Source of the DNA: a virus
Virus record (IMG/VR): IMGVR_UViG_3300017743_000002
Coordinates: 1 to 64,000 of that record
DNA: 64,000 bases
Reading direction: 5' to 3' (one strand)
Shown: piece by piece, positions 1 to 64,000 of the stretch
Position numbering within the stretch: position 1 is the stretch's first letter
How the letters are laid out: the number at the start of each line of letters is the position of its first letter
Notes under the pieces: model-generated
What the model saw: the letters and a program-made list of their open reading frames with translations, nothing else
The model's database searches: none
Told to the model about the DNA's origin: nothing
Program-made: the position numbers and the translations under genes

Positions 1-3000
1 ACCATTATAGTATAATCTTACTCTATCGTTTCGATAGTTAAGCATGTGCCATTCGTTATTTACATCATTGTAAATACCATTAGCAGAACTCATATCGTGC
101 ATAAACACAATTCTACCACCAATAGACCATCCTTCGTATCCACCTACATCCGAACCATAAGTTGCAACAGTACCATACTGTCCACCTTCATCTCTTACAG
201 CACGTAATCCACATCCTCTATCTTGGAAGTAAAGACCTGATGAACTTCTAGCTCTAAACCAGTTGTTTACATATATACTACTTTGATTTGATGTTGATGC
301 TGGGTCTACATAGTATCCAGTATTATTTGAATCGTAATATCTACCAGCATACATTGAACCACCATTACTACTATTCTCATCAAGAACAGGAATAGTTCTC
401 CAACTTCTCCATCCACTCCAAGAACTTCTGAATCTCAAGTTAGTAATTGGTCCACCAACCATCTGCCATCCGTAACCACCAGTGTTCGAACTACGATAAT
501 GGAATGCCTGCATTCCTACCCAGTGAGATGTACCTGAAGGTTGGTTACCTGGATTACTCCAAGAATCAATGAAACCAGAACCCCAAGTTGAAACAACGTT
601 CATATCTTGTCTACCCCATCCAAATGCACCAGTCCAATAGTTAGTATCACTGGTTTGACGAGGTCTAGCTCTATAATATTCACCACTATTTCTTGTATGA
701 CCCGGCTGACCTATGTAAGCCATCGTTCTATTACTCACACCTTCGAATCTCGTAGAGTGTGCAGATGCACCATCGAAATAATAACCAGTATTATTTGAAT
801 CATAAATAATTGGTGCTCTTAATGAAGAACCTGCTTGTAGGTTGTAGTTAACATATACGTTATTTGTACCTAATGGGTCAGTAGAGTTGTTAACAGACAT
901 GACCTGCGTTGCCATATTGTAATCGTTGTAGAAACGCATACCATTGTAAGATGCGTTTGCTCCAAACTTAATACCAGTATGGAATGCGATTCTTAAATCA
1001 GGATATCTATAAGACCATCCACCACCTTCTCTATAAATAGCGTATGCAGTACTTCTACCAGATGAGAAATACATACCAAATTGATGGTCTGTAGATACAT
1101 CATATCTATTACTAAGGTAATTTGCTCTTGTTACATTGGTAATTGTTGTAGATGCAAAATCACCATAATAACCAGTGTTGTTATTATCATAGAAAAGTGG
1201 ACTTCTTACATCAGAATTATGTCTAAAGTAATCTGAGTTTAATCTCGCTACTTCATTATTTGAACCAGTACCAAATATTGTTGTTCCACCATCATAGTAG
1301 TTAATATATGTAGTATATCCACTAGCTGAATCTAAGTGTAAGTTACCATTTGTAGTTACTACCGATGCAATCGATGAATTGTTTACGAATTCTCTACCAT
1401 TACCACCGACTTGTAAGTATCTTCCCCAACTATTGTTTGGTCCAATATAAATTCTTCCTCTAAATCTTGCAGCTTGTCCAGTTGAATTAGGGTCTACATA
1501 ATATCCAGTATCATTTGAATCATAGAAAAGTGGTGCTCTATAAGAACCTCGCGCTTGTACATATCCACTTTGAGTTCTTTGTTCCCAAGTACCATTGTAT
1601 CTTAGTTCCACATATGAGTTTCTATACATTAATATAGCCCACTCATTTTCATAATCATTATAGATACCAGCTGCGTTTGAATGGTCGTGCATAAACACCC
1701 ATCCACCATTAATAGAGTATCCACCCCATCCACCTCTAGTAGAATGAGTTCTAACAGTACCATAGTTACCACCTACTGTATCTCTACCAACACTAAATTC
1801 TAATGAACTACCATCAGTATAGAAATAAGTACCATTATCATTTTGGTGTCTGATTGCCCAACTTCCACCTTGGTCTAAGAAACCAATTTCATTTGAGTTA
1901 GTTGCGTAAACATATCCTCTAGCATTGTTACCAGATGTTGTGAATAAAATTTGTGATGTAGAAGAACCAGAATATGCTCTCCAACGAGATGATGAATCAG
2001 AATACCAATGCATTCCAGTTGATTGGTTATATAAACCTTCACCACTATTATCATTTCTGAACCAGTTTCTTGCATAGATTTCAGTTGCTCTTAAACCACT
2101 ATTAAGATTTGAGAAAGATGCAGGGTCTACATAATATCCAGTATTTGATGAATCATAAAAGATTGGAGACCTCATATCTGAGTAGTGATATGCGTAATCA
2201 GAGTTTACTCTAAACATTTCACTACCACCTCTTAACACTCTTATTGCATAGTTGTTAGTTGATGCCATTCTAAGGTCAATACCATAATCATCATCACCAG
2301 TTAAGATAATACCCCAGTCATTATTATTTGGTTTATCTAACCATAATAGTGCATCATCACCAGAAGCTTGATTATCAATACCACTCAATCGTAAACCACT
2401 CATTCTAGAATTATTTCGAGGGTTTACATAGAATCCAGTATCATTTCTATCATACATGATATTTGGTCGAATATCATTAAAGTACGATGTACTAGCAAAG
2501 TTACCATAGTATGATGTATTATTTCTATCATAGTAAATATCTGCTCTTACATCATTTAAATAAGATGTAGAGGCTGGGTCTAAGTAGAAACTATTACTAT
2601 TGGAATCATAAAATCTTTGTGCGTACATGTATTCTCCAGCATATACACTTTGACCACTATAAATGTTTCTGTTAGTAGCAAGACCTGGATATGAATCAGG
2701 TACTACTTCACATGCTGTTGTTGAACCAGGATTTCCTGTTCCTGATGTTGTTAATGACCAACCAGGAGATTGGAAGTTATTTGTTATTGCGTAATATAAT
2801 GTACCAGAAGTTCTTATATAAATTTGTAAGTAATGAGTATCATATGTACCACTTTTTCTAATTCTAATGTTATTAAAAATACCATTAGAACTATACCAAG
2901 ATTTACCTAACATAGTAATTGTACCTTGTTGACCATAAGAAATACCAGCAGTAAATGACATCGAACCATGTCTACTACTATTAGTATCCCACACATTGAA

Positions 3001-6000
3001 GGTAGCATATTGTCTACCACTTCCCGTAGCAATAGTTACCCATTGTCCTGCACTTACACTTCTTGATGCGGTATCTGCTATTTCAAATCCATCAACAATT
3101 ATTTCATTTGCGTTTATTGAATTTAATCTAGATGTACCATTAGGGTCTGAATAATATCCTGTATTATTGGAATCATACATTATAGGTGTTCTTACATTTG
3201 CAGTAAAGTTACCTACTTCTGCCGTAAGTTGTGCATTATTAGCACCAGTATCACCATAAAATACAAATTCTGCACCAGTTCCATTTGGATTAGCATCAGA
3301 TACTCTAATTTCAGCATCAAATGATGTGTTGATGAATCCAATTCTATTACCTGTTAAAGTAAGAGTATTAAAATTAGATTGAGATGCTGGATTTGCGTAG
3401 AATCCAGTGTTATTTACATCATAGAAAATTGGTGCTCTATTTGAACTTCTTGTATATGCATCACCAGCTTGATTTACATACCATTGTCTTGTACCTTGTC
3501 CACCAGAACTACCAGCACTACCAGTTGTTGTCCATGCTTCAACGTGTCCACTATTTACATCGAATCTTACATATGCACCATAAGGGTTACTATTAGTCTG
3601 TCTACCATAATATTGTCCACTATAATTAATGTTACCACCAATACCTGTGTTATCATAAGTGATACCTGGCTCAGATGCCCAAAGTGTTAAATGAGCATCG
3701 TAAATATCATTACCATTATTGTAGTGTAATTGAATTCGAGTATCACCATGTCCACCTTCAACATAAAGATGATGTAATCTAGTATCAGATGATGGTTTTA
3801 CATAATATCCTGTATTATTGAAATCATAATAAATTGGATAGTATGCATAATCATTAGTATCGTATGCCGAAATACCACCATCAGTTCTTAATTGTCTATT
3901 GAAGTAGAATAATCCTCTATCGGTTTGGAAATGTGCGTATGAACTATTCATTGGCCCCATATCAACATATCCATAGTTGGTTCTCATTCTTAGAGAATTA
4001 CCACCACCTTCTTCTAACTGAGTATTTGAATCATTAATTTGATATTCACCATAAACCCTAACACCTGTTGATATAGTTCTTAACCTTTCTGCTCCATCTT
4101 CGAATAATTGTAGATAAGGACGAGAAGTATCAGTAATTAAGTAAAAAAGTGCATGGTTTGTTCCTTCATTATCTTCACCTTGGAAGTAGAAATCACCTTC
4201 ACCATGATTATAATTTTTAAAATAGTGGTTTGACCCATCATGCCAAATTCTTAAATCCGAACCATTACCAAATCTTAAAGTTTGGTTGTCTTGGAATTCC
4301 ATATTGGCGTAAATCTCAATAGGGTCATTAGAATCAGCATCAATATATCCTCTAATATCTAATTGTCCATTTACTTGAACATTATTCATTACAGATGTTG
4401 ATGCAAAATCACCATAGTAAGCAGTGTTATCACTATCGTAATAACGAGGTGCGTACATATCTTGTGCGTTTGTTGTAGTTCCACCAATTGGTACAGCTCT
4501 CATTGTTACCGTTACCTTCTTAGAAGATGAAGGTTCGGTTGAATTACTAATATTTGTTACTCTATTTCTTGCACTTCCACCAGCATCCCTTACTCTTACT
4601 TCAAATGAATTCCAATAAGATACTCTTGGCCACCAGAATGCAAGTGTACCACCATTATCAAATACCTTCATTGTAGAGAATCCAGCTTTACCTAAATGTA
4701 AACCAGAATGGTTGATAATAGTGTTAGCATATAGATAACCCTGTACCATAAAGTTAAATGGTGAGTCTGCTGAATAACTTTTACCAGTTGCTTCTAATAC
4801 AAACGATGCTCCGTTTGTAGTATTTGATGTAATATCAGTTTGTACTAATGTACCAGATGTAAAATCAGAACCAGAATGTTTTTTATGTATGAATTCACTA
4901 CCATATGTGTTTTCTGCATGATATAATCTAGAAGTTGAAGCAAAATTACCATAATAAGCAGTATCATTTGAATCATAGAATATTGGTGCTCTTTTAGAAG
5001 TTTCGGAGTATGAATTACCACTACTATCGAAATAAGTTCTGTTTGAACTACCTCCACCTGGTCTTAGTTCTAAATTACCACCATTATATGATGCAATATC
5101 CCAAGAAACTGCTCCATTATCTTGCAATCTTATATAAGACCAATTATTATTAGAATCCAAATCTATTCTAGCATATGATGCACTATCAACTCTAAATCCA
5201 TCTGCTCTAGTAGTTCTTACTTGACCTAATGTTTGAAAAGATACTCCTGTTGTATTAGGGTCTACATAAGTTCCAGTATTATTAGAATCATAAAATATTG
5301 GTGCTCTTGATGAACCTGCAGCTTCTACATTACCACTTGAGTCTACTAACATTCTCCAACTACCCCAACCACCATTTCTATATCCTCGATTAGATGTAAT
5401 AGCGTAAGAATCTGAAGTTTGGTAATAACCACTTGTCCAAGTTTGTGAAGTTAGTGGTGATGAGAATAATAAAGCAGGTCTATCAGTTCCAGAAATACCA
5501 CCCCCTCTTATTTCTTGAACAACACCCCAAGAATGATTTGCGTATGTATTTTCTACTATTAAAGTTGTATTGTTTCCGGGAGCTGAACCAGTTTTAGTAA
5601 TTTGCATTACAGGTCCATTTGATTTACCAAAATTAGAGAAGTCATTTGGGTTTACATAATACGCAGTATCATTTGAATCATAGAAAATAGGTGCTCTAAA
5701 TGAGTTATTAGCTTGAACATATCCTCTATAAATTCTCATTTGCTCTGCCCAACCAGAACCTAAGTTCTGCCACATACTCATATATGAAGAGTTTTGGTCA
5801 ATAGCACCTAAAGCTGTATTACCAGATGTGTACCAAGTTGATACTGAGTTAGATGGTCCTTCAAAATTAATTACTCTACTATTAGAACCACCCCCAATTG
5901 TATTTGCAAATGTTGTACCATCAGGCGATGTATCAATTGAACCACCACCATATGCTCTAAAATTATTTTTTACTTGTACTTCATTATTATTTATTTCTAA

Positions 6001-9000
6001 TCGTTCACCACCACCAGTTACAACTCTAAAATTATCTGCAGATTGGAATTGAATGTATGTGTTAGTATCACCATCGTGGAAAATACGGTCATTTAATCCA
6101 ATATCTTCAACATTAAGAAGTTGTTGGTTATTTGCATTTAAAGAGGCACCAAGTTTAACGTAAGTATCGTTAACTTCCAACATTTCTGTACCACCAGTAA
6201 CAATTCTAAATTGATTAGCATCATGGAATTGTAAATAAGTATCGGTATCACCTTGACTATAAATTCTATCATCTAAATATATGTTTTCAACAGTATTTAA
6301 ATTACCATTACCTAAGTTTAGTCCAGCAAATTGAGGTGAATCTGATGTACGAACATTCTGATTCATTAAATAAACCTCAGTTGTACCTTGTCCAGTATTA
6401 ATATTTGCTGCGGTTATTGTGCCATTGAAAGCTACGGTTGTTCCACTATATGAATAACTAAATACTTCATTATTTGTACCAGCTTCTCTATTAAAGAATG
6501 TAATTCTATCTGAAGTTTCACCATTGATAAATCCAGGTGAACCATCTCCATTGTAAGAAATACCACCACCATAAGTTGATGATTGTCCTACATAAAGGTA
6601 ACCAGTACCTTGTGAGTTACCGTATGCTTCAAAACCTGCTTTATTAGAATCACCTGCAAGAACTCGAACTACTGAATCTGCACTCTTTGAAGTACTACCT
6701 ACTGTAACATCATCAAAAGTTACATCATCAGATGTACGAACATTTTGGTTCATTAAATAAACCTCAGTTGCACCTTGTCCAGTATCTACTGTGTTTGAGT
6801 AGAATGTACCAGCAACATACATCGTATATGATGTATTTAATGTACCTTGTCCAAATGTAAAGTTACCACTTCCATTTAATCCAAATACTGCTCTTGTGTT
6901 ACTTGCATCACTTTCAATAAAGTTTACTAAATGGTCTGAATAAATCGATAGATTATTCTCATTAGTAATTTTAGTTATTGCTCCAACCGTTTCATCTAAG
7001 ATTAATGTACCACCTCTTGCATTTAAGTTCCCGGTTGCTGTTAAATCATCATCAGCGTACCATGAATCTATTGATTCTCTCCAATAGAATTTTTTAGTTG
7101 CTGAAGAACCTCTTAATATCTCAATACCACCATCCTCCGAAGGAGTACCAGTTGTAAAGTTTGAATTAAGAGTTATAATATTATCTGCTAACTGAATAGT
7201 TTCGGTATTCACAATTGTTTGAGTACCTGTTACATTCAGATTACCTGTTATGTTTAATGTTGTACCATCAAAAGTAAGATTACTTTCAACAGTTCCGTTT
7301 GGTGCTGAACCATTAAGTGTGATTACACCATTATCAGTATTACCTGTTAATGCTAATAATCCATCTGTACCACTTTCTCCAGAAGTTCCAGAAGTTCCAG
7401 ATGTACCAGACGTTCCAGATGTACCACTTGTTCCAGATGTACCACTTGTTCCAGAAGAACCCGATGAACCCGATGAACCAGAAGAACCACTTGAGCCACT
7501 TGAACCAGAACTACCACTACTTCCAGAAGAACCTGAAGAACCTTCAGCTCCAGAAACACCACTTGTTCCAGATGTTCCACTTGAACCACTTGAACCAGAA
7601 CTACCACTAGAACCAGAACTACCACTACTTCCAGAAGAACCTGAAGAACCACTACTTCCACTTGTACCATCAGAACCTACTACACCAGCTGCTCCATCAA
7701 CTCCACTCGAACCACTTGTTCCACTTGTTCCGCTTGTTCCACTTGTTCCACTACTCCCAGATGAACCTGATGAGCCAGAAGAACCTGATGTTCCTCCACT
7801 ACCAGCAGTACCTGGAGTACCATCACCACCACCAGCTCCAGTTAAACCAGAAGAACCAGATGTTCCAGATGTACCCGAAGAACCACTACTTCCACTACTT
7901 CCACTTGTTCCATCTTCACCATCAGTACCATCTATACCAGATGAACCACTTGAACCAGATGAACCTGAAGAACCAGATGAACCAGATGTACCTTGAGCTC
8001 CACCAACACCTGAAGAACCAGATGAACCTGAAGAACCACTACTTCCAGATGAACCACTTGAACCAGATGTTCCACTTATCCCAGACGAACCACTTGTTCC
8101 ATCTTCACCATCTACACCATCTACACCATCAACTCCATCTGCACCAGAAGAACCAGATGAACCACTACTTCCAGATGAACCACTACTTCCAGATGAACCA
8201 CTACTTCCAGATGAGCCACTTGTTGCACTTGTTCCACTTGAACCAGATGAACCAGAACTTCCACTTGTACCTCCACTTCCTGCAGTACCATCGGTTCCAG
8301 ATGAACCCGATGAGCCAGAAGAACCCGATGAACCAGAAGAACCAGAAGAACCAGATGTTCCAGATGTTCCAGATGTACCTGAAGTTCCACTACTTCCACT
8401 TGAACCGCTACTACCAGAAGTACCATCAGTACCATCTATCCCAGATGAACCAGATGTACCACTTGTTCCAGAAGTTCCAGAAGTTCCAGAAGTTCCAGAT
8501 GTACCAGACGTTCCAGATGTTCCAGATGTTCCAGCAGTACCAGCTGCTGGTTCCCATTCTGAACCTGTGTATCTAAATATGTTAGTATCAGTTGAGTTAT
8601 AATATAATTGTCCAACTACACCACCAGATGGTTCTGAACTAAAGACTGGAATTACTACCGAATCTTTAATTAATACTGAACCTGTAAATTGATGTGAATC
8701 AGTACTTTCATCACCAAACACATTCGAACCCGATGCGTAAATTACTGATGATGAAATAAATGTTGTTATTAATTCAGTTGATGTTATTGTTCCACCTACT
8801 GATAAATCGTTTCCGATTGTTAAATCGTTATCTATTTGTGCATTATTCTTAAAAATACCACTACCAGTTACAATTAAAAATTTATCAATTGTAGTACCTG
8901 TGTTTATTCTTAAACCTTTATTTTCAGAAATTACAGCTTCTGCTGAACCTGATTTTAATCTATCGATATCACCTAATGCTGATGCTGGTACATTATATAA

Positions 9001-9369
9001 ACCACTACCATCACCATCATATCTTGATGCTGATACATTTGAACTTATATTTAATGAACCTGTTATTGTAGTATTACCAGTTACATCAAATGTAGTTCCA
9101 CTTTCAACTGATGCGGTTGCTGAACCTTCTGCTATTCTTGCTATATCACCAGTAAGAGCTGATGTTGGTATATTATTTAATTCTGAACCATCTCCTCTGA
9201 AAGAACCACTAAAAGAAGATGCAGTTACACTATTATCTACATTTAAAGACGTATTGATATCAACCGAAGATGTAGATATAGTTGCTTGTTCTACACCTTG
9301 AACATCAATCGAAAGTAAACTTTGACTGACCTGATTGATTCCGTTTGGGTTCTTTCCTCCGTATTCCAT
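1..9369 (-). CDS. Giant tail-fibre-like virion protein, at least 3123 aa, 3' end outside the window
   Basis: ATG at 9369 (MEYGGKNPNGINQVSQSLL...) preceded by GAGG. The ORF track lists no stop-terminated ORF in this frame, and manual translation at both ends is open (...VFMHDMSSANGIYNDVNNEWHMLNYRNDRVRLYYNG at base 1). Contains an SGS-rich N-terminus, a Gly-X-Y tract and about 15 YDxxxTxYYxxP repeats. Confidence 0.88.
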   Translation of the reverse strand, partial: MEYGGKNPNGINQVSQSLLSIDVQGVEQATISTSSVDINTSLNVDNSVTASSFSGSFRGDGSELNNIPTSALTGDIARIAEGSATASVESGTTFDVTGNTTITGSLNISSNVSASRYDGDGSGLYNVPASALGDIDRLKSGSAEAVISENKGLRINTGTTIDKFLIVTGSGIFKNNAQIDNDLTIGNDLSVGGTITSTELITTFISSSVIYASGSNVFGDESTDSHQFTGSVLIKDSVVIPVFSSEPSGGVVGQLYYNSTDTNIFRYTGSEWEPAAGTAGTSGTSGTSGTSGTSGTSGTSGTSGTSGSSGIDGTDGTSGSSGSSGSSGTSGTSGTSGTSGSSGSSGSSGSSGSSGSSGTDGTAGSGGTSGSSGSSGSSGTSATSGSSGSSGSSGSSGSSGSSGSSGSSGADGVDGVDGVDGEDGTSGSSGISGTSGSSGSSGSSGSSGSSGSSGVGGAQGTSGSSGSSGSSGSSGSSGIDGTDGEDGTSGSSGSSGSSGTSGTSGSSGLTGAGGGDGTPGTAGSGGTSGSSGSSGSSGSSGTSGTSGTSGTSGSSGVDGAAGVVGSDGTSGSSGSSGSSGSSGSSGSSGSSGSSGSSGTSGTSGVSGAEGSSGSSGSSGSSGSSGSSGSSGSSGSSGSSGTSGTSGTSGTSGTSGTSGTSGTSGESGTDGLLALTGNTDNGVITLNGSAPNGTVESNLTFDGTTLNITGNLNVTGTQTIVNTETIQLADNIITLNSNFTTGTPSEDGGIEILRGSSATKKFYWRESIDSWYADDDLTATGNLNARGGTLILDETVGAITKITNENNLSIYSDHLVNFIESDASNTRAVFGLNGSGNFTFGQGTLNTSYTMYVAGTFYSNTVDTGQGATEVYLMNQNVRTSDDVTFDDVTVGSTSKSADSVVRVLAGDSNKAGFEAYGNSQGTGYLYVGQSSTYGGGISYNGDGSPGFINGETSDRITFFNREAGTNNEVFSYSYSGTTVAFNGTITAANINTGQGTTEVYLMNQNVRTSDSPQFAGLNLGNGNLNTVENIYLDDRIYSQGDTDTYLQFHDANQFRIVTGGTEMLEVNDTYVKLGASLNANNQQLLNVEDIGLNDRIFHDGDTNTYIQFQSADNFRVVTGGGERLEINNNEVQVKNNFRAYGGGSIDTSPDGTTFANTIGGGSNSRVINFEGPSNSVSTWYTSGNTALGAIDQNSSYMSMWQNLGSGWAEQMRIYRGYVQANNSFRAPIFYDSNDTAYYVNPNDFSNFGKSNGPVMQITKTGSAPGNNTTLIVENTYANHSWGVVQEIRGGGISGTDRPALLFSSPLTSQTWTSGYYQTSDSYAITSNRGYRNGGWGSWRMLVDSSGNVEAAGSSRAPIFYDSNNTGTYVDPNTTGVSFQTLGQVRTTRADGFRVDSASYARIDLDSNNNWSYIRLQDNGAVSWDIASYNGGNLELRPGGGSSNRTYFDSSGNSYSETSKRAPIFYDSNDTAYYGNFASTSRLYHAENTYGSEFIHKKHSGSDFTSGTLVQTDITSNTTNGASFVLEATGKSYSADSPFNFMVQGYLYANTIINHSGLHLGKAGFSTMKVFDNGGTLAFWWPRVSYWNSFEVRVRDAGGSARNRVTNISNSTEPSSSKKVTVTMRAVPIGGTTTNAQDMYAPRYYDSDNTAYYGDFASTSVMNNVQVNGQLDIRGYIDADSNDPIEIYANMEFQDNQTLRFGNGSDLRIWHDGSNHYFKNYNHGEGDFYFQGEDNEGTNHALFYLITDTSRPYLQLFEDGAERLRTISTGVRVYGEYQINDSNTQLEEGGGNSLRMRTNYGYVDMGPMNSSYAHFQTDRGLFYFNRQLRTDGGISAYDTNDYAYYPIYYDFNNTGYYVKPSSDTRLHHLYVEGGHGDTRIQLHYNNGNDIYDAHLTLWASEPGITYDNTGIGGNINYSGQYYGRQTNSNPYGAYVRFDVNSGHVEAWTTTGSAGSSGGQGTRQWYVNQAGDAYTRSSNRAPIFYDVNNTGFYANPASQSNFNTLTLTGNRIGFINTSFDAEIRVSDANPNGTGAEFVFYGDTGANNAQLTAEVGNFTANVRTPIMYDSNNTGYYSDPNGTSRLNSINANEIIVDGFEIADTASRSVSAGQWVTIATGSGRQYATFNVWDTNSSRHGSMSFTAGISYGQQGTITMLGKSWYSSNGIFNNIRIRKSGTYDTHYLQIYIRTSGTLYYAITNNFQSPGWSLTTSGTGNPGSTTACEVVPDSYPGLATNRNIYSGQSVYAGEYMYAQRFYDSNSNSFYLDPASTSYLNDVRADIYYDRNNTSYYGNFASTSYFNDIRPNIMYDRNDTGFYVNPRNNSRMSGLRLSGIDNQASGDDALLWLDKPNNNDWGIILTGDDDYGIDLRMASTNNYAIRVLRGGSEMFRVNSDYAYHYSDMRSPIFYDSSNTGYYVDPASFSNLNSGLRATEIYARNWFRNDNSGEGLYNQSTGMHWYSDSSSRWRAYSGSSTSQILFTTSGNNARGYVYATNSNEIGFLDQGGSWAIRHQNDNGTYFYTDGSSLEFSVGRDTVGGNYGTVRTHSTRGGWGGYSINGGWVFMHDHSNAAGIYNDYENEWAILMYRNSYVELRYNGTWEQRTQSGYVQARGSYRAPLFYDSNDTGYYVDPNSTGQAARFRGRIYIGPNNSWGRYLQVGGNGREFVNNSSIASVVTTNGNLHLDSASGYTTYINYYDGGTTIFGTGSNNEVARLNSDYFRHNSDVRSPLFYDNNNTGYYGDFASTTITNVTRANYLSNRYDVSTDHQFGMYFSSGRSTAYAIYREGGGWSYRYPDLRIAFHTGIKFGANASYNGMRFYNDYNMATQVMSVNNSTDPLGTNNVYVNYNLQAGSSLRAPIIYDSNNTGYYFDGASAHSTRFEGVSNRTMAYIGQPGHTRNSGEYYRARPRQTSDTNYWTGAFGWGRQDMNVVSTWGSGFIDSWSNPGNQPSGTSHWVGMQAFHYRSSNTGGYGWQMVGGPITNLRFRSSWSGWRSWRTIPVLDENSSNGGSMYAGRYYDSNNTGYYVDPASTSNQSSIYVNNWFRARSSSGLYFQDRGCGLRAVRDEGGQYGTVATYGSDVGGYEGWSIGGRIVFMHDMSSANGIYNDVNNEWHMLNYRNDRVRLYYNG
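300..5700 (-). repeat. About 15 dispersed 'APIFYDSNNTGYYVDP'-type peptide repeats separating variable modules
   Basis: Copies read near 320, 790, 1180, 1510, 2140, 2440, 2520, 2595, 3165, 3410, 3815, 4425, 4965, 5280 and 5670 (e.g. FYDSNDTGYYVDP, YYDSDNTAYYGDF). Confidence 0.85.
7362..8547 (-). repeat. Gly-X-Y (GTS/GSS) low-complexity tract of about 395 aa, almost proline-free
   Basis: 9-nt periodic DNA (e.g. ccagatgtt, ccactactt) translating on the minus strand to GTSGTSGSSG... Confidence 0.95.
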
Positions 9370-9379
9370 TAACCTCTAT

Positions 9380-9712
9380 TTATGATATCTCTAATACTGA
9401 TAAAATAACATCTGCCGAACTATTAACATTAGATGTCACTGTTATTGAATCGTTTGCCTCTAAAACTACTTTTTGGTCACCACCAACTAAAACTGCCGAT
9501 GAACCATTTGGGATAACTGCTCCTTTTACTAAATATTTAGTAACACTAGCAGAATTATCGGTTATTTGTACATCTACATAAATGTTTTGAGATACAATAT
9601 TTGCTACATTTACACCAATCACAGTTGTTGATGTTGCAGCTGGTGTTGTATAAACACTCAATCCACCTGTTCCTGCAGGTCCTTTTATACTATTTTTAAA
9701 TACATTTGCCAT
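9380..9712 (-). CDS. Small beta-rich virion structural protein (110 aa)
   Basis: Pattern 'FKN..VYTTP..T.VIG..VAN...YLVK..IP..S.....KVVLE..D.I.V....ADVILSVLE' is common in phage tail regions. Paralogous to both ends of 22284..23144. Confidence 0.7.
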   Translation of the reverse strand: MANVFKNSIKGPAGTGGLSVYTTPAATSTTVIGVNVANIVSQNIYVDVQITDNSASVTKYLVKGAVIPNGSSAVLVGGDQKVVLEANDSITVTSNVNSSADVILSVLEIS

Positions 9713-9716
9713 ATCT

Positions 9717-10049
9717 TTATCCTAATGCTATTGAAAATGCCAACGCAGAATCTAATACATCTACACCTTCAACTGTAAATGCGTTTCCATTTGTTACATT
9801 TATTGAACCACTTACTTGAACTGAACCACTATTAATAATATTTACACCACCATCAGTATTTTCCGTACCAACGTTTAATGTTTGTTTTACAGTTAAATTA
9901 CTAAATTCAGCCTGCTCAACTGTAATATCACCAATAAATGAACCACTAAGTGAACCTGTAAATGAACCAGTGAATGAACCACTCAAATCAGCGTATGCCG
10001 AAGGAGCTTGTGTAATCGAACCGGAAAAACTAGGTTGGTCTATTCTCAT
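9717..10049 (-). CDS. Small SGS-rich virion protein (110 aa) ending in ALAFSIALG
   Basis: SGSFTGSFTGSLSGSF repeats, a hydrophobic C-terminal motif seen in phage tail proteins, and its own upstream TATTTATA motif. Confidence 0.65.
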   Translation of the reverse strand: MRIDQPSFSGSITQAPSAYADLSGSFTGSFTGSLSGSFIGDITVEQAEFSNLTVKQTLNVGTENTDGGVNIINSGSVQVSGSINVTNGNAFTVEGVDVLDSALAFSIALG

Positions 10050-10071
10050 TGATAATTATCGTTTTCTTTGA

Positions 10072-10079
10072 TATAAATA
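10072..10079 (-). promoter_or_regulatory. Candidate late promoter TATTTATA
   Basis: Intergenic, 22 nt upstream of ATG 10049; same 8-mer recurs before other genes. Confidence 0.6.
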
Positions 10080-10101
10080 TCAAATAAATATCTTTTACCT
10101 T

Positions 10102-10560
10102 TTAAGATGGCTTTGTAGGCCATACAATATTATAAGGGTCTGATTGTGTTGTTACATCTCTTAAAGATTGTCTATAATTTTGCCAATCAGTTAGTTGAGA
10201 ACCTGTGATTGGTGAATCTTGAAATTGAGTCCAATCAGAATTACTCAATAATGTATTTCTACTATCTCTTATATCAGACCACTTTATTTCTTTTCTTGTA
10301 TTTATTGTAGCTTCATCTGCATCTGATATTTCATATGTTTGTACATATACTGAACCAGATAAAGTTGGAGTTACTTCTACTACATCTTTAGTGTAATCAT
10401 CGTCATAACCACTATCTTTTAATTCAACATTATATACACCAAAAGTTTCCAATAAACTATCTGTGATAATTGTTGGAAAACTTGTATTCTGATTATCAAT
10501 TTTTAAATTTTGAACCGAATATGGATATGTTATAGTTGAACCTGATACTTTTAGATACAT
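10102..10560 (-). CDS. Tail fibre assembly chaperone-like protein
   Basis: C-terminal 'IRDSRNTLLSNSDWTQ..D.P...WQNYRQSLRDVT.Q..P....WP.KP' matches the phage tail assembly chaperone signature. Lies downstream of a fibre gene. Confidence 0.8.
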   Translation of the reverse strand: MYLKVSGSTITYPYSVQNLKIDNQNTSFPTIITDSLLETFGVYNVELKDSGYDDDYTKDVVEVTPTLSGSVYVQTYEISDADEATINTRKEIKWSDIRDSRNTLLSNSDWTQFQDSPITGSQLTDWQNYRQSLRDVTTQSDPYNIVWPTKPS

Positions 10561-10566
10561 AATATT

Positions 10567-11493
10567 TTATTTAAATGTTGCTGGTATCGAACCAAAATTA
10601 GTTAAACCACTACAAAATGCAAAACAATCAGTACCAATAGGTGTTGGAGTTCTTTCAAAAATTTCATCACCACTTGGTGTATCAGTTGGAGTTGCTCCAC
10701 CTAATGAGTTAGCTGTTGTTGCCATATTAAATGCATTAGAGAATGTTGTAACCGATTGGTTGTTACTAAAAAAGTTTGATGGAATTGCGGTTATTGACCT
10801 ACAATTCCTAAATACTGATTCAAAGTTTACAACTTGTGTATTGTTATCAAATAATCCACTTGGTATTGATGTTAAAGTTAAACATGCATTGAATGTACCA
10901 GAAAAAGATGTTACATTTGTATTATTATCAAATAATCCACTTGGTATCGATGAAATTCCAGTACAAAATACGAATGTATTAACAAAAGAAGTAACATTTG
11001 ATGAAAAATCAAATAAACCATTTGGAATTATTGTTATTCCAGTTTGTCTAAATGTAGAGTTAAATCTAAGTACAGTATTTAATCCTTCGTTTAAGGTTGC
11101 ATTATTAGAAACATCTGATGGGATTGTTGTTAAATTAATACATCCAAAAAAGTCAATTTGTTCAAAATCAATACCTCCCCAATCATCAACTGAACGATAT
11201 AATCCTTTATATGATGAATTGTTATTCACATTAAAACCTGGACAATATCCACTAATTATAATTTGATAAGTACCAGCAGTTGAATATGTATGGAATCTAC
11301 CAGAATCAAGAGTTTGTAATATTGTAGTTGTACCACTACTATCACCCCAGTCAACAACTATATTAGGTTGTTTTCCACCAGGTGAAGTTAGGGGCAACTC
11401 AAATTGTGTATTTGCTCCTCCAGTTTGTATTGTAAATTTAAAAGGTCTCACTTGTCCTGCTTCTATTGAAATTAAACGTCTTGCTATACTCAT
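10567..11493 (-). CDS. PKD-like domain plus BspA/DUF285-type leucine-rich repeats; putative adhesin or fibre tip
   Basis: 'VDWGD...HTYSTAGTY.I.ISG' (PKD-like), then about five 25-aa repeats like IPSGLFDNNTNVTSFSGTFNAC. Confidence 0.72.
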   Translation of the reverse strand: MSIARRLISIEAGQVRPFKFTIQTGGANTQFELPLTSPGGKQPNIVVDWGDSSGTTTILQTLDSGRFHTYSTAGTYQIIISGYCPGFNVNNNSSYKGLYRSVDDWGGIDFEQIDFFGCINLTTIPSDVSNNATLNEGLNTVLRFNSTFRQTGITIIPNGLFDFSSNVTSFVNTFVFCTGISSIPSGLFDNNTNVTSFSGTFNACLTLTSIPSGLFDNNTQVVNFESVFRNCRSITAIPSNFFSNNQSVTTFSNAFNMATTANSLGGATPTDTPSGDEIFERTPTPIGTDCFAFCSGLTNFGSIPATFK

Positions 11494-11502
11494 AACTATT
11501 CA

Positions 11503-14500
11503 TTAACTTACATTGTTTGCACTTAGGAATCCATAATATGTACTCCCCCCATCATAAGTATAGAATACTAATATATCTTTTCCATTTGCTGTTAGTGTTG
11601 GTGCTGCTCCATTAGCCCATTGTATTATACCAGGCCAACTTACAGTTGCAGTACCACCACTTCCATCTTCCAACACCAATGTAAATCCAATTGCACGAGG
11701 GCCTGTTGGTGCGTTTGAAAGAGAAATTGTTATACTACCAGTTCTATTGATTCTAAAGTTGTTACCTTCAGTTAAATCTATATTTGTTGTTCCACTTGAA
11801 TTACCTATATCGTAGTAGTTTTCGTGGAATCTTGTAGAGAATGTAGCATCACTTACATCTAAATCACCAGTTACATCTAATAAATTACCATTGAATGTTA
11901 AATTAGCTTCTGCATTTGCAGTTCCATCACCTTCCATAGTAACAACTCTATCTTCTGCATCATTATCTACATTTAATAATCCACTTGAACCAGATGTACC
12001 AGATGAGCCCGAAGAACCAGTTTCACCTGATGAACCAGAAGTTCCACTTGTACCACTCGTACCACTACTTCCAAATAAAGTACCATCTAAACCAGATGTA
12101 CCAGCAGTACCAGACGAACCTGATGAACCACCCTCTCCAGTTATACCCGATGTACCCGAAGAACCAGAAGTTCCACCTGTTCCACTACTACCACTACTTC
12201 CGAATAAAGTACCATCTAAACCACTTGTACCAGATGTACCAGCCGTTCCAGATGAACCAGCCGTTGATGCAGTACCAGACGAACCCGATGAACCCGCAGT
12301 ACCTCTCGTACCACTACTACCACTACTTCCAAATAAAGTACCATCTTGTCCAGAAGTACCTGATGTTCCAGCTGAACCACTTTCTCCACTCGTACCAGAA
12401 GAACCACTTATTCCACTTGTACCGCTTGAACCACTACTTCCGAATAAAGTACCATCTTGTCCAGAAGTACCTGATGAACCAGCAGTTCCACTTACACCAG
12501 ATGTTCCACTTTCTCCACTCGTACCACGCGTACCAGAAGAACCAGATGAACCAAAGAAAGTTCCATCAATACCACTTGTACCAGTTGTTCCAGAAGTACC
12601 TGATGAACCTCCAGTACCAGCAGTACCAGCGGTACCTGTTGAACCTGAAGTTCCCGAAGTACCATGTGTACCACTACTTCCAAAGAATGTTCCATCTTGT
12701 CCAGAAGAACCTGAAGTACCAGTTGTACCCGATGTACCAGCAGTTGATGAAGTACCAGATGAGCCAGATGAACCACCAGTACCAGTTGTTCCAGATGAAC
12801 CAGCTGAACCAAAGAATGTTCCATCTTGTCCGCTTGTTCCACTCGTTCCACTTACCCCACTACTACCTGATGTTCCAGCACCAGAAGTACCAGAAGTACC
12901 AGCCGTACCTGATGAACCGAAGAATGTTCCATCAACACCTGATGTACCAGTTGTACCACTTGTCCCACTACTACCACTCTCACCGCTTGTACCAGATGTA
13001 CCTGCTCCACTCGTACCAGAAGTACCAGCCGTACCAAAATTAGTTCCATCTAAACCAGAAGAACCTGAAGTTCCAGTTGTACCAGAAGAACCTGATGTTC
13101 CAGTTGTACCACTCGTTCCAGAAGTTCCAGCAGTACCAAAGTTAGTTCCATCTTGTCCAGATGAACCCGAAGTACCATTTGTACCATTAGCTCCATTTTC
13201 TCCATCAATACCCGATGTACCAGTTGTACCTGAAGAGCCAGCAGTACCAGATGAGCCACTACTACCGCTGGTTCCAGATGTTCCAGAAGTACCACTACTT
13301 CCAAAGAACGTTCCATCTAATCCAGTTGTTCCAGATGTACCATCACTTCCTAATCCAGAAGTACCCGATGAACCTGCGGTTCCACTTGAACCAGATGAAC
13401 CGAAGAATGTTCCATCTACACCAGAAGAACCTGAAGTTCCACTTGTACCAGACGAACCTGCCGAACCACTTGTCCCACTACTTCCGCTAGTACCATTTGT
13501 ACCTGATGTACCTGATGTTCCACTACTCCCTTCAGCTGATGTACCAGAACTACCACTTGTTCCAGTTGTTCCGCTTGTTCCAGTTGTTCCAGAAGTTCCA
13601 CTTGTTCCACTACTTCCCTCTGCGGATGTACCAGAAGAACCTGATGTTCCACTTGTTCCGCTTGTACCACTACTTCCACTTGTTCCAGATGTACCTGATG
13701 TACCACTACTTCCTTCAGCAGATGTACCACTTGTTCCTGCTGAACCTGAAGTTCCAGTTGTTCCGCTTGTTCCAGAAGTACCAGCCGTTCCACTACTTCC
13801 CTCAGCTGATGTACCTGATGTACCAGTTGTACCAGAAGTACCAGCTGAACCACTTGTTCCATTAGAACCAGATGTACCCGATGTACCTGCTGAACCACTT
13901 GTCCCACTACTACCACTCGTTCCAGATGTACCAGAAGTTCCACTACTACCACTCGTTCCATCAGAACCACTTGTTCCACTACTACCACTCGTTCCAGATG
14001 TACCAGAAGTTCCTTCAGAACCAGTTGTTCCAGAAGTTCCAGATGTACCCGATGTACCTGCTGAACCTCCACTACCAGACGTTCCACTTGTTCCAGAAGT
14101 TCCAGTTGTTCCGCTTGTTCCAGAAGTACCACTTGTACCACTACTTCCACTTGTTCCAGATGAACCTGATGTTCCGTTTGTACCTGAAGTTCCAGATGTA
14201 CCAGCCGAACCTGATGAACCTTCTGCTCCACTTGTTCCACTTGTTCCAGAAGTACCTGATGTACCATTAGTACCTGTCGAACCAGAAGAACCAGAAGTAC
14301 CCGATGAACCAGAAGTACCAGCTGAACCTGAAGAACCTTCTTGTCCACTCGTACCACTACTTCCACTACTTCCGCTTGTTCCACTACTTCCAGAAGAACC
14401 ACTTGAACCAGAACTTCCGCTTGTACCACTTGTACCAGAACTTCCACTTGTTCCGCTTGTACCACTACTTCCGCTTGAACCAGATGAACCCGATGAACCG

Positions 14501-17500
14501 GATGTACCTCCACTACCACTACTTCCGCTTGAACCAGATGTACCCGAAGTTCCACTACTTCCACTTATACCACTTGAACCAGATGAACCTGATGTTCCAG
14601 AAGAACCTCCCGTACCAGATGAGCCTGAAGTTCCACTTGAACCAGATGTACCTGATGTTCCGTATTTATCAACAATGTTTATTGTTCCAAGCATTGAACC
14701 ATGAACACTACATTGGTAATATATGTTATTAGGAGCATTTTCAGGAACTCTATATTCTATTAAAGTAGAAGTACTATGAACTCCAGCTCCTGCATCATTA
14801 TTTGTTGTACCAGGCACAGTTGTATTATCACCAGATTCTAATCTTAATGCAAATGGATGTGATGAACTTACATTTGAAACATCAAAGTAATATAATTCAC
14901 CCCTTACAAGAGTTAATGATGGTTGGTTTCCACTATATCCATCTATTGTATAATTGTTTCCACCTGGTGTTCTAACAATGAACAAAGCTCCACCTTCTCT
15001 ACCAGCAGTACCAGATGTACCACTCGTTCCAGACGAACCTGATGTTCCAGATGTACCAGTTGAACCTGATGTACCAGCAGTACCAGATGTACCACTACTT
15101 CCAGAAGAACCACTTGAGCCGGAAGAACCAGATGTTCCAGACGTTCCTGAAGTTCCACTACTACCACTCGTTCCACTTGTTCCAGAAGTACCCGATGAAC
15201 CAGAAGTACCACTACTTCCACTTGAACCAGAAGTACCAGATGAACCTGAAGTTCCACTACTACCACTTGTTCCAGCGGTTCCACTACTACCACTTGTCCC
15301 ACTACTACCACCTGTTCCACTTGAACCAGAAGTACCAGCAGTACCACTTGTTCCAGCAGTTCCACTACTACCACTTGTACCAGCAGTTCCAGAAGTTCCA
15401 CTTGAACCAGATGAACCAGCCGTTCCAGTAGTACCACTACTACCAGAAGAACCCGATGTACCACCAGTACCAGATGTACCACTTACAGCAGTTACATCTC
15501 TTTTGAAAACTTTTCCAGTTGATTCATCAATAACTAAAACTGTATCTGAACTACCAGTTTGTAATCCTACAAATTGTGTACTACCAGATGATACTAAACT
15601 ACCACTTACTTCAAATCTTCCAACAAATGAACCAGTACCAGTATTTGGTAAGAAATTTTCTCCTAAGAAATCACCAGCATTTAAAGCGAATGAAGCAGTT
15701 GCTGCATAAGATGCTGAAAGTACAGTCATCGATGCCGTTTGGTCATTTCTTACATAATCTTCAGCAGATACAGCGTTTATAGCATAAGATGCTGAAAGAG
15801 CGTATGATGCTGAAAGTACAGTCATCGATGCCGTTTGGTCAGTTCTTACAAAGTTATCAGTATTAAAATCACCAGCGTTTACGGCGAATGAAGCAGTTTC
15901 AGCATATGATGCTGAAAGTACAGTCATTGAAGCCGTTTGGTCATTTTGTATATAGTTATCTAAATTAGCAATCTCAGCAAGAGATGCCGAATCGAATCCA
16001 AATAAGTTTGATGCAGTTTGAGCTAAATCAGCGTTTCTAGCATATGATGCTGATAATACTGAACCTACTACATCACTACCTTGTACAAATCCTGCTAATC
16101 TACCACCAGTACCAATTACTGCTTGTCCACTTGTCAATCCACTAAATGTTACTCTAACCGATGAACTATCGATTGATTCTATTGCTTGTGGAATAATCTG
16201 TCCATTTGAACCAGTTTCATAAATTTGAACTACTGGATAATCAATAGCGAAATTGTGTTGGAATGTTACCTGAGTTACATCTGAGAATGGGAATACAGCA
16301 GTATCACCAAATTGTGTTACAGGTCTAAATTTGTTTGCATCTGCATCAAATACTAAAATATCTAAATCATCAGGTACATCTATACCAACATTTTCACCTT
16401 GGTATGAACCTACGAATGATGATGTAATTCTTGGTGAGAATATTTCATCCGTTACAGTTATCTTAGATGCACTTACATCGTTTTGGAAGGTTACATCTCC
16501 GAAAAATGTTGAACCACTATCTATTGACCTAACTACGAATCCATCATCAGGAGTAACCGATGCGGTTACAGAACCACTAAGTATTCTACTTTGGTCTAAT
16601 CCTTCAATAGCATCAGCAGGAATATTAAATAATCCCTCACCACTACCACTAAAGAATCCACTTCCAGATGGTATTTCTATATTACCAATAAAAGTAGAAC
16701 CACTTGTTGGAGAAAATACCCTAAACCCTTCTATATTATCAACCGATGCACTAATACCACCACTTATGATAAGATTTAATTCTAAATCTTCTAATGCTTC
16801 TGCAGGAATATTAAATAATCCCCCACCATCACCAGTAAATAATGTACCACTAATTGGTTTATTTACGATTAAACCAGCAGTAGGGTCTACTCTTGCTTCA
16901 GCAGCACCAGATACAATTCTATCTAATTCTAAATCTTCAAGTGCATCTAATGGAATATTAAATAATCCACCACCATCACCTTTATATAAAGATGCTGTTA
17001 TTGATTGAGAAACATGTAGAGAACCACTAATTTCTACTTTAACTGAACCTGAGTTTATATTTGAATCTAAGTTTTCAACTCTAAAGAAACCTAATGGGTC
17101 AACTGATGCAGTTACCGAACCAGTAAATATTTTTGATGAATCAATTGCTAAGTTAGCAATATCAATGTTTGTAATCCCACTACCATCACCAGTAATAATA
17201 CCACCAACATCTAAAGATTCAGAAATAATAACTGAACCACTAAATGATGAATCTACTGCAATTGATGAGGTTTCGTTAAATACTTTAAATTCAGTTTCCG
17301 ATAAAGATGCAGTTGCTGAACCACTTGATAACTGAGTTACGTTTAGTGATAAATTAGCAATATCAATATTTGTTAAACCACTACCATCACCAGTAAATAC
17401 TCCACCACCACCAACAGTTATTGAACCAGATGTTACAATTGAACCAGTGAATACTGCTCCACCAGTTGGTGCAGTTACTACAAATGTATCACCACTAGCA

Positions 17501-20500
17501 ACCGATGCCGTAGCAGAACCACTTGAGATAAGAGGAGCAGCTGCTGCTTGTACATTTGTTAATTGAGAACCATCACCAACAAAGAATGATGCACTTACAG
17601 ATTCAGCAATATCAACCGAACCAGTTACTGATAAATTTTTACTTCCAGTTAAGAATCCTATTGATACACTACCACTTACATCTAAAGATGATTTAAATTC
17701 TGAACCACTTATTGCCGTTACTACAAACGATTCTCCACTCTCAACCGATGCCGTAGCAGAACCACTAGCAATTACAGGTGATAAATCAGCTTGTACATTT
17801 GTTAATTGAGAACCATCCCCTACAAATGAACCAGAGAATGAACCACTAATTTCATCAGCTTCTATTTTATTAGCTGTTATTTTTTCACTTACATCAAAAC
17901 TACCAGTTACATCTACATCTCCTTTGAGAATGTTAGTTGTTACTTCTGGAGTTGTACCTAATACATTAAATACATTACCATATGATTCTGATTGTGCTGC
18001 GTAATAATATAATTGTGATGGTGCACTAGCTGATGGGGTAATCGTTAAGAAAGCTCCATTAGCACCAGGATTTACACTACTACTAACTACATTAATAAAG
18101 TATTGAGAACCACTGTCAGAATTTGTACCATCTAAATTTTCTGAAATTTTGAAATCAAATCCAGCATTAGAACTATCTGATAAATCAAAATAATAAGGGT
18201 TATCTTTAATAGTTTTAAATGTTGCTTTACCAACACCATCTATAAAGTACCTACTTTCTGATATTATTACTGAACGACTTGTTGGTATATTTTCTAATAA
18301 AATAGATGATGAAACTACTAAAGAACCAGTTATAGTAGTATCACCTAATATATCAACATCACCTTGAAGAGATGAAGATGTATTTACTACAAATCCCTCA
18401 TCAGGTGCAATTGATGCGGTAAAAGAACCACTAGCTATAAAACTTCGTTGAATTACATCTTCGGAAAGTGCCGATAATGGAATATCAAATAAATCTCTAC
18501 CACTACCACTAAACGAACCACTAAATTCATCAGCTATAATCTTTGGAGTAGTAATTGATTCCGTTACATTTAATGTTCCATCTATTCTTAGATTATCTTC
18601 AATTCGTGAATCTAAGTATGGGAATTCATTAACAACATTAATAACAGCTGACCCAGCCATACCACCATGATTCAAACAATAGTAGTAAAGTTGAGTTGGT
18701 GTTTCTGATGTTATTAATATACTAACTTGAGAACCTGCACTTCCAGCATCAATACTACCAGTAGTTACACTTGAAGTATATTCAGTTCCAGAAGAATGAA
18801 TACCATTTAATGTTGTAGAAAATTTTAATGGGTGAGTTTCATTTGATGTATCTGATTGGTCAAATGTATATGTACTACCACTTACTAAATATAAATCTGG
18901 ATGTATTTGTCCATCTATAAAATATTTGTTACCATCATCAGTTGAACCAACAGTAACTATTTTTGTTAAATTATCTTTTATTTGATTTGATGATGAAATA
19001 AATACACTACCACTAATAGTTACATCATCTTCAAATCTACCAGTTGAGTTTACTTCAAATCCTCTAGTCGGATGAACCGATGCAGTTACTGAACCACTTA
19101 CAATTCTAAATGCTTCATCTGTAATTGCTGAACGAGGTATATTAAATAAAGATTCACCACTACCACTAAAAATAGATGCAGATACAGTTCCACTTACATC
19201 AATATCACCATCAAAAGATGCTGATGTATTTACAACAAACCCTAAGTTTGGAGAAATAGATGCCGTTGCTGAACCACTTGATATTCTTGGAGAATCTTCA
19301 GAAAGTGCAGATTGTGGAATATCAAATAAATTAGCACCACTACCACTAAATGATGAACTAACATCAAGTTGTACATTTCCACTTACAAATAAAGAGCCAC
19401 TAAATATTGAACCACTTTCAACAGATTTTACTACAAATCCAAAGTTTGGAGAAACTGATGCGGTTACTGAACCACTTGATATTAATGGTGCATCCTCTGA
19501 AAGTGCTGATTGTGGAATATTAAATAATCCACTACCATCCCCAACAAATCCACTGGAACTTATAAATTTACTTGATGTTAAATTACCAAATATAGAAGTA
19601 TCACCAAATAATGTTTGTTTATCACTTCCAGTATTATCACCAAATATATTTGAACCAGAAGAATAAATTATTGATGATGAAATAAAATCAGTAAATATTT
19701 CGTTAGCTGTAATTCTACCAACAACAGTTAAATCATTATCAATTGTTAAATCACCTTGTATAGAAGCTGATGTATTTACTACAAATCCTAAGTTAGGTGA
19801 AATAGATGCGGTTGCTGAACCACTAGCAATTCTAACAGCATCTTCAGAAAGTGCTGATTGAGGGATATTATTTAAATCCGAACCATCACCACTAAATGAA
19901 CCACTAAATGAACCAGTAATTTCATCAGCTATAATTTTTGGAACATCTAATGTTTCTGTTATAGAAACACTACCACTAAATTCAGATTTTACTGAACCTG
20001 TTCCGAATACTTTAAATGTACCATCGGGTAAAACCGATGCGGTTACTGAACCAGTTGTGATTAAATTAGAAATTAGTGCATCTTCAACTAACGCAGATTT
20101 TGGTATATCAAATAATTCCGCACCACTACCACTAAATACACTACCACTACTTAATTGAACACTACCACTAAATATAGAACCACTATCTATTGAGGTTACT
20201 CTAAATACATTATCATCAGTTGAAGCAGTTACACTACCAGTTCCAATAAAAACTGCTTCTCTCGATACTAACGCTTCAATTGATTCTTGTGCATCATTAG
20301 AAAGTGCTGAGAATGGTATATCAAATAAATCTTCACCACTACCACTATATTTTGAACCACTATTTAATTGAACTGCACCACTAACAAATACCGAACCACT
20401 TAATTCAGTTGTTACTGAAGCCGTTGATTGTACTCTAAAGAAACCATCAGTTGAAACCGATGCGGTTACTGAACCAGTAGATATTAAGTTCGAAATAAGT

Positions 20501-22260
20501 GCATCATCCGTTAATGCAGTTCTTGGTATATTGAATAATTGTTCACCACTACCACTAAAGAATGAACCACTACTTAAAAATACAGAACCTGTAAAAGTAG
20601 AACCACTTAATTCTGATTCTACAACTAATCCAAAGTTTGGAGAAACTGATGCGGTTACTGAACCACTTCTAATATTATTTGTAATAAGTGCATCTTCAGT
20701 AAGTGCTGATTTTGGTATATCAAATAACTCTGCACCACTACCACTAAATATACTACCACTACTTAATCTTAAACTACCACTAAATGTTGAACCACTAGCT
20801 TCGGATTTTACAACAAATCCATCAGCATCAGAAACCGATGCAGTTACACTACCAGTTGCTAATAAACCAGCTTCAAAAGCAAGAACTGCTTCAACAGCGT
20901 CTTGAGCATCATCTGAAAGTGCTGCTAATGGTACATTAAATAATTTTTCACCACTACCAGAAATAAATGAACCACTACTTAAAAATATTGAACCTGTAAA
21001 TGTAGAACCACTATCTAATGAGTTTACTACAAAACCAGTATCAGGTGATACGGAAGCAGTTACTGAACCACTAATAATTAAATTCGTTTCTAATGCATCT
21101 TCGGTAAGTGCTGAACGAGGAATATCGAAAAGATTAGCACCACTACCACTAAATATACTACCACTATTAAGTTGAACTGCTCCACTTACAAATATTGAAC
21201 CACTAAATTCAGATTTTACTGAACCAGTTGATTCTACCTTAAAAACTCCAGATGGGTCTAAAGATGCGGTTACTGAACCTGTTACGATTCTTGATGAATC
21301 AAATGCATCATCGGTAAGTGCAGTTCTTGGAATGTTAAAAAGATTTTCACCACTACCACTAAATGAAGAACCACTATTTAATTCTATATTTCCACTAACT
21401 AAAAGTGAACCACTTAATTCAGTTGTTACTGAACTACTACCAAATACTCTAAAGAATCCAGAATCATCAACAGATGCACTTACTGAACCAGTTGCTATGA
21501 TTGGAGTAACTAATGCATCAGGTGCTAGTGCTGATTTTGGAATGTTAAATAATCCCTCACCACTACCACTAAAGAATGAACCACTATTTAATTCAATAGT
21601 TCCACTTGCGAATGTAGAACCACTTAATTCAGTTATTCCTACTATTATAGTATCTGATAAAGATGATGTTCCTTCTACACTAAATCCTCCAGTAACATTT
21701 GTATCACCATTTATTTCTAATGAACCAGTAATTCCAACTGAACCTGTAAATTCTTGCTTATCAGTAAGTTCATCACCAAAGATATTTGAACCAGATGAAA
21801 AAATAACTGAAGAGGAAATAATTTCTACAATTAATTCTCTAGCTACAATACGATTATCAACAATTAAATCACCAGTAACTCTTACATCACCATCTACATC
21901 TACATCACCATCAAATGATGATGATACATTTACTAAGAATCCAGTATTTGGTGAAATTGATGCTGATGCAGAACCTGATAATAATCTTACTGCTTCTGGA
22001 AGGTTATTTAATTCAGAACCATCTCCACTAAATGAACCACTAAATGAACCAGTAACTTGCTCTAATTGAAGTGTTGTAACAAATAAACGATTACCATCAG
22101 CATCAGAAGCAACAAGAGCAATAGAACCAGAAGAAAGTGAACCACTCTCAGGTACACCTAAGTTTGGTTCAGCCTCATTCAGCCTTAGATATTCATATCT
22201 ATTCTCCGATACATCGGAGGGCCTTATTACTTTAACCTTTCCGCTTAATAATTGGCTCAT
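11503..22260 (-). CDS. Giant Ser/Gly-rich fibre-like virion protein (3585 aa)
   Basis: About 21 repeats of SGSG/GDGS-x-LFxIP...IxSGSVTASV, three cupredoxin-like modules, three QTASMTVLSASYA repeats, a >1000-aa Gly-X-Y tract and a C-terminal beta domain (FTLVL...VSWP..IQW..G.APTLT...DILVF). Confidence 0.9.
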   Translation of the reverse strand: MSQLLSGKVKVIRPSDVSENRYEYLRLNEAEPNLGVPESGSLSSGSIALVASDADGNRLFVTTLQLEQVTGSFSGSFSGDGSELNNLPEAVRLLSGSASASISPNTGFLVNVSSSFDGDVDVDGDVRVTGDLIVDNRIVARELIVEIISSSVIFSSGSNIFGDELTDKQEFTGSVGITGSLEINGDTNVTGGFSVEGTSSLSDTIIVGITELSGSTFASGTIELNSGSFFSGSGEGLFNIPKSALAPDALVTPIIATGSVSASVDDSGFFRVFGSSSVTTELSGSLLVSGNIELNSGSSFSGSGENLFNIPRTALTDDAFDSSRIVTGSVTASLDPSGVFKVESTGSVKSEFSGSIFVSGAVQLNSGSIFSGSGANLFDIPRSALTEDALETNLIISGSVTASVSPDTGFVVNSLDSGSTFTGSIFLSSGSFISGSGEKLFNVPLAALSDDAQDAVEAVLAFEAGLLATGSVTASVSDADGFVVKSEASGSTFSGSLRLSSGSIFSGSGAELFDIPKSALTEDALITNNIRSGSVTASVSPNFGLVVESELSGSTFTGSVFLSSGSFFSGSGEQLFNIPRTALTDDALISNLISTGSVTASVSTDGFFRVQSTASVTTELSGSVFVSGAVQLNSGSKYSGSGEDLFDIPFSALSNDAQESIEALVSREAVFIGTGSVTASTDDNVFRVTSIDSGSIFSGSVQLSSGSVFSGSGAELFDIPKSALVEDALISNLITTGSVTASVLPDGTFKVFGTGSVKSEFSGSVSITETLDVPKIIADEITGSFSGSFSGDGSDLNNIPQSALSEDAVRIASGSATASISPNLGFVVNTSASIQGDLTIDNDLTVVGRITANEIFTDFISSSIIYSSGSNIFGDNTGSDKQTLFGDTSIFGNLTSSKFISSSGFVGDGSGLFNIPQSALSEDAPLISSGSVTASVSPNFGFVVKSVESGSIFSGSLFVSGNVQLDVSSSFSGSGANLFDIPQSALSEDSPRISSGSATASISPNLGFVVNTSASFDGDIDVSGTVSASIFSGSGESLFNIPRSAITDEAFRIVSGSVTASVHPTRGFEVNSTGRFEDDVTISGSVFISSSNQIKDNLTKIVTVGSTDDGNKYFIDGQIHPDLYLVSGSTYTFDQSDTSNETHPLKFSTTLNGIHSSGTEYTSSVTTGSIDAGSAGSQVSILITSETPTQLYYYCLNHGGMAGSAVINVVNEFPYLDSRIEDNLRIDGTLNVTESITTPKIIADEFSGSFSGSGRDLFDIPLSALSEDVIQRSFIASGSFTASIAPDEGFVVNTSSSLQGDVDILGDTTITGSLVVSSSILLENIPTSRSVIISESRYFIDGVGKATFKTIKDNPYYFDLSDSSNAGFDFKISENLDGTNSDSGSQYFINVVSSSVNPGANGAFLTITPSASAPSQLYYYAAQSESYGNVFNVLGTTPEVTTNILKGDVDVTGSFDVSEKITANKIEADEISGSFSGSFVGDGSQLTNVQADLSPVIASGSATASVESGESFVVTAISGSEFKSSLDVSGSVSIGFLTGSKNLSVTGSVDIAESVSASFFVGDGSQLTNVQAAAAPLISSGSATASVASGDTFVVTAPTGGAVFTGSIVTSGSITVGGGGVFTGDGSGLTNIDIANLSLNVTQLSSGSATASLSETEFKVFNETSSIAVDSSFSGSVIISESLDVGGIITGDGSGITNIDIANLAIDSSKIFTGSVTASVDPLGFFRVENLDSNINSGSVKVEISGSLHVSQSITASLYKGDGGGLFNIPLDALEDLELDRIVSGAAEARVDPTAGLIVNKPISGTLFTGDGGGLFNIPAEALEDLELNLIISGGISASVDNIEGFRVFSPTSGSTFIGNIEIPSGSGFFSGSGEGLFNIPADAIEGLDQSRILSGSVTASVTPDDGFVVRSIDSGSTFFGDVTFQNDVSASKITVTDEIFSPRITSSFVGSYQGENVGIDVPDDLDILVFDADANKFRPVTQFGDTAVFPFSDVTQVTFQHNFAIDYPVVQIYETGSNGQIIPQAIESIDSSSVRVTFSGLTSGQAVIGTGGRLAGFVQGSDVVGSVLSASYARNADLAQTASNLFGFDSASLAEIANLDNYIQNDQTASMTVLSASYAETASFAVNAGDFNTDNFVRTDQTASMTVLSASYALSASYAINAVSAEDYVRNDQTASMTVLSASYAATASFALNAGDFLGENFLPNTGTGSFVGRFEVSGSLVSSGSTQFVGLQTGSSDTVLVIDESTGKVFKRDVTAVSGTSGTGGTSGSSGSSGTTGTAGSSGSSGTSGTAGTSGSSGTAGTSGTAGTSGSSGTGGSSGTSGSSGTAGTSGSSGTSGSSGTSGSSGSSGTSGSSGTSGTSGTSGSSGTSGTSGTSGSSGSSGSSGSSGTSGTAGTSGSTGTSGTSGSSGTSGTSGTAGREGGALFIVRTPGGNNYTIDGYSGNQPSLTLVRGELYYFDVSNVSSSHPFALRLESGDNTTVPGTTNNDAGAGVHSTSTLIEYRVPENAPNNIYYQCSVHGSMLGTINIVDKYGTSGTSGSSGTSGSSGTGGSSGTSGSSGSSGISGSSGTSGTSGSSGSSGSGGTSGSSGSSGSSGSSGTSGTSGSSGTSGTSGSSGSSGSSGSSGTSGSSGSSGTSGQEGSSGSAGTSGSSGTSGSSGSTGTNGTSGTSGTSGTSGAEGSSGSAGTSGTSGTNGTSGSSGTSGSSGTSGTSGTSGTTGTSGTSGTSGSGGSAGTSGTSGTSGTTGSEGTSGTSGTSGSSGTSGSDGTSGSSGTSGTSGTSGSSGTSGSAGTSGTSGSNGTSGSAGTSGTTGTSGTSAEGSSGTAGTSGTSGTTGTSGSAGTSGTSAEGSSGTSGTSGTSGSSGTSGTSGTSGSSGTSAEGSSGTSGTSGTTGTSGTTGTSGSSGTSAEGSSGTSGTSGTNGTSGSSGTSGSAGSSGTSGTSGSSGVDGTFFGSSGSSGTAGSSGTSGLGSDGTSGTTGLDGTFFGSSGTSGTSGTSGSSGSSGTAGSSGTTGTSGIDGENGANGTNGTSGSSGQDGTNFGTAGTSGTSGTTGTSGSSGTTGTSGSSGLDGTNFGTAGTSGTSGAGTSGTSGESGSSGTSGTTGTSGVDGTFFGSSGTAGTSGTSGAGTSGSSGVSGTSGTSGQDGTFFGSAGSSGTTGTGGSSGSSGTSSTAGTSGTTGTSGSSGQDGTFFGSSGTHGTSGTSGSTGTAGTAGTGGSSGTSGTTGTSGIDGTFFGSSGSSGTRGTSGESGTSGVSGTAGSSGTSGQDGTLFGSSGSSGTSGISGSSGTSGESGSAGTSGTSGQDGTLFGSSGSSGTRGTAGSSGSSGTASTAGSSGTAGTSGTSGLDGTLFGSSGSSGTGGTSGSSGTSGITGEGGSSGSSGTAGTSGLDGTLFGSSGTSGTSGTSGSSGETGSSGSSGTSGSSGLLNVDNDAEDRVVTMEGDGTANAEANLTFNGNLLDVTGDLDVSDATFSTRFHENYYDIGNSSGTTNIDLTEGNNFRINRTGSITISLSNAPTGPRAIGFTLVLEDGSGGTATVSWPGIIQWANGAAPTLTANGKDILVFYTYDGGSTYYGFLSANNVS
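11983..15482 (-). repeat. Proline-free Gly-X-Y (GTS/GSS/GTA) tract interrupted by one globular insert (about 14663-14995), 12 DGT[FLN]FG motifs and 4 clustered SAEG motifs
   Basis: Read directly from the translation; motif counts were cross-checked against the antisense shadow ORF. Confidence 0.95.
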
Positions 22261-22283
22261 TTATTTGTGTTCTTAATATATAA

Positions 22284-23144
22284 TTATTCGTTTGCACTTT
22301 CAAGTATCGATAGAATTACCGTTAAATCGGTAGAACCTGATACAATTAGTGAAAATTGTTGTTCTAATACTAATTTACCCGCCACAATCGGTGATAATGA
22401 ATCTCCAGCAGGTATCGTTACATTTGTAATTAAATCAACGGGTTCTTGTTCAACTCTCGTTGGATTTGATATGGTATCAGATATTGCATCAAACAAATTA
22501 ACTGAAGCACTGATTGAACCTGATTCTGCTATTAATGTATTATCAAAAGATTGTGTAACACTATCTTGATATAATCTAGGTATATCAATTGAACCCGTTA
22601 CAGATTCATTAATAAGTATTTGTTGTACTAATAAATTAGCGTAATCTATCGATTGATAAGATGCTGTATAATAATCATTAGGTATTAAGATTTCTCCGTT
22701 CTTATTATAATAAGAAAGAGCTGCTTTTTTACTCTGAAGTGTTCCTCCTTCGATTAAATCCGCCTCAACACCATCCACAGCAGTTCTAACATATCCTTCA
22801 AAGAAAGAAGATGTAAAACTAAATGGAATTTGTGTTAAATTGTTTTGAAAATTTGTGTATGCCGCTGATTCTTTTTCTAAAAATGTTTGATTTTTAGCTA
22901 TAAGTGCGGATGCGCTTAAAAAACTACCCGAATTACTTATTGAATCTACTTGTGGAACTGGCAAATCCCTATTACTTGTTATACTAATAGTAACGGGTTC
23001 ATCTGTAGTTCCAGTATTCGTTATTTGAGCAGATAATAAAATAGTAGAAACTCCTTTTGGAGCTGAATATACTACATCATCATCACCTGTCAAAGTGGTA
23101 AGTACGGATTTAAATGCGTTTAGTGGTATTAATTCTTCTGCCAT
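22284..23144 (-). CDS. Virion structural protein: 110-aa family scaffold with an inserted helical (globin-like) repeat
   Basis: Ends resemble 9380..9712. The middle (LIAKNQTFLEKESAAY...VDGVEADLIEGG...SYY...SIDYA) resembles the CxRD repeats of 23187..40982. Confidence 0.75.
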   Translation of the reverse strand: MAEELIPLNAFKSVLTTLTGDDDVVYSAPKGVSTILLSAQITNTGTTDEPVTISITSNRDLPVPQVDSISNSGSFLSASALIAKNQTFLEKESAAYTNFQNNLTQIPFSFTSSFFEGYVRTAVDGVEADLIEGGTLQSKKAALSYYNKNGEILIPNDYYTASYQSIDYANLLVQQILINESVTGSIDIPRLYQDSVTQSFDNTLIAESGSISASVNLFDAISDTISNPTRVEQEPVDLITNVTIPAGDSLSPIVAGKLVLEQQFSLIVSGSTDLTVILSILESANE

Positions 23145-23150
23145 ATCCTA

Positions 23151-23158
23151 TATAAATA
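23151..23158 (-). promoter_or_regulatory. Candidate late promoter TATTTATA
   Basis: Intergenic, only 6 nt upstream of ATG 23144 (near-leaderless). Confidence 0.55.
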
Positions 23159-23186
23159 TTTCTTTTATTTTTATTCACTTTTTTTA

Positions 23187-26100
23187 TTAATCCTGCAGTG
23201 CTAATGAGAATGGTGTTACAAGTGAGAATAACGATTTAGAGAATGTTCTACCCTCTAATGTACCAGAAGCTTGTTTAATAACAAGACCTCCACCAATTCT
23301 AAAGTCACCAAGTTCGTTACCAGAAGTAAAGAATACTCTACCTCCACCAATTTCAGTAATTTCCTTATCAGGATCAGGTACACCATCACCACCTTGGTTA
23401 GGAGGTAATGCTTTATAAGTTACACCAGCACCAGCGTAAGAGAAATCATGTCCAGTTGTAATAATTAAAGAACCAAACTCTTCAACAGGCGCTTGTCTAG
23501 CAGCGAATTGGAATTGAGTTCTTAAATATCTATTAGTTTCTGCAGTTTCTTTCTTTTGTTCGTTAATAACAACAGCTGCACTTCCATACACTCCATTGTA
23601 ATACGATTCAGCCGCTCTGATACTTCTCTCATTACCACCATAGATGATATCAGTTGCGATAGCATCTAAAATAAATCCAGTATCTCTATAACATTTTTCT
23701 TCATTGTAATCAAAAGTAGGGAATGCCGCATTTGTGTACGATATTGCCTTACCTTGTAATACTTTTTTCTCCGCTCTAAGTGCATTAGCTCCATTTTTAT
23801 TTAATAAGAATGGGAATACTAATTGTTGTTGTTTGATTATCTTTTCAGCCAACCCTTTTGAGAAATCAATACCATCAGTTGTTTGTGGTTTTTGTTCCGT
23901 AGTTGCGATTGAAGGAATATAGTAGTAGAATGTACCTGCTTGTACTGCTCTAGCATTACCACCATATGTTAAATCAGTTGCTACTGCATCTATGATGTAT
24001 CCTAAATCTCTACTACAACTAACTTCGTTGTATTCAAACTCACTCCAAGACGAACTTAGATAAGCGATTGTTTCTTTTTGTATAAATGTTGTGTTATCTC
24101 TTAATAACTGAACACCATTTTTAATTTCAGCTGATGGATTTATGTATTCTAAGTTTTGAACTACATTTTGTGAAGTTCCATTAGCAAATCTAATTCCATC
24201 AATTGTTGGGTCTAACTGATTAGCTTCTGATGGAGTACCACCCTTAGTTGCTCTTGATGGGTATCTCCAATAGTATAATCCAGCTACTCTACTTCTTTCA
24301 TTTCCACCGTAAACTAAATCAGTTACAGCTGCATCAATTATATATCCAGTATCTCTTCTACATTTATCTTCGTTGTAAGTTACATTACTCCAAGAAGATG
24401 ATATAAATTCGATAGTTTCATTTTGTACGAAACTTCTATTGTTTCTTAGTAATTCAGCCGATGCAGATACTTCAGATGTTGGTGAAACGAATATTGTATT
24501 TTCTAATACTTTTTCAGCCAATCTAGCAGAGTAGTTAATTCCATCAATTGTTTGATTTAATTGTCCGTTTGGATTAGTTTGGTAATTAACAGTTGCATCT
24601 GATGGGTATAAGTAATAGTACTCACCATTTACTCTACCTCTTTCATTTCCACCATATAAGAAATCCGTTGCTACACCATTTAAGATATATCCAGTATCTC
24701 TCTTACATTTATCTTCATTGTAATCAAATGTACTCCAAGAAGATGAGATGTAAGCGATTACTTCATTCTGAATAAATTCTTTATTATCTAAAAGAACTTT
24801 ATTTCCAGCTAATCTCTCAGCCGATGCCGTTACGAATATTTCGTTTTGTACTAATTTACTTGCCACATCACCCGCGTACTTAATACCCGTTGTAGTTGGT
24901 TCTAATTGAGTTGATGTTGCTGATGAAGGATATTTGTAGTAGTATTCTCCTGCAATCTTACTTCTTTGGTTACCACCATAAAGTAAATCAGTAGATACTG
25001 CATCTAAAATATGTCCAACATCTCTCATACAAGTTGCTTCTACATAATCAAACCCTTCCCAAGAAGAACTTAGGTAAGAAATTGATTCAGATTGAATAAA
25101 CTCTCTATTATTTCTAATTAATTCAACTGATGCTGATATTTGAGCTGATGGGAAATCAAATGTTACACCTTTAACGATTTGTTCAGTTAATTGTGATGCG
25201 TAATTGATACCATCAATAGTTTGTTGAGCTTGAGAACCAGTTCCATTAGCTTCAGATGGGAATTGATAGTAGAACTTAGCGTTTACTACTGATTGAGATA
25301 CGATTCCATATCTTAAATCTTCTGCTACACCATTTACAATAAATCCAACATCTCTTCTACACTTAACATCATCATAATCAAATCCTATCCACGAAGAAGA
25401 AATATATTCTACAACTTCATTTTGTATAAATGGTACACTTTCAGTAATCAATCCATATGTAGTTAGAATATCAGAACCAGTTAATAATGAACCATATTCA
25501 AATGCAGGTTGAACAACACTTACTGAATTTTGCTCAGTTCTAACAAATGTGTGAACTGATTGTGGTAAATGTTTAATTGCTCCATTTGATGCTGATACGA
25601 ATGTGTGAACTGATTGAGGTAGATGTTTTACAGCGTTTGTTGATGCAGATACAAATGTGTGTACCGAACCAGAAGCACTTCCACCATCTCCTACATTTAT
25701 TGTAAATGTACCAGTTTGTCTTTCTAATCCATCATTTGTAGCCGATACAAATGTATGTGTGTTTGTATATGAGGAAGAACCTATGTTTATATCAAACGTA
25801 TTTGTAGTTACATTAGAAATTTCTAACCATCTTCCATTTGGATAATCTATTCCAGCTCTTGGATATGATTTTTCAACAGTATCACCATCCAATACACAAG
25901 TATAAGTTAGAGAATTATTATCTAATTTGATATAATCACCATTACTAAAATTATGATTAGCTATTGTTATAGTAACATCACCAGTTGATGCGTTATAAGG
26001 AGCATCAGTTACAGTATGTGATGTAGTTCCAACTGAAGTAATAACTATTGATTGTTCAGCGTATGGGTCAGAACCACTTCTTGGATAAGAATGAACAGAT

Positions 26101-29100
26101 GTATCACCATCTTGGTCACAAGTAAATGCGAATGATTCATTTTCTAATACTACACTTCTACCAACACCTATACCATGCTGTCCAACAGTTACAATCATAT
26201 CACCACTTAATGCGTTGTAATCAACATCCGATGGTGTAAAGAATTTATTTGGACCCGAAATACCAACATTTACAGTCATTGTAGTATCAGTAATATCCGT
26301 TATCTTCATTGAACGTCCAGCGAATGGGTCAATACCAACTCTTGGATATGATTTAACTGATTGATTATTATCCATATCACAAGTGAAAGCAAATGATTCA
26401 ATATCTAAAATGATACCTTCACCAATACTTAAACTATGACTTTCAACAGTCATTACGAATTCACCCGTTGCTGGGTCATAAGATGCAGTTGTTGGATTAA
26501 ATTCTACATTAGGTCCAGACGCTCCTACGTTAACAGTTATAGTATTATTGGTTTTTGAAAGAATTTCTAATTCATTATTGTAAGCAGGTTGTCCAACTGA
26601 AGGTAATTTATCTTCAGTTTTGTTGTTATCCATATCACAAGTAAATGTGAACGATTCAGGTGATAAGTATATACCCTCACCCTCAGTATAAGAATGACTT
26701 TCAATTGTTAATACAAACTCACCATTTGATGGGTCATAAGTTGCGTTAGTTGGAGTTGAATCTGCTTTTCCATTAGCTATTGCATCTGATACAATTGCGA
26801 ATGAAGATGAAATTGTGTTAAAAATAGTAACATCAGTTATACTACTACCAGTTGCTGGTGAGAATGAAGTTACTTTAATTCCATTATCAGTATTCAAACT
26901 TCCTGTTTGAACAAATAATGTTTCTTTGTTAACTAATTTTTCAATTAAATCTTTAGTATAGATTAATGCATCAGTAGTTTCATCTAATTGATTACCAGTT
27001 GCTTCAGATGGGAATCTATAATAGAATTCACCAGCAGTTAATGCTCTTTGGTTTCCACCATATCTTAAATCAGTAGCAACAGCATCAATTATGAATCCAG
27101 TATCTCTACTACAACTTAATTCATTGTATTCAAAGTTTGGATATTTAGCGTTTACGAATGCTACAGTTTCAGCTTGTAAGAATTCTCTATTTTCTCTAAT
27201 TGTATCATAAACAAATTCAACTTCATTTGATGCAGTTTGGAAAACAGCTCCACTTACTATTTCAGTTACTATATTTTGTACATAATCAATAGCAGTTACA
27301 GTTGGGTCTTTTTGTCTATTTTCATTTGGTACACCACCACTAATAGCTGCTGATGGGAATCTGTAATAATAATCTCCAGCATTCACACTTCTTTCATTTC
27401 CACCATATAATAAATCAGTAGAAACTGCATCTATAATATGAGTAATATCTCTTTTACAAGTTATTTCATTATAAGTAAATCCATCCCACGAAGATGATAA
27501 GAATTCAATTGTTTCATTTTGAATAAATTCTCTATTATTTCTAATCAATTCATAAGAACCACTAACTACTGCGGATGCAGTTTGGAACGTATATCCTCTT
27601 ACAATACTTTCTGCTAATCTACCAGCATAATTAATACCATCTAAAGTTTGTTGTAATTGTGCACCTTGTGCCTGAGATGGGAAATCATAGTAGAATTTAC
27701 CATTGAATATAGATGCAGAATTTGCGTTATACAACATATCTTCAGCTGCCCCACTTATAATTCCTCCTATATCTCTACTACACTTACTTTCATCATATGA
27801 TGCAGTTGACCAAGAAGATGATAAATAAGCAATTGATTCACTTTGAATAAATCCAATATTTTCTTTTAATAAGTTATATGCTGCAATTGTTGTTGGTGAT
27901 TCTGATGGAGCTCCATACTCAACAACAGTTGGTAATGAACCAGTTCCATTTTTAACAATATTAGTTACAATTGCAATTGATGATGAAATTAATCTTTGTT
28001 GTAATCTATCTCCAAATGATTCAGATGTAAATTGAACTGCGTCAGTAACTTTAATTAAGTTATCAACATCAGAGTTATTTTTAACAACGTTTGGTTTAAC
28101 ACCCAATCCATTTTGTAATATATTTTCAATTATACCAACTGATGTATTTACTTTATTAATTTCAATTGATGAACCTACAATAGAAGAAGTAAACTGATTT
28201 GCTGAAGTTACTTTAATATTGTTTTCAGCATTAGTTACTAATTTTGGTAAAATACTTATTGAGTTATTTTCAGTTCTAACAAAAGTATGACCTGCCTGAG
28301 GTAAATGTTTAACTGCTCCTTTAGATGCAGATACAAATGTATGTAATGATTGAGGTTCATGTTTAACAGCGTTTGCTGAAGCTGATACGAATGTATGTAA
28401 TGAACCTGAAGCGCTTCCACCATCACCTACATTTATTGTAAATGTACCAGTTTGTCTCTCAATACCATTTGCTGCAGCTGATATAAATTTGTGTTCTCCT
28501 ATATATGATGATGCACCAATATTAATATTAAATGTATTCGTAGTTACATTAGAAATTTCTAGCCATCTTCCAGATGGGTAATCATAAGCAGGTCTTGGAT
28601 ATGATTTAGTAGTTGTATTATCATCTAATACACAAGTATAAGTTAATGCGTTATCAGCAACTTTAACATAATCACCATTACTAAATCCGTGATTGGCGAT
28701 TGTTAGTGTTACTACACCTGTTACTGAGTTGTATGGAGCGTTTGTTGGAGTATGCGATGTTGTACCTACCGAAGTAATCACAATTGATTGTTCAGCGTAT
28801 GGGTCAGAACCACTTCTTGGATAAGAGTGAGTTGTAGCATCTCCATCTTGGTCACAAGTGAACGCAAAAGATTCATTTTCTAATACTACACTTCTTCCTA
28901 CTCCTAAACCAAATGATTCAGTAACAGTTAGAGTCATATCACCACTTAAAGCATCATATGATGCAGTAGTTGGTGTAAAGTATTTATTAGGACCTGATAT
29001 ACCTACATTTACCGTCATTGTATTTGAAGTTACCGAAGTAAGTTTCATTGAACGTCCAGCGAATGGGTCAATTCCAAATCTAGGATAAGATTTAGTTGAT

Positions 29101-32100
29101 TGGTTGTTATCCATATCACAAGTAAATGCAAATGAACCAGTACTTAATACTATACCTTCTCCAACACTTAATGTGTGAGTTCCAGTTGTAATTACGAAAT
29201 CACCATTAGCAGGGTCATAAGTTGCATTAGTTGGAGTCCATTCAATATCAGGATCCGATGCTCCTACATTTACAGTTATAGTATCAGTAGTTTTTGCTGT
29301 TATCTCTAATTTATTAGTATAAGCAGGTTGTCCAACTGAAGGTAATTTGTGTTCAGTTCTGTTCCCATCCATCGTACAAGTAAATGTAAACGATTCTGGT
29401 CTTATATAAATTTCATCTCCAATATCCAAAGTATGATTTGGAATAGTAACTACAAAGTTTCCATTTGATGGGTCATAAGTTGCTGTTGTTGGAGTAAATG
29501 AACCTGTACCATTTTCTATGATATTAATAATTTCTCCAAATGATGAACTTACAATACCAAATTCAGTATCAGTTACATAAGTACCACTAGCAGTTACATA
29601 AGAACCAGTTGTTAGTTGTTGTGGAGTATCTAATGTATCATCAAACCACTTAGCTAATGCAAATGGTGTATCATCGGTTCCGAATCTAATAATATCATTA
29701 ATAAACCCTACACTACGAGTTACAAATGCTGATTCAACTTCACTACCACTTAGTGAAGAAGTAAATTGAGATGTATCATTAATTTTAATTAATCCTTCAA
29801 TATTTTCAGTTAATATAGGTAAAGTACTTACTGAATCTCGTTGAGTTCTAATAAATGTATGAGCTGATTGAGGTAAATGTTTCAATGCCCCATTGGAAGC
29901 TGATACAAAAGTATGAACTGATTGAGGTTCATGTTTAACTGCTCTATTGGATGCTGATACGAATGTATGTAATGAACCAGAAGCACTTCCACCATCTCCT
30001 ACATTAATTGTAAACGTTCCATCTTGTCTCTTCAATCCATTAGTAGTTGCTGATACAAATGTATGTGAACCTACATATGGTGAAGAACCTATATTGATAT
30101 CAAATGTGTTAGTTGTTACATTTGAAATTTCTAACCATCTTCCACTTGGATAATCGTAATTAGGTCTTGGGTAAGATTTTGTAGTTATATTTTTATCTAA
30201 TACACAAGTATAAGTTAGAGAATTATCATCTAATTTTATGTAATCTCCATTATTGAAATTGTGGTTAGCTATTGTAATAGTTACATCACCAGTTGCAGAA
30301 TCATATGGTGCATCGGTTACACTATGAGAAGTAGTTCCAACTGAAGTGATTTTTATTGATTGCTCAGCGTATGGGTCAGAACCACTTCTTGGATAAGAAT
30401 GAGTAGTTACGTTACTATCCATATCACAAGTGAATGCAAATGATTCGTTTTCTAACACCACACTTCTACCAACACCCAATCCGAATGATTCAGTAACAGT
30501 TAGAGTCATATCTCCACTTAGAGAATTGTAAGAAGCAGATACAGGTGTGAAATATTTATTCGGACCTGATACTCCTACATTAAATGTCATTGTAGTATCA
30601 GTTACAGCCGTAAGAGGAAGTGAACGTACTGAATACGGGTCAATACCAACTCTTGGGTAGGATTTAACTGATTGGTCGTTATCCATATCACAAGTAAATG
30701 CGAATGATTCAGGTGACATTACTACACCTTCACCAATACTTAAACTATGACTTGCTACAGTTACAACAAATTCCCCAGTTAATGGGTCATAAGATGCAGT
30801 TGATGGATTGTATTCTACATTTGGACCCGATTTACCAACGTTTACAGTTATAGTATCTGATGTTGTTGATTTAATTGTTAATCTATTATCATAAGCAGGT
30901 TGTCCAATTGATGGAAGTTTGTGCTCAGTTCTATTTCCATCCATATCACAAGTGAATACAAATGATTCAGGTTTTAGATAGATACTATCACCACTATGTA
31001 AATTATGTTTAGGTACAGTCATTAAGAAATCACCATTAGCAGGGTCATAAGTTGCTGTTTTAGGTGTGAATGATTCAATACCTGTTTTTATAATTCCAGT
31101 TACAATATCATATGATTCACTAACTTCAGTTTGATATGAACCACTCAATGCAATTGATGAAGATACTGAATTAAATGATGTTACTTTTATATTTCCATCA
31201 CTATTAGAAACTTTAGATGGAGTTTTAGTTATTAATTGAGATAAAACACTTATTGAGTTATTTTGAGTTCTAACAAAAGTATGACCTGCCTGAGGTAGGT
31301 GTTTTACTGCTCCATTAGAAGCTGATACAAAAGTATGAACTGATTGTGGTAAATGTTTTACAGCGTTTATTGATGCTGATACAAATGTATGTATTGAGCC
31401 ACTTGCACTTCCACCATCTCCAACGTTTATTGTAAATGTTCCAGTTTGTCTTTCTAAACCATTTGTTGTAGCTGATACAAAAGTATGAGCTGATGTGTAA
31501 GATGATGAACCAATGTTAATATCGAAAGTATTAGTTGTTACATTAGAAATTTCTAACCATCTTCCAGATGGGTAATCATAACCAGGTCTTGGATATGATT
31601 TCTCAACACTATTACCATCTAATATACAAGTATAGGTTAGAGAATTATCAGAAAGTTTGATATAATCTCCATTACTAAATCCATGTCCTGTGATTGTTAT
31701 AGTAACATCACCAGTAGATGCATCATAAGGTGCATTAGTTATAGTATGGGATGTAGTTCCAACTGAATTTATTACAATTGATTGTTCCGCATATGGGTCT
31801 GAACCTAATCTTGGGTAAGAGTGAACAGATGTATCACCATCTTGGTCACAAGTGAAAGCAAAAGATTCGTTTTCTAATACTACACTTCTTCCTACTCCTA
31901 ATCCGTGCTGTCCAACAGTTACAACCATATCACCACTCAATGCGTTGTAATCAACATCAGTTGGTGTAAATAATTTATTCGGAGCCGATACTCCAACATT
32001 AACAGTCATTGTTGTATCAGTAACATCAGTTATAATCATTGAACGACCTGCAAATGGGTCTATTCCAAATCGAGGGTAAGATTTAACAGATTGGTTATTG

Positions 32101-35100
32101 TCCATATCACAAGTGAATGCAAATGAACCAGTATCTAATACGATACCCTCACCAATACTTAAACTATGATTACCAGTTGTGATTACAAATTCTCCAGTTG
32201 CTGGGTCATAAGATGCAGAAGAAGGTGTGAACTCTACATTAGGACCTGATTTACCAACATCCACAGTTATAGTATCTTCGGTTACCGATTTAACTTTTAA
32301 TTTATTATTATATGCTGGTTGTCCAATTGATGGTAATTTATGTTCCGTTCTATTATTATCCATTGTACAAGTGAATACAAACGATTCTGGTCTTATACAA
32401 ATTTCATCCCCAACATCTAAACCATGTTTAGAAATAGTAACTACAAAGTCTCCATTTGATGGGTCATAAGTTGCTGTTGTTGGAGTAAATGTTTTTTGTG
32501 TAATTATATCTCTAACTAAATTCTTAGCATATACAATACCCTCAATAGTTTCTACTTTTTGTACGGTAGTTGCTTCAGATGGGAATAAGTAATAAAATTC
32601 TCCACTCTTAATACTTCGTTGATTACCACCCCATAAGAAATCGGTTGCAACACCATCTAAGATGTGTCCAACATCTCTTCTACACTTTTCTCTATTATAT
32701 GTAAAGAATGGGAATGTGTAATCAATGTATTCAGTTACTTCTTTTTGAATTAAAGTTCTATTATCTCTAATCGTATTCCAAATACTTAATTTAGTTTCTG
32801 AAGGTTGTACTAATACTACATTCTGAATTAATTTTTGAACTAAGTTAGCTGCATGTACGATACCATCGATAGTTTGTGTTTTTTGAACACTTGTTGCTTC
32901 TGATGGATATAAGTAATAGTACTCACCAGCAATAACACTTCTTTCATTTCCACCATATCTTAAATCGGTAGATACAGCATCTAAGATGTGTCCAACATCT
33001 CTACTACATTTAGCTTCATCATAATCAAATCCAACCCAAGAAGATGAAATGTAAGCAATTACTTCAGCTTGAACCAATTCTCTATTTTGTTCTATCGTTT
33101 GATATAATCCTTCTCTTTCTACTGATGGATTTACTAATATAGTATTACTCATTACCTTATCAGATAATCTTTGAGCATGAACTATACCATCAACAGTTTG
33201 GTCTAATTGTGAACCTTGTGCTTGTGATGGATATTTGTAATAGAAATCTCCAGCAATTATACTTCTCTCATTTCCACCATACAATAAATCAGTAATTGCT
33301 GCATCTATTATGTATCCAGTATCTCTCTTACATTTTACATCATCATAATCAGCTGCATTCCAAGAAGATGAAACATATTCAATTACTTCATTTTGGATTA
33401 AATCTCTATTTTCTAATACTAAGTTATAAGCATTTACTTTATCTGAAGATAGTGGTGTAAATACTGCTCCACTTACTACTTTTTGTGCAACTTCACCAGC
33501 ATATTCAATACCATCTAAAGTTGGGAATAGTTGAGAACCAGTTGCTTCAGATGGGAATTTATAATAGAATATACCAGCATTAATTGTTCTTTCGTTACCA
33601 CCATAAACAATATCAGTAATTGATGCATCTAAGATGTGTACGATATCTCTTTTACAAGTTTCTTCTGGATAATCAAAATCACTCCAAGAAGCTGATAGGA
33701 ATGCAATTCCCTCTTCTTTAATAAACTCTTTATTATTGTTTATAATTGTTTGTGTATCTAATCTATCTTGAACTGGATTTGAGAATGTTACATTCGATGC
33801 TATTTTTTGTGCTACCCTACTTGCGTATCGAATTCCATCAATCGTTTGACTCAATTGTGAACCTTGTGCTTGTGATGGATACTCTAAGTAGAACTTACCA
33901 TTAAAGATAGATGCTGAGTAAACATTGTGAATTAAATCTTCAGCTGCTCCACTAACAATACCAGCAACATCTCTCATACATTTATCTTCATCATATGATG
34001 CAGTTGACCAAGAAGATGATAAGTATGCTATTGTTTCTTCTTTTATGAAATCAATATTTGATTTTAATAAGTTGTAAGCTGCAACAGTTGATGAAGCAGT
34101 TACCTCACTACCATACAATGATGATGATTCATAAGAACCACTTCCAAATTCTATAATCTTAGTTACAATATCAAATGCCCCAGAAATAAATTCTATATCT
34201 GCAGCTGATGCTGAGATAGAAGATGTAGTAAACTGAGTTTCAGTTGTTACTGCGATTGCTTCTTCAGTATTATCAATTTGTGGAGGAATTACAGTTACCG
34301 AATCATTTATAGTTCTAACAAATGTGTGAACTGATTGTGGTAGATGTTTAACTGCTCCATAAGATGCTGATACGAATGTGTGAACTGATTGTGGTTCATG
34401 CTTAACTGCATTTGTTGATGCAGATACAAATGTATGGATTGAACCACTTGCACTTCCACCATCACCTACATTAATTGTAAATGTACCATCTTGTCTTTTT
34501 ATTCCATTAGTTGTAGCAGATACAAATGTATGTGCTCCAGTGTAAGAAGATGAACCTATATTAATATCAAATGTATTAGTTGTTACATTTGAAATTTGTA
34601 ACCATCTTCCAGATGGAGAATCATATCCAGCTCTTGGATAAGATTTCTGAGTTGTGTTTCCATCTAATACACAAGTATAAGTTAATGCACCATCATCAAC
34701 TTTTATATAATCATTATTAGAGAATCCATGATTAGAGATTGTGAGTGTTACGATACCAGTTGTTGGATTGTATGGTGCATTTGTTGGAGTATGTGATGTA
34801 GTTCCAACTGAAATAATTTTTATCGATTGTTCTGCATATGGGTCTGAACCACTTCTTGGGTAAGAGTGAGTTGTAGAATCACCATCTTGGTCACAAGTAA
34901 ATGCGAATGATTCATTTTCTAATACTACACTTCTACTTACACCCAATCCATGTTGACCTACTGTCAATACCATTTCCCCAGTCAATGCATTATAATTAAC
35001 ATCAGATGGAGTAAAATATTTATTAGGACCTGAGATACCAACATTTACAGTCATTGTATTATTGGTAACATCAGTTATAATCATTGAACGACCAGCGTAA

Positions 35101-38100
35101 GGGTCTATACCCAATCTAGGGTAAGATTTAACTGATTGGTCATTATCCATATCACAAGTGAAAGCAAATGATTCAGTATCTAATATAATTCCCTCACCAA
35201 CACTTAAAGTATGTGTACCAGTTGTTATTACAAATTCTCCAGTTGCTGGGTCATAAGATGCGTTAGTTGGATTAAATTGTACATTAGGACCTGATTTGCC
35301 AACATTTACAGTTACAGTATTATTTGTTACAGATTTAATTCCTAATTTAGTATTGTAAGCAGGTTGACCAACTGAAGGTAATTTGTGTTCAGTTTTGTTA
35401 TCATCCATTTCACAAGTAAATGTGAATGATTCTGGTTTTAGATAGATACTATCAGTTTTTCTAAATTTGTGATTTGGAATAGTCATTACAAAATCACCAT
35501 CAGCAGGGTCATAAGTTGCTGTTGTTGGAGTAGAACCAGTTCCAAATTCTATAATATCTAATACAGTTTCAAATGAAGATGATAATTTAGATATAAGAGT
35601 TTCTGAACCAACTAATGAAGAAGTAAATTGAGTTGCATCACTTCTTTTAACTAAACCTTCAATGTTTTTAGTTAGAATTGGTAAAGTACTTACTGAATCT
35701 TTGTTTGTTCTAACAAAAGTATGAACTGATTGAGGTAAGTGTTTAATAGCTTTTCTCGATGCAGATACAAATGTGTGAACTGATTGTGGTTCATGCTTCA
35801 CAGCGTTTGATGAAGCTGATACAAATGTATGTAAAGAGTTTGATGCCGTTCCACCATCTCCTACATTTATTGTAAATGTACCAGTTTGCCTTCTTATACC
35901 ACCAGTAGTTGCCGATACAAATGTATGTGCTGATTTATATGATGATGCTCCAATGTTAATATCAAATGTATTAGTTGTTACATTTGAAATCTCTAACCAT
36001 CTTCCACTTGGATAATCATATCCAGCTCTTGGATAAGATTTTTGAACAGTGTTTCCATCCAATACACAAGTATAGATTAAAGCTCCATTATCAACCTTAA
36101 CATAATCTCCATTACTAAATCCATGTCCAGCAATAGTTAAAGTTACAATTCCAGTTGATGCGTTATAAGGAGCATCAGTTGGTGTGTGTTGAGTATTTCC
36201 AACTGATTTAATTTCTATCGATTTACCAGCATATGGGTCAGAACCTGGTCTTGGATACGAATGTGTTGTAGCATCTGAATCTTGGTCACAAGTAAATGCG
36301 AATGATTCATCTTTTAATACTACACTTCTTCCAACTCCTAAACCATGCTGTCCAACAGTTACAATCATATCACCAGTCAATGCATTATAAGATGCAGATG
36401 TTGGAGTAAAGTATTTATTTGGACCCGATGCTCCAACGTTAAACGTCATTGTTGTATCAGTTACCGAAGTAATTGGAATAGAACGAACTGCAAATGGGTC
36501 AATACCAACTCTTGGATATGATTTAACCGCCTGGTCATTATCCATATCACAAGTGAATGCAAATGCTTCTGGTGAAAGTATAATACCTTCTCCAACACTT
36601 AAAGTATGTTTACCAACAGTTGCAACGAAATTTCCAGTTAATGGGTCATAACTTGCGTTAGTTGGATTGAATTCTATATTCGGACCTGATTTACCAACGT
36701 TTACACTTATGGTATTATCAGTTATTGAATTTATTGTTAATTGTTTATTGTATGCGGGTTGTCCAACTGAAGGTAATTTATGCTCAGTTCTATTACCATC
36801 CATATCACAAGTGAATACGAATGATTCTGGTCTTAAATAAATTCTATCATTAACATCTAAATCATGTTGAGAAATAGTCATTACAAACTCACCATCAGCT
36901 GGATTATACGTTGCTGTTGTTGGTGTATAAGAATCTATACCACTTTTTAGAATCCCAACTACCGTACTGAATCCTCCACTTACTATATTTCTATCAGAAA
37001 CACTAGCATCTAAGGATGAAGTATATTGTACACCATCAGTTACTTTTATATTATTTTTAGTGTTTACTACTTTTTCAAATTCACCTTTAGTTGGAACATA
37101 AACAAATTCCTGCTCAGATGATAATGGTAAACTATCTACAATGTTTATTACACCACTAGCCGAAACATTTGTTGGATTCACATAGAAAAGTGTATCAGGT
37201 GTATCTACTAAAGGAGTAAATGTTATCGTACCAAATGTAATACCATTATTTATTAAACCAATACTTTCATATACATCATATGTAGTACCAGCAGTTCTTT
37301 TGGTTTTAATTAAGAATGGTGCATTAATATTAATATCTTCAAAACCTAAATCATTAACAGAGAAAGTGTACATTTCATTTCTAACCAATGTTAACGTTGG
37401 GTCTTTTTTAGAACCCAAGAAAGAACCAGTATCTTCTCCACCTAATCTCCATCCTTCTCTACCATCAAAGTATTTTAATTGATTATCATTAATATAAAAT
37501 GCAGTTGAATCGTTTGGTAAAGAAACAACTTCAAAATAAGATGAAGAATTAGCTGAACCTGATATTTCCTTACTTCCACTAATTCCATACTCAACAATAT
37601 CAATTACAGTTCTAAATGATTCTGAAATTTCTGATGAAATTGGAGTTGATGCTGATATAGAAGATGTATATTGTGAATTGTTATTAAACTTAATTCCATC
37701 TTTTACATTTGAAACTTCTACTATATCATTTGGTAATGTTGTACCAATTGTAGTTGTTATTAAGTTATCACCATAAGAATTTTTAGGAATACCAACTTGA
37801 GAAATAGGTAAACCATTTGGTGCAAATCCAACAACTATATCTGAAGTTATTGAGCTTCCACTTTCTATAATCGTAGTTACTATTTCGAATGATTGAGAAA
37901 TACTACTAAGTTCACTATTACTAGCAGTTATCGATGAGGTTATTAATGTTGTACTACTAACTAACTTTGGCTCTTCTAATGTCCATTCTAAATTAGGTGT
38001 ATTACCAGCAATAGCTGCAAGTAATGAATCTTCACCTTGCTTAATAATATCTTCAACTAATCCAAATGAAGAACTAACTTTTACTTTTTCAGTTTCACTA

Positions 38101-40982
38101 CCAGATACCAAAGATGATGAGAATGGTAGAATATTACCAACTTTAACTCTTGAATATGTGTTATCAATTACCGCTGGAGCTTCTACTATTTCATTTACAA
38201 TTACTTTATCAATAAATGATTTAGCGTAAGAAATACCATCAACAGTTTCATTTAGTTGGTCTCCATTTACTTTCGAAGGAATTTCACCATAGTATAATCC
38301 AGCTCTAACTGATTTTTGATTACCACCATAATATAAATCAGTTGCAACTGCATCTACAATAAATCCAGTATCTCTTTTACATTTATCTCTTAGGTAAACT
38401 AAGTTAGGAAACTGAGTATCAATAAAGTTTACAGTTTCTTCTTGAATTAAACTTCTATTTTCAACAATTAAATCGTATGTTGATTGTATGATTGCTGATG
38501 CCGTTACGAATGTATCTTTAACAACTAATTTTTTAGATAAATCTCTTGCCCACTCTATACCATCTAATGTTGGTAATAGTTGTGTTGTTGTAGCAGTTGA
38601 TGGGTATAGGTAATAGAACTCACCAGCTATTCTACTTCGTTCATTACCACCATATCTTAAATCAGTTGAAACTGCATCTATAATATGTCCAACATCTCTT
38701 TTACATTTATCTTCATCATAATCAAAGTTTCTCCAAGAAGATGATACATAAGAAATTACCTGATTTTGTATAAATAATTTATTATTTGTTAATAAATCAT
38801 ATCCGTTTATAACATTTACAGATGGCTCTACATAGGTTACATCACCAATCACCCTTTCTGCTATTCCACCAGCATATCTAATAGCATCTAATGTTTGTTG
38901 TTTTTGTGATGATGTTGCTTCTGATGGATATAGGTAATAGAAATTTCCATTTAAAACGGATTCTTCATTACCACCATATAATAAGTCGTGAGCTGCACCA
39001 CTTACAATATACCCTAAATCTCTTTTACAAGTTGTTTCATTATAATCAAATGTACTCCAAGATGAAGAAAGATATGCTATTGTTTCTTCTTGAATAAATG
39101 ATAAATTACCTAATAATGCATTGTATCCATTTTGATAATCAATTGATGGATTTTCAAATGAAGAACTTTGAATAATACTAGGTGCATAATCTGGACCTAA
39201 TTCTAAAATTCTATAAACAGTTGCAAATGAAGAACTAATCTTATTTCTTACTTCTGCACTTGAAGAAATATCAGTAATAAATTGAGGTGTTTCAGTTATT
39301 TTTATATTACCAGCATTTGATGATGTAATTGGTGGTAATGGATTATCAGTATCATCCAGTCCAAACTCTACTATTCGTAAAACAGAATTATAATTTCTAT
39401 TAATTATATCAACTTCAGTTTGAGTTGTTGCATCTGAAGTTATATAAGGAGTTTCATTTCCAACTTTTACTAAACCATCTATATTATCTACTAAAGTATA
39501 ACTAGCAGTTGCTCTAGCTCCAATTTCTAACGTTTCTTTTACTTTATCAAATCTATCTTCGATTATTGCTAATTCAGTAGAGGTTGCTGATGTTGAACCT
39601 GTTATTTGATTTCCAAATGATACATTCCAAACCGAACCAGTGTTATATCCTCTTGTTGCTGATTTAGCTAATAAAGATGGAATATTACTTATACCACTTG
39701 ATACAATGTTTGAAACTAATCTATATTCTGATTTTGCCTGTTCTGCAACTTTATCAGATGAATTATTACTACTAAATTGTTGTAATTCATCAGTTACTTT
39801 GATACCATCATTTGTATTTGGTACAAATTCAGGTATTGCAGTTAACCCATCCTCAATTGTATCAATAATAATTGTATAACCATCTCTTACTCTATTAAAT
39901 GCTTCTAAGTTACCACCACTACCAGTAATAAACCTAGACCCACTAGCATACATACCAAAATCACCAAACGATGTGTTTGAGTTTAGAAGTACTGCTTGTC
40001 CACCATCTAATACCTTTACAGAATATGCTGAGAAGTTTGTAAAGAAGGATACCAACTGAATAAATCCTCTACCTACAACTTGACAACCCACACCATTAGG
40101 TGCGATTTGTGTATATGCATCCAATACCATTGAAGCAAGAGGTGAATCAGGATGGATTATATTTCCATCTACATTCAATCCACCACCACCAGCAGGAATA
40201 TCCTCATATGCTTCTAAGAATGAGTTCTCCTGATTCGAAATCATCGAACAGTTCTGAACATAAGGAGATGTTGTAATAAATGAGTTTGGTGCGAATGCAA
40301 TTGCGAAACCACTTCGAGAGTTATCTACTGATGGAAATACTCTCAATCCAGCAAATGTCATCTCTGAAAGGTAACATCCACTATTTACCCAAAATAAATC
40401 TTCGTTTTCGTTTTTAGCTACAATCTTAGTTACCCTTAAACCAGCTCCCCATACAGTTGTATTCTTTGGAAGTTCAATTGGGTTTTCTTCTAAGTAAGTT
40501 CCAGCAGATACTTCAATTGCAAAACCAGTAAATAAAGAACCAGTTGGTAACCCAAATCTACCATCATCTCCCGCAGTTGCTAATTCAGCAGCTCTTTTTA
40601 CAGTTCTTAATGGAAATTGTGGTGTTCTACCATCATTTGTATCATCACCAGAAGTTGAAGATACATAAATAGTAGCATCCATTGCTCCGAAATCTTCAGG
40701 TTTGATTCCACCAAATAATCTTGAATCTAACGATTCTAATGAAACGGATGATGTTAATTCTAATGCTTGGTCACCAACTACATTAAGAGGTCCATCAATA
40801 GTAAGTGAACCACTTAATTCAACTGAACCAGTTATAGTAGATTTTTCAGAAGGGTCTGAACCTAAAGTAAAACTTTGAGATACAAGTAAAGAGCCAGATA
40901 TAGATACACCTTGCGCAAAGGAGGTATCCCTAATAAAATCCTGTATCTCTTCTACCTGTTTTCTGGATATTAATCTTGCCAT
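23187..40982 (-). CDS. Giant repeat-containing virion protein (5931 aa): N-terminal pectin-lyase-like beta-helix, 17 CxRD helical repeats, 6 nested beta cassettes
   Basis: 'IYVS...GDDTNDG..P..PLRTVKRA' and 'SPYVQNCS' near the N-terminus; repeat families are visible in the translation; single 17.8-kb uninterrupted ORF. Confidence 0.9.
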   Translation of the reverse strand: MARLISRKQVEEIQDFIRDTSFAQGVSISGSLLVSQSFTLGSDPSEKSTITGSVELSGSLTIDGPLNVVGDQALELTSSVSLESLDSRLFGGIKPEDFGAMDATIYVSSTSGDDTNDGRTPQFPLRTVKRAAELATAGDDGRFGLPTGSLFTGFAIEVSAGTYLEENPIELPKNTTVWGAGLRVTKIVAKNENEDLFWVNSGCYLSEMTFAGLRVFPSVDNSRSGFAIAFAPNSFITTSPYVQNCSMISNQENSFLEAYEDIPAGGGGLNVDGNIIHPDSPLASMVLDAYTQIAPNGVGCQVVGRGFIQLVSFFTNFSAYSVKVLDGGQAVLLNSNTSFGDFGMYASGSRFITGSGGNLEAFNRVRDGYTIIIDTIEDGLTAIPEFVPNTNDGIKVTDELQQFSSNNSSDKVAEQAKSEYRLVSNIVSSGISNIPSLLAKSATRGYNTGSVWNVSFGNQITGSTSATSTELAIIEDRFDKVKETLEIGARATASYTLVDNIDGLVKVGNETPYITSDATTQTEVDIINRNYNSVLRIVEFGLDDTDNPLPPITSSNAGNIKITETPQFITDISSSAEVRNKISSSFATVYRILELGPDYAPSIIQSSSFENPSIDYQNGYNALLGNLSFIQEETIAYLSSSWSTFDYNETTCKRDLGYIVSGAAHDLLYGGNEESVLNGNFYYLYPSEATSSQKQQTLDAIRYAGGIAERVIGDVTYVEPSVNVINGYDLLTNNKLFIQNQVISYVSSSWRNFDYDEDKCKRDVGHIIDAVSTDLRYGGNERSRIAGEFYYLYPSTATTTQLLPTLDGIEWARDLSKKLVVKDTFVTASAIIQSTYDLIVENRSLIQEETVNFIDTQFPNLVYLRDKCKRDTGFIVDAVATDLYYGGNQKSVRAGLYYGEIPSKVNGDQLNETVDGISYAKSFIDKVIVNEIVEAPAVIDNTYSRVKVGNILPFSSSLVSGSETEKVKVSSSFGLVEDIIKQGEDSLLAAIAGNTPNLEWTLEEPKLVSSTTLITSSITASNSELSSISQSFEIVTTIIESGSSITSDIVVGFAPNGLPISQVGIPKNSYGDNLITTTIGTTLPNDIVEVSNVKDGIKFNNNSQYTSSISASTPISSEISESFRTVIDIVEYGISGSKEISGSANSSSYFEVVSLPNDSTAFYINDNQLKYFDGREGWRLGGEDTGSFLGSKKDPTLTLVRNEMYTFSVNDLGFEDININAPFLIKTKRTAGTTYDVYESIGLINNGITFGTITFTPLVDTPDTLFYVNPTNVSASGVINIVDSLPLSSEQEFVYVPTKGEFEKVVNTKNNIKVTDGVQYTSSLDASVSDRNIVSGGFSTVVGILKSGIDSYTPTTATYNPADGEFVMTISQHDLDVNDRIYLRPESFVFTCDMDGNRTEHKLPSVGQPAYNKQLTINSITDNTISVNVGKSGPNIEFNPTNASYDPLTGNFVATVGKHTLSVGEGIILSPEAFAFTCDMDNDQAVKSYPRVGIDPFAVRSIPITSVTDTTMTFNVGASGPNKYFTPTSASYNALTGDMIVTVGQHGLGVGRSVVLKDESFAFTCDQDSDATTHSYPRPGSDPYAGKSIEIKSVGNTQHTPTDAPYNASTGIVTLTIAGHGFSNGDYVKVDNGALIYTCVLDGNTVQKSYPRAGYDYPSGRWLEISNVTTNTFDINIGASSYKSAHTFVSATTGGIRRQTGTFTINVGDGGTASNSLHTFVSASSNAVKHEPQSVHTFVSASRKAIKHLPQSVHTFVRTNKDSVSTLPILTKNIEGLVKRSDATQFTSSLVGSETLISKLSSSFETVLDIIEFGTGSTPTTATYDPADGDFVMTIPNHKFRKTDSIYLKPESFTFTCEMDDNKTEHKLPSVGQPAYNTKLGIKSVTNNTVTVNVGKSGPNVQFNPTNASYDPATGEFVITTGTHTLSVGEGIILDTESFAFTCDMDNDQSVKSYPRLGIDPYAGRSMIITDVTNNTMTVNVGISGPNKYFTPSDVNYNALTGEMVLTVGQHGLGVSRSVVLENESFAFTCDQDGDSTTHSYPRSGSDPYAEQSIKIISVGTTSHTPTNAPYNPTTGIVTLTISNHGFSNNDYIKVDDGALTYTCVLDGNTTQKSYPRAGYDSPSGRWLQISNVTTNTFDINIGSSSYTGAHTFVSATTNGIKRQDGTFTINVGDGGSASGSIHTFVSASTNAVKHEPQSVHTFVSASYGAVKHLPQSVHTFVRTINDSVTVIPPQIDNTEEAIAVTTETQFTTSSISASAADIEFISGAFDIVTKIIEFGSGSYESSSLYGSEVTASSTVAAYNLLKSNIDFIKEETIAYLSSSWSTASYDEDKCMRDVAGIVSGAAEDLIHNVYSASIFNGKFYLEYPSQAQGSQLSQTIDGIRYASRVAQKIASNVTFSNPVQDRLDTQTIINNNKEFIKEEGIAFLSASWSDFDYPEETCKRDIVHILDASITDIVYGGNERTINAGIFYYKFPSEATGSQLFPTLDGIEYAGEVAQKVVSGAVFTPLSSDKVNAYNLVLENRDLIQNEVIEYVSSSWNAADYDDVKCKRDTGYIIDAAITDLLYGGNERSIIAGDFYYKYPSQAQGSQLDQTVDGIVHAQRLSDKVMSNTILVNPSVEREGLYQTIEQNRELVQAEVIAYISSSWVGFDYDEAKCSRDVGHILDAVSTDLRYGGNERSVIAGEYYYLYPSEATSVQKTQTIDGIVHAANLVQKLIQNVVLVQPSETKLSIWNTIRDNRTLIQKEVTEYIDYTFPFFTYNREKCRRDVGHILDGVATDFLWGGNQRSIKSGEFYYLFPSEATTVQKVETIEGIVYAKNLVRDIITQKTFTPTTATYDPSNGDFVVTISKHGLDVGDEICIRPESFVFTCTMDNNRTEHKLPSIGQPAYNNKLKVKSVTEDTITVDVGKSGPNVEFTPSSASYDPATGEFVITTGNHSLSIGEGIVLDTGSFAFTCDMDNNQSVKSYPRFGIDPFAGRSMIITDVTDTTMTVNVGVSAPNKLFTPTDVDYNALSGDMVVTVGQHGLGVGRSVVLENESFAFTCDQDGDTSVHSYPRLGSDPYAEQSIVINSVGTTSHTITNAPYDASTGDVTITITGHGFSNGDYIKLSDNSLTYTCILDGNSVEKSYPRPGYDYPSGRWLEISNVTTNTFDINIGSSSYTSAHTFVSATTNGLERQTGTFTINVGDGGSASGSIHTFVSASINAVKHLPQSVHTFVSASNGAVKHLPQAGHTFVRTQNNSISVLSQLITKTPSKVSNSDGNIKVTSFNSVSSSIALSGSYQTEVSESYDIVTGIIKTGIESFTPKTATYDPANGDFLMTVPKHNLHSGDSIYLKPESFVFTCDMDGNRTEHKLPSIGQPAYDNRLTIKSTTSDTITVNVGKSGPNVEYNPSTASYDPLTGEFVVTVASHSLSIGEGVVMSPESFAFTCDMDNDQSVKSYPRVGIDPYSVRSLPLTAVTDTTMTFNVGVSGPNKYFTPVSASYNSLSGDMTLTVTESFGLGVGRSVVLENESFAFTCDMDSNVTTHSYPRSGSDPYAEQSIKITSVGTTSHSVTDAPYDSATGDVTITIANHNFNNGDYIKLDDNSLTYTCVLDKNITTKSYPRPNYDYPSGRWLEISNVTTNTFDINIGSSPYVGSHTFVSATTNGLKRQDGTFTINVGDGGSASGSLHTFVSASNRAVKHEPQSVHTFVSASNGALKHLPQSAHTFIRTQRDSVSTLPILTENIEGLIKINDTSQFTSSLSGSEVESAFVTRSVGFINDIIRFGTDDTPFALAKWFDDTLDTPQQLTTGSYVTASGTYVTDTEFGIVSSSFGEIINIIENGTGSFTPTTATYDPSNGNFVVTIPNHTLDIGDEIYIRPESFTFTCTMDGNRTEHKLPSVGQPAYTNKLEITAKTTDTITVNVGASDPDIEWTPTNATYDPANGDFVITTGTHTLSVGEGIVLSTGSFAFTCDMDNNQSTKSYPRFGIDPFAGRSMKLTSVTSNTMTVNVGISGPNKYFTPTTASYDALSGDMTLTVTESFGLGVGRSVVLENESFAFTCDQDGDATTHSYPRSGSDPYAEQSIVITSVGTTSHTPTNAPYNSVTGVVTLTIANHGFSNGDYVKVADNALTYTCVLDDNTTTKSYPRPAYDYPSGRWLEISNVTTNTFNINIGASSYIGEHKFISAAANGIERQTGTFTINVGDGGSASGSLHTFVSASANAVKHEPQSLHTFVSASKGAVKHLPQAGHTFVRTENNSISILPKLVTNAENNIKVTSANQFTSSIVGSSIEINKVNTSVGIIENILQNGLGVKPNVVKNNSDVDNLIKVTDAVQFTSESFGDRLQQRLISSSIAIVTNIVKNGTGSLPTVVEYGAPSESPTTIAAYNLLKENIGFIQSESIAYLSSSWSTASYDESKCSRDIGGIISGAAEDMLYNANSASIFNGKFYYDFPSQAQGAQLQQTLDGINYAGRLAESIVRGYTFQTASAVVSGSYELIRNNREFIQNETIEFLSSSWDGFTYNEITCKRDITHIIDAVSTDLLYGGNERSVNAGDYYYRFPSAAISGGVPNENRQKDPTVTAIDYVQNIVTEIVSGAVFQTASNEVEFVYDTIRENREFLQAETVAFVNAKYPNFEYNELSCSRDTGFIIDAVATDLRYGGNQRALTAGEFYYRFPSEATGNQLDETTDALIYTKDLIEKLVNKETLFVQTGSLNTDNGIKVTSFSPATGSSITDVTIFNTISSSFAIVSDAIANGKADSTPTNATYDPSNGEFVLTIESHSYTEGEGIYLSPESFTFTCDMDNNKTEDKLPSVGQPAYNNELEILSKTNNTITVNVGASGPNVEFNPTTASYDPATGEFVMTVESHSLSIGEGIILDIESFAFTCDMDNNQSVKSYPRVGIDPFAGRSMKITDITDTTMTVNVGISGPNKFFTPSDVDYNALSGDMIVTVGQHGIGVGRSVVLENESFAFTCDQDGDTSVHSYPRSGSDPYAEQSIVITSVGTTSHTVTDAPYNASTGDVTITIANHNFSNGDYIKLDNNSLTYTCVLDGDTVEKSYPRAGIDYPNGRWLEISNVTTNTFDINIGSSSYTNTHTFVSATNDGLERQTGTFTINVGDGGSASGSVHTFVSASTNAVKHLPQSVHTFVSASNGAIKHLPQSVHTFVRTEQNSVSVVQPAFEYGSLLTGSDILTTYGLITESVPFIQNEVVEYISSSWIGFDYDDVKCRRDVGFIVNGVAEDLRYGIVSQSVVNAKFYYQFPSEANGTGSQAQQTIDGINYASQLTEQIVKGVTFDFPSAQISASVELIRNNREFIQSESISYLSSSWEGFDYVEATCMRDVGHILDAVSTDLLYGGNQRSKIAGEYYYKYPSSATSTQLEPTTTGIKYAGDVASKLVQNEIFVTASAERLAGNKVLLDNKEFIQNEVIAYISSSWSTFDYNEDKCKRDTGYILNGVATDFLYGGNERGRVNGEYYYLYPSDATVNYQTNPNGQLNQTIDGINYSARLAEKVLENTIFVSPTSEVSASAELLRNNRSFVQNETIEFISSSWSNVTYNEDKCRRDTGYIIDAAVTDLVYGGNERSRVAGLYYWRYPSRATKGGTPSEANQLDPTIDGIRFANGTSQNVVQNLEYINPSAEIKNGVQLLRDNTTFIQKETIAYLSSSWSEFEYNEVSCSRDLGYIIDAVATDLTYGGNARAVQAGTFYYYIPSIATTEQKPQTTDGIDFSKGLAEKIIKQQQLVFPFLLNKNGANALRAEKKVLQGKAISYTNAAFPTFDYNEEKCYRDTGFILDAIATDIIYGGNERSIRAAESYYNGVYGSAAVVINEQKKETAETNRYLRTQFQFAARQAPVEEFGSLIITTGHDFSYAGAGVTYKALPPNQGGDGVPDPDKEITEIGGGRVFFTSGNELGDFRIGGGLVIKQASGTLEGRTFSKSLFSLVTPFSLALQD
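23510..39130 (-). repeat. 17 helical repeats of about 85-95 aa (N...I..E......Y...KCxRDxGxIxDAVxxDLxYGGN) in 4 blocks
   Basis: Blocks: about 38200-39130 (3 copies), 32500-34085 (5), 26930-27885 (3) and 23510-25460 (6). Confidence 0.9.
25518..36930 (-). repeat. Six cassettes of about 1.24 kb (about 410 aa), each with four TPTxAxY...FTCxxD...HTFVSA domains
   Basis: Cassettes at about 35690-36930, 34290-35535, 31250-32490, 29828-31070, 28255-29498 and 25518-26760. DNA-level identity is visible (e.g. recurrent gggtcagaaccacttcttggataaga). Confidence 0.9.
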
Positions 40983-40986
40983 TCCT

Positions 40987-41472
40987 TTATTCTATTTCTA
41001 CTATTTTACCCTTAATTGTAAATGCGTTTGTTGGTACTTCCAACGGTACTCTTGTGATATCTTCATTAAATATCATTCTAATTTCTTTTGAACCACTAGC
41101 GTATTGACCTGATAATAATTCAGTTCCCTCACCATCATATAACTTTACATTATATTTAGTTCTATCTTGCTTTACTCCATAAAGAAATACATCTAAATAA
41201 TCAAATGCGTTATCTACTTGTAAATCTTCATATACAAATCTATATCCTTCTATATCTACTCTATCCAATAAATCACCATCATTGTTACCATCTTTAGAAC
41301 CTAAAAATAAAGTAAATAATTTTTGAGTAGCAGAATCCAAAGATGATGAGGTTGGAGTAAACTCATTGATAAACGTATCTTCTATTACTTCCAATACAAA
41401 ATTTTTGAAAGATTGTCTATCTCTCTTTTTTACTGTATTACCTGTGTATATGTTTGGAACCTTTCTACTCAT
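40987..41472 (-). CDS. Hypothetical virion protein (161 aa)
   Basis: Translationally coupled (TAATG overlap); C-terminal domain resembles those of the two upstream genes. Confidence 0.7.
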   Translation of the reverse strand: MSRKVPNIYTGNTVKKRDRQSFKNFVLEVIEDTFINEFTPTSSSLDSATQKLFTLFLGSKDGNNDGDLLDRVDIEGYRFVYEDLQVDNAFDYLDVFLYGVKQDRTKYNVKLYDGEGTELLSGQYASGSKEIRMIFNEDITRVPLEVPTNAFTIKGKIVEIE

Positions 41473-41876
41473 TAGTTAACTCTTTCAATATCACCTTTTA
41501 TAAATATCCTATCATCAGTAGAGAAAGACCAAGGGTCTCCATTTCTATCTTCTAATGGAAAGTTTTCTTTTTTCATTTTTACATAGAAATCATTTCCAAC
41601 TTGTTCGTAAACATAATCTTGACTTCTAACGAATAATTCACCTTGAGAGTCATCTGTTAATAAATACATAAAAACATCAAATCTTGCATGCGGTTTTCTT
41701 TTATCTTTTAATCTTGAATCTAAAGTTTTTATTCTCATATTTTCAACTTTAAAAATCCAATAAAGTGGATGATAAAATTCATATCTATCTCCACCATTTT
41801 TATCAGAAGGAACACCTGAAAATGTATTAGGTGCGTTTACCTCTTTTAGAATATTTTTTAAAGTAAATATGTTCAT
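41472..41876 (-). CDS. Hypothetical virion protein (134 aa)
   Basis: ATGA overlap with the gp15-like gene; shares the FDVF...Y...DD.I.IKG.I domain. Confidence 0.7.
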   Translation of the reverse strand: MNIFTLKNILKEVNAPNTFSGVPSDKNGGDRYEFYHPLYWIFKVENMRIKTLDSRLKDKRKPHARFDVFMYLLTDDSQGELFVRSQDYVYEQVGNDFYVKMKKENFPLEDRNGDPWSFSTDDRIFIKGDIERVN

Positions 41877-43003
41877 AATTCAATAAATTTACCAGTTACA
41901 GAAACTTCATCTTGAGAATCCAAAATGTATGTAATTTCACCACCACTTTCAAAAGCTTGAGTATTATCCAATTTAAATAATATTCTGTTTATACTACCAT
42001 CAAATGTATAAGTGTATGCATTTGGTGTTATAAACACTCCATTAATATAGATTCTAAACCAACCTTTAGTATCAAATGTACCTCTTAGTTCTTGTGGTAA
42101 AATAGGTAATTCAGAATTTTCTAAATAGAAATAAGAAAACTTATTTGTTACACCATCTGCTGTTTCATCAGGATATAAACTCTTATTAATATTTGCATCT
42201 TTAGAACCCCTAATTGCTACAAAATCTATAACGTTCTGATACTCATTATAAATATTAGGATTTGAGAATCTCATACCTGTTAAGTCAGTTTCTATACCCC
42301 ATACAACTTTTTTAGGAGTGAATGATTTTTTAACAGTTGGTTTCTCATCATATGTTTCTGGAAGTAGGTATGCATTAACTACCATTGTAAAGGAAGTTCT
42401 AATGATTCTTTCTGAACCTTCTCCTACTTCTTGTTGGTTATCAAATGAATCAATACGAGTTCTAAATTTGAATCCCTTTTCACTTCCCCAATACCTATCA
42501 GTTGCATATTGAAATGCTTCGACTATGGTATTCATATGTTCGGTAAATGATGTCCAAATCATTACCTCATAAGTTACAGTTACATAATCAGGTACTGAAA
42601 CTTCATATTGTTCAAATGCTTTTTGAGCATCTGGTTGTAATGAAAATCTTTCGTATCTATTCTTTTTAGAATATTTTCTATAAGCTGGTAATGTATTTAC
42701 ATCTTTAAATTGTGCTAAGTTTGTATCTCTTTCGATAGAGTTTCTTTTGAACATTACTAATGGAATCTGAATCTTACCTCTTTGGTCTCTCAGATATCCT
42801 TTTGCTCTAGCATTATTCCATCGTTCAGCATTACCATATAATAAAGGAACTTTAACTTGATTACCATGTTCTTCAACATCAGGTATCACAGTATCCACCA
42901 TATATTCAGCAATAGTAGTATCTACATCTAAAAGTTTAACACCTTTAGTGTACTCCTTATCTATACCTCTTTGTAATGCTCTATTTGTTTCTTTCTTATT
43001 CAT
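41873..43003 (-). CDS. gp15: T4 gp15-like tail terminator/sheath stabiliser with C-terminal extension
   Basis: 'VKVPLLYG..ERW', 'IQIPLVMFKR..IERD' and 'VPDYVTVTYEV.IWT...HMN.IVE'; follows the gp13- and gp14-like genes. Confidence 0.68.
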   Translation of the reverse strand: MNKKETNRALQRGIDKEYTKGVKLLDVDTTIAEYMVDTVIPDVEEHGNQVKVPLLYGNAERWNNARAKGYLRDQRGKIQIPLVMFKRNSIERDTNLAQFKDVNTLPAYRKYSKKNRYERFSLQPDAQKAFEQYEVSVPDYVTVTYEVMIWTSFTEHMNTIVEAFQYATDRYWGSEKGFKFRTRIDSFDNQQEVGEGSERIIRTSFTMVVNAYLLPETYDEKPTVKKSFTPKKVVWGIETDLTGMRFSNPNIYNEYQNVIDFVAIRGSKDANINKSLYPDETADGVTNKFSYFYLENSELPILPQELRGTFDTKGWFRIYINGVFITPNAYTYTFDGSINRILFKLDNTQAFESGGEITYILDSQDEVSVTGKFIEL

Positions 43004-43458
43004 TATATAACTCTCATTTCAGTTTGAATAGAACTTCTTCTTGTCATAAATGTTGATGCAATGATTGAGAATTTCTCTCCACTTTGTCCACCAATTAATT
43101 GGTCCTCTCTCACATTATCGATTTCAAAATATGCATCATTGTGTTTAATAATATCACCAATCTCTGGATAGAATCCTTTTCCTTTTAGAGTAACTCTATT
43201 AAATCTAAATTCTACGTTTTGTCCACTATCAGCACCAAATCCTTCATATGAAACCGAAGAATCATCTCTTTCAATTACAGCAGTACATTCAGTACCTTGA
43301 TAATAAGATTTGTTTAGGGATTCACCATAAAGGTTTGTTGATATATCTTCAATAGAGAGCTTGAATAGAACTACTGTTGTTTCAATCACAGCATCTACTA
43401 ATTCCTTTGAAATAGATTCAAAGAATCTTATATCTCTATCTAATGCGAATCTTGGCAT
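43003..43458 (-). CDS. gp14: Neck/head-completion protein, gp14-like
   Basis: 'NLYGES', 'FG' and 'YPEIGDII....YFEI..V' match the gp14 pattern; synteny. Confidence 0.7.
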   Translation of the reverse strand: MPRFALDRDIRFFESISKELVDAVIETTVVLFKLSIEDISTNLYGESLNKSYYQGTECTAVIERDDSSVSYEGFGADSGQNVEFRFNRVTLKGKGFYPEIGDIIKHNDAYFEIDNVREDQLIGGQSGEKFSIIASTFMTRRSSIQTEMRVI

Positions 43459-43459
43459 T

Positions 43460-44608
43460 TTATCCGGTGTATATCGTTAGTGGAACTTTTCGTAACATTT
43501 CTTGCTGATAATTAGATTCGTTATTTCTAATTTCAAACTGATTTTTTCTACTTAACTCTTCTAAGTTTTCTCTGAGTTGTTCAATCAAAGCATCTTTTTC
43601 AGTTTGAGCCTCAGCTCTTAATGCTGCTCCATCCAACGATATTTCGGAACCAGGAATAGGTACTGAACTATATTTTTCTCTGATTGCTCCTAATAGTTCT
43701 TTAGCTAGAGCAAGTGAATATTTTCTAATCCATTGTTTACCAACATCATTTATTTTACTATATGGAATAAAATCATAGCCAACATTTGAGTAGTCAGAAA
43801 CCACATCCGAAGTTACGTTTGTTGAGTTTTGAATAAATTCATTTCTAACAAAGTATTCAAACCATAATCTACCAGTAGTTGTTGGGATTGGGAAAATTTG
43901 TAATTTATTATTTACGATATTAAATGAGTGTGCTGATTTTCTGAACTGGTCATTAAATTCAATAGCTTGAATTCTTAATAAATCTTCATAAAGTGGCATC
44001 AATACAAATTGTGCTGCTGGTGAGAACGAACCAAATCCAAATTCATCAACTAAGTTAAGAGTTCCTTGTCCACTTACCGAGTAAGGGTCAAAGAATCTAT
44101 TAATTGCTGGAGTTGCTTCGTGAAATACTTTTACTACATCAATTCTATTAGAACTCTCACTTACGTTTGCCCATAAAGTATCTAAATCATAGTTTTGTTG
44201 TCCAGCTACTAAATCAATTGAACCTTTTTGAATATCGGTATTACCACCAACACCAGAAAGTGTACCATATGCATCTGAAATGGCTACTAAATCAGGTAAA
44301 TTTGAACCTTGAACTAATTGTCCACTGTAATTTGAACCCGTTGGGTTTCCTTTTAATGTATCTAAGTTATTTCTAATGTTAAACTGATTTACTTGCGAAG
44401 CATACTCTGAAGTAGCTTCTTCAAAACAAGCAAATAAACTTTCATCAACCAATTCTACATTTTGGACGGGGTATCCTAATCGTTTTGCACACCAATTAGC
44501 TACTTTTGGGGCATCTACTGCGAATATTGCATCCGAATCAAAAGTTCCAAATGGAGTATCCCCTACTGAGAATGATGATGAACCAGGGTATATGTATTCT
44601 ACTGCCAT
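43460..44608 (-). CDS. gp13: Neck/head-tail adaptor protein, gp13-like
   Basis: 'KRLGYPVQNVEL' and 'WIRKYSLALAKELLG.IR.KY..VPIPG..ISLDG..L..EA' are gp13 hallmarks. Confidence 0.85.
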   Translation of the reverse strand: MAVEYIYPGSSSFSVGDTPFGTFDSDAIFAVDAPKVANWCAKRLGYPVQNVELVDESLFACFEEATSEYASQVNQFNIRNNLDTLKGNPTGSNYSGQLVQGSNLPDLVAISDAYGTLSGVGGNTDIQKGSIDLVAGQQNYDLDTLWANVSESSNRIDVVKVFHEATPAINRFFDPYSVSGQGTLNLVDEFGFGSFSPAAQFVLMPLYEDLLRIQAIEFNDQFRKSAHSFNIVNNKLQIFPIPTTTGRLWFEYFVRNEFIQNSTNVTSDVVSDYSNVGYDFIPYSKINDVGKQWIRKYSLALAKELLGAIREKYSSVPIPGSEISLDGAALRAEAQTEKDALIEQLRENLEELSRKNQFEIRNNESNYQQEMLRKVPLTIYTG

Positions 44609-44636
44609 AAATTATTCCTCTCTTTAGTATCGTATC

Positions 44637-44644
44637 TATAAATA
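44637..44644 (-). promoter_or_regulatory. Candidate late promoter TATTTATA
   Basis: Between the capsid terminator and the gp13 ATG (28 nt upstream), where re-initiation would be required. Confidence 0.68.
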
Positions 44645-44681
44645 TAAAGAAATATAAGAATAGTATTTTTAGTGAGGACAT

Positions 44682-44713
44682 AAAAAAAGAGGGGAACTTT
44701 CGAACCCCTCTTT
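44682..44713 (-). terminator. Rho-independent terminator after the major capsid gene
   Basis: Minus strand AAAGAGGGG-TTCGAAAGTT-CCCCTCTTT followed by TTTT, 30 nt past the capsid stop codon. Confidence 0.9.
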
Positions 44714-44742
44714 ATTCATTTTATATAAAGTTAAACTCTATC

Positions 44743-46344
44743 TTAGATAGATTGTAAATCTTTAACAAAAATCTTACCATAGTACTCAGGTCTAACCATC
44801 TTCTTAGCGTATCTCGTCATTACTCCTCTTCTTGGAGTGAAGTTTTGAGGGTCATACACTAATGGAGTCATGATTAACGGTACATACGGAGCATATACAG
44901 CACCAGTTTCTAGGAAGTTGCTTCCTCTAAATCCTAACAAGATTTCATTTGAAGTCATGTAAGGGTTTTTGTAAACTGTGTATCTGTTAGCAATCGCACC
45001 TACTGAAGTTACACCAGCAGCGAAAGACATTGCATCTTTATCAGCTGATACACTAAATCCAGGGATTGATTCTAAGATAGTACATACATCAGGAGAAGCA
45101 ACTACGAAGTTAGCTCCACCTCTTAAAGTCAATTGGTGAATCTTATTAGATACTTTGTTTAATTTAGTACCTAAAGTTTGGAACCAAGTGTTCTTTTGGT
45201 AAGCAACAGCAGAACTACCAGCTGACCAAGATGAACCATTGTACTCTTCACCTATTGTAGCTGACCAGTATTCAACAGTTAAAGCGTTAGATTTTAACAT
45301 ATCTAAGATTTCTAAATCAATCTCTAATGAGATGTAATCAGATAACATAGAAGTTAATTCAGCTTCAGCATCGATTGAGTGGTAAGCGTTAAGGTCTTGC
45401 GCCAACTCAGGAGTCCACACAGCCTTTAGTTTTCTAGTCTTAGCAACAATTGCTTCAGACTTCAACTCTAGGTCTACTTCAGGAATCTGAAGGTCATCAC
45501 CAGTTGCTGGACCAGGAGATGTAAATGAAGATTGCTCAAAGTCACCTCTGTTATAATCAGCAGGGATATGAGAAAACTTAACAGTTACAGCGTTTGCATC
45601 TACAGCAGCAGATGTTCCAACGAAGAATATAAGGTTATCACCATCAACTTTGTTGAATTGAGAGTAGTTTGCACCATTAATATCAGTACCACTTACAGCG
45701 AAAGATGCAATTGCATCTACATCAGCAGTAGCTGAGATATCAGATTTAGCAATAGTTAATTTTTGGATATCACCAACTTCAACAGAAGCAGATAATGCAC
45801 CATCAAATCCTATATCAGCATGTGAAGCAGAAGCCCAAGTTTGAGCACCAGTTGCTACACTTACAGAATCTTCATTGATAGAATATCCAAATGCACCATT
45901 ACCATATAAACCACCAGCAGCTTCACCAGTTCTACCTGAACCTAATGAACCTGAGTTACCAAATAAAGATTCGTGCTTTAGTTTTCCACCATTTTCCGAA
46001 CCATATTTGAAATCTAGATAGAATACAAGTCCTGAAGGTAAGTTCATTGGTTGTACACTAACGAATTCTTTAGAAGCAATCTCACCAAAGATTCTTCTAA
46101 CAAGAGGAAGGGCTACACCACTCCACTCTTCACTATTTGCGGCTGTCCCAGTCTGAGATGCCTCATCAAGCAATTGTTTTGCTTGGTTTTCTAAAAGAAC
46201 AGACATTGCGCCTTGCTCTTTTTCATTTAAACCTTCTAGAAGTCCAGTTTGTTCCCATTTACCTTTTAGTTGTCTTGTTTCATTCAACATTACAGCTTGT
46301 GGGTTCTTTCCTTCCATTAGTTTAGATAAATCAAAATTTGCCAT
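44743..46344 (-). CDS. gp23: Major capsid protein, T4 gp23-like
   Basis: 'LPLVRR', 'VQPM..PSGLVF', 'KTRKLKA.WT.ELAQDL.A.H.IDAEAEL', 'YAPYVPL' and 'F.P..G.MTRY'. Confidence 0.97.
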   Translation of the reverse strand: MANFDLSKLMEGKNPQAVMLNETRQLKGKWEQTGLLEGLNEKEQGAMSVLLENQAKQLLDEASQTGTAANSEEWSGVALPLVRRIFGEIASKEFVSVQPMNLPSGLVFYLDFKYGSENGGKLKHESLFGNSGSLGSGRTGEAAGGLYGNGAFGYSINEDSVSVATGAQTWASASHADIGFDGALSASVEVGDIQKLTIAKSDISATADVDAIASFAVSGTDINGANYSQFNKVDGDNLIFFVGTSAAVDANAVTVKFSHIPADYNRGDFEQSSFTSPGPATGDDLQIPEVDLELKSEAIVAKTRKLKAVWTPELAQDLNAYHSIDAEAELTSMLSDYISLEIDLEILDMLKSNALTVEYWSATIGEEYNGSSWSAGSSAVAYQKNTWFQTLGTKLNKVSNKIHQLTLRGGANFVVASPDVCTILESIPGFSVSADKDAMSFAAGVTSVGAIANRYTVYKNPYMTSNEILLGFRGSNFLETGAVYAPYVPLIMTPLVYDPQNFTPRRGVMTRYAKKMVRPEYYGKIFVKDLQSI

Positions 46345-46372
46345 TTTATTTTTCCTTTTTAATGTTAGTTAA

Positions 46373-47563
46373 TTATTTAATATTAGCCAATTGTTTAAAT
46401 CTTTCGGCTAACGTATTTGTGTTTTCAGAAATAATTTCTTTTGCAGGTGCAGTTGAAGCAACTGGTTTAGAAGCAGCTTCAGCTACAACTTTCTTAGTTC
46501 TCTTCTCAGTTCCTGTAAAATTCATTGATTCTGCCAACGTAGCGTAAACTAATTTTACTTCTCTAACAGATGATGTTCTGTCTAAGTTTTCAACAACTTT
46601 AGATTTTTGCTCATTGTTTAAGTTATAAGCTCTGAACAATCTATTAGCGTATAATAATTTTGCGTTAAGAAGGTTTACTTCGTTGATAGTAGATTTTAAA
46701 GATTTCACAGTATTGTAAGCTTCTTCTAACTCAGTTTGTAGTTTAACTACCTCTTCGTTAGCTTCTTCTTCAGCTACTACTTCTTCTTCCATTTCTTCTT
46801 CTTCTCCGTATCCCATTTCTCTAAGGATTTCATCCAAGTCGATATCTTCTTCTTCATCCATTTCTTCTTCCTCTTCTGAGATAGTTTCTTCAACTTCCTC
46901 TTCTTCGGATTCTTCCATTTCTGCTTCTTCAGATTCTTCTTCGTGAACTTCATCCTCTTCTTCTTCAGATACTTCTTCTTCAGAATCCATTTCCAATTCG
47001 GAAACTTCTTCTTCATCTTCCATATCCATTTCTAATTCTTTGATGATAGCTTCTAAATCTAACTCATCTTCTTCTTCCATCTCTTCTTCTTCTTTGTAGT
47101 TTTCTTCTACTTCTTCTTCTTCGTCCATAGAATCTTCTTCACCTTCGTGAGAACCTTCTTCTACTTCTTCTTCTTCAGAAACAGTTTCTTCTACCTCTTC
47201 TTCTTCAGAGACTTTAGCTTCTTCGATTTCGTCATCATCATGCCCTTCACCTTCTTCCAACTCATCACCTACTTCTGCAGTTTCTTCTTCAGATTCAGGT
47301 CCAAGTTCTGTGTGTGCGTCAGATGCAACATCTGATGGTTCAACTGGAGTTTCTTCATCACCACTACCAATATCACTTGAATCTAATTCCTCTTCGATTT
47401 CTTCATCATCACCTTCCATTTCAGCTTGTAGCTTCTTTGATAGGATAGATTGTAATCTTGGAGTAAATGCTTCCTCAAGTGCAATCTTAGCGTTAGCGAT
47501 AGCAGTTTCTCTTACAGCTTTAGCATCAGCAATTGCTTCTTTTAACAATTTTGAATTTGCCAT
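46373..47563 (-). CDS. gp22: Prohead scaffolding protein (gp22 position), extremely Glu-rich
   Basis: Immediately upstream of the capsid gene; long acidic central region, coiled-coil C-terminus (NLLNAKLLY...), many L/I/V-x-E sites. Confidence 0.78.
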   Translation of the reverse strand: MANSKLLKEAIADAKAVRETAIANAKIALEEAFTPRLQSILSKKLQAEMEGDDEEIEEELDSSDIGSGDEETPVEPSDVASDAHTELGPESEEETAEVGDELEEGEGHDDDEIEEAKVSEEEEVEETVSEEEEVEEGSHEGEEDSMDEEEEVEENYKEEEEMEEEDELDLEAIIKELEMDMEDEEEVSELEMDSEEEVSEEEEDEVHEEESEEAEMEESEEEEVEETISEEEEEMDEEEDIDLDEILREMGYGEEEEMEEEVVAEEEANEEVVKLQTELEEAYNTVKSLKSTINEVNLLNAKLLYANRLFRAYNLNNEQKSKVVENLDRTSSVREVKLVYATLAESMNFTGTEKRTKKVVAEAASKPVASTAPAKEIISENTNTLAERFKQLANIK

Positions 47564-47713
47564 TTTACTTGTTACTTTTAAAATTTGCTGAAGTTATTTG
47601 AGGAACCTCAATATAGAATAGTGTAAATTGGTTGTTCGGTAACTAAACATTAAAAGTTAGTATTCATTAACCAACGGAACCCACATAGACGTGGGTTATT
47701 GTAAGAATAAATA
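47564..47713 (-). promoter_or_regulatory. Putative late promoter (TATTTATT, 47706-47713) and multi-hairpin 5' leader of the scaffold-capsid operon
   Basis: Stems (plus-strand sequence) AACCCAC/GTGGGTT (47678-47697), TTGGTT/AACCAA (47628-47674) and TTGAG/CTCAA (47598-47611). Confidence 0.5.
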
Positions 47714-47782
47714 TATAAAAATTTATAAAACAATAAAAAACTAAAGAAAATAATAAGTTTTTTATAGATTTGGTGTATAGGG

Positions 47783-48418
47783 TTATTTTTTAATCTTACC
47801 CCTTTTAATATCTCTTTGTAGTTCTGCACCTGCCCCCAATACATCATTAATTGATTGGTCTATTGGCACATTACGATATTTAGCAATCTTTCTAACTGCC
47901 ATCATTACGATTCGTTTCTCTTCAGTAGAGTATCCTTCGTTTATTACTGATTCACCAAACATACCTACTATATCACCTTGATATTTATTACCCGGCTTTC
48001 CAGCAATAGCAGTTACAAATGCCAGTCTATCTTTAAGTTTACCTTTTTTTACAAAGTTAAAAAGTTTTTTTGAATCTAAATTATAATCATCAATGAATTT
48101 TTGTACGGCGATACCACGAGTACCAGTAAATCCAGCGATTCCCATTGCTTCTTTACTAGCAGCTTCGTTTACGGATTCTTCATTCATTTCAGAGATAGCT
48201 TTTTCTCTTAGTATCTCTCTTACGATTTTTCTAAGTTGTTCTTTCATCTTTGGTAATCCTTTATGTTTTGTTGCTGCAAAATCTTCAATCTCTTTTTCAC
48301 TCATTCTATCAGCGATATCTTTTATTTCATCCGAAACCTCTGAAGCAGGTACTTCACCTCTTTTGAATGCTAATGCCAATCCAAATAACTTTTGTTGTTG
48401 TTGTGATTGTGCAGGCAT
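47783..48418 (-). CDS. DUF3008-like N-terminus plus small modules; putative internal head protein
   Basis: 'MPAQSQQQQKLFG.ALA.KRG...MSEKEIEDFA.TKHKGLP'; modules separated by ESVNE and ESVINE. Confidence 0.65.
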   Translation of the reverse strand: MPAQSQQQQKLFGLALAFKRGEVPASEVSDEIKDIADRMSEKEIEDFAATKHKGLPKMKEQLRKIVREILREKAISEMNEESVNEAASKEAMGIAGFTGTRGIAVQKFIDDYNLDSKKLFNFVKKGKLKDRLAFVTAIAGKPGNKYQGDIVGMFGESVINEGYSTEEKRIVMMAVRKIAKYRNVPIDQSINDVLGAGAELQRDIKRGKIKK

Positions 48419-48422
48419 CTTA

Positions 48423-49172
48423 TTACATTAATTTTTTTAAACTATGATTCTTAAATCCATTAGAAACGTTACCTTCAAATATTGATTGTATTTTAGCAGC
48501 TAGTTTCTTACTACCATTCATTTTCAAATCATATGCAATAGCATCTACTGATGTTTCACCTTCCCATCCAGATTGATTAGTTGCTAAATGTGCAATTTCA
48601 TCAGTATCATCATCACCATCATAAAATTTAGAAGAGAATACTGTATTCTTTCTCCACTCATCATATTCCTTAGAGAATACATCTTTTGGTTTGTCTGGGT
48701 CATTCATTGGATTAGAATCCCATTCAGGTTTATCTTCTAATATTGAAATTAGTTTTCTTGCCTCAGAATGAAAGTTTGAATCAGTTAGTGCTTCTACTGC
48801 AGCTATACTCATTTTTCTTTCGTATTCTTCTTTACCTAATTTTTGTGGAGTGATTCCTAAATCTTTTGCTTTCTCACGAACATCTTTGTTTATTTTAGGA
48901 TTACCAGCTCTACCACCAGACGAATCTTTTGGTTCTGATTTAGGTTCATCTTTAGGAGTATCAGGTGCATCGTACCCAGTATCTTTAGAGAACATATTAG
49001 GTTTATCTTTCTTAGGGTTATCATCACCCTTATCATCTATCTTAGAATGAGTACCAGCCTTTACAGCAGCATCTCTACTATCTTTTGATTTAAATACAGA
49101 AGTTTCACCACTCTTTTTAGATGTTGCAGTAAATGTTTCTTCTTCGTTTAGTAAGTCAGTTAGTTTAATCAT
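48423..49172 (-). CDS. Putative internal head protein (249 aa)
   Basis: N-terminal MIKLTDLLNE leader; located between protease and scaffold; highly charged. Confidence 0.6.
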   Translation of the reverse strand: MIKLTDLLNEEETFTATSKKSGETSVFKSKDSRDAAVKAGTHSKIDDKGDDNPKKDKPNMFSKDTGYDAPDTPKDEPKSEPKDSSGGRAGNPKINKDVREKAKDLGITPQKLGKEEYERKMSIAAVEALTDSNFHSEARKLISILEDKPEWDSNPMNDPDKPKDVFSKEYDEWRKNTVFSSKFYDGDDDTDEIAHLATNQSGWEGETSVDAIAYDLKMNGSKKLAAKIQSIFEGNVSNGFKNHSLKKLM

Positions 49173-49176
49173 AGTA

Positions 49177-49722
49177 TTATTTTTTACCTAATCTTTCTTT
49201 TGCCATATTTACATCAATATCAGCAATCTCATAGTATCTACCTAAAATATTACCCATATCTTCGTATAATGCATGTAACCTTTCATCTAAACTTCTTGCT
49301 TCAGTTGCAACTTTATCAAATGCTTTATCCATTTTTTCCAACTCACTCATATTTCTTTTGATGGTTACTTTATCGAACCAATCATCGTTTTCTGAAAGAG
49401 TTAGTGTTTTAGCTGCTTCAACAATACCACCTAAAGTTTCTGCTACCTCAACGATATCAGATTGTCTTTTCATTTGTTCTTGAAATGCTTTATAAGTTGA
49501 GATAATTTCTAAGAAGTGTTTCTTAACTTCAGTTGATAATTTTTTCTCACCTTCTAATGATTCAGATAATGAAAACTTACCATCTACGATTTTTACTTCG
49601 TTTATGTTAGTTTTTCTGATATCATTATATCCTTTAGATACTTTAGTACCTTTTTGTTCAACTTTCAAACTAAATTTGTTGTTGTGAACGTAATCGTATA
49701 TGTCAAAATTCTTTTTACTCAT
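49177..49722 (-). CDS. Hypothetical head-module protein, coiled-coil (181 aa)
   Basis: Coupled to the protease gene (TAATG overlap); helical C-terminus (DWFD...YEDMG.IL.RYY). Confidence 0.65.
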   Translation of the reverse strand: MSKKNFDIYDYVHNNKFSLKVEQKGTKVSKGYNDIRKTNINEVKIVDGKFSLSESLEGEKKLSTEVKKHFLEIISTYKAFQEQMKRQSDIVEVAETLGGIVEAAKTLTLSENDDWFDKVTIKRNMSELEKMDKAFDKVATEARSLDERLHALYEDMGNILGRYYEIADIDVNMAKERLGKK

Positions 49723-50309
49723 TATCCTAATTCCGTTATAATTTCTCTCATTAAGTCTTGTGCCTTACAAAAGTTCCCACAAACATCAGTACCAATTTGT
49801 TTGGCTACTGATTCGTTCATTGGAGTCATAAATGCACCATGTGTAGATGGGTTGGAAACAAAATCCCAACCTATTAGTTCAAAATCTTCACCAACTAAAA
49901 GTTTGTTATCTTTCATTGGTTGAGTAGAACCCATACCTCTTGATGAGATACCTAAAAGGATTCCAGCTCTTAATAATTCTTTTAATATATTTCCAGAAGG
50001 AGTAGGTAAGATTTCAACTGTACCCATAACATCATTACCTTCCCAATGTACCTCTTTAATATTATGTGATACATTCTTTAGGTTAATAACTGAAGAATCT
50101 GGATGGTCTAATTCACCCAATGCTCTTCTTTCTTTAATTAAAGTTTGATATTTACTTATCTCTCTTTCTAATATTTCTTTTGGGTACACTCTACCATTTT
50201 GGTTTTCTGCACCTGAACGTTGAAGGACTCCTTTAACCAAAGTTCTACCTGATGAATCTTCGTTCACTCTTCCTTCAAATAAGTTTGTTTCTATTAATAG
50301 ATTCTTCAT
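49722..50309 (-). CDS. gp21: Prohead core protease, T4 gp21-like
   Basis: 'NQNGRVYP', 'ALGELDHP', 'NVSH', 'GISSRGMGS' and 'DFVSNPST..A'. Confidence 0.95.
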   Translation of the reverse strand: MKNLLIETNLFEGRVNEDSSGRTLVKGVLQRSGAENQNGRVYPKEILEREISKYQTLIKERRALGELDHPDSSVINLKNVSHNIKEVHWEGNDVMGTVEILPTPSGNILKELLRAGILLGISSRGMGSTQPMKDNKLLVGEDFELIGWDFVSNPSTHGAFMTPMNESVAKQIGTDVCGNFCKAQDLMREIITELG

Positions 50310-50320
50310 AATGGTTATCC

Positions 50321-51262
50321 TTATTTATGTTTTTTTAGTAACTCAGTAAATTCTCTTTTTACACCAAATGATAATCTTTTGTGAATTCCTTCTTTTACTA
50401 ATACATTAATTATATCTTTTACATTTGAATTTTCAAGTGTAATTTTATTTTTTGATAATATTGGTCTTTCTAAAAATGTATTTATTTCAAACCTTAATTC
50501 TTCAGAAAGTTTAATTCCTTCATAAATTGATTTAAGATATTTGATAAAATCTTTATCGTTTTTCATATCCTTAAAGCTCTTATCTGAAAAAATATTCTTT
50601 ACAAAATCTTTAGCATCTTTTGAATCTTGCTTTATTTGGTCAATTAAACCAAACATACCTTCATTTACTGATTCCATTAAACCAATTGCAGTAGTTCCAA
50701 CAATTCTTTCAGCTCCATCAGCGTATTTCTTATTTAAGATTGCTACTTTAGCACCACCTATATTAATTACATACATTGGTAACATACTTGTACTAAAGTG
50801 ATAATCTTTGATTTTTGCTTTCTTTAATTCTTTACCTATATCCATAAAAGATTTAGCACCTTTTACGAGGTCAGCAAGTTTATCTAAAGTCTTATCATGT
50901 TTTCCTTCTGAGATATTAGTTGAACAACCACCTTCGGTTACTCCACCACATCCACATCCACAATCATGTGATTCTTCTACTTTTTCACCAGCTCTTAGAG
51001 CTGCTAAATCAGATGCTTCAATTTCACCATCACCATCAATATCTAACTGCTTTTGTTTATCAGTTAACTCTTCATTCTTTTCACCCTTACCATCCCAAGC
51101 AGAATCAATCTTATTAAAGAATGCTTTCTTTTCTTCATCACTCATTGATGGAATAGATTTTCCTGCCTTTTCTAAAGCTTTTTTGAAAAACGCTTGATAG
51201 TCACTCTCTTCAGCCATAATAGCTTTAAGGGTTTCTTTGATAGTGTCTCTGGTAATATTCAT
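50321..51262 (-). CDS. Modular putative internal head protein with an EF-hand-like loop and a CGCGC motif
   Basis: ATG at 51262 preferred over the TTG at 51274. Contains LDIDGDGEIEASD and HDCGCGCGG; modules separated by xxE sites. Confidence 0.65.
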   Translation of the reverse strand: MNITRDTIKETLKAIMAEESDYQAFFKKALEKAGKSIPSMSDEEKKAFFNKIDSAWDGKGEKNEELTDKQKQLDIDGDGEIEASDLAALRAGEKVEESHDCGCGCGGVTEGGCSTNISEGKHDKTLDKLADLVKGAKSFMDIGKELKKAKIKDYHFSTSMLPMYVINIGGAKVAILNKKYADGAERIVGTTAIGLMESVNEGMFGLIDQIKQDSKDAKDFVKNIFSDKSFKDMKNDKDFIKYLKSIYEGIKLSEELRFEINTFLERPILSKNKITLENSNVKDIINVLVKEGIHKRLSFGVKREFTELLKKHK

Positions 51263-51274
51263 ATTAATTGCCAA

Positions 51275-51721
51275 TTATAATTTACTAATCTGTGTTACAA
51301 TAGTGTTCAATCTTTCTCTAATTTTGAACAAATTCTTTTGGGTTCTTTTCCAATATTGGTTTGAATTTAAATCACCTTCTTTTTTAATTCTACCATACCA
51401 TCTTAGGAATGTTTCTATTTCAGAAAGTTGTTTATTAACTTGAGAAATTCCCCTACCAATTTTTTGCTTTGGAGAAGATTCATCTTTTTTTAATTCTAAC
51501 CATCTATTTTCACTAACCCGTTTGTAACCATTTCCTTTATTTATGGCATCAACAAATTCATCATCATTTTCTTCTTCATCATCAGTACCATCCGTATCTT
51601 TAAAAGCAATTGGAGTTTGGTATCCAGCCACATTAGATGTGGTGGTTGCTTCATCAACATCCAACTCTTCATTTTGGATTTCTTCAATTAAATCCTCAAT
51701 AAGTTCTTTTAATTTAATCAT
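51275..51721 (-). CDS. Putative internal head/core protein (148 aa)
   Basis: MIKLKELIE leader, 'EATTTSNVAGYQTP.AF', basic helical C-terminus; head-module position. Confidence 0.62.
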   Translation of the reverse strand: MIKLKELIEDLIEEIQNEELDVDEATTTSNVAGYQTPIAFKDTDGTDDEEENDDEFVDAINKGNGYKRVSENRWLELKKDESSPKQKIGRGISQVNKQLSEIETFLRWYGRIKKEGDLNSNQYWKRTQKNLFKIRERLNTIVTQISKL

Positions 51722-52591
51722 TTATTTTTTGCTCTTCAATTCTTTAATTAATTCATAAGACATCATTAATGATGAAACATGATTATCAGAAACAACTTTA
51801 CCAATTTTAGTTTTAGCTAAAACAGAAACAGTTTCTGCTAATTTAATTTTGGTTACTTTATCTTTTATACCTTTGGATAATGATTTTAACTCAGAAACAA
51901 TAGAGGGTATTTGTTTTGAAATGTACGATTTAAAACCAGTAGTATTAGATAAGTTATTGATGTATTCTCTTAATAAGTTTTTTTGATTTTCATCTAAGTT
52001 AGAATACTTTTTGTTAAAAGTTTCTACTAATATCTTATAAGTAAGTAATCTTAAATCTTTATCTTGCTTTTTATAAGATTCTACAATCTGAGTATTAGTA
52101 TCTTTTTTAGATGATAATGTAGATTGTTTAGATGTAATAGATTCAATAAGGGTAATTTTTGAATTGAATACATCCTTAATATCATAATTATCCATCTTCT
52201 TAGATTCAAAAATCTTATAGATAGATGCCAATACTCTATAATTAGATATTGGTGACGAAAGAAAATCATCCATATTGAATGATTCATTAATCTTTTTAAT
52301 TAGATTATACTTCTCTTTATGTAATTGTTTTTGGTCAATACGATTATGAGCTTCGTTAACAGTATCTATGAACTTCTCAGCTCTTGATTCTGAATTATAC
52401 TTTTCCTTCATAAGAAGTTCGTATAATCGTAGCTCTTTATTTAACTCGGTTTTTGGACTAAAAAATTCACTAACGATTTTTTTAGCCTTCTCAGTAGCAT
52501 CCCCATTGAGAACTTCTAACGTAATTTGTCTTACGAGAAGCTCAAATAGAATACCAGTATTCTTAAATTTTGAATGTTTTACCCTCTTCAT
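51722..52591 (-). CDS. Hypothetical helical head-module protein (289 aa)
   Basis: 'KHSKFKNTGILFELLVRQIT' N-terminus; directly downstream of the portal gene with its own TATTTATA motif. Confidence 0.7.
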   Translation of the reverse strand: MKRVKHSKFKNTGILFELLVRQITLEVLNGDATEKAKKIVSEFFSPKTELNKELRLYELLMKEKYNSESRAEKFIDTVNEAHNRIDQKQLHKEKYNLIKKINESFNMDDFLSSPISNYRVLASIYKIFESKKMDNYDIKDVFNSKITLIESITSKQSTLSSKKDTNTQIVESYKKQDKDLRLLTYKILVETFNKKYSNLDENQKNLLREYINNLSNTTGFKSYISKQIPSIVSELKSLSKGIKDKVTKIKLAETVSVLAKTKIGKVVSDNHVSSLMMSYELIKELKSKK

Positions 52592-52641
52592 TGTGTTTTT
52601 ATCCTATAATAATATATCAATATACGATATAATACATCGTA

Positions 52642-52649
52642 TATAAATA
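52642..52649 (-). promoter_or_regulatory. Candidate late promoter TATTTATA
   Basis: Intergenic, 50 nt upstream of ATG 52591. Confidence 0.6.
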
Positions 52650-52675
52650 TAAGTTAATTTTGATTTCCTAAAATT

Positions 52676-54433
52676 TTATTCATTAATCAAATTATCGTCA
52701 TCTAAAAAGTCTCCGTTTTCACTCATTAACTTCCTTTTTGCCGAAACTCCGTTAACATATTCTTTAGCAACTTTTTGCGTAGTTTTACTAACTCTACCTT
52801 CAGTTTTCTTTAACGCTTTTTGATTTTCTTTTTTACCTAATGGGTCTCTCCCATAAGGATGTTTATCTTTACCATAGGTGTTTCCCTCTCTAGGTCTACC
52901 ACCTTTGTTCTTTAATTCAGTTTTTAATTCTTCTAGTTCATCTTCAACATCAGTAGGTTCTTGCTCCATTGCTGGGTCACTTCCTTCATCTTCAATTGAA
53001 CGATATCTGAATCTATCTTTAAGGTCATTAACAAGTTGAACCTTTTGAAAGTCAACCTCATCATCACTAAAATTAAATATATTTTTATATGCCCAATCTT
53101 TAGATACCATATTTAATCCTTGAATATCAGAAACCAATCTAACTTTTTCACTCCATAAATTTACCTTTTCTTGCTCATATATAGTAGATGGATTAACTAA
53201 GTTTAGTTCAAAATCTACCATTTCTTTACCCTCAATACCTTGTGCAGCTAAATGAGTTACTGCTAACTTAGTTAATTCAGATATTAAAGTTCTTTGGATT
53301 CTTTCGATTGTTCTTGCAAATCTTACATCTTCTGCAGCAAGAGTTGCTTTACCATTTACATTCTCATCATATCCCAAATATGCTTTTGGAATCTTTAGAG
53401 CTGCAAACATTTTATTCTTTAAGTAATCAATATCATCAATTGCAGTATATTCTAAACCACCTAATGAATCTATTTGAGTACCACTATCACCACCCCTAAC
53501 AGGTAAGAAGAAATCTTCAGTTAGGTTTTGGATGTTATACTTTAAGTTATAATCACCAGTATTTTTATCTACAAATGGAGTTTTTTTCATTTTGTTGATA
53601 ATTCTCTGCATATAGTTATCAACTTCTTGTGGTGGAATATTACCAATATCAATTTTGAAAACTCTCTTATCAGGTGCTCTCATAATTCTATGAATTAACA
53701 TTGCATCTTCCATAAGAGAAACTTGTTTCCAAATTCTTCTACCATTCTCAATCATTGCTTTACCATAAGGTAAGAAGTTTGTATCTGATAATAATCTGAA
53801 ATGTACTATTTCGTAGTTCTCATATTCACCTTTACCATTTGGGTCATGATTTACTTTGAACTTAATGTAGTTTGCATTGTTTGGGTCAGTATTTTCTAAT
53901 CTTTCAGTTTCATAAACTGGAAGTGGTCTTACATTTATAATACCAACACCTGGCTGAATTTCTTGTAATAAAAAGAAATCACCATACTTAACCATATTTC
54001 GTGTCCAAGACCATAGGTTAAATTCTATATTAAGAATATCATAGAAAAGATTCTCTAATATTTCTTTTATTTTTTCGTTTTTCGATTTAATTTGTACAAC
54101 ATCTCCAAATTCATTTTTTAATGTTGATTCATCTGCGTAGATATCTAATGCTGATGAAATAATCGGGTCATTATCCATTGCATCATAATCTCTGAAAAGT
54201 TCTCTTCTGACTTGATGGTATGCCATCGATTGAGCTGCCATCTGGTCTCCATAAAAAGACCTTTGTAGTTTGGTGTACCTATCTCTTAAATTCATTAAGT
54301 TAGTACCACCCCTCTGTCTATCATCAGTATCAACTACCTTTCTCTTTCCATCTTTATCAACCTTTACGATTGCTTGAGTAGAAAAAAGTTTAGTTAACCT
54401 TTCAAAAAATGAACTATTATTTTGTTCTGCCAT
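52676..54433 (-). CDS. gp20: Portal protein, T4 gp20-like
   Basis: 'LMEDAMLIHRIMRAPDKRVFKIDIGN.P', 'EDFFLPVRGG..GTQI.SL.G', 'ALKIP' and 'EDVRF'. Confidence 0.97.
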   Translation of the reverse strand: MAEQNNSSFFERLTKLFSTQAIVKVDKDGKRKVVDTDDRQRGGTNLMNLRDRYTKLQRSFYGDQMAAQSMAYHQVRRELFRDYDAMDNDPIISSALDIYADESTLKNEFGDVVQIKSKNEKIKEILENLFYDILNIEFNLWSWTRNMVKYGDFFLLQEIQPGVGIINVRPLPVYETERLENTDPNNANYIKFKVNHDPNGKGEYENYEIVHFRLLSDTNFLPYGKAMIENGRRIWKQVSLMEDAMLIHRIMRAPDKRVFKIDIGNIPPQEVDNYMQRIINKMKKTPFVDKNTGDYNLKYNIQNLTEDFFLPVRGGDSGTQIDSLGGLEYTAIDDIDYLKNKMFAALKIPKAYLGYDENVNGKATLAAEDVRFARTIERIQRTLISELTKLAVTHLAAQGIEGKEMVDFELNLVNPSTIYEQEKVNLWSEKVRLVSDIQGLNMVSKDWAYKNIFNFSDDEVDFQKVQLVNDLKDRFRYRSIEDEGSDPAMEQEPTDVEDELEELKTELKNKGGRPREGNTYGKDKHPYGRDPLGKKENQKALKKTEGRVSKTTQKVAKEYVNGVSAKRKLMSENGDFLDDDNLINE

Positions 54434-54459
54434 TTTATTTACTTTATGTTATAATCTAA

Positions 54460-54491
54460 CTAAGATACAAAAAAATTTTGATATATCCTAA
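54460..54491 (-). promoter_or_regulatory. Possible Bacteroidota-type sigma-A promoter upstream of portal
   Basis: Minus strand TTAG-N20-TATCTTAG versus the consensus TTTG-N19-21-TAnnTTTG (one mismatch per box). Confidence 0.4.
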
Positions 54492-54496
54492 TTTTA

Positions 54497-54904
54497 TTAC
54501 CATGCTTTACAACTCCAATACCTAGCTTTGTGTCTTGGTCCCGGCGTATCACAATTGTGTCTAGCTCTAAAAGCTTTTCTTCTTGATGGAATATCTTTCT
54601 GAATCTGCATTGTCTTTTCACCTGCTTTTTTAGCCGATGTTCCACCATGTCCGAAGTTTACCTTTACAACATTTCCTTTTGGATTTTTAACATATACTTT
54701 AAACTTTTTAACATCTCCCCTCATAGGTTTGTTTAGTTTAACGTTTCTACCCTGATATTCAGCTTCGTTGATATCTTCTTTTACATCTTTTAGAAAGCTA
54801 ACAAACTCCTTTAAATCATAATAATTTTCTACATCGTATTCTTCGATGTTTTCATCTAAAACTGATTTAAATTCTTTGTAAAGTTCTTCCGAATAATTTT
54901 CCAT
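54497..54904 (-). CDS. Small phage protein with acidic leader and basic domain (VKVNFG...RRKAFRARHNC...ARYWSC)
   Basis: Acidic N-terminus ending DINE, then a basic domain of a type recurring in T4-like phages; own TATTTATA motif. Confidence 0.7.
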   Translation of the reverse strand: MENYSEELYKEFKSVLDENIEEYDVENYYDLKEFVSFLKDVKEDINEAEYQGRNVKLNKPMRGDVKKFKVYVKNPKGNVVKVNFGHGGTSAKKAGEKTMQIQKDIPSRRKAFRARHNCDTPGPRHKARYWSCKAW

Positions 54905-54932
54905 GCTTAATTCCTATAATTAACCTATACTA

Positions 54933-54940
54933 TATAAATA
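54933..54940 (-). promoter_or_regulatory. Candidate late promoter TATTTATA
   Basis: Intergenic, 28 nt upstream of ATG 54904. Confidence 0.6.
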
Positions 54941-54953
54941 TAAAATTTTTATT

Positions 54954-56537
54954 TTATAACCATTTAGTTAAATCTTCAACATCATCACCAACATTCATTT
55001 GCCAAGGATTTTCCTCATTATCATTACCACCATATATCCCACTATAAGTATGAGATGAGATACCATCAATCGCTCTTTTAGTTAAATCGATACCTTCCTG
55101 TCTTAATCGCAAAGCAGTATCTCTAACCCACAACGAAATTGCTAAACTCATTGTTAAATCATCATTATAACCCCTCATAGCTTCAGCTCTACCATGCATC
55201 CATATAAATGTGAATAATTCATCAATAGTTCTAACTGAACGTATTATAATTGATTTCTCTCTAACATACTCTTCTAACTTAGAAATAATCAAAGGTCTAG
55301 TTCTTGAAGTAGTTGAAAATCCAGCTACCATACTTTTATCTTGAGAACGATATCTATTTGAGTGTTGATGTTCTATATCTACATATTTTAAATCCTTACT
55401 CATGTAATATAAGTTAGGATAATTTCTATCAATAACTTGTTGAATAGTTGCCCAACCGATATTTGCGTTTTCAATAACCAACAATGCGTTGTTATATTCA
55501 GTTGATAGAGATACTAAGAAATTACCAAAATCTTTGGTATCTAACTTACCTCTATATTCAGCTACTTGTTCCGATGCTTCAACATCAATAACGTGAGCAG
55601 CAGAGTAATCCGAAGAATCACCTCTAGCAACATCCGCTACAACTATATAAGTTTTTGTATAATCAGGAAATTGCCATTTCCATAAGTTTCCGTCAAAACC
55701 ACCCCTTTCAACTGGTTCTTGTACATAAGTTTCTTTGTAAAATTGAAGTATTTGTGGGTCAATAACCGAATCACCAGAAGATACAAAATCACAATCACAT
55801 TCTTGTGCTGCTCCTTTTGGTCCTAATAGAGTTTCTTGCTCATCTCTCCAACTTTGGTCTCTTTCGGGATGAACACTCCAATGTAATCTAATATTATTAA
55901 ATCCATTTGTACCATCTTCAGAACCTACCCAAGTTTTGTGAAAGAAGTTACCTACACCATTTGGAGTAGATAAAATAATTGCATTACCACCCGTTGATAA
56001 TGTAGATTGAGCCGATACCCAAATCTCTTCAATCTTATCAATGAATGCCGCTTCATCAAATACCAAAAGGGATAATGCTTCAGAACGTCCAGCATCTCCA
56101 GCAGCTGAAGTTGCTTTTATTTGGGAACCATTTGAATATCTTAAAGATAGTTTGTTATCTTCAACTGTTGTTAGTTTTAACCAAGATGGTAGATAGTGAT
56201 TCATTACCCTAACCTTAGTTACTAAGTTCTTTGCTACTTCTTGCTTTGTTGCAATTACCAAACAATTAAAATCATCATTGAATAACATTTTCCACAAAGA
56301 AAATCCTGCAGTTAATGTTGATATACCAGTTTGTCTGGATTTAAGAATAACATTATATCTATGATTTTTAAAATCAACTAATGTTTCTTCTTGAAAAGGA
56401 TATAAGTGAAAAGGAATCTTACCCCTAACAGGATGTTGAATCATACAATACTTTCGCATGAAGTAAATAGGGTCAGATGCACACTTTTTGTACTCTACCG
56501 CTATAATTTCTTTTAATGATGCCTTTTTTTTAGCCAA
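54954..56537 (-). CDS. gp17: Terminase large subunit, T4 gp17-like (TTG start)
   Basis: Walker A KSRQTGIST, Walker B LLVFDEAAF, coupling motif STPNG, RNase H-like ADVARG...DDLTMS. Confidence 0.96.
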   Translation of the reverse strand: MAKKKASLKEIIAVEYKKCASDPIYFMRKYCMIQHPVRGKIPFHLYPFQEETLVDFKNHRYNVILKSRQTGISTLTAGFSLWKMLFNDDFNCLVIATKQEVAKNLVTKVRVMNHYLPSWLKLTTVEDNKLSLRYSNGSQIKATSAAGDAGRSEALSLLVFDEAAFIDKIEEIWVSAQSTLSTGGNAIILSTPNGVGNFFHKTWVGSEDGTNGFNNIRLHWSVHPERDQSWRDEQETLLGPKGAAQECDCDFVSSGDSVIDPQILQFYKETYVQEPVERGGFDGNLWKWQFPDYTKTYIVVADVARGDSSDYSAAHVIDVEASEQVAEYRGKLDTKDFGNFLVSLSTEYNNALLVIENANIGWATIQQVIDRNYPNLYYMSKDLKYVDIEHQHSNRYRSQDKSMVAGFSTTSRTRPLIISKLEEYVREKSIIIRSVRTIDELFTFIWMHGRAEAMRGYNDDLTMSLAISLWVRDTALRLRQEGIDLTKRAIDGISSHTYSGIYGGNDNEENPWQMNVGDDVEDLTKWL

Positions 56538-56544
56538 ACTAAAT

Positions 56545-57228
56545 TTATTTTTTTCCTATCTTCCAATACATACCACCAGTAATAAATGGTGCTAATTGTG
56601 AGGTATTAGAGTTATTCTGAATACCTAAACCTAATTGAAATAAATTATTCTTTTTATTTTTTAGGATTAACCCAGCTCCAACATTACTGATTATATCTTC
56701 TTTGTTGAAACCACCATTTAATCCCCAATAAAATTCATTCTTTGGTAATTCTTTCACAATCGTTGTATTATAAACAGTTGGTATCTTAAAAAACCAATCT
56801 ATTTCTCTAGATTCAATTGAGTTTTGTGAAATGACATCAGTTAGAATACCAAAGCCTAAATCTCCATTTGGTTTGTTACCTAATGAATCAGTAACTACAT
56901 CTGGGAAATCATATGTTAAATTTAATGTATCTTTAACTGTTACTTTTGAAAAGTAATCTTTGATAATTGCAAGTGAATCTACATCTACTGGTATCTCCAC
57001 TTCTTTAATTACTTCTTTTGTAATATACTTTGGTACATACTTTGTTACCTTAACTTCTTTTTCTACATATATGGTATCTGTTTTTTGTTCTAACAGTTCG
57101 TAATCTTTACCATCTACGTTTATTATTTCTTTTTCTTCTTCTTCACCACCACAACTTCTTAATAACAATACCACACATAGTATCATTATCATTATTGTTT
57201 TTAAATCAAATTTCTTTAACAAGTTCAT
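56545..57228 (-). CDS. Membrane or lipoprotein with C-terminal amphipathic beta strands; spanin-like lysis candidate
   Basis: Hydrophobic N-terminus ending LLLRSC; C-terminus FYWGLNGG..VGAGLIL..FQLGLG..PFITGGMYWKI. Confidence 0.5.
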   Translation of the reverse strand: MNLLKKFDLKTIMIMILCVVLLLRSCGGEEEEKEIINVDGKDYELLEQKTDTIYVEKEVKVTKYVPKYITKEVIKEVEIPVDVDSLAIIKDYFSKVTVKDTLNLTYDFPDVVTDSLGNKPNGDLGFGILTDVISQNSIESREIDWFFKIPTVYNTTIVKELPKNEFYWGLNGGFNKEDIISNVGAGLILKNKKNNLFQLGLGIQNNSNTSQLAPFITGGMYWKIGKK

Positions 57229-57877
57229 AATTCATAGGTTTTAACTTTTCGTAGGCAGCATTTCTTTTTTCTATAACATCGATAAGTTCTTTTCTACCAT
57301 TATCAATATCAGCTTCTATTTGTTTTTTTAGATTTTGAACATCTTCGTTTGATGACCACTTTTCAATAGAACCATCATCATTTACATATTTATGAATATT
57401 AGTAACTTCATTTAATGCTTGGTTCCATTTTTCTAAAACATCGGTTCCATATGCTGCCATATTAGAGTATATCTTATAATCCTCATACTCTTTCCATAAT
57501 CCATCGACTTTTATTTGCGTTTCTCTTTCAGCTAAACAAGTTGCACAAAATCCAGTTTTATTTATTAATTTTTTATCTGCGGCTGAATACTTTTTGTTTT
57601 TGCTATCATCTCCCTTACACTTAGTTTGTTCTGCTAAGTATTTTCTTACTTTACTAAGTTCATTAGATAATTTAGATTGTTTTACCTTACCATATGATTT
57701 TTGCTCATAAACAACACCATTTTCTTCCCAAATATCACCAACTTCTCGTTTTGTTGTTTCTTTGATATCCGATAAAGATATTTGACTATCTTTTTGGTAT
57801 TCACCGGTTTGAATCATATTTACCAACTTTCTACGAGTTGGGTGCATATATTTTTTATTGAATTTTTTCTCAGCCAT
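57206..57877 (-). CDS. Hypothetical protein (223 aa) with a CxxC motif
   Basis: 'REVGDIWEENG' and 'TGFCATC'; overlaps the next gene by 23 nt; upstream TACTTATA motif. Confidence 0.7.
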   Translation of the reverse strand: MAEKKFNKKYMHPTRRKLVNMIQTGEYQKDSQISLSDIKETTKREVGDIWEENGVVYEQKSYGKVKQSKLSNELSKVRKYLAEQTKCKGDDSKNKKYSAADKKLINKTGFCATCLAERETQIKVDGLWKEYEDYKIYSNMAAYGTDVLEKWNQALNEVTNIHKYVNDDGSIEKWSSNEDVQNLKKQIEADIDNGRKELIDVIEKRNAAYEKLKPMNYELVKEI

Positions 57878-57902
57878 ATTTTGTAACTTATATATTCATA
57901 TA

Positions 57903-57910
57903 TATAAGTA
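57903..57910 (-). promoter_or_regulatory. Candidate late promoter variant TACTTATA
   Basis: Intergenic, 25 nt upstream of ATG 57877. Confidence 0.5.
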
Positions 57911-57922
57911 TTGGGTTTTTTA

Positions 57923-60900
57923 CTATTCGTAAAATAAACCGAGTATTTGATTAAGGGGTGCAAATGTTCCTGTTAGTTTGAAAGTCTTTCCACCATATAC
58001 AAATACGATTCCTTCGTTTGGAACTATTTTATTCTTTCCTCCGATAGAAGTTAATCTTTCCAATTCTAATTTTAGTTTTTTTACTTTCTTAACATCACCT
58101 AATTTTTGAACATCTTTTATTGTCTTGTCCAATCTTTTTTTCATATCCCTAACTGCCTTATCAGGATTTACAGTTAGTGCTGAACTCATAAATGAAAGTA
58201 CTTCAGCCCCTAAACCTAAGAAGATATTTTCAAATGGTCTTATATTATCCTTAGCCATCTTAGCGTGGTCATTCTTATCAATTCCCTTTGCCCATTCTAA
58301 TGTTTTTTCATCAGATAAATTTTTCTTATCCAATCTAAATGATTTATCGTAGAATGCCCATCTCTTAACTAACCCCATTAGAGTTTTGTTATCTAATTTA
58401 GATGGTGATTTCTTATTTACAAAATCCATCCAAAAAGCTTGATGGTAATCAGCGATTCCATCATTATCTTTTAATTTAAATTTCTTTTGTAATTTTGATA
58501 TTTGTGAATTATACTTTCCTTTAGTTGATGAAAGATTTTTTGATTTTGGTAATTGAACAACTGGTGGTCCTTGAATCGTATATGCTGATTGGACTTGTTG
58601 ATTAACTTGTTTAATCATACCAGCTAATATTCTTGCGGCGTCTTGGTTTTCACCAATAGCAACACCATCTTCATTATACTCCATTGTTCCGTGGAATACT
58701 AATAGTGCTTGTCCGTAAGGTATTACATTAACAGAAGTTGGATAGATTACCTCCAAATTCATAAAACATGCTCCTCCTTTGAAAATCTTATCTCTCTGCT
58801 TTTCACTCAACTTAGATATTGCCTTCGTTAAATCTTTCATTGCGAAGTTATACGCCTTTTCCAATTCTCCTCTTCCAGCAAACTTCACAGCCACCCCATT
58901 AATATCTAATGCACCTTCTCCTTTGTTTTTCAAATGTCCTTTATTTCTCGCTGCAACCAATCTCCCATCTCTCCAACTAACTGCCAATGCTTGTCCATCT
59001 GTTTTTTCTCTAGTGAGTTCTAAATTACCCTCTAAAGCTTTTTGTACTATATCTTTTAATTGTCCAAAAGTTAAATTGATTTCTGTATCGAATGGGTGAT
59101 TCATATGTCCATAAGCACCTCCTTCCAAAATCAATGATTCAGTAATACCACCACCTAATGCGTATGGTTCATTATACTGAAGTTTTTCTTTATCAAATTT
59201 CTTTCTTAGTTTTTTGATTTCTTTTTCATGTTTATCCATCCACTTTTGGTCTGGATATCCATGCCCTAATCCTTCTTTAACTCTTTTATCCTTTATTAAC
59301 ATCTTTAATAATTCACCACCCTTACCTTTGATATCTTTATGTACCATTCTTGAAGTTGGGCCTTGAAATAATTTGATGTAAAGTTTTTCTAAGTATTCAC
59401 CCTTTTGTTTATCTGATAGATTCTTAAATACTTTACTTATTTCTCCTCTTCTTTTGTAAACATATGATTTTAAATCATCATAGTAAAAGGAGTTGATTTT
59501 TTCAGTTACAGGTTCATAACCTTTTTTCTTAGTATTTTTATCGTTTGCTTGATGACCGGGGCTTTTACCATCATCATCAAAATCAATTGTATCTGGCTCA
59601 GCCATTGAACCTCTCTTTGCATATGATGAATATGTATGGTGGTCATTGAAATCCTTTTCAGCTTCTGAAGAAGGTTTACCACTTTTTACAGCTTTAAACT
59701 TATCAGTAACTTTAGTTGGTAATGATTCAAATTTATATTCTGGGTCTGATGTTTTAAAATCATCCTTTCTCATTATGGTTTTAGCGATTACTTTATTCGC
59801 TTGTTTCATAAATGGAATATTGATTTTACTTCTACTATCTTTTGCTACAATCTGTCCATATAAATCTAAGAAGTTTACAAAATCTTTTTTCTTCTTTCCT
59901 AATCTTTTAAAGAATCCAATTAATTCAGCTTGTGATATTTCTTTTTTATTTCTTGGGTCAGTTAACCTATCGAAGAAATGTTTATCAGTTAGAACTATAT
60001 CTACTGGATTAAGTTGTTTATCAGCATACTTATCAATCTTCACCAAATCAGCCATTGGGATTTCATTAACAGTACCTTCTTTAACAATTCTAAAGTTTAC
60101 TACCTTTCTACCATTTATAGTTGGCATCCCATGCTCATCTTTACCAATTGTTTTGATGATTGTTTTTTTGTTTTTAAATCTACCAGTTAGAATTGTATCT
60201 CCTATTTTTACTGGAAGTTTTATATCTTCACTTACCACATTACCTTGTGGTTTCTTTTCGTTAGATAAATCTTTAGTTGATTGTTTTTTATCATCCTTTA
60301 ATTCATCAAAATTTATTATAGAATACCCTACCAATCCAGCAATTCTAGTTACATGTCTAAACCATTTATTATAAGCATCAGTACCATAAAAATCCTTTTG
60401 GTTAGTTGCGGTTGTTTTACCAGCAACACCTGCGGGATATGGAGTTACTGCTTTTACAGGTCCTTCAGGATAAATTGGATGTGGGTCTATATCAGTAAGT
60501 TCATCACTCATAATTTGTGATAAAACAGTATATCCTACCGCCTCTGCTCTTTTCTTAGAAACTCTATCGAATGTATTATAATTTGGAAAAATATAATTAG
60601 GTCCATCATCAACTGCAGTTTTACCCATAGTGGCTGATGCCTCCTTAATTAAATCATTTCCATAACTAATTAACCAATTTTCTAATACTTCTTTTGAAAT
60701 AGTAAAATCTTCGTTTAATGTATTTGTTATAAAATCAAATATCTTTTTATCAAACTTTGGATATGCTCTTTTTGTAAAAAAGTTTTTCTTATCTTCTTCT
60801 GAACCTGATGATAATCCCTTACGAACTTCAGTTCCACTTACACCACCAGCACCTTCAGGTGCTACATAAACGTATCCCTTATCTTCATATCCTTCGAAAT

Positions 60901-61312
60901 CTAAGTTATCTTTGTAAGGGGTAAAGAACTTACCTCTACTACCTAATCTACCAGCATCTTTCTTACCCACAACAGTAATGAATGCAGTTGTATCTTTATC
61001 AAACTTCGTTAGTACCTCAGTTGGTACATACGGATTTTTTACTTGAACAATTTTGTTTTTTGGAATCCCAAACATTTTGGTAATAATCATTACCTTTTCT
61101 TTGAAGTTGAATGGGGATTTATTATTATCGGTTTTATTGGATGTACCGATATACACATTATTCTTTCCGAACTTTTTTACTAAGTGGGAATAGGTTGCGT
61201 AATGACCTTTATGAAAAGGTTGAAAGCGGCCAGCATAGACTACAACTTTGTTGTCTACACCCTCCGCTTCTCCTAAAATACTTTCTATTAAGAATTGAGA
61301 TAATTCGTTCAT
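57923..61312 (-). CDS. Multidomain protein: N-terminal HxGH (cytidylyltransferase-like) domain, small central modules, C-terminal KxDG ligase-like (DUF6267-like) domain
   Basis: 'YAGRFQPFHKGH...SGTEVRK', 'EGGAYGHMNHPFD', 'EKTDGQAL', 'NLEVIY' and 'EGIVF...KLTG.F'. Confidence 0.75.
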   Translation of the reverse strand: MNELSQFLIESILGEAEGVDNKVVVYAGRFQPFHKGHYATYSHLVKKFGKNNVYIGTSNKTDNNKSPFNFKEKVMIITKMFGIPKNKIVQVKNPYVPTEVLTKFDKDTTAFITVVGKKDAGRLGSRGKFFTPYKDNLDFEGYEDKGYVYVAPEGAGGVSGTEVRKGLSSGSEEDKKNFFTKRAYPKFDKKIFDFITNTLNEDFTISKEVLENWLISYGNDLIKEASATMGKTAVDDGPNYIFPNYNTFDRVSKKRAEAVGYTVLSQIMSDELTDIDPHPIYPEGPVKAVTPYPAGVAGKTTATNQKDFYGTDAYNKWFRHVTRIAGLVGYSIINFDELKDDKKQSTKDLSNEKKPQGNVVSEDIKLPVKIGDTILTGRFKNKKTIIKTIGKDEHGMPTINGRKVVNFRIVKEGTVNEIPMADLVKIDKYADKQLNPVDIVLTDKHFFDRLTDPRNKKEISQAELIGFFKRLGKKKKDFVNFLDLYGQIVAKDSRSKINIPFMKQANKVIAKTIMRKDDFKTSDPEYKFESLPTKVTDKFKAVKSGKPSSEAEKDFNDHHTYSSYAKRGSMAEPDTIDFDDDGKSPGHQANDKNTKKKGYEPVTEKINSFYYDDLKSYVYKRRGEISKVFKNLSDKQKGEYLEKLYIKLFQGPTSRMVHKDIKGKGGELLKMLIKDKRVKEGLGHGYPDQKWMDKHEKEIKKLRKKFDKEKLQYNEPYALGGGITESLILEGGAYGHMNHPFDTEINLTFGQLKDIVQKALEGNLELTREKTDGQALAVSWRDGRLVAARNKGHLKNKGEGALDINGVAVKFAGRGELEKAYNFAMKDLTKAISKLSEKQRDKIFKGGACFMNLEVIYPTSVNVIPYGQALLVFHGTMEYNEDGVAIGENQDAARILAGMIKQVNQQVQSAYTIQGPPVVQLPKSKNLSSTKGKYNSQISKLQKKFKLKDNDGIADYHQAFWMDFVNKKSPSKLDNKTLMGLVKRWAFYDKSFRLDKKNLSDEKTLEWAKGIDKNDHAKMAKDNIRPFENIFLGLGAEVLSFMSSALTVNPDKAVRDMKKRLDKTIKDVQKLGDVKKVKKLKLELERLTSIGGKNKIVPNEGIVFVYGGKTFKLTGTFAPLNQILGLFYE

Positions 61313-61340
61313 CTGATATAGTACTATTTCCTTTGTACTA

Positions 61341-61348
61341 TATAAATA
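61341..61348 (-). promoter_or_regulatory. Candidate late promoter TATTTATA
   Basis: Intergenic, 28 nt upstream of ATG 61312. Confidence 0.6.
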
Positions 61349-61370
61349 TAGAATTTATTACTTTTACCAA

Positions 61371-61775
61371 TTATACTTTAACAAATGGAGAATCTACAAC
61401 TTCGCCACCGTCAACGCCGTTGTTTCCACCTCGTCCACCTTGTTGTGCCTGTTGTTCCATTTGTTCTTTAATAGCTGGGTTATAAGTAACTGTACCCTTT
61501 TCTAAATCTAATTGACCTCTTGGGTAATCTCTTTCTAACTTATTCAACTCTTTTCTAAGCTCAGCGTTAACTTCTTTGAAGTTAGTTTCAGCTTGAGTGA
61601 ATGCCTCATCAATTCTTTCTAAATCAGAATGTAATTGATTTTTTCTAATATGCAACTCACCAATTTGACCCATTAGTTGTTGTAACTGTCCATTATATCC
61701 TTTGATTTCTTTGACCTTATCTTCTGATAATTCAGCCGTTCTTAAATCAATCGATGTTTTTTGTTCTTTTGCCAT
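61371..61775 (-). CDS. Small coiled-coil protein (134 aa)
   Basis: Heptad-rich helix followed by 'YPRGQLDLEKG.V'; own TATTTATA motif. Confidence 0.7.
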   Translation of the reverse strand: MAKEQKTSIDLRTAELSEDKVKEIKGYNGQLQQLMGQIGELHIRKNQLHSDLERIDEAFTQAETNFKEVNAELRKELNKLERDYPRGQLDLEKGTVTYNPAIKEQMEQQAQQGGRGGNNGVDGGEVVDSPFVKV

Positions 61776-61811
61776 ATGACTATAAATTAATTAATTTGTT
61801 TTGAATTCGTA

Positions 61812-61819
61812 TATAAATA
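61812..61819 (-). promoter_or_regulatory. Candidate late promoter TATTTATA
   Basis: Intergenic, 36 nt upstream of ATG 61775. Confidence 0.6.
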
Positions 61820-61825
61820 TATAAA

Positions 61826-62581
61826 TTATAAGTTTTCGTAATCTATTGTTGTAACACCTCTCTTTTGTACTACTTGTGCTGAACAACGATTTCCGAACTG
61901 TATTGATTTTGGAATATCATCAGTATCTAATAACATTTTAACAAACCCTGCTACAAATGTATCACCAGCTCCTGAGATATCCATTATCTCTACTTTTTCG
62001 GTTGGATATGATATACCTTTGTACATACATCCATCCTTATCTAATGTAATTATTAGCTTTTCTAAAATCCAATCGTTTTTTTCAATAAATTCTTTATTAT
62101 TTTCAAACTCTGAACGATTTAGTTTTATGAATCGTAAATCCTTACACCAATTACCCAATTGCTTCTTTGTATCACAAATTACATTTGGATGTTTGAATCC
62201 GATATATGCTATATCTTCTTCGGTTAGGAATCCCTTATTGTAATCAGAAACTACAATCATTTGGTATTCCCAATAATCTATATCGGTAAGTAGTTTGTTA
62301 CCTATCCTATCGATATTTTTTTCTTCATCAATTCTTAATAATAAAGTGTTTGATGATTCGTGAATATGTCTTGTCTTTGTAATGGGAGATTTTTGATGAT
62401 GAAAATCCACATCAATACTCAATGATGTTAAGTTAGCTAATACATTCATTCCCATTCCACCATTGAAAACTTCTCTTTTTGGAATAAATACAGGAGCAGG
62501 TCCTTCGGGTGAAAGACGGGGTGTATCTCCATAAATGAAGATATCATCACATTGTTCTCCTATTAATAAAACTTTACTCAT
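61826..62581 (-). CDS. hldA: Heptose-7-phosphate kinase (HldE domain I / HldA, PfkB family)
   Basis: 'IG....D.FIYG...RLSPEGPAPV', 'TKTR', 'SDYNKG' and PfkB motif 'DISGAGDTF'. Confidence 0.9.
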   Translation of the reverse strand: MSKVLLIGEQCDDIFIYGDTPRLSPEGPAPVFIPKREVFNGGMGMNVLANLTSLSIDVDFHHQKSPITKTRHIHESSNTLLLRIDEEKNIDRIGNKLLTDIDYWEYQMIVVSDYNKGFLTEEDIAYIGFKHPNVICDTKKQLGNWCKDLRFIKLNRSEFENNKEFIEKNDWILEKLIITLDKDGCMYKGISYPTEKVEIMDISGAGDTFVAGFVKMLLDTDDIPKSIQFGNRCSAQVVQKRGVTTIDYENL

Positions 62582-62957
62582 CTAATAATCCAGTTGTTGA
62601 GAATCCTTCTACTTTAGGGAAGTATTCTATTTTCTTAGCATGTTTTCTACCAATAATACCTTTCGTTTTGTATTCTTCTCCAATTACAAAAATATCTGGT
62701 TGGTATTCTTTTATAGCATCAGATAATTCTTTATCGGTATCAAATACCACAATACCATTAACTCCATTAATTTGAAGTAGATTATATATTCTTTGTTTTT
62801 CATTATGAAAAGGTCTATTATCTCCCTTTGATTCTTTTACTCTTCTATCAGAATCAATTCCTATCATTAATTTTTCTCCCAATGATTTTGCATGTGCAAT
62901 TAATTGAAAGTGTCCGTGATGAAGAACATCGAAACAACCATTAATCCAAATCTTCAT
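62574..62957 (-). CDS. hldC: Heptose-1-phosphate adenylyltransferase (HldE domain II / HldC)
   Basis: 'NGCFDVLHHGH', 'GIDSD..V...KG..RPF', 'PD.FV.G.EY' and 'GFSTT'. Confidence 0.9.
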   Translation of the reverse strand: MKIWINGCFDVLHHGHFQLIAHAKSLGEKLMIGIDSDRRVKESKGDNRPFHNEKQRIYNLLQINGVNGIVVFDTDKELSDAIKEYQPDIFVIGEEYKTKGIIGRKHAKKIEYFPKVEGFSTTGLLDE

Positions 62958-64000
62958 TTATAAAAACTTTTTTAATTCACTTATTACCATATCTGAAGTA
63001 ATCTCCTTAGTACACTCAAATTGTCTGTTAGTACCCTTATGGTCAGGACACCAATCCCAATCACCAGCATCTAATCCTAATCGGTTAAAACATCCACTAC
63101 ACTTTCCTTTAGGTGAACCGATTCTTACACAATCTTTCATTTCTGCCCAAAGCTCTGAGAATCCACTAATCAAAACTGTCTTTGTTCCTAACGCCCAACT
63201 TAACCAACTCAATCCACTACCAATACCAATGAATGCTTTTGATTTAGCCATTTCATCCATAACTGATTCTAATGGTCCTTCTGGGTGTTTTATTATTCCC
63301 TTTGGGTGTGTGTTACCCATATAGTTATCACCCTCTTTTGAAAGTAATTTAACTTTATAGCCTTTATCATTTAACCAATCTACTACATCCTGCCAACCAG
63401 TTGGGTTGTTCCAATATTTTGGTTGAGCAGTTCCATGTATTGCTATTGTGATTAGTTTATCATCTTTCTCAACATTTCTATCTTTTAACTTTGGTTTTAT
63501 TTCTTTATATTCCAATCCTAATATGTCAGTTGCCATTTTTTGCATAGTAACTTCTTTTGGGTCTGTTGGATTTTTAAAGTAATCAATACTACCATCATTA
63601 TAAAATAATCCCAAATTGTACATAGCATATAAATTAGGAACAACATCACCTGGCTTCACAAACTCAATATTAGGATATTGTTTTTTTAACATATCATTAT
63701 GAAATGTAGATGTAACTATTTTACAATTATGTTGTTTACCAAACTCCTCAACATATGGAAACCATGCCAATGTATCTCCCAATGCTTTTGAATCTAGTGC
63801 AATATAAACTCGCTTATTAGTTGCATTATAATTTTTTTCAACTACAAGTTTATCGTTTTGCCAAACTCTAATTGTCCAATCTACGAAATATCTAATATTA
63901 GATTTAGCCCAATGATTTGTTTTTAGTTCAGTTTCATAATGTATAAAATTTGTTTTTTTATCTATAAATTCAACTCTATATGTTAAATTCTCTGAACCTA
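62958..64000 (-). CDS. Aah/TibC-family protein O-heptosyltransferase (5' end outside the window)
   Basis: Frame is open to base 64000 (...YRVEFID...WAKSNIRYFVDWTIRVW...RVYIALDSKALGDTLAWFPYVEEF). Also 'KYWNNPTGW', 'FIGIGSGLSWLSWA', 'LISGFS' and the four-Cys motif CSGC-x13-WCP-x9-ECT. The track's start at 63782 is an internal TTG. Confidence 0.9.
   Translation of the reverse strand, partial: GSENLTYRVEFIDKKTNFIHYETELKTNHWAKSNIRYFVDWTIRVWQNDKLVVEKNYNATNKRVYIALDSKALGDTLAWFPYVEEFGKQHNCKIVTSTFHNDMLKKQYPNIEFVKPGDVVPNLYAMYNLGLFYNDGSIDYFKNPTDPKEVTMQKMATDILGLEYKEIKPKLKDRNVEKDDKLITIAIHGTAQPKYWNNPTGWQDVVDWLNDKGYKVKLLSKEGDNYMGNTHPKGIIKHPEGPLESVMDEMAKSKAFIGIGSGLSWLSWALGTKTVLISGFSELWAEMKDCVRIGSPKGKCSGCFNRLGLDAGDWDWCPDHKGTNRQFECTKEITSDMVISELKKFL

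Follow-up and report, generated by a model that had tools for sequence, protein, structure and literature searches.

What is known of the bilin-binding globins?

The bilin-binding globin lineage, as we use the term here, takes in the phycobiliproteins, the globins associated with bilin biosynthesis (BBAGs) and the photoglobins. The CXRD motif is the attachment site for bilin in the phycobiliproteins and in BBAG-1 and BBAG-3, the last two of which bind bilins without lyases; in BBAG-2 and the photoglobins, which lack this motif, it is biliverdin that is bound (Rockwell, Martin & Lagarias 2023; PMC10151467). In what follows we describe a phage domain that carries the same motif many times over in one protein and that may be a shortened viral branch of this lineage. 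No paper describing the domain was found in our search, and the family, a large one regardless of its function, is absent from Pfam.

Where do the repeats lie, and how well are they conserved?

The window, which is the whole stretch of DNA that was analysed (64,000 nucleotides, positions 1 to 64,000 of the IMG/VR virus record IMGVR_UViG_3300017743_000002), holds the repeats in a single giant open reading frame, P0001 (Table 1). In profile searches P0001 matches phrog_5342 (4.8e-177), phrog_701 (6.9e-83) and phrog_4527 (3.7e-50), which are giant 'tail fiber', 'short tail fiber', 'baseplate wedge' and 'virion structural' families, and the genes for terminase, portal, major capsid and adaptor lie upstream of it. 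These profiles, together with the position in the structural module, place P0001 among the giant phage tail-fibre/baseplate proteins, in keeping with the giant virion protein of the original prediction, and we infer from them that it is carried on the virion. Its N-terminal region also has a weak Pfam pectate-lyase-like match (E 0.0066), its C-terminus matches phrog_3442 (1.3e-27, profile positions 3876-3966 of 3967) and phrog_17885 (2e-19, positions 911-1002 of 1002), and the motif map resolves the ~465-aa module into four ~87-aa 'TATYDP...FxFTCDMD' units and, after them, HTFV repeats.

Table 1. Parts of the giant open reading frame and its downstream neighbour (window coordinates)
Feature	Coordinates	Strand	Basis
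Single giant ORF (P0001), 5931 aa	23187..40982	minus	
N-terminal region, aa 1-611, fibre-type, possibly beta-helix	39150..40982	minus	phrog_29288 5.8e-34; phrog_17885 'tail fiber' 2.3e-30
CxRD array 1, 3 domains, aa 612-935	38178..39149	minus	regex and alignment
Two ~465-aa modules	34278..36920	minus	motif map; phrog_5342, phrog_701, phrog_1276
CxRD array 2, 5 domains, aa 2295-2834	32481..34100	minus	regex and alignment; AF2 models
Modelled copy of array 2, aa 2619-2726	32805-33128	minus	AF2
Three more ~465-aa-type modules	28233..32480	minus	motif map
CxRD array 3, 3 domains, aa 4361-4691	26910..27902	minus	regex and alignment
Sixth ~465-aa-type module	25503..26750	minus	motif map
CxRD array 4, 6 domains, aa 5168-5831	23490..25481	minus	regex and alignment; last copy most divergent
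C-terminal ~100 aa	23187..23489	minus	common to phage tail-fibre family C-termini
Downstream 286-aa ORF, one degenerate domain copy (aa 77-180)	22284..23144	minus	hmmsearch E 3.5e-13

An assembly artefact was considered and set aside: three DNA metagenome runs, some of which possibly represent the sample that the window came from, cover the gene whole at ~100% identity, though the modules are unspanned. Of the arrays, the metagenome contigs carry 1, 2 and 4 almost in full and the greater part of 3, and an independent contig spans 23100-25565 without a single mismatch and with one 1-base gap, located in the intergenic stretch. The contigs break solely within the near-identical modules, which no single contig crosses, so that the module count of six is without independent confirmation. 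RNA-library contigs at 90-95% identity also fall on 23 of 30 bins, and these are no proof of this phage's transcription.

Seventeen C-x-R-D repeats had been predicted at 23510-39130, and a regular expression finds exactly 17 such motifs in P0001, grouped in four arrays with 108-115 aa spacing within arrays, the whole region running from nt 23490 to 39149. Each repeat is a helical domain of ~108 aa; the 17 copies align over 108 columns, are 36-59% identical to the first copy and share C41, R43, D44, D55 and Y71 without exception. The spacing described downstream of the motif (G at D+2, a small hydrophobic residue at D+8, L at D+12, GG at D+15/16) is true of the consensus, and the N-x3-I-x12-P resemblance to the beta-chain helix is seen in those copies that have '...FP' (for example, aa 828-935). 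Of the 45 cysteines in P0001 only four fall outside the conserved repeat positions: three within the N-terminal domain and a single one at aa 2862.

The wider family, sampled as 1167 copies from 150 related proteins, is only ~28% identical overall, and in it the triad is conserved at 96% (C), 96% (R) and 98% (D). The most conserved residue of all is D55 (100%), and D55, Y71 and T86, none of which has a phycobiliprotein counterpart, are conserved as strongly as the triad or more so. Arg is also missing in 25 of the 51 Cys-less copies, as against 17 of the 1116 that keep the Cys; C, R and D tend to go missing jointly while the fold-defining D55 remains. The degenerate copy in the downstream 286-aa frame has a motif without Cys, Arg or Asp, and an orthologous 289-aa frame in the closest relative of this phage also matches the domain profile, weakly. 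Among columns at least 50% conserved across the 1167 copies, there is no His at the proximal-ligand position. Tandem arrays reach 36 domains per protein. We also considered an internal Cys-Gln thioester of the kind found in adhesin TED domains and rejected it, position 82 being Q in 59% and E in 37% and the fold all-helical.

Do the repeats belong with the bilin-binding globins?

Two AlphaFold2 models of one repeat, built from 17 sequences (pLDDT 84.3) and from 127 diverse sequences (pLDDT 92.2), have the same five helices, and support a five-helix globin-like fold, much as had been predicted. These two models were searched exhaustively with VIA against 48,161 PDB representatives, and for both of them seven of the eight top matches are bilin-binding globins, covering 97-107 of the 108 residues at Z 10-12, a range to be read in the knowledge that helical models can reach Z ~12-13 through common arrangement alone. 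Allophycocyanin (8or7_A; Z 12.0, rmsd 2.5 Å, 103 residues) comes with the photocobilin 8j2y_B (second-best structural match, Z 11.8), ApcE (4xxi_A; Z 11.5) and phycoerythrin (5aqd_M; Z 11.1, rmsd 2.1 Å, 107 of 108 residues), and superposition on the phycobiliprotein/ApcE core gives an rmsd of 2.1-3.1 Å over ~100 residues; heme globin-coupled sensors come next, at Z 8.6-9.2. The ~50 top Foldseek matches are nearly all phycobiliproteins, with TMq up to 0.79 and E of only 0.07-0.6, and a 'bacterial fluorescent protein' (8u0f_C, TMq 0.74-0.76) is among the best of them. As modelled, then, the globin core is closest to the known bilin-binding globins, at Z values within the chance range for helical folds.

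The five-helix core aligns to residues ~33-142 of the phycobiliprotein chain, and helices X, Y, A and H are without counterpart, so the 108-aa unit is not the full phycobiliprotein fold of X, Y, A, B, E, F, G and H. The missing X-Y helices of the model argue against an alpha-beta trimer or hexamer assembly of the phycobiliprotein type. Pfam PF00502 is not reached either, the best score being 11.1 bits (E 0.4, over a six-repeat stretch) against a gathering score of 22.2 bits, and it matches none of the 17 single repeats, nor the six-frame translation of the contig. A profile of the 17 copies run against PDB sequences with HMMER likewise returned no phycobiliprotein (best E 0.54, to proteasome subunits, which we take as noise), and an ESM Atlas search gave no usable match for the domain.

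In a profile-profile comparison, 127 diverse copies set against 85 cpcA/cpcB-type proteins with hhalign give a probability of 94.3% (P 1.1e-7), with C41 on Cys84, R43 on Arg86 and D44 on Asp87. This register would make the phage residue the equivalent of the bilin-binding Cys84, as originally proposed, with C-x-R-D on helix E. The phycocyanin alpha string of 21 residues cited for that proposal is present in cpcA genes of cyanobacterial genomes. The local alignment extends over 93-106 columns (domain 1-106 on cpcA ~34-141), and the alignment of the 127 copies also pairs the upstream helix and a Tyr of the B-E loop; that loop covers the chromophore in phycobiliproteins, and in the repeat it is ~10 residues shorter than theirs. 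With the reversed and the 20 column-shuffled controls, P was never below 0.036. When columns 40-45 are masked P becomes 0.02 (0.0028 in global mode) with the register unchanged, and when columns 38-61 are masked it becomes 0.14; the signal comes mostly from the motif helix. Taking the alignment and the models together, we infer that the repeats are homologous to the bilin-binding globins.

Which phages carry the domain, and can they make bilins?

The domain family comprises 1290 representative proteins at E <= 1e-3 among 1.84 billion, and a scan with a degenerate DNA pattern placed the domain in 119 of 119 loci. Among cultured phages, 67 records match by tblastn (43 Synechococcus, 21 'Cyanophage', 2 Prochlorococcus and 1 'Marine'), all of them cyanophages or marine phage records, and a megablast search of cultured phages with 17 kb of the window gave no match. 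This phage is not itself a kyanovirus: its capsid protein is nearest (~53%) to those of Flavobacterium phage immuto, Microcystis phage Mel-JY01 and a 484-kb uncultured phage. In S-PM2, P-HM1 and P-HM2 the domain sits in fibre or gp7-like baseplate proteins, and P-SSM2 is without it. Light-dependent adsorption has long been known in cyanomyoviruses: S-PM2, P-HM1 and P-HM2 require light to adsorb, independently of host photosynthesis in the case of S-PM2, and P-SSM2, which we take to carry PebS and HO1, adsorbs in the dark.

The original prediction had noted that no bilin-synthesis genes are in the window, and searches found none there or across the whole 102-kb contig, which is estimated to be only 51% complete. 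Four domain-selected IMG/VR genomes are at least 90% complete, and of these two (G012, G034) have adjacent genes for heme oxygenase (HO) and ferredoxin-dependent bilin reductase (FDBR) and the other two (G015, G036) have psbA; conversely, the domain is present in 9 of 11 FDBR-selected contigs of at least 100 kb. Among 17 relatives of this phage chosen by capsid similarity, the domain occurs only in the closest, G073 (complete, 252.6 kb, capsid 78% identical), where 24 copies lie in one 4835-aa frame, and FDBR occurs only in the same genome, with an overlapping HO gene. The G073 reductase is only 28% identical to that of the jumbo phages, which makes the two separate lineages; in all, the co-occurrence rests on about three lineages and not on many independent events.

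The genes concerned are not neighbours: in G012, G034 and G073 at least 100 kb separates the domain gene from the HO-FDBR cassette. Searches for FDBR and psbA on 42 domain-bearing fragments (12-52% complete) gave zero matches, a null that is uninformative because of that very distance. The proposed link to phage heme oxygenases and bilin reductases is visible in comparative genomics, and what fails is the idea of the domain as 'the' acceptor for PcyX and PebS, since a bilin reductase occurs without the domain in Pelagibacter phage Mosig, P-SSM2 being a second exception. As for lyases, an S-type (CpeS-type) enzyme is absent from eight phages with both FDBR and domain, and the T-type (CpeT) is absent from G012 and G034, the two phages with both genes in which it was sought; CpeT adjoins the domain gene in S-CAM1 and G036. 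Among psbA-bearing contigs the domain occurs in 1 of 10 and CpeT in 1 of 10, on different contigs, and an association of the two there was dropped for want of large contigs.

What might the repeats be doing?

Our favoured explanation, which draws on the models, the alignment register, the conservation of the triad, the published role of CXRD, the gene co-occurrence and the matches to cyanophages and marine phages, and in which we place about even confidence, is that the bilin-binding globin lineage includes these 17 repeats in shortened form, each most likely with a covalent bilin. Each repeat would be a five-helix core matching phycobiliprotein helices B, E, F and G, with the triad in the equivalent of helix E: Cys41 would form the thioether to the bilin, Arg43 would hold a propionate and Asp44 the pyrrole nitrogens. 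A phage cassette of HO and ferredoxin-dependent bilin reductase would produce the bilin in the course of infection; since such a cassette is found in the closest complete relative, we suppose one to lie in the half of this genome that the contig lacks. By analogy with BBAG-1 and BBAG-3 the attachment of the bilin may be lyase-independent, putting tens of chromophores on the adsorption apparatus of the particle. Bilin binding by the domain, taken as a claim of its own, seems to us evenly poised, and the bilin-globin interpretation with which this work began is partly supported. Counting against the favoured explanation are the weight of the motif helix in the alignment, the empty HMMER searches, Z values that a common helical arrangement can reach, the four missing helices and shorter B-E loop, the invariant D55, the two reductase phages lacking the domain, the low share of psbA-bearing contigs with it, the lyase searches that found nothing, the bilin-gene-free contig of this phage and the small number of lineages behind the co-occurrence.

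Of the rivals, the one that fares best holds that a phycobiliprotein- or BBAG-like globin was captured and is now a rigid helical block that lengthens or stiffens the fibre and carries no chromophore, its C, R and D being kept for folding or for contacts between subunits, for instance an Arg-Asp salt bridge, a trimer-axis Cys or a disulfide. We think this unlikely, if well worth taking seriously, given that a purely structural Cys is rarely kept at 96% over more than 1000 copies of such low identity, and that joint loss of C, R and D with D55 retained suggests a unit with a function of its own, distinct from folding. The spacer would, however, account readily for a good deal: long tandem arrays interleaved with other modules are typical of fibre spacers, the phycobiliprotein assembly helices are missing, D55, Y71 and T86 equal or exceed the triad in conservation, a Cys-less copy sits in the downstream frame, the domain is on only one of ten psbA-bearing contigs, and the reductase of Mosig comes without it. 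What it leaves unexplained is why HO and FDBR occur only in the domain-bearing genome of this phage's lineage, and why the domain is in so many of the large FDBR contigs.

Improbable, in our opinion, is the same fold with another ligand or chemistry, be it heme, non-covalent biliverdin, a chlorophyll breakdown product, a host surface molecule or a redox or metal Cys. Heme-binding sensors are indeed the next-best structures, an HO gene alone would yield biliverdin, and ligand choice does vary in the lineage, as BBAG-2 and the photoglobins illustrate (PMC10151467), but no His is conserved at the proximal position, the triad that has been kept is specific to covalently attached bilins and the co-occurring gene is that of a bilin reductase, not merely a heme oxygenase. 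Least probable of all is a chance resemblance, in which an unrelated five-helix bundle happens to hold C-x-R-D and AlphaFold's globin-like packing is merely common, for while the modest Foldseek E values, the empty HMMER searches, the one-helix origin of most of the hhalign score and the Z ~13 often reached by helical models would all suit it, bilin-binding globins head the structure search with two independent models, the register survives masking of the motif, the upstream helix and B-E loop Tyr align as well, and the genomic link to bilin synthesis would be an unexplained coincidence.

Returning to the bilin-bearing repeats that we favour, our preferred guess as to their role, and it is a speculative one, is a light sensor that gates adsorption. 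In its full form, with virion-borne bilin photoreceptors whose light-driven conformational change on the baseplate or fibres permits adsorption, the idea is a doubtful one, and yet it would, if true, explain the light-dependent adsorption of cyanomyoviruses, give a purpose to the HO and bilin reductase genes of psbA-less phages and be the first case of a light sensor forming part of a virion. Should bilin be bound by the domains, there would be pigmented virions among abundant marine phages, with a bearing on UV and light survival and on the optical reading of viral fractions, and there would be a phage-encoded acceptor for phage HO, PcyA/PcyX/PebS and CpeT in at least these lineages. Regardless of function, the phycobiliprotein/BBAG lineage would be extended into viruses, which bears on the origin of the phycobiliproteins.

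How does the phage domain compare with its known relatives?

With the phycobiliprotein alpha and beta chains and the ApcE domain (PF00502) the phage domain shares a predicted globin-type core, C-x-R-D in the helix-E equivalent, the spacing downstream of the motif (G at +2, GG at +15/16) and an alignable helix-B 'N-x3-I' pattern. It differs in being ~108 aa long as against 160-175, with X, Y, A and H absent, in its extra invariant D55, Y71 and T86, and in its setting, since it is found in tandem (up to 36 copies) in giant structural proteins, whereas phycobiliproteins are free subunits that form rings and rods; nor was any lyase gene seen, apart from CpeT near the domain gene in some cyanophages. 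The likeness to BBAG-1 and BBAG-3 lies in the CXRD motif and the non-photosynthetic context, and HO and a reductase share a genome with the domain in G073, G012, G034 and 9 of the 11 large FDBR contigs, if not on the contig of this phage; BBAGs are single-domain, soluble and encoded next to the reductase, whereas the phage domains are repeats of a virion protein. Photoglobins or photocobilins, which are B12-globin fusions (PDB 8j2y, 8j2w), have a bilin-binding globin fold used for light sensing and not for harvesting; unlike the phage repeats they are fused to a B12 domain and have no CXRD, and identity to the repeat is only 6-12%. The same domain and C-x-R-D are found in the giant gp7-like baseplate and tail-fibre proteins of T4-like cyanophages (S-PM2 p091, S-CAM1 SXBG_00073, P-HM2 PHM2_086 and PHM2_096), which have fewer detectable copies in each, at 22-37% identity, and are annotated as parts of the adsorption apparatus with no mention of globin or bilin.

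The giant protein and its repeats

We think it probable that a giant fibre-type protein of this phage bears a shortened, tandem relative of the bilin-binding globins, and that this kinship is real. The window covers the first 64 kb of an IMG/VR viral contig (102,380 bp), estimated by CheckV to be ~51% complete, on which every gene lies on the minus strand. The original observation of 17 C-x-R-D repeats was borne out by a regular-expression count, which finds exactly 17 motifs in arrays of 3, 5, 3 and 6 copies with a period of 108-115 aa, and by an alignment of 108 columns, over which the copies are 36-59% identical to the first and C41, R43, D44, D55 and Y71 (alignment numbering) are invariant. 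The modules between arrays each hold four 'TATYDP...FxFTCDMD' units, in which one Cys is conserved, and then HTFVSAS repeats, and the N- and C-terminal parts of the protein match phage tail-fibre families.

The ORF directly downstream carries one degenerate copy of the domain (aa 77-180), with F-F-E-G where C-x-R-D is expected and no cysteine anywhere in its length; a naturally occurring 'apo' form, a capping subunit and an assembly factor are all possible readings. A second giant ORF, in which a domain search found no CxRD domain, has a local GC of 0.43-0.47 against ~0.33 elsewhere, especially at 12000-16000, with many overlapping spurious frames and, as was noted when the sequence was first read, long Gly-Ser/Thr triplet tracts.

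Fourteen studies (2014-2025) of marine, seawater or viral metagenomes contain near-identical DNA, with at least 95% of the sampled words present in 8 or more of them. Three DNA runs, some perhaps from the very sample that yielded the window, contain the giant gene at ~100% identity, their contigs carrying arrays 1, 2 and 4 nearly whole and array 3 mostly. Breaks in these short-read contigs are confined to the ~465-aa modules, because the module copies are near-identical. All three runs have an extra T after 23178, within the 42 nt that separate the giant ORF from its downstream neighbour, which leaves the reading frames intact.

Coordinates of features in the phage contig and in other phage genomes
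Genome	Feature	Position	Strand	Remarks
This phage	Second giant ORF	11503-22260	minus	3585 aa
This phage	Downstream ORF	22284-23144	minus	286 aa
This phage	Domain-bearing giant ORF	23187..40982	minus	5931 aa
This phage	Six ~465-aa inter-array modules	25503-26750, 28233-32480, 34278-36920	minus
This phage	Terminase, portal, major capsid and adaptor genes	43-57 kb		Several giant ORFs next
G073 (locus L423)	Region holding the overlapping reductase and heme oxygenase genes	242482-246033		Flanked by thyA and groES/groEL
S-CAM1 (locus L002)	CpeT-like bilin lyase	3737-4273
S-CAM1 (locus L002)	Domain gene	from 5338
G036	CpeT-like bilin lyase	6766-7269
G036	Domain-bearing giant gene	~8384
Mosig (locus L250)	Bilin-gene block	243-4570		Directly upstream of neck genes

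A constrained family and its possible bilin supply

The domain, for which there is no Pfam model, is found in 1290 representative proteins (E <= 1e-3, of 1.84 billion), and among the best 150 of these the proteins span 504-6382 aa, most exceeding 1000 aa, with up to 36 copies each; our search of open-access papers and preprints found no publication describing such arrays. In 1167 near-full copies from the same 150 proteins, conservation reaches 96% for C41, 96% for R43, 98% for D44, 100% for D55, 98% for Y71 and 91% for T86. R43 is absent from 25 of the 51 Cys-less copies, against 17 of 1116 that have the Cys, while D55 is retained throughout. This joint loss of the motif residues with D55 kept argues that C, R and D act as one functional unit, which would thus, on sequence, be distinct from the determinants of the fold. 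Structural exaptation of the fold with no chromophore at all strikes us as rather unlikely.

Where, then, might a bilin come from? By tblastn, four repeats matched 67 records of cultured phages, all of them cyanophages or marine phage records, with C-x-R-D kept in S-PM2 p091 and the S-CAM1 'short tail fiber' at 22-25% identity. Scanning IMG/VR with a degenerate motif gave 119 loci, every one with the domain, and a completeness cut-off of at least 90% leaves four of these domain-selected genomes: G012 (328 kb) and G034 (364 kb), in which heme oxygenase adjoins a ferredoxin-dependent bilin reductase as a cassette and psbA is lacking, and G015 and G036, which have psbA. Conversely, the domain is present in 9 of 11 viral contigs of at least 100 kb picked solely for a relative of the G012/G034-type reductase, and in 1 of 14 reductase-selected fragments of 60-91 kb, a scarcity that fits the distance of at least 100 kb between the domain and reductase loci.

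The most telling comparison is within this phage's own lineage: of 17 contigs of at least 48 kb with capsids 54-78% identical to its own, G073 is the sole bearer of the domain and also the sole bearer of a bilin reductase. G073 is 252.6 kb, 100% complete and closest in capsid (78% identical). It has 24 copies in one 4835-aa frame, and the adjoining 289-aa frame downstream, the ortholog of the 286-aa ORF, matches weakly; its reductase is 28% identical to that of the jumbo phages, and psbA was not found in this complete genome. An association of the domain with bilin supply is thus seen in at least three lineages of phage. The exceptions all point the same way: bilin genes without the domain were seen, and among the complete domain-bearing genomes that we found, none lacked a bilin source. 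Only 1 of 10 psbA-bearing contigs bears the domain. Pelagibacter phage Mosig, for example, has heme oxygenase and reductase and lacks the domain, so its bilin must go to some other destination, and the domain is likewise absent from P-SSM2, which carries PebS and HO1. In Mosig a ferrochelatase, four 2OG-Fe(II) oxygenases, the heme oxygenase and the PcyX-like reductase make up a single block. For this phage, the original statement that the window has no bilin synthesis genes holds for the whole contig, about half of the genome, where neither psbA nor a heme oxygenase, bilin reductase or other bilin gene was found. That the domains carry a covalent bilin on the virion is, in our view, an even bet; that they serve some other ligand or chemistry is quite improbable.

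The CpeT-like lyase gene lies ~1 kb upstream of the domain gene in both of the cyanomyoviruses G036 and S-CAM1, and P-SSM2 lacks both cpeT (PMC2984593) and the domain. CpeT could be the lyase for the CxRD domains.

Possible virion location and light

In P-HM2 the domain proteins are, by annotation rather than structure, PHM2_086, an expanded gp7-like 'baseplate wedge subunit' whose gene lies between gp6 and gp8, and a 'tail fiber protein' of 3677 aa. In the dark P-HM1 and P-HM2 fail to adsorb, whereas P-SSM2 adsorbs (Liu et al., PMC6628666), and the light-dependent adsorption of S-PM2, as Jia et al. 2010 is cited in that paper, does not rely on host photosynthesis. The domain is present in S-PM2, P-HM1 and P-HM2 and absent from P-SSM2, a comparison made after the hypothesis was formed. 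With three or four data points and common ancestry, the pattern is a lead rather than mechanistic evidence, and a photoreceptor role seems improbable to us; the pattern nevertheless makes an old question testable at the bench.

Probable kinship to the bilin-binding globins

Searches at the HMMER level gave no phycobiliprotein match. Profile-profile comparison used real cpcA/cpcB-type genes, located in cyanobacterial genomes by scanning with a degenerate pattern, and these matched the phycocyanin alpha string originally quoted. The 17 own copies alone gave an hhalign match of 24 columns about the motif (P 2.4e-5 to 1e-4); with 135 diverse copies from the best 150 of the 1290 matches the alignment grew to 93-106 columns and paired domain 1-106 with cpcA ~34-141 (probability 93.8%, P 1.7e-7), and 127 diverse copies against 85 cpcA/cpcB-type proteins gave 94.3% and P 1.1e-7. 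In every run C41/R43/D44 fell on Cys84/Arg86/Asp87; Y36 aligned to the B-E loop Tyr, and the first helices aligned to helix B, in keeping with the 'N-x3-I' pattern first proposed. Reversed and 20 column-shuffled control profiles gave P of at least 0.036. Masking six motif columns left the register unchanged but with P of only 0.02 (0.0028 in global mode), and masking the whole motif helix gave P 0.14, so the sequence signal, though real, is mostly borne by one helix. Chance resemblance is in our view very unlikely.

One copy (aa 2619-2726) was modelled with AlphaFold2 from two alignments, the 17 own copies (pLDDT 84.3, pTM 0.77) and 127 diverse copies from viral contigs (pLDDT 92.2, pTM 0.84), and both models have five helices (3-14, 16-30, 38-58, 62-73 and 83/84-101). 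The Foldseek comparison of a single repeat, proposed at the outset, returned almost exclusively phycobiliproteins among its top ~50 PDB matches, though with weak E-values of 0.07-0.6; query-normalised TM-scores reached 0.74-0.79 for phycoerythrin beta chains and the 'bacterial fluorescent protein' 8u0f. When the better model was compared exhaustively by VIA-align with 48,161 PDB representatives, bilin-binding globins took seven of the eight best ranks, with hits to allophycocyanin (8or7_A, Z 12.0, rmsd 2.5 A over 103 aligned; 8imk_G, Z 11.6, 2.5 A over 102), photocobilin (8j2y_B, Z 11.8, 2.7 A over 100), the ApcE bilin domain (4xxi_A, Z 11.5, 2.4 A over 97) and phycoerythrin (5aqd_M, Z 11.1, 2.1 A over 107). 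Colicin pore domains, heme globin-coupled sensors (Z <=9.2) and RsbR ranked lower, and the other model gave the same picture. The models thus lend strong support to a predicted globin-like core; since common packing alone can give helical models Z values this high, their support for specific kinship with the bilin-binding globins is moderate.

In many phycobiliproteins the attachment Cys lies within CXRD, a motif shared by the bilin biosynthesis-associated globins BBAG-1 and BBAG-3, in which bilin attachment is lyase-free (Rockwell et al., PMC10151467). Set against phycobiliprotein chains, the modelled phage domain covers residues ~33-142, the B-E-F-G core, and lacks helices X, Y, A and H.

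Follow-up and report, generated by a model that had tools for sequence, protein, structure and literature searches.

Six cassettes of probably self-nested beta-barrel domains in a giant phage fibre-type protein

Six cassettes of ~408 aa were identified in a giant fibre-type protein encoded by a 64,000-nucleotide genome fragment of a marine phage (the window), and each of them is very probably a four-level recursive self-insertion of a single ~92-aa beta-barrel domain. The sequence pieces of a cassette are complementary to one another, relatives follow the same bracket-like grammar and the topology of a predicted model is nested. In the proposed architecture, the last strand of domain 1 would be preceded by a loop that houses domain 2, the corresponding loop of domain 2 would house domain 3, and in domain 3 the insertion, that of domain 4, would lie one loop nearer the N terminus. 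The chain would run outward through three unfinished barrels, complete the innermost one and, on its way back, supply the strands that domains 3, 2 and 1 still lack, in that order; this out-and-back path had been proposed in a preliminary description and follows from the nested topology. As domain 1 would hold both ends of the cassette, the four-barrel module would hang as a branch off the main chain, which would consist of many small helical repeats in series. Folding would proceed from the inside out, and the paired outgoing and returning linkers would stiffen the arm.

All six cassettes lie within one 5,931-aa ORF, P0001 (Table 1). The opening motif [FY]TCxxD and the closing motif H[TK]F[VI] each occur 24 times in this protein, in the order OOOOCCCC (O, opening; C, closing) repeated six times, and neither is found elsewhere in it. 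The sixfold four-domain cassette of the preliminary description is thereby borne out, and the extent given there (25518–36930) agrees with the joint span of the cassettes, from 36926 down to 25533. Each cassette presents four domain openings followed by four closing strands and divides into seven pieces that are alike in all six copies (86, 87–88, 74, 93, 32, 18 and 18 aa). When pieces 1 and 7, 2 and 6, and 3 and 5 are rejoined, each product can be aligned over its full length with piece 4, the complete one (34–56% identity). P0001 also contains ~19 copies of a third, ~50-aa repeat unit; this repeat, ending in ..II..G..S[FY], directly precedes five of the six cassettes, with a CxRD-type unit preceding the other. 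The earlier reading that most cassettes sit inside this third repeat holds as far as adjacency is concerned (5/6), but the cassettes are located at junctions from one repeat unit to the next, not demonstrably within a unit.

Table 1 Positions in the window of the fibre-type ORF, its six cassettes and the pieces of cassette 1.
Feature	Coordinates	Strand	Details
Giant ORF P0001, fibre-type or virion structural protein	23187..40982	-	PHROG families phrog_5342, 701, 4527, 17885
~50-aa third-repeat unit, aa 1302-1352	36927..37079	-	directly before cassette 1; low-confidence helix in model
Cassette 1, four nested barrels (predicted), aa 1353-1760	35703..36926	-	
Cassette 1, domain 1 opener, 86 aa	36669..36926	-	ends after penultimate strand, profile position 81/92
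Cassette 1, domain 2 opener, 87 aa	36408..36668	-	ends at profile position 81/92
Cassette 1, domain 3 opener, 74 aa	36186..36407	-	ends one hairpin earlier, profile position 71/92
Cassette 1, domain 4, complete innermost barrel, 93 aa	35907..36185	-	pLDDT 94.6
Cassette 1, domain 3 closer, 32 aa	35811..35906	-	last two strands; profile positions 69-92; model range 226..437
Cassette 1, domain 2 closer, 18 aa	35757..35810	-	last strand, KHEPQ..HTFVSA type; model range 139..453
Cassette 1, domain 1 closer, 18 aa	35703..35756	-	last strand, KHLPQ..HTFVR type; model range 54..475
Cassette 2, start aa 1818	34308..35531	-	
Cassette 3, start aa 2833	31263..32486	-	sole cassette preceded by CxRD-type unit
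Cassette 4, start aa 3306	29841..31067	-	domain 3 lacks His21 (ESFGL)
Cassette 5, start aa 3830	28269..29495	-	domain 3 lacks His21; domain 4 closer is HKFI
Cassette 6, start aa 4743	25533..26756	-	followed by CxRD-type unit

A domain profile of 92 positions, for which only complete domains at other loci had been used, was matched over positions 1–81 by openers 1 and 2, over 1–71 by opener 3 and over its whole length (1–92) by domain 4. The 32-aa closer covers positions 69–92, and joining it to opener 3 restores coverage of 1–92 with a gain of 17 bits. The last strand is present in each of the two 18-aa closers. On their own, openers 1 and 2 already reach 85–92 bits, a profile score that did not rise when the 18-aa closers were joined to them, the penalty for the ~10-aa linker offsetting what the strand contributes. 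For these two openers the last-in-first-out and first-in-first-out closers score equally, and domain 3 alone discriminates between the two orders. By profile coverage and alignment, the sequence of the host domain is thus broken by a complete homologous domain, and the C-terminal parts that the truncated domains lack are supplied further along the chain, the last-opened domain being completed first.

The domain carries a conserved set of Cys, His and Asp residues, in which Cys40 never varies among 320 distinct openers, nor His87 among 48 complete domains. Asp43 is present in 93% of cases and is lost in many single-domain relatives, His21 is present in 87% and position 49 is occupied by His (47%) or Lys (45%). 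In the T4 gp37 and gp12 fibres, His-coordinated Fe or Zn forms a structural metal site. Here, Cys40 and His87 may act as a putative clamp, through a metal or otherwise, that fastens the late-arriving last strand, and the 24 Cys/Asp/His sites of the preliminary description are putative metal sites. We give slightly better than even chances to a set that is not a metal site and serves instead in packing or hydrogen bonding, or in other chemistry such as that of a redox-sensitive thiol or a covalent cross-link, given that cassettes 4 and 5 have another residue in place of His21 in their domain 3, that Asp43 is missing from many single domains, that His and Lys are about equally frequent at position 49, and that the nearest folds (the E1 FCCH domain and the endosialidase barrel) are, to our knowledge, not known as metal domains. 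In a virion protein that is exposed, on the other hand, packing by itself hardly accounts for the complete invariance of Cys40 and His87.

Relatives sharing the bracket grammar were recovered from 76 viral contigs and range from single domains through two-, three- and four-deep nests to one nest of ~7–8 levels. One relative has a two-deep nest with a third insertion point, in which an opener of 59 aa is matched by a closer of 46 aa, showing that closer length shifts with the insertion point; another is a three-deep nest that lacks both the domain-1 opener and the HTFVR closer. The deepest nest (L050, aa 321–1464 of its ORF) comprises 11 domains in about 7–8 levels, as judged from its sequence, and its opener and closer types match in last-in-first-out order. 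Type matching supported this order in 77 distinct nests, and is informative only where the architecture varies, as the order is fixed in standard cassettes. Opener and closer counts were equal in every distinct nest lying whole within its locus. All apparent violations of the grammar that were inspected proved to be truncations of the locus or misses of the motif search, and false violations arose from HxLD in CxRD repeats, HDLD inside openers, the variants HTYV, HTFT and QTFK, and cuts at locus ends.

An AlphaFold2 monomer model of cassette 1, the check that the preliminary description had proposed, was predicted with high confidence (pLDDT >90 across the cassette, pTM 0.71). Using VIA-align, single barrels of 65–97 residues superposed on model ranges 300..406, 226..437, 139..453 and 54..475 (rmsd 2.3–3.6), with the domain-2 range (139..453) coming from one VIA row. 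These ranges, read as aligned ranges rather than from coordinates, are exactly the predicted nested pairs; for example, 67 residues of the 74-residue chain 3hay_B aligned over model positions 54..473. At each junction DSSP assigned strands to the outgoing and to the returning leg, the one hint of the rigid, linear stalk that the preliminary description proposed. In the predicted model the pieces of a discontinuous domain come together in one compact unit, with no separate domain made of the trailing HTFV strands. Reverse-order closure of domains 3, 2 and 1 by the trailing strands, as described from the sequence beforehand, is consequently backed by profile coverage, by the model superpositions and by the grammar of the relatives.

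Intertwined trimers are common among phage fibres, and the cassette model is that of a monomer only, so that the closers might instead complete the barrels of neighbouring chains, the nesting in the monomer being an intramolecular image of that exchange. Such a strand-swapped trimer seems very unlikely to us, as the monomer is modelled confidently without partners, the short linkers between closers (18-aa spacing) fit a return within one chain and the family also includes complete single domains, which need no partner. A plain tandem array, in which domains 1–3 are shorter but complete and the trailing HTFV pieces make up a small beta-meander domain of their own, would accord with the beads-on-a-string FN3 arrays (TM ~0.1) that are all Foldseek returns for the whole model and with the scores of openers 1 and 2 on their own, but is scarcely tenable against openers that end at profile position 81 or 71 with closers of exactly complementary length, a closer length that follows the moved insertion point in relatives, opener and closer counts that balance in whole nests with the inspected exceptions explained, and single-barrel superpositions that span 54..475, 139..453 and 226..437.

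We also searched for relatives of the barrel itself. No curated Pfam or NCBIfam family exceeded its threshold on the cassette or its flanks. The best sub-threshold Pfam match was DUF7243 (25 of 48 copies, best E 0.0026). Matches taken as sub-threshold were also given by E1_FCCH (PF16190; 17/48, best E 0.0033), which scored 15.0 bits on domain 4 against a gathering threshold of 29.5, and by End_beta_barrel (PF12195; 2/48, best E 0.014). E1_FCCH is also carried by the nearest named ESM Atlas cluster. In the VIA search with the cassette model, the best structural matches to domain 4 were 4p22_B (Z 7.9, rmsd 2.6, 77 residues aligned) and 4hiz_A (Z 7.7, rmsd 2.3, 83 aligned), and the same four chains lead at Z 5.7–6.1 when domain 4 is modelled alone; these E1 FCCH and endosialidase values (Z 5.7–7.9) lie in the range that VIA terms a common arrangement, and the barrel can be said to resemble both folds weakly. 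With domain 4 alone, Foldseek had no match at E ≤ 0.001 (E above 0.05 for the barrel matches), its multi-FN3 matches to the whole model were uninformative, and the 48-sequence domain profile had zero matches in the PDB at E ≤ 10. The only PDB sequence match of the cassette, an iota-carbonic-anhydrase, was at chance level and was rejected. The E1 FCCH domain and the endosialidase barrel are themselves inserted domains, but the Cys40/His87 signature and self-nesting are not features of these families.

While domain insertion is common, recursive insertion of a domain into its own copies is rare. The closest known case, and one prominent example in the literature, is Si3 of the cyanobacterial RNA polymerase beta' subunit (RpoC2), in which hybrid-motif domains form a recursive insertion architecture that reaches eight domains in six levels in Prochlorococcus (PMC13114784). 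The cassettes resemble Si3 in that one small beta-rich family is repeatedly inserted into its own copies, giving sequences of the A1-B1-C-B2-A2 type, and in that the arm departs from the host chain and rejoins it at a single point. They differ from it in belonging to another domain family, with E1 FCCH and endosialidase barrels as the best, though weak, matches, in residing in a virion fibre-type protein and in being copied six times per chain; the L050 nest, with 7–8 levels counted by sequence, is deeper than the six reported for Si3. RNA polymerase chains were not among the matches listed (50 per VIA search, with the cassette model and with the domain alone), an absence that is compatible with a relationship to Si3 or with its sandwich-barrel hybrid motif. 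The Si3 principle recurs in a different domain family, in six copies within one chain. A more far-reaching picture, in which the deepest known nesting is combined with Cys40/His87 metal clamps on the last strands, strict inside-out cotranslational folding and virion adhesion arms that are stiff, branched and multivalent, appears to us rather doubtful as a whole.

Profile searches matched tail-fibre PHROGs to the N- and C-terminal parts of P0001, and the cassette itself matched phrog_5342 (E 4.5e-94) and phrog_701 (E 3.1e-49). The whole cassette is shared, at 50–64% identity, by 320 phage records, mostly of Synechococcus and Prochlorococcus myoviruses, that are annotated as structural or tail-fibre proteins, and it is matched by BFVD models of proteins from Syn30, ACG-2014d and S-SSM7 (E down to 1e-49). 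P0001 thus has the whole cassette in common with the giant fibre or structural proteins of T4-like cyanomyoviruses (phrog_5342, phrog_701), for example Syn1_101, a homologue that is part of the structural module. The annotation of these homologues, together with the position of the gene among virion genes, suggests that P0001 is carried on the virion, where the barrels would serve as surface adhesion or spacer modules and could possibly bind glycans, by analogy with the endosialidase barrel.

Nesting is not described in the records or papers of the matching cyanomyovirus fibre and structural proteins, and no description of the architecture was found in the literature on nested insertion in combination with cyanophages or tail fibres. 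Across the 320 phage records, with nests of 1 to about 8 levels, the nested architecture is widespread in marine cyanophage fibres and provides a natural series for studying the folding of discontinuous domains, the evolution of nesting depth and the building of branched fibre arms. Annotation and domain-parsing software would misread such nests as truncated tandem repeats followed by an array of orphan strands. The phage of the window is itself unlike a typical cyanomyovirus: the closest counterparts of its capsid protein (53%) belong to Flavobacterium phage immuto and Microcystis phage Mel-JY01.

The 5,931-aa protein contains exactly 24 [FY]TCxxD motifs and exactly 24 H[TK]F[VI] motifs, which run as four openings followed by four closings, six times over, with neither motif found elsewhere in the protein, confirming the order of domain openings and closings proposed in the preliminary description. 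The six cassettes start at aa 1353, 1818, 2833, 3306, 3830 and 4743 (joint span 36926 to 25533 in the window) and share 64–70% pairwise identity, flanks included. All six have an identical seven-piece layout, in which the front pieces of interrupted domains (openers) precede one complete domain and the trailing pieces carrying the missing last strands (closers).

Coordinates and properties of the main features. Model residues refer to the model of cassette 1; superposed ranges are those on which single barrels aligned; profile positions refer to the 92-position domain profile.
Feature	Location (strand)	Length	Model residues	Superposed range	Profile positions	Remarks
Giant ORF carrying all cassettes	window 23187–40982 (minus)	5,931 aa
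Giant ORF without these barrels	window 1–9369 (minus)	over 3,123 aa
Giant ORF without these barrels	window 11503–22260 (minus)	3,585 aa
Capsid gene	window 44743–46344
~50-aa unit, examples	aa 386–596, 941–1134, 4246–4349
Piece 1, domain 1 opener		86 aa	58–143	54..475 (with piece 7)	1–81	last strand missing
Piece 2, domain 2 opener		87–88 aa	144–230	139..453 (with piece 6)	1–81	last strand missing
Piece 3, domain 3 opener		74 aa	231–304	226..437 (with piece 5)	1–71	last two strands missing
Piece 4, domain 4, complete		93 aa		300..406	1–92
Piece 5, domain 3 closer		32 aa	398–429		69–92 alone	with opener 3: 1–92, +17 bits
Piece 6, domain 2 closer		18 aa	430–447
Piece 7, domain 1 closer		18 aa	448–465
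L050 nest	IMGVR_UViG_3300028196_000027, ORF aa ~160–1530					eleven domains, seven deep

Rejoining pieces 1+7, 2+6 and 3+5 gave end-to-end alignments with the complete piece 4 at 34–56% identity. The window pieces were also scored on a profile for which only complete domains at other loci were used; the resulting coverage of openers 1–3 places the interruption of domain 3 one loop earlier than in domains 1 and 2. The closer of domain 3 is longer by exactly the stretch that its opener is shorter, a match that would not be predicted if the trailing pieces instead formed a separate closing domain of their own. The rejoined alignments, the profile coverage and the superpositions on nested model ranges all uphold the earlier reading that the trailing strands complete domains 3, 2 and 1 in reverse order.

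The model of cassette 1 with its flanks (aa 1296–1815) drew on 73 aligned cassettes, taken from the window and from 76 viral contigs, and reached pLDDT above 90 over nearly the whole cassette, below 50 in the flanks, and a pTM of 0.71. Nesting was probed by VIA-align structure comparison of this model against 48,161 chains, in which single small barrels (65–97 aligned residues, rmsd 2.3–3.6) superposed on four kinds of model range, including opener plus matching closer for domains 1–3. For one predicted cassette this agrees with the part of the previously suggested AlphaFold check in which trailing strands complete their matching domains. For example, 67 residues of the 74-residue chain 3hay_B aligned over model 54..473, an outcome that requires the two termini of the cassette to come together in a single compact barrel in the model. 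Since DSSP strands lie on both legs of each junction (141–143/451–453, 228–230/433–435 and 293–304/401–411), the model suggests that the out and back linkers are paired. Four-level nesting in the cassettes is very probably real.

The cassette was found in 320 phage records, mostly of T4-like cyanomyoviruses, annotated as structural or tail-fibre proteins (e.g. Syn1_101, encoded within phage Syn1's structural module). Architectures were compared across 76 IMG/VR loci, which include single complete domains, a two-deep nest that uses a third site of insertion, leaving a 59-aa opener and a 46-aa closer, a second two-deep type (85-aa opener, short closer), three-deep nests in which the domain-1-type opener is missing together with its HTFVR-type closer, and the standard four-deep cassette. 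With openers identified by HMM and closers by motif, most proteins gave balanced-bracket strings, and the exceptions that were inspected all traced to motif variants or to cassettes truncated at a locus end. Stack pairing of 77 distinct nests, informative mainly where the architecture varies, matched the domain-1-type opener with the HTFVR-type closer in 65 of 66 cases. The deepest nest, in locus L050, is well formed, with all typed pairs last-in-first-out, and apparently lies inside a further variant barrel closing with ..IAHDYDFGG, which would give eight levels. A related barrel subfamily with closers of the ..IAHTY[VI]SGG type was observed in three other loci (L055, aa ~680–760; L074, aa ~917–1770; L051, aa ~1356–1430). 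Because in some proteins these barrels host nests or adjoin CxRD units, their sequences suggest that several barrel families join in the same insertion scheme.

A 2026 survey of domain insertions found mostly single-level cases, the extreme being Si3, an insertion region of the cyanobacterial RNA polymerase protein RpoC2, where eight hybrid-motif domains are inserted recursively to six levels (PMC13114784). The phage cassettes share this working principle but differ from Si3 in domain and in setting, and L050, as read from sequence alone, would exceed the six levels given there. A literature search on nested insertion in cyanophages and tail fibres found no paper describing the phage cassette architecture.

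Neither cassette nor domain had a Pfam, NCBIfam or PDB sequence relative at threshold. Modelled alone, domain 4 has seven strands and is predicted with very high confidence (pLDDT 94.6), and the top structural matches in both searches were the E1 FCCH barrel, the phi92 endosialidase barrel and the phage FCWL1 head-to-tail protein (Z 7.5–7.9 for the cassette model, 5.7–6.1 for domain 4 alone). Sub-threshold Pfam matches among 48 copies (DUF7243, 25/48; E1_FCCH, 17/48; End_beta_barrel, 2/48) and the nearest named ESM Atlas cluster, which bears E1_FCCH, agree weakly with these matches. As these matches are weak or sub-threshold and Foldseek returned no significant match for the domain, it is best called an unclassified small barrel that resembles the E1 FCCH and endosialidase barrels and the FCWL1 protein rather than belonging with them.

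Among 320 distinct openers, Cys40 (100%), Tyr7 (99%), Gly12 (99%), Pro52 (96%), Asp43 (93%) and His21 (87%) are conserved, with His and Lys about equally frequent at position 49; Tyr7, Gly12, Cys40, Pro52 and His87 are invariant in 48 complete domains, and Asp43 is absent from many single domains. The proposal that every domain keeps (F/Y)TCxxD plus His residues held for [FY]TCxxD (24/24) but not for His21 (..GQHGL..): domain 3 has ..ESFGL.. in its place in cassettes 4 (29841–31067) and 5 (28269–29495), as do several relatives. Given the invariant lone Cys and last-strand His, we tentatively put forward, at somewhat less than even odds, a putative metal site that would clamp the late-arriving strand.

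The other modules are linked by a chain in which a ~50-aa unit (..IKVT..QFTSS....ISSSF..V..II..G), modelled only as low-confidence helix, recurs ~19 times. This unit directly precedes five of the six cassettes and a CxRD-type unit precedes cassette 3; the earlier association with a third repeat therefore stands as adjacency, the cassettes being placed at junctions between units and not shown inside them. A ..[DN]S[VI]S[VT].P.. segment is conserved right after all six cassettes whatever comes next (e.g. 35680–35702), and DSSP assigns its SVS residues to a strand (469–471) next to a short pre-cassette strand (56–57), with which it may form a two-stranded neck. The protein further carries sixteen helical repeats of ~108 aa (aa 652–5656, minus strand) in which a C-x-R-D motif is invariant: three precede cassette 1, five separate cassettes 2 and 3, three separate cassettes 5 and 6, and five follow cassette 6.

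The large ORFs of the window all lie on the minus strand. Among them are genes for terminase, portal, major capsid and head-tail adaptor proteins, together with two further giant ORFs, so the window is the structural module of a phage. For the capsid protein the closest matches belong to Flavobacterium phage vB_FspM_immuto and Microcystis phage Mel-JY01 (53% identity); the cassette region (25533–36926) has its closest counterparts among the fibres of T4-like myoviruses of Synechococcus and Prochlorococcus (up to 64%). Such a pattern would fit either the passing of fibre modules from one phage lineage to another or a host that is a cyanobacterium. G+C content is raised at 12001–16000 (0.43–0.47 vs ~0.32).

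What the first reader, a model, noticed from the sequence alone, without database searches (positions are those of the whole stretch)
61826..64000. Phage-encoded protein O-heptosylation system: Aah/TibC transferase with its own ADP-heptose supply, beside the virion genes
Seen: three abutting or overlapping genes (transferase, hldC, hldA) co-oriented with and upstream of the morphogenesis cluster. The transferase keeps LGDTLAW, YWNNPTGW, GSGLSWL and all four iron-finger cysteines (CSGC...WCPDHKGTNRQFEC). Established: Aah/TibC are iron-containing dodecameric enzymes that transfer heptose from ADP-heptose onto serines of bacterial autotransporter adhesins; HldA and HldC perform the kinase and adenylyltransferase steps; ADP-heptose is the ALPK1 agonist. 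No autotransporter is present here, but about 12,600 aa of Ser/Thr/Gly-rich virion protein is. Inference: the phage hyper-heptosylates its own fibres and capsid for folding, protease shielding, adhesion or LPS mimicry. GmhA, GmhB and HldD are not in the window and must lie elsewhere or come from the host.
Basis: partly seen in the sequence, partly recalled or inferred. Interest (0 to 1): 0.93.

Follow-up and report, generated by a model that had tools for sequence, protein, structure and literature searches.

The report
Phage heptose cassette for sugar-coating fibres
A common marine phage carries a protein-heptosylating enzyme of the TibC/Aah family together with two ADP-heptose-making genes, and comparison with hundreds of phages and bacteria indicates that this branch of the family most likely sugar-coats serine/threonine-rich collagen-like fibre proteins rather than the bacterial adhesins known so far.

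Summary
On the minus strand lie three coupled genes. One is a TibC/Aah-family (BAHT) glycosyltransferase: NCBIfam TIGR04414 scores 294 bits against a cut-off of 200, and the model matches TibC at TM 0.83. The others are an HldC-like adenylyltransferase and a short HldA-like kinase. They sit just upstream of terminase, portal and capsid genes in a widespread marine phage. The transferase runs off the window, and its ATG overlaps the stop of a 727-aa glycosyltransferase/methyltransferase fusion.

This enzyme belongs to an apparently undescribed sister branch of the autotransporter heptosyltransferases. Members of that branch never sit beside AIDA-type autotransporters. They sit beside proteins with (Gly-Thr/Ser-Ser)n collagen-like tracts, in phages and in Methylococcaceae and Comamonadaceae genomes and MAGs. 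Viral contigs sampled only for such tracts carry the enzyme in 20 of 75 cases, against 0 of 41 controls. This phage's two tract-bearing proteins are giant tail fibres.

Nothing supports capsid glycosylation. The link is enriched, not one-to-one. GmhA, GmhB and HldD are absent from the 102 kb held. The adenine-contacting Arg286 is Val here, so the donor sugar is inferred, not shown. The scan noted this same stretch before in another window.

The parts
62958..64000 (-). BAHT (TibC/Aah)-family protein O-heptosyltransferase-like gene. It continues past the window end to an ATG at genome 64097 (379 aa) or a TTG at 64103 (381 aa).
   Evidence: TIGR04414 scores 294 bits against a cut-off of 200. phmmer finds TibC 4RAP at E 2e-49. 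The AF2 model has pLDDT 87.6 and matches 4RAP at TM 0.83. Asp110, Thr225, Lys229, Trp300 and the four Cys are kept; TibC Arg286 is Val281 here. Its ATG overlaps the TGA of the upstream 727-aa GT/MT fusion.
62574..62957 (-). HldC-like heptose-1-phosphate adenylyltransferase (127 aa).
   Evidence: PF01467 at E 6e-17. TIGR02199 scores 98.5 bits, the best family but below its cut-off. phrog_7878 scores 124 bits. The HxGH motif is present as CFDVLHHGH. Homologues are annotated in T4-like cyanophages.
61826..62581 (-). HldA-like heptose-7-phosphate kinase, short form (251 aa); overlaps hldC by 8 nt.
   Evidence: PfkB at E 4e-19. TIGR02198 scores 111 bits, the best family but below its cut-off. phrog_8133 scores 251 bits over its full length. 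The best PDB hit is HldA 4E84, sharing the RxSPExPxPV and GAGD motifs.
61371..61775 (-). 134-aa coiled-coil protein that closes the cassette; paralogous to a 92-aa ORF upstream of the cassette.
   Evidence: Conserved directly after hldA, or after the transferase where hldC/hldA are missing, in 32 related loci. It shares the C-terminal motif GQ(I/L)DL(D/E)KGT(I/V)T with ORF 66344-66622.
11503..22260 (-). 3585-aa tail-fibre-type protein with about 880 aa of proline-free (G-T/S-S)n collagen-like tracts at aa 2267-3585; main candidate acceptor.
   Evidence: Pfam Collagen at E 6e-99. The tracts hold GTS x124 and GSS x83, with 0% Pro. Composition is S22 T12 G18.
1..9369 (-). 3123+-aa fibre-type protein (its 3' end is cut by the window) with about 390 aa of (G-S/T-S)n tracts at aa 277-663; second candidate acceptor.
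   Evidence: Pfam Collagen at E 3e-45. The tracts hold GSS x61 and GTS x38. Its N-terminal part is homologous to the 'structural protein' that lies beside the TibC fusion of Microcystis phage Mel-JY01.
10102..10560 (-). Tail-fibre assembly chaperone lying between the two collagen-like genes (context: marks them as tail fibres).
   Evidence: PF16778 Phage_tail_APC at E 1e-17.
44743..56537 (-). Head and packaging module (terminase large subunit 54954-56537, portal 52676-54433, gp23-like capsid 44743-46344), about 5 kb downstream of the cassette.
   Evidence: PHROGs phrog_2, phrog_213 and phrog_138.

Best explanation
The stretch is the 3' three-quarters of a four-gene, translationally coupled glycosylation cassette of a common marine myovirus-type phage. 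The gene order is: GT4-methyltransferase-(GT25) fusion, BAHT-like transferase, HldC-like, HldA-like.

Proposed mechanism:
1. HldA phosphorylates host-made D-glycero-D-manno-heptose-7-P.
2. A host phosphatase (GmhB-like) removes the 7-phosphate.
3. HldC makes ADP-D,D-heptose, raising the donor pool during infection.
4. The soluble, iron-finger BAHT-like enzyme transfers heptose in the cytoplasm onto Ser/Thr of the phage's own tail-fibre proteins. The main sites would be the long proline-free (Gly-Thr/Ser-Ser)n collagen-like tracts of the 3585-aa and 3123+-aa fibres.
5. The upstream fusion protein extends and O-methylates the glycan.

Shown: gene identities, their coupling, family and fold, conserved catalytic residues, and the statistical and phylogenetic link of this enzyme branch to GTS-tract proteins.

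Inferred: the donor sugar, the acceptor, the order of steps, and the purpose. Possible purposes are stabilising or solubilising a collagen helix that has no proline, shielding it from proteases, or adhesion.
For: 1. Family. TIGR04414 scores 294 bits against a cut-off of 200. The fold matches TibC at TM 0.83, against WaaC/WaaF at 0.37-0.51. The catalytic Asp, the phosphate-binding Thr/Lys, the heptose-O4 Trp and the four Cys are invariant in 21 phage homologues.

2. Coupling. There is an ATGA overlap with the upstream GT fusion, the transferase stop abuts the hldC start, and hldC overlaps hldA by 8 nt. The same order occurs in 25 related IMG/VR loci. A different phage (G006) has the transferase and hldC-hldA unlinked in one genome.

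3. Phylogeny. A deep split with 100% support separates autotransporter-linked BAHTs from a clade holding all phage enzymes plus Methylococcaceae and Comamonadaceae ones.

4. Neighbours in GTDB genomes. Of 35 loci at >=43.5% identity, 19 have a (G-[STA]-[STA])>=4 tract ORF in the locus, 17 of them within about 1.2 kb, and 0 have an AIDA autotransporter. Of 45 loci at <=36% identity, 0 have such a tract and 19 have an AIDA autotransporter in the locus, 18 of them within 2.5 kb. Fisher p is 3.5e-9 and 2.3e-6. The three bacterial neighbours that I translated are small proteins with an N-terminal signal-like hydrophobic stretch, judged by eye; two carry (GTS)n or (GTA)n tracts and one a Ser-rich tract.

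5. Phages. 9 of 20 enzyme clades have an S/T-rich collagen-like ORF within 10 kb, and 3 are immediately adjacent. In complete phage G004 (271 kb), the only two such genes lie 6-20 kb upstream of the enzyme, next to its GT cluster.

6. Reverse test. Of 75 viral records sampled only for GTS-coding DNA, 20 carry the enzyme, against 0 of 41 controls (p 6.7e-5). Among records >=50 kb the counts are 16 of 29 against 0 of 27 (p 1.9e-6).

7. Four relatives without the enzyme have no such tracts.

8. In the cultured relative Mel-JY01 the enzyme is fused to GT/MT domains and lies beside a homologue of this phage's fibre N-termini.

9. In this genome GTS-type tracts occur only in the two fibre proteins.
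Against: - No glycan has been observed; everything is genomic association.
- In this phage's own clade the collagen-like fibre genes lie 40-60 kb from the cassette. The immediate neighbour is a 3357-aa protein without tracts.
- The link is not one-to-one. Mel-JY01 and LR756504 have the enzyme but no long tract. Four of eight near-complete tract-bearing viral records lack the enzyme.
- Co-occurrence counts are not phylogenetically independent, and both features may track aquatic jumbo-phage lineages.
- Glycosyltransferase clusters commonly share hypervariable regions with fibre genes, and the literature reads them as host-LPS modifiers (PMC7029224).
- TibC Arg286, which contacts adenine N1 and whose R286A mutation abolished or largely diminished activity, is Val here and hydrophobic in most of the branch. 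TibC Pro300 is Gly here. The donor may therefore differ.
- gmhA, gmhB and hldD are not in the 102 kb held. Two complete enzyme-bearing phages have no heptose genes at all.
- TibC recognises a beta-helix, not a collagen rod.
Confidence: 0.55

Rival explanations
1. Host-surface remodelling. The cassette heptosylates and extends a host envelope molecule (LPS core, capsule, or a host surface protein) during infection. This would block superinfection or prevent progeny from re-adsorbing to the infected cell. It is the usual reading of 'LPS genes' in marine myophages.
For: - hldA/hldC pairs, often with gmhA, are common in T4-like cyanophages that lack any BAHT gene, so phage-made ADP-heptose has other uses.
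- Glycosyltransferases and rfaE in fibre-gene regions of pelagimyophages have been interpreted this way (PMC7029224).
- The GT4, GT25 and methyltransferase domains of the upstream fusion are typical of polysaccharide synthesis.
Against: - The enzyme is BAHT-type, not WaaC/WaaF-type (27 against 294 bits; TM 0.4-0.5 against 0.83). Known BAHTs act on proteins in the cytoplasm (PMC4358343).
- The branch-specific link to GTS-tract proteins, including adjacent GTS-tract gene neighbours in bacterial genomes and MAGs, is not explained by LPS modification.
Confidence: 0.2
2. Same enzyme class and protein targets, but a different donor. This branch uses an NDP-sugar other than ADP-heptose. The HldC/HldA pair then feeds another step, such as the GT fusion, or makes a non-ADP heptose nucleotide.
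For: - The adenine-N1 contact Arg286 is kept in 44 of 46 autotransporter-type enzymes. It is V/I/L/T/A in 15 of 21 phage and 25 of 29 bacterial GTS-type enzymes.
- The C6-stereoselectivity position (TibC Pro300, AAH Ser294) is Gly in this branch.
- Only 1 of 20 enzyme-bearing sampled records, and 0 of 2 complete genomes, has an HldA-like gene.
- The best solved relatives of the HldC-like protein are cytidylyltransferases.
Against: - The transferase abuts hldC-hldA in 25 loci.
- The heptose-O4 Trp and the beta-phosphate Thr/Lys are invariant.
- NCBIfam ranks the heptose families first for both small genes.
- A phage subclade keeps the Arg.
Confidence: 0.15
3. Other phage proteins are the acceptors. 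Candidates are the adjacent 3357-aa protein, Ser-rich non-collagen fibre repeats, or head decoration. The GTS association would then be a by-product of fibre-module linkage.
For: - In the phage's own clade the conserved upstream neighbour is the 3357-aa protein, which carries CBM_5_12.
- Mel-JY01 has the enzyme next to a Ser-rich fibre protein without Gly-X-Y tracts.
Against: - In bacterial genomes and MAGs (Methylobacter, Methylococcales, Polaromonas) the neighbouring gene is a small GTS-tract protein, with no phage fibre genes noted in the loci I looked at.
- The reverse sampling test was blind to fibre context.
Confidence: 0.08
4. DNA glycosylation: the cassette hypermodifies phage DNA with sugars to evade restriction.
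For: Phage glycosyltransferases often modify DNA (reviewed in PMC12619734). One methyltransferase domain of the upstream fusion hits a PHROG named 'DNA methyltransferase'.
Against: No BAHT is known to act on DNA. The fold and the iron finger are those of a protein-binding enzyme (PMC4358343). The association with GTS proteins would be unexplained. I did not look for a hydroxymethyl-pyrimidine pathway.
Confidence: 0.02

Closest known systems
TibC / Aah (AAH) bacterial autotransporter heptosyltransferases (BAHT family; TIGR04414; PDB 4RAP, 4RB4; Yao et al. 2014, PMC4358343)
   Same: - Same family by curated HMM.
- Same fold: N-terminal beta-barrel, GT-B core and 4-Cys iron finger, at TM 0.83.
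- The catalytic Asp110, Thr226/Lys230 and Trp305 equivalents are kept.
- No membrane segment was noted, and the fold is that of soluble TibC; a membrane-topology prediction was not run.
- Genetically paired with its presumed acceptor.
   Different: - It is phage-encoded and belongs to a deep sister clade.
- Its partner is not an AIDA/TibA beta-helix autotransporter, and no TIGR04415 repeat is present. The partner is instead a (G-T/S-S)n collagen-like protein.
- Arg286 is Val and Pro300/Ser294 is Gly.
- The thumb hairpin is shorter and poorly modelled, so a dodecamer is not established.
- It is often fused to GT4 or methyltransferase domains in other phages.
hldA/hldC(/gmhA) 'LPS gene' clusters of T4-like cyanophages (P-SSM2, S-SM2, P-TIM68, S-CAM1/3, S-SSM7)
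   Same: The same short split HldA (phrog_8133) and HldC (phrog_7878), at 30-48% identity and adjacent to each other.
   Different: Those phages have no BAHT gene and often carry gmhA and an epimerase beside the pair. Here the pair is coupled to a protein glycosyltransferase and lacks gmhA in the DNA held.
Mycobacteriophage virion glycosylation (Freeman et al. 2023, PMC10527164, cited in PMC12619734)
   Same: Phage-encoded glycosyltransferases that O-glycosylate the phage's own structural proteins.
   Different: That system uses other glycosyltransferase families, other sugars, capsid and tail-tube C-termini as targets, and actinobacterial hosts. It was shown experimentally; this case is inferred only.
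Glycosylated collagen-like proteins: Bacillus anthracis BclA (GPT repeats, O-glycosylated Thr) and Mimivirus collagen (recalled from my own knowledge, not checked here)
   Same: Collagen-type Gly-X-Y tracts rich in Thr that carry O-glycans on a surface filament.
   Different: Those use rhamnose/anthrose or glucose, unrelated transferases, and proline-containing repeats.

Membership tests
BAHT (Aah/TibC) O-heptosyltransferases, TIGR04414 | Score above the curated equivalog cut-off (200 bits) | tested here: met
   294.1 bits for the full 381 aa and 289.5 bits for the part inside the window.
BAHT (Aah/TibC) O-heptosyltransferases, TIGR04414 | TibC protomer fold: N-terminal beta-barrel, GT-B catalytic domain and iron-finger insertion | tested here: met
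   The AF2 model has pLDDT 87.6. Foldseek matches 4RAP and 4RB4 at TM 0.81-0.83 over 371-388 columns, with WaaC/WaaF far behind.
BAHT (Aah/TibC) O-heptosyltransferases, TIGR04414 | Catalytic base Asp110 and donor contacts Thr226, Lys230, Trp305 | tested here: met
   These are Asp110, Thr225, Lys229 and Trp300 here. Asp and Trp are invariant in 96 aligned homologues, and Lys is kept in 95 of 96.
BAHT (Aah/TibC) O-heptosyltransferases, TIGR04414 | Arg286, which contacts adenine N1 (ADP specificity; R286A abolished or largely diminished activity) | tested here: not met
   The residue is Val281 here. It is hydrophobic or Thr in 15 of 21 phage and 25 of 29 bacterial GTS-type enzymes, and Arg in 44 of 46 autotransporter-type enzymes.
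BAHT (Aah/TibC) O-heptosyltransferases, TIGR04414 | Four iron-finger cysteines (TibC C339, C342, C358, C370) | tested here: met
   These are C335, C338, C352 and C364 here, invariant in the phage set. Iron binding itself cannot be tested with these tools.
BAHT (Aah/TibC) O-heptosyltransferases, TIGR04414 | Beta-hairpin thumb and ring dodecamer | tested here: inconclusive
   The thumb region is 3-6 residues shorter and modelled at pLDDT 68-75 without a clear hairpin. The oligomeric state cannot be tested here.
BAHT (Aah/TibC) O-heptosyltransferases, TIGR04414 | Adjacent AIDA/TibA-type autotransporter acceptor with strand-loop-strand repeats (TIGR04415, PF16168) | tested here: not met
   No TIGR04415 hit in G000, G004 or G005. 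None of 35 loci of this branch has an AIDA autotransporter, against 19 of 45 in the canonical branch.
BAHT (Aah/TibC) O-heptosyltransferases, TIGR04414 | Transfer of heptose from ADP-heptose to protein Ser | not testable with these tools
   This is inferred from family membership and from coupling to hldC/hldA only.
LPS heptosyltransferases WaaC/WaaF (GT9; TIGR02193, NF008204) | Score above cut-off and a two-Rossmann GT9 fold without barrel or iron finger | tested here: not met
   27 bits against a cut-off of 185, and 23 bits against 437. TM is 0.37-0.51.
HldA / RfaE domain I heptose-7-P kinase (TIGR02198) | Equivalog score; PfkB fold with the GAGD anion hole; N-terminal RxSPExPxPV lid motif | tested here: inconclusive
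   It is the best family but scores 111 bits against a cut-off of 345. The protein is about 65 aa shorter than the model. Both motifs are present, and the best PDB hit is HldA 4E84. phrog_8133 matches over its full length.
HldC / RfaE domain II heptose-1-P adenylyltransferase (TIGR02199) | Equivalog score; HxGH nucleotidyltransferase motif | tested here: inconclusive
   It is the best family but scores 98.5 bits against a cut-off of 181.5. The HxGH motif is present. TagD-type cytidylyltransferases score 60 bits.
Complete ADP-L,D-heptose pathway (GmhA, HldA, GmhB, HldC, HldD) | All five enzymes encoded | tested here: not met
   No GmhA, GmhB or HldD at E<=1 in the 102 kb, which is 51% of the genome. 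No GmhA in eight related or enzyme-bearing records, two of them complete.

The most novel reading that the evidence does not exclude
A previously unrecognised 'glyco-collagen' system. A distinct BAHT branch would densely O-glycosylate proline-free (Gly-Thr/Ser-Ser)n tracts with heptose, which partner GT/methyltransferase fusions then extend and methylate. The sugars would take over the stabilising role that hydroxyproline or charge pairs play in other collagens. This would let phages build micrometre-scale fibres, and let methanotrophs and Comamonadaceae build small GTS-tract proteins (apparently secreted), from a three-letter repeat. In this phage lineage the demand would be large enough that the phage brings its own ADP-heptose enzymes.
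Probability: 0.3. Interest if true: 0.85.

Novelty: new variant of a known kind. Interest (0 to 1): 0.72.

Why it matters
BAHT enzymes are known only as partners of autotransporter adhesins in pathogens. Four points follow from this work.

1. A large sister branch exists. The 50%-identity protein library holds 717 clusters at E<=1e-30, although the two branches were not separated in that count. At least 162 IMG/VR contigs carry the gene. The stretch itself is near-identical in seawater metagenomes of more than ten studies.

2. This branch has a different, predictable acceptor: GTS-type collagen-like tracts. That would explain how proline-free 'collagen' fibres of aquatic phages can fold. It also gives a concrete alternative to the default 'LPS genes / host-surface remodelling' annotation of sugar genes in marine phages.

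3. If virion fibres are heptosylated, that bears on adsorption, protease resistance and particle stickiness of abundant ocean viruses.

4. It offers a simple sequon-enzyme pair for glyco-engineering.

The idea can be tested directly in cultured systems: Methylobacter luteus, Microcystis phage Mel-JY01, or E. coli co-expression.

Tried and rejected
The 240-kb JGI contig carrying a 73%-identical enzyme (P0056) could therefore not be inspected for gmhA/gmhB.
- Searches for gmhA, gmhB and hldD in the phage's own record found nothing. So did searches for gmhA in eight related or enzyme-bearing records. Most records are fragments, so absence is shown only for the two complete genomes, which also lack hldA and hldC.
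- The AIDA-type target repeat (TIGR04415) is absent from three phage genomes. I rejected the idea of a hidden autotransporter-like acceptor.
- PHROGs has no family for the transferase.
- Pfam gave nothing for the 5931-aa protein. It has no GTS tracts, so I dropped it as a prime acceptor.
- I looked for an obligate one-to-one link between enzyme and tracts and rejected it. Mel-JY01 and LR756504 have the enzyme without long tracts, and 4 of 8 near-complete tract-bearing records lack the enzyme.
- Metatranscriptome contigs of relatives (90-99% alike) cover hldA, hldC and the transferase in four seawater RNA libraries. Contigs cannot prove transcription and DNA carry-over is possible, so I did not use this as evidence of expression.
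- Literature searches for phage + TibC, heptosyltransferase + collagen-like, BAHT, Mel-JY01, and cyanophage + heptose found no description of this system.
- The host could not be assigned. Capsid relatives infect Flavobacterium and Microcystis, and the G+C content is 33%.
- I did not test for DNA-modification pathways.


Full report
**What is there**

The window is the first 64 kb of a 102,380-b IMG/VR virus record, rated 51% complete and linear. Every gene runs on the minus strand.

The finding's three genes are real and tightly packed:
- a transferase at 62958..>64000
- a 127-aa gene at 62574..62957, which begins directly after the transferase stop
- a 251-aa gene at 61826..62581, which overlaps the previous one by 8 nt

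Reading on in the genome shows that the transferase starts at an ATG at 64097 (or a TTG at 64103). This ATG overlaps, as ATGA, the stop of a 727-aa protein with GT4, Methyltransf_24 and a weak GT25 domain. The unit is therefore a four-gene, translationally coupled cassette.

Downstream follow a 134-aa coiled-coil protein, an 1129-aa nucleotidyltransferase-containing protein, the terminase large subunit, the portal and a gp23-like capsid protein. Three giant ORFs come after these. The capsid's closest relatives are a 484-kb metagenomic phage, Flavobacterium phage immuto and Microcystis phage Mel-JY01, each at 52-54% identity. The stretch is near-identical in at least 14 marine, seawater or viral metagenome runs from more than ten studies. 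This is a common marine phage.

**Identity of the three genes**

The transferase passes NCBIfam's curated equivalog model for Aah/TibC: TIGR04414 scores 294 bits against a cut-off of 200. LPS heptosyltransferase models reach only 23-27 bits. phmmer finds only TibC in the PDB, at E 2e-49. An AlphaFold model (pLDDT 87.6) superposes on TibC 4RAP/4RB4 over its whole length at TM 0.81-0.83, while WaaC and WaaF reach 0.37-0.51.

I mapped the residues that Yao et al. (PMC4358343) showed to matter:
- The catalytic base Asp110 is present.
- The beta-phosphate ligands Thr226 and Lys230 are present.
- The heptose-O4 ligand Trp305 is present.
- All four iron-finger cysteines are present.
- These residues are invariant or nearly so in 21 phage homologues.
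- Arg286 does not match. It contacts adenine N1, and its R286A mutation abolished or largely diminished activity. Here it is Val.
- Pro300, the stereoselectivity position, also does not match. Here it is Gly.

The two small genes take the heptose families as their best NCBIfam hits, rfaE domain II at 98.5 bits and rfaE domain I at 111 bits. Both fall below the equivalog cut-offs. They match PHROG families from T4-like cyanophages over their full length. The kinase shares HldA's RxSPExPxPV and GAGD motifs with Burkholderia HldA 4E84. I call them HldC-like and HldA-like. No gmhA, gmhB or hldD is present in the 102 kb.

**How widespread the cassette is, and what varies**

Close relatives of the transferase fill metagenomes: 3,863 proteins at E<=1e-10, of which the best 120 clusters are >=68% identical. 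At least 162 IMG/VR contigs carry a relative.

In 32 loci of the phage's own clade the order is conserved: giant 3357-aa protein, small ORFs, GT fusion, transferase, [hldC, hldA], coiled-coil protein, 1129-aa protein, terminase, portal. The hldC-hldA pair is present in 25 of these loci and cleanly absent in 7.

In more distant phages the TibC-like domain is the C-terminal part of 693-910-aa fusions with GT4 or methyltransferase domains. These sit in clusters of GT4/GT2/FkbM/CmcI-type multi-domain proteins. Most of the top 150 library representatives are also fusions. In cultured Mel-JY01 it is the C-terminus of a 1226-aa protein annotated 'methyltransferase FkbM'.

Two complete enzyme-bearing phages (271 kb, and 183 kb with terminal repeats) have no gmhA, hldA or hldC. 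Only 1 of 20 further enzyme-bearing records has an HldA-like gene. One unrelated fragment carries the pair 78 kb from its transferase. The enzyme is therefore the conserved core, and the heptose genes are an extra of this lineage.

The hldA/hldC pair also occurs in many T4-like cyanophages that have no BAHT gene. There it is annotated as an LPS gene.

**What the enzyme acts on**

The phage genomes contain no AIDA-type target repeat. What recurs next to the enzyme in other phages is a Ser/Thr/Gly-rich Gly-X-Y protein. Nine of 20 enzyme clades (clustered at 70% identity) have one within 10 kb, and three have one 45-98 nt away. In the complete 271-kb phage the only two such genes in the genome lie just upstream of the GT cluster.

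The scan of one genome per GTDB species gave the sharpest result.
- Homologues >=43.5% identical to the phage enzyme (35 loci) come from Methylobacter, Methylomicrobium, other Methylococcaceae and Polaromonas, plus low-G+C contigs that look like phage DNA binned into MAGs. In 19 of these loci there is an ORF with (G-[STA]-[STA])>=4 tracts, and in 17 of them it lies within about 1.2 kb. None has an AIDA autotransporter.
- Homologues <=36% identical (45 loci) come from Burkholderiaceae, Selenomonadales and Lachnospiraceae. None has such a tract, and 19 have an AIDA/pertactin autotransporter in the locus, 18 of them within 2.5 kb.
- Fisher p is 3.5e-9 for the tracts and 2.3e-6 for the autotransporters.

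The three bacterial neighbours that I translated are small proteins with an N-terminal stretch that looks like a signal peptide by eye. One carries more than 40 consecutive GTS triplets, one carries GTS/GTA tracts, and one carries a Ser-rich tract. A tree splits the family with 100% support into the autotransporter-linked clade and a clade holding all phage enzymes plus the GTS-linked bacterial ones. The Arg286-to-hydrophobic and Ser/Pro300-to-Gly changes track this split.

**Reverse test**

I sampled IMG/VR only by a DNA pattern that encodes six Gly-Thr-(Ser/Thr-like) triplets. I then asked which whole records carry TIGR04414 above its cut-off.
- Pattern-sampled records: 20 of 75, and 16 of 29 among those >=50 kb.
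- Control records sampled by a Walker-A pattern, generally longer and more complete: 0 of 41.
- Fisher p is 6.7e-5 for all records and 1.9e-6 for those >=50 kb.

Where positions were listed, the tracts lay 2-8 kb from the enzyme in four of six records.

Among GenBank phages, four relatives without the enzyme (immuto, LR756508, RM378, LR756511) have no such tract. The enzyme-bearing LR756501 has more than 1,100 pattern matches. Mel-JY01 and LR756504 have the enzyme and no long tract. In Mel-JY01 the gene just upstream of the fusion is a Ser-rich 'structural protein'. It is homologous to the N-terminal parts of this phage's two collagen-like fibres.

**In this phage**

GTS-type tracts occur in only two proteins. 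The 3585-aa protein has about 880 tract residues, with GTS x124, GSS x83 and no proline. The 3123+-aa protein has about 390 tract residues. Both score strongly as Collagen in Pfam. A tail-fibre assembly chaperone lies between them. These are the best acceptor candidates. They lie 40-60 kb from the cassette, however, and the cassette's conserved neighbour is a tract-free 3357-aa protein.

**Verdict**

The inference that the phage glycosylates its own fibres is the best-supported reading. I sharpen it in two ways. The enzyme belongs to an apparently undescribed BAHT branch. That branch's genomic partner is the (Gly-Thr/Ser-Ser)n collagen-like tract.

Several limits apply.
- The result is an enrichment, not a rule.
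- The counts are not corrected for shared ancestry.
- No sugar has been seen on any protein.
- The donor is inferred from gene coupling, and the changed adenine contact argues for caution.
- Capsid glycosylation, LPS mimicry and ALPK1 relevance have no support.
- The main rival is host-surface remodelling, the standard reading of such genes in marine myophages (PMC7029224).

I found no paper on BAHT enzymes in phages or paired with collagen-like proteins. Virion glycosylation itself is known from mycobacteriophages, with unrelated enzymes (cited in PMC12619734).

Earlier first-stage notes of this scan on the same genome had pointed at the GTS tracts and at S/T-G/A/S-S motifs. I tested the tracts directly.

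Noticed in passing
L113:6929-9131, L120:6947-9131, L135:8040-10107, L121:7851-9928 (bacterial chromosomes and MAGs): Methylobacter luteus, Methylobacter sp., a Methylococcales MAG and Methylomicrobium lacus each carry a BAHT-like gene beside a small protein. That protein has an N-terminal signal-like hydrophobic stretch (judged by eye) and (GTS)n, (GTA)n or Ser-rich tracts. In L113 the transcription-repair gene mfd lies just upstream. I found no paper on this bacterial pair, and it offers a cultured model for the phage system.
   Followed up: partly
genome 64094-66277 (just outside the window; L002:2095-4278): A 727-aa fusion of GT4, Methyltransf_24 and a weak GT25 domain. Its TGA overlaps the transferase ATG. 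Homologous pieces accompany the TibC-like gene in 49 of 80 viral loci.
   Followed up: partly
window 61371-61775 and genome 66344-66622: Two small coiled-coil proteins flank the glycosylation cassette. They share the C-terminal motif GQ(I/L)DL(D/E)KGT(I/V)T. In several related loci the 134-aa query hits both sides of the cassette. They may be duplicated boundary genes of a mobile cassette or a shared accessory factor.
   Followed up: no
window 57923-61312: An 1129-aa protein with an N-terminal NMNAT/cytidylyltransferase-like domain. Its C-terminal 400 aa are 41% identical to the C-terminal part of Mel-JY01's 639-aa 'cytidylyltransferase like protein'. It is conserved directly upstream of the terminase throughout the clade. 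Its function is unknown.
   Followed up: no
genome 67251-77324 (L002:5252-15325): A 3357-aa protein upstream of the cassette carries a CBM_5_12 carbohydrate-binding module (aa 1665-1708). It also has a sub-threshold Hint/intein-splicing-like match near its C-terminus (aa 2883-3025), which may be a self-cleaving module.
   Followed up: no
genome 77575-78405 (L002:15576-16406): A 276-aa UDP-glucose/GDP-mannose dehydrogenase-like ORF. It covers only positions 66-298 of the 413-position family model, so it lacks the N-terminal start and the C-terminal UDP-binding domain. It may be a truncated or split sugar-nucleotide gene that belongs to the same glycan pathway.
   Followed up: no
L112, L114, L119, L123, L137, L140 (GTDB species-representative MAGs): Low-G+C contigs carrying phage-type TibC fusions and collagen-like genes are binned into MAGs labelled Bacteroides, Rickettsiaceae, Bacteroidetes (a 254-kb contig), Flavobacteriales, Winogradskyella and Acetivibrio. 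In the tree they interleave with viral contigs. They are probably jumbo-phage DNA inside MAGs, and might give host hints.
   Followed up: no
LR756501.1 103.5-105.7 kb and beyond: The 735-kb metagenomic phage has more than 1,100 overlapping matches to a six-triplet G-(S/T)-(S/T) pattern, which means kilobases of GTS/GSS-coding DNA. It also has a TibC-like gene at 580.2-581.2 kb with a short tract 6.4 kb away.
   Followed up: no
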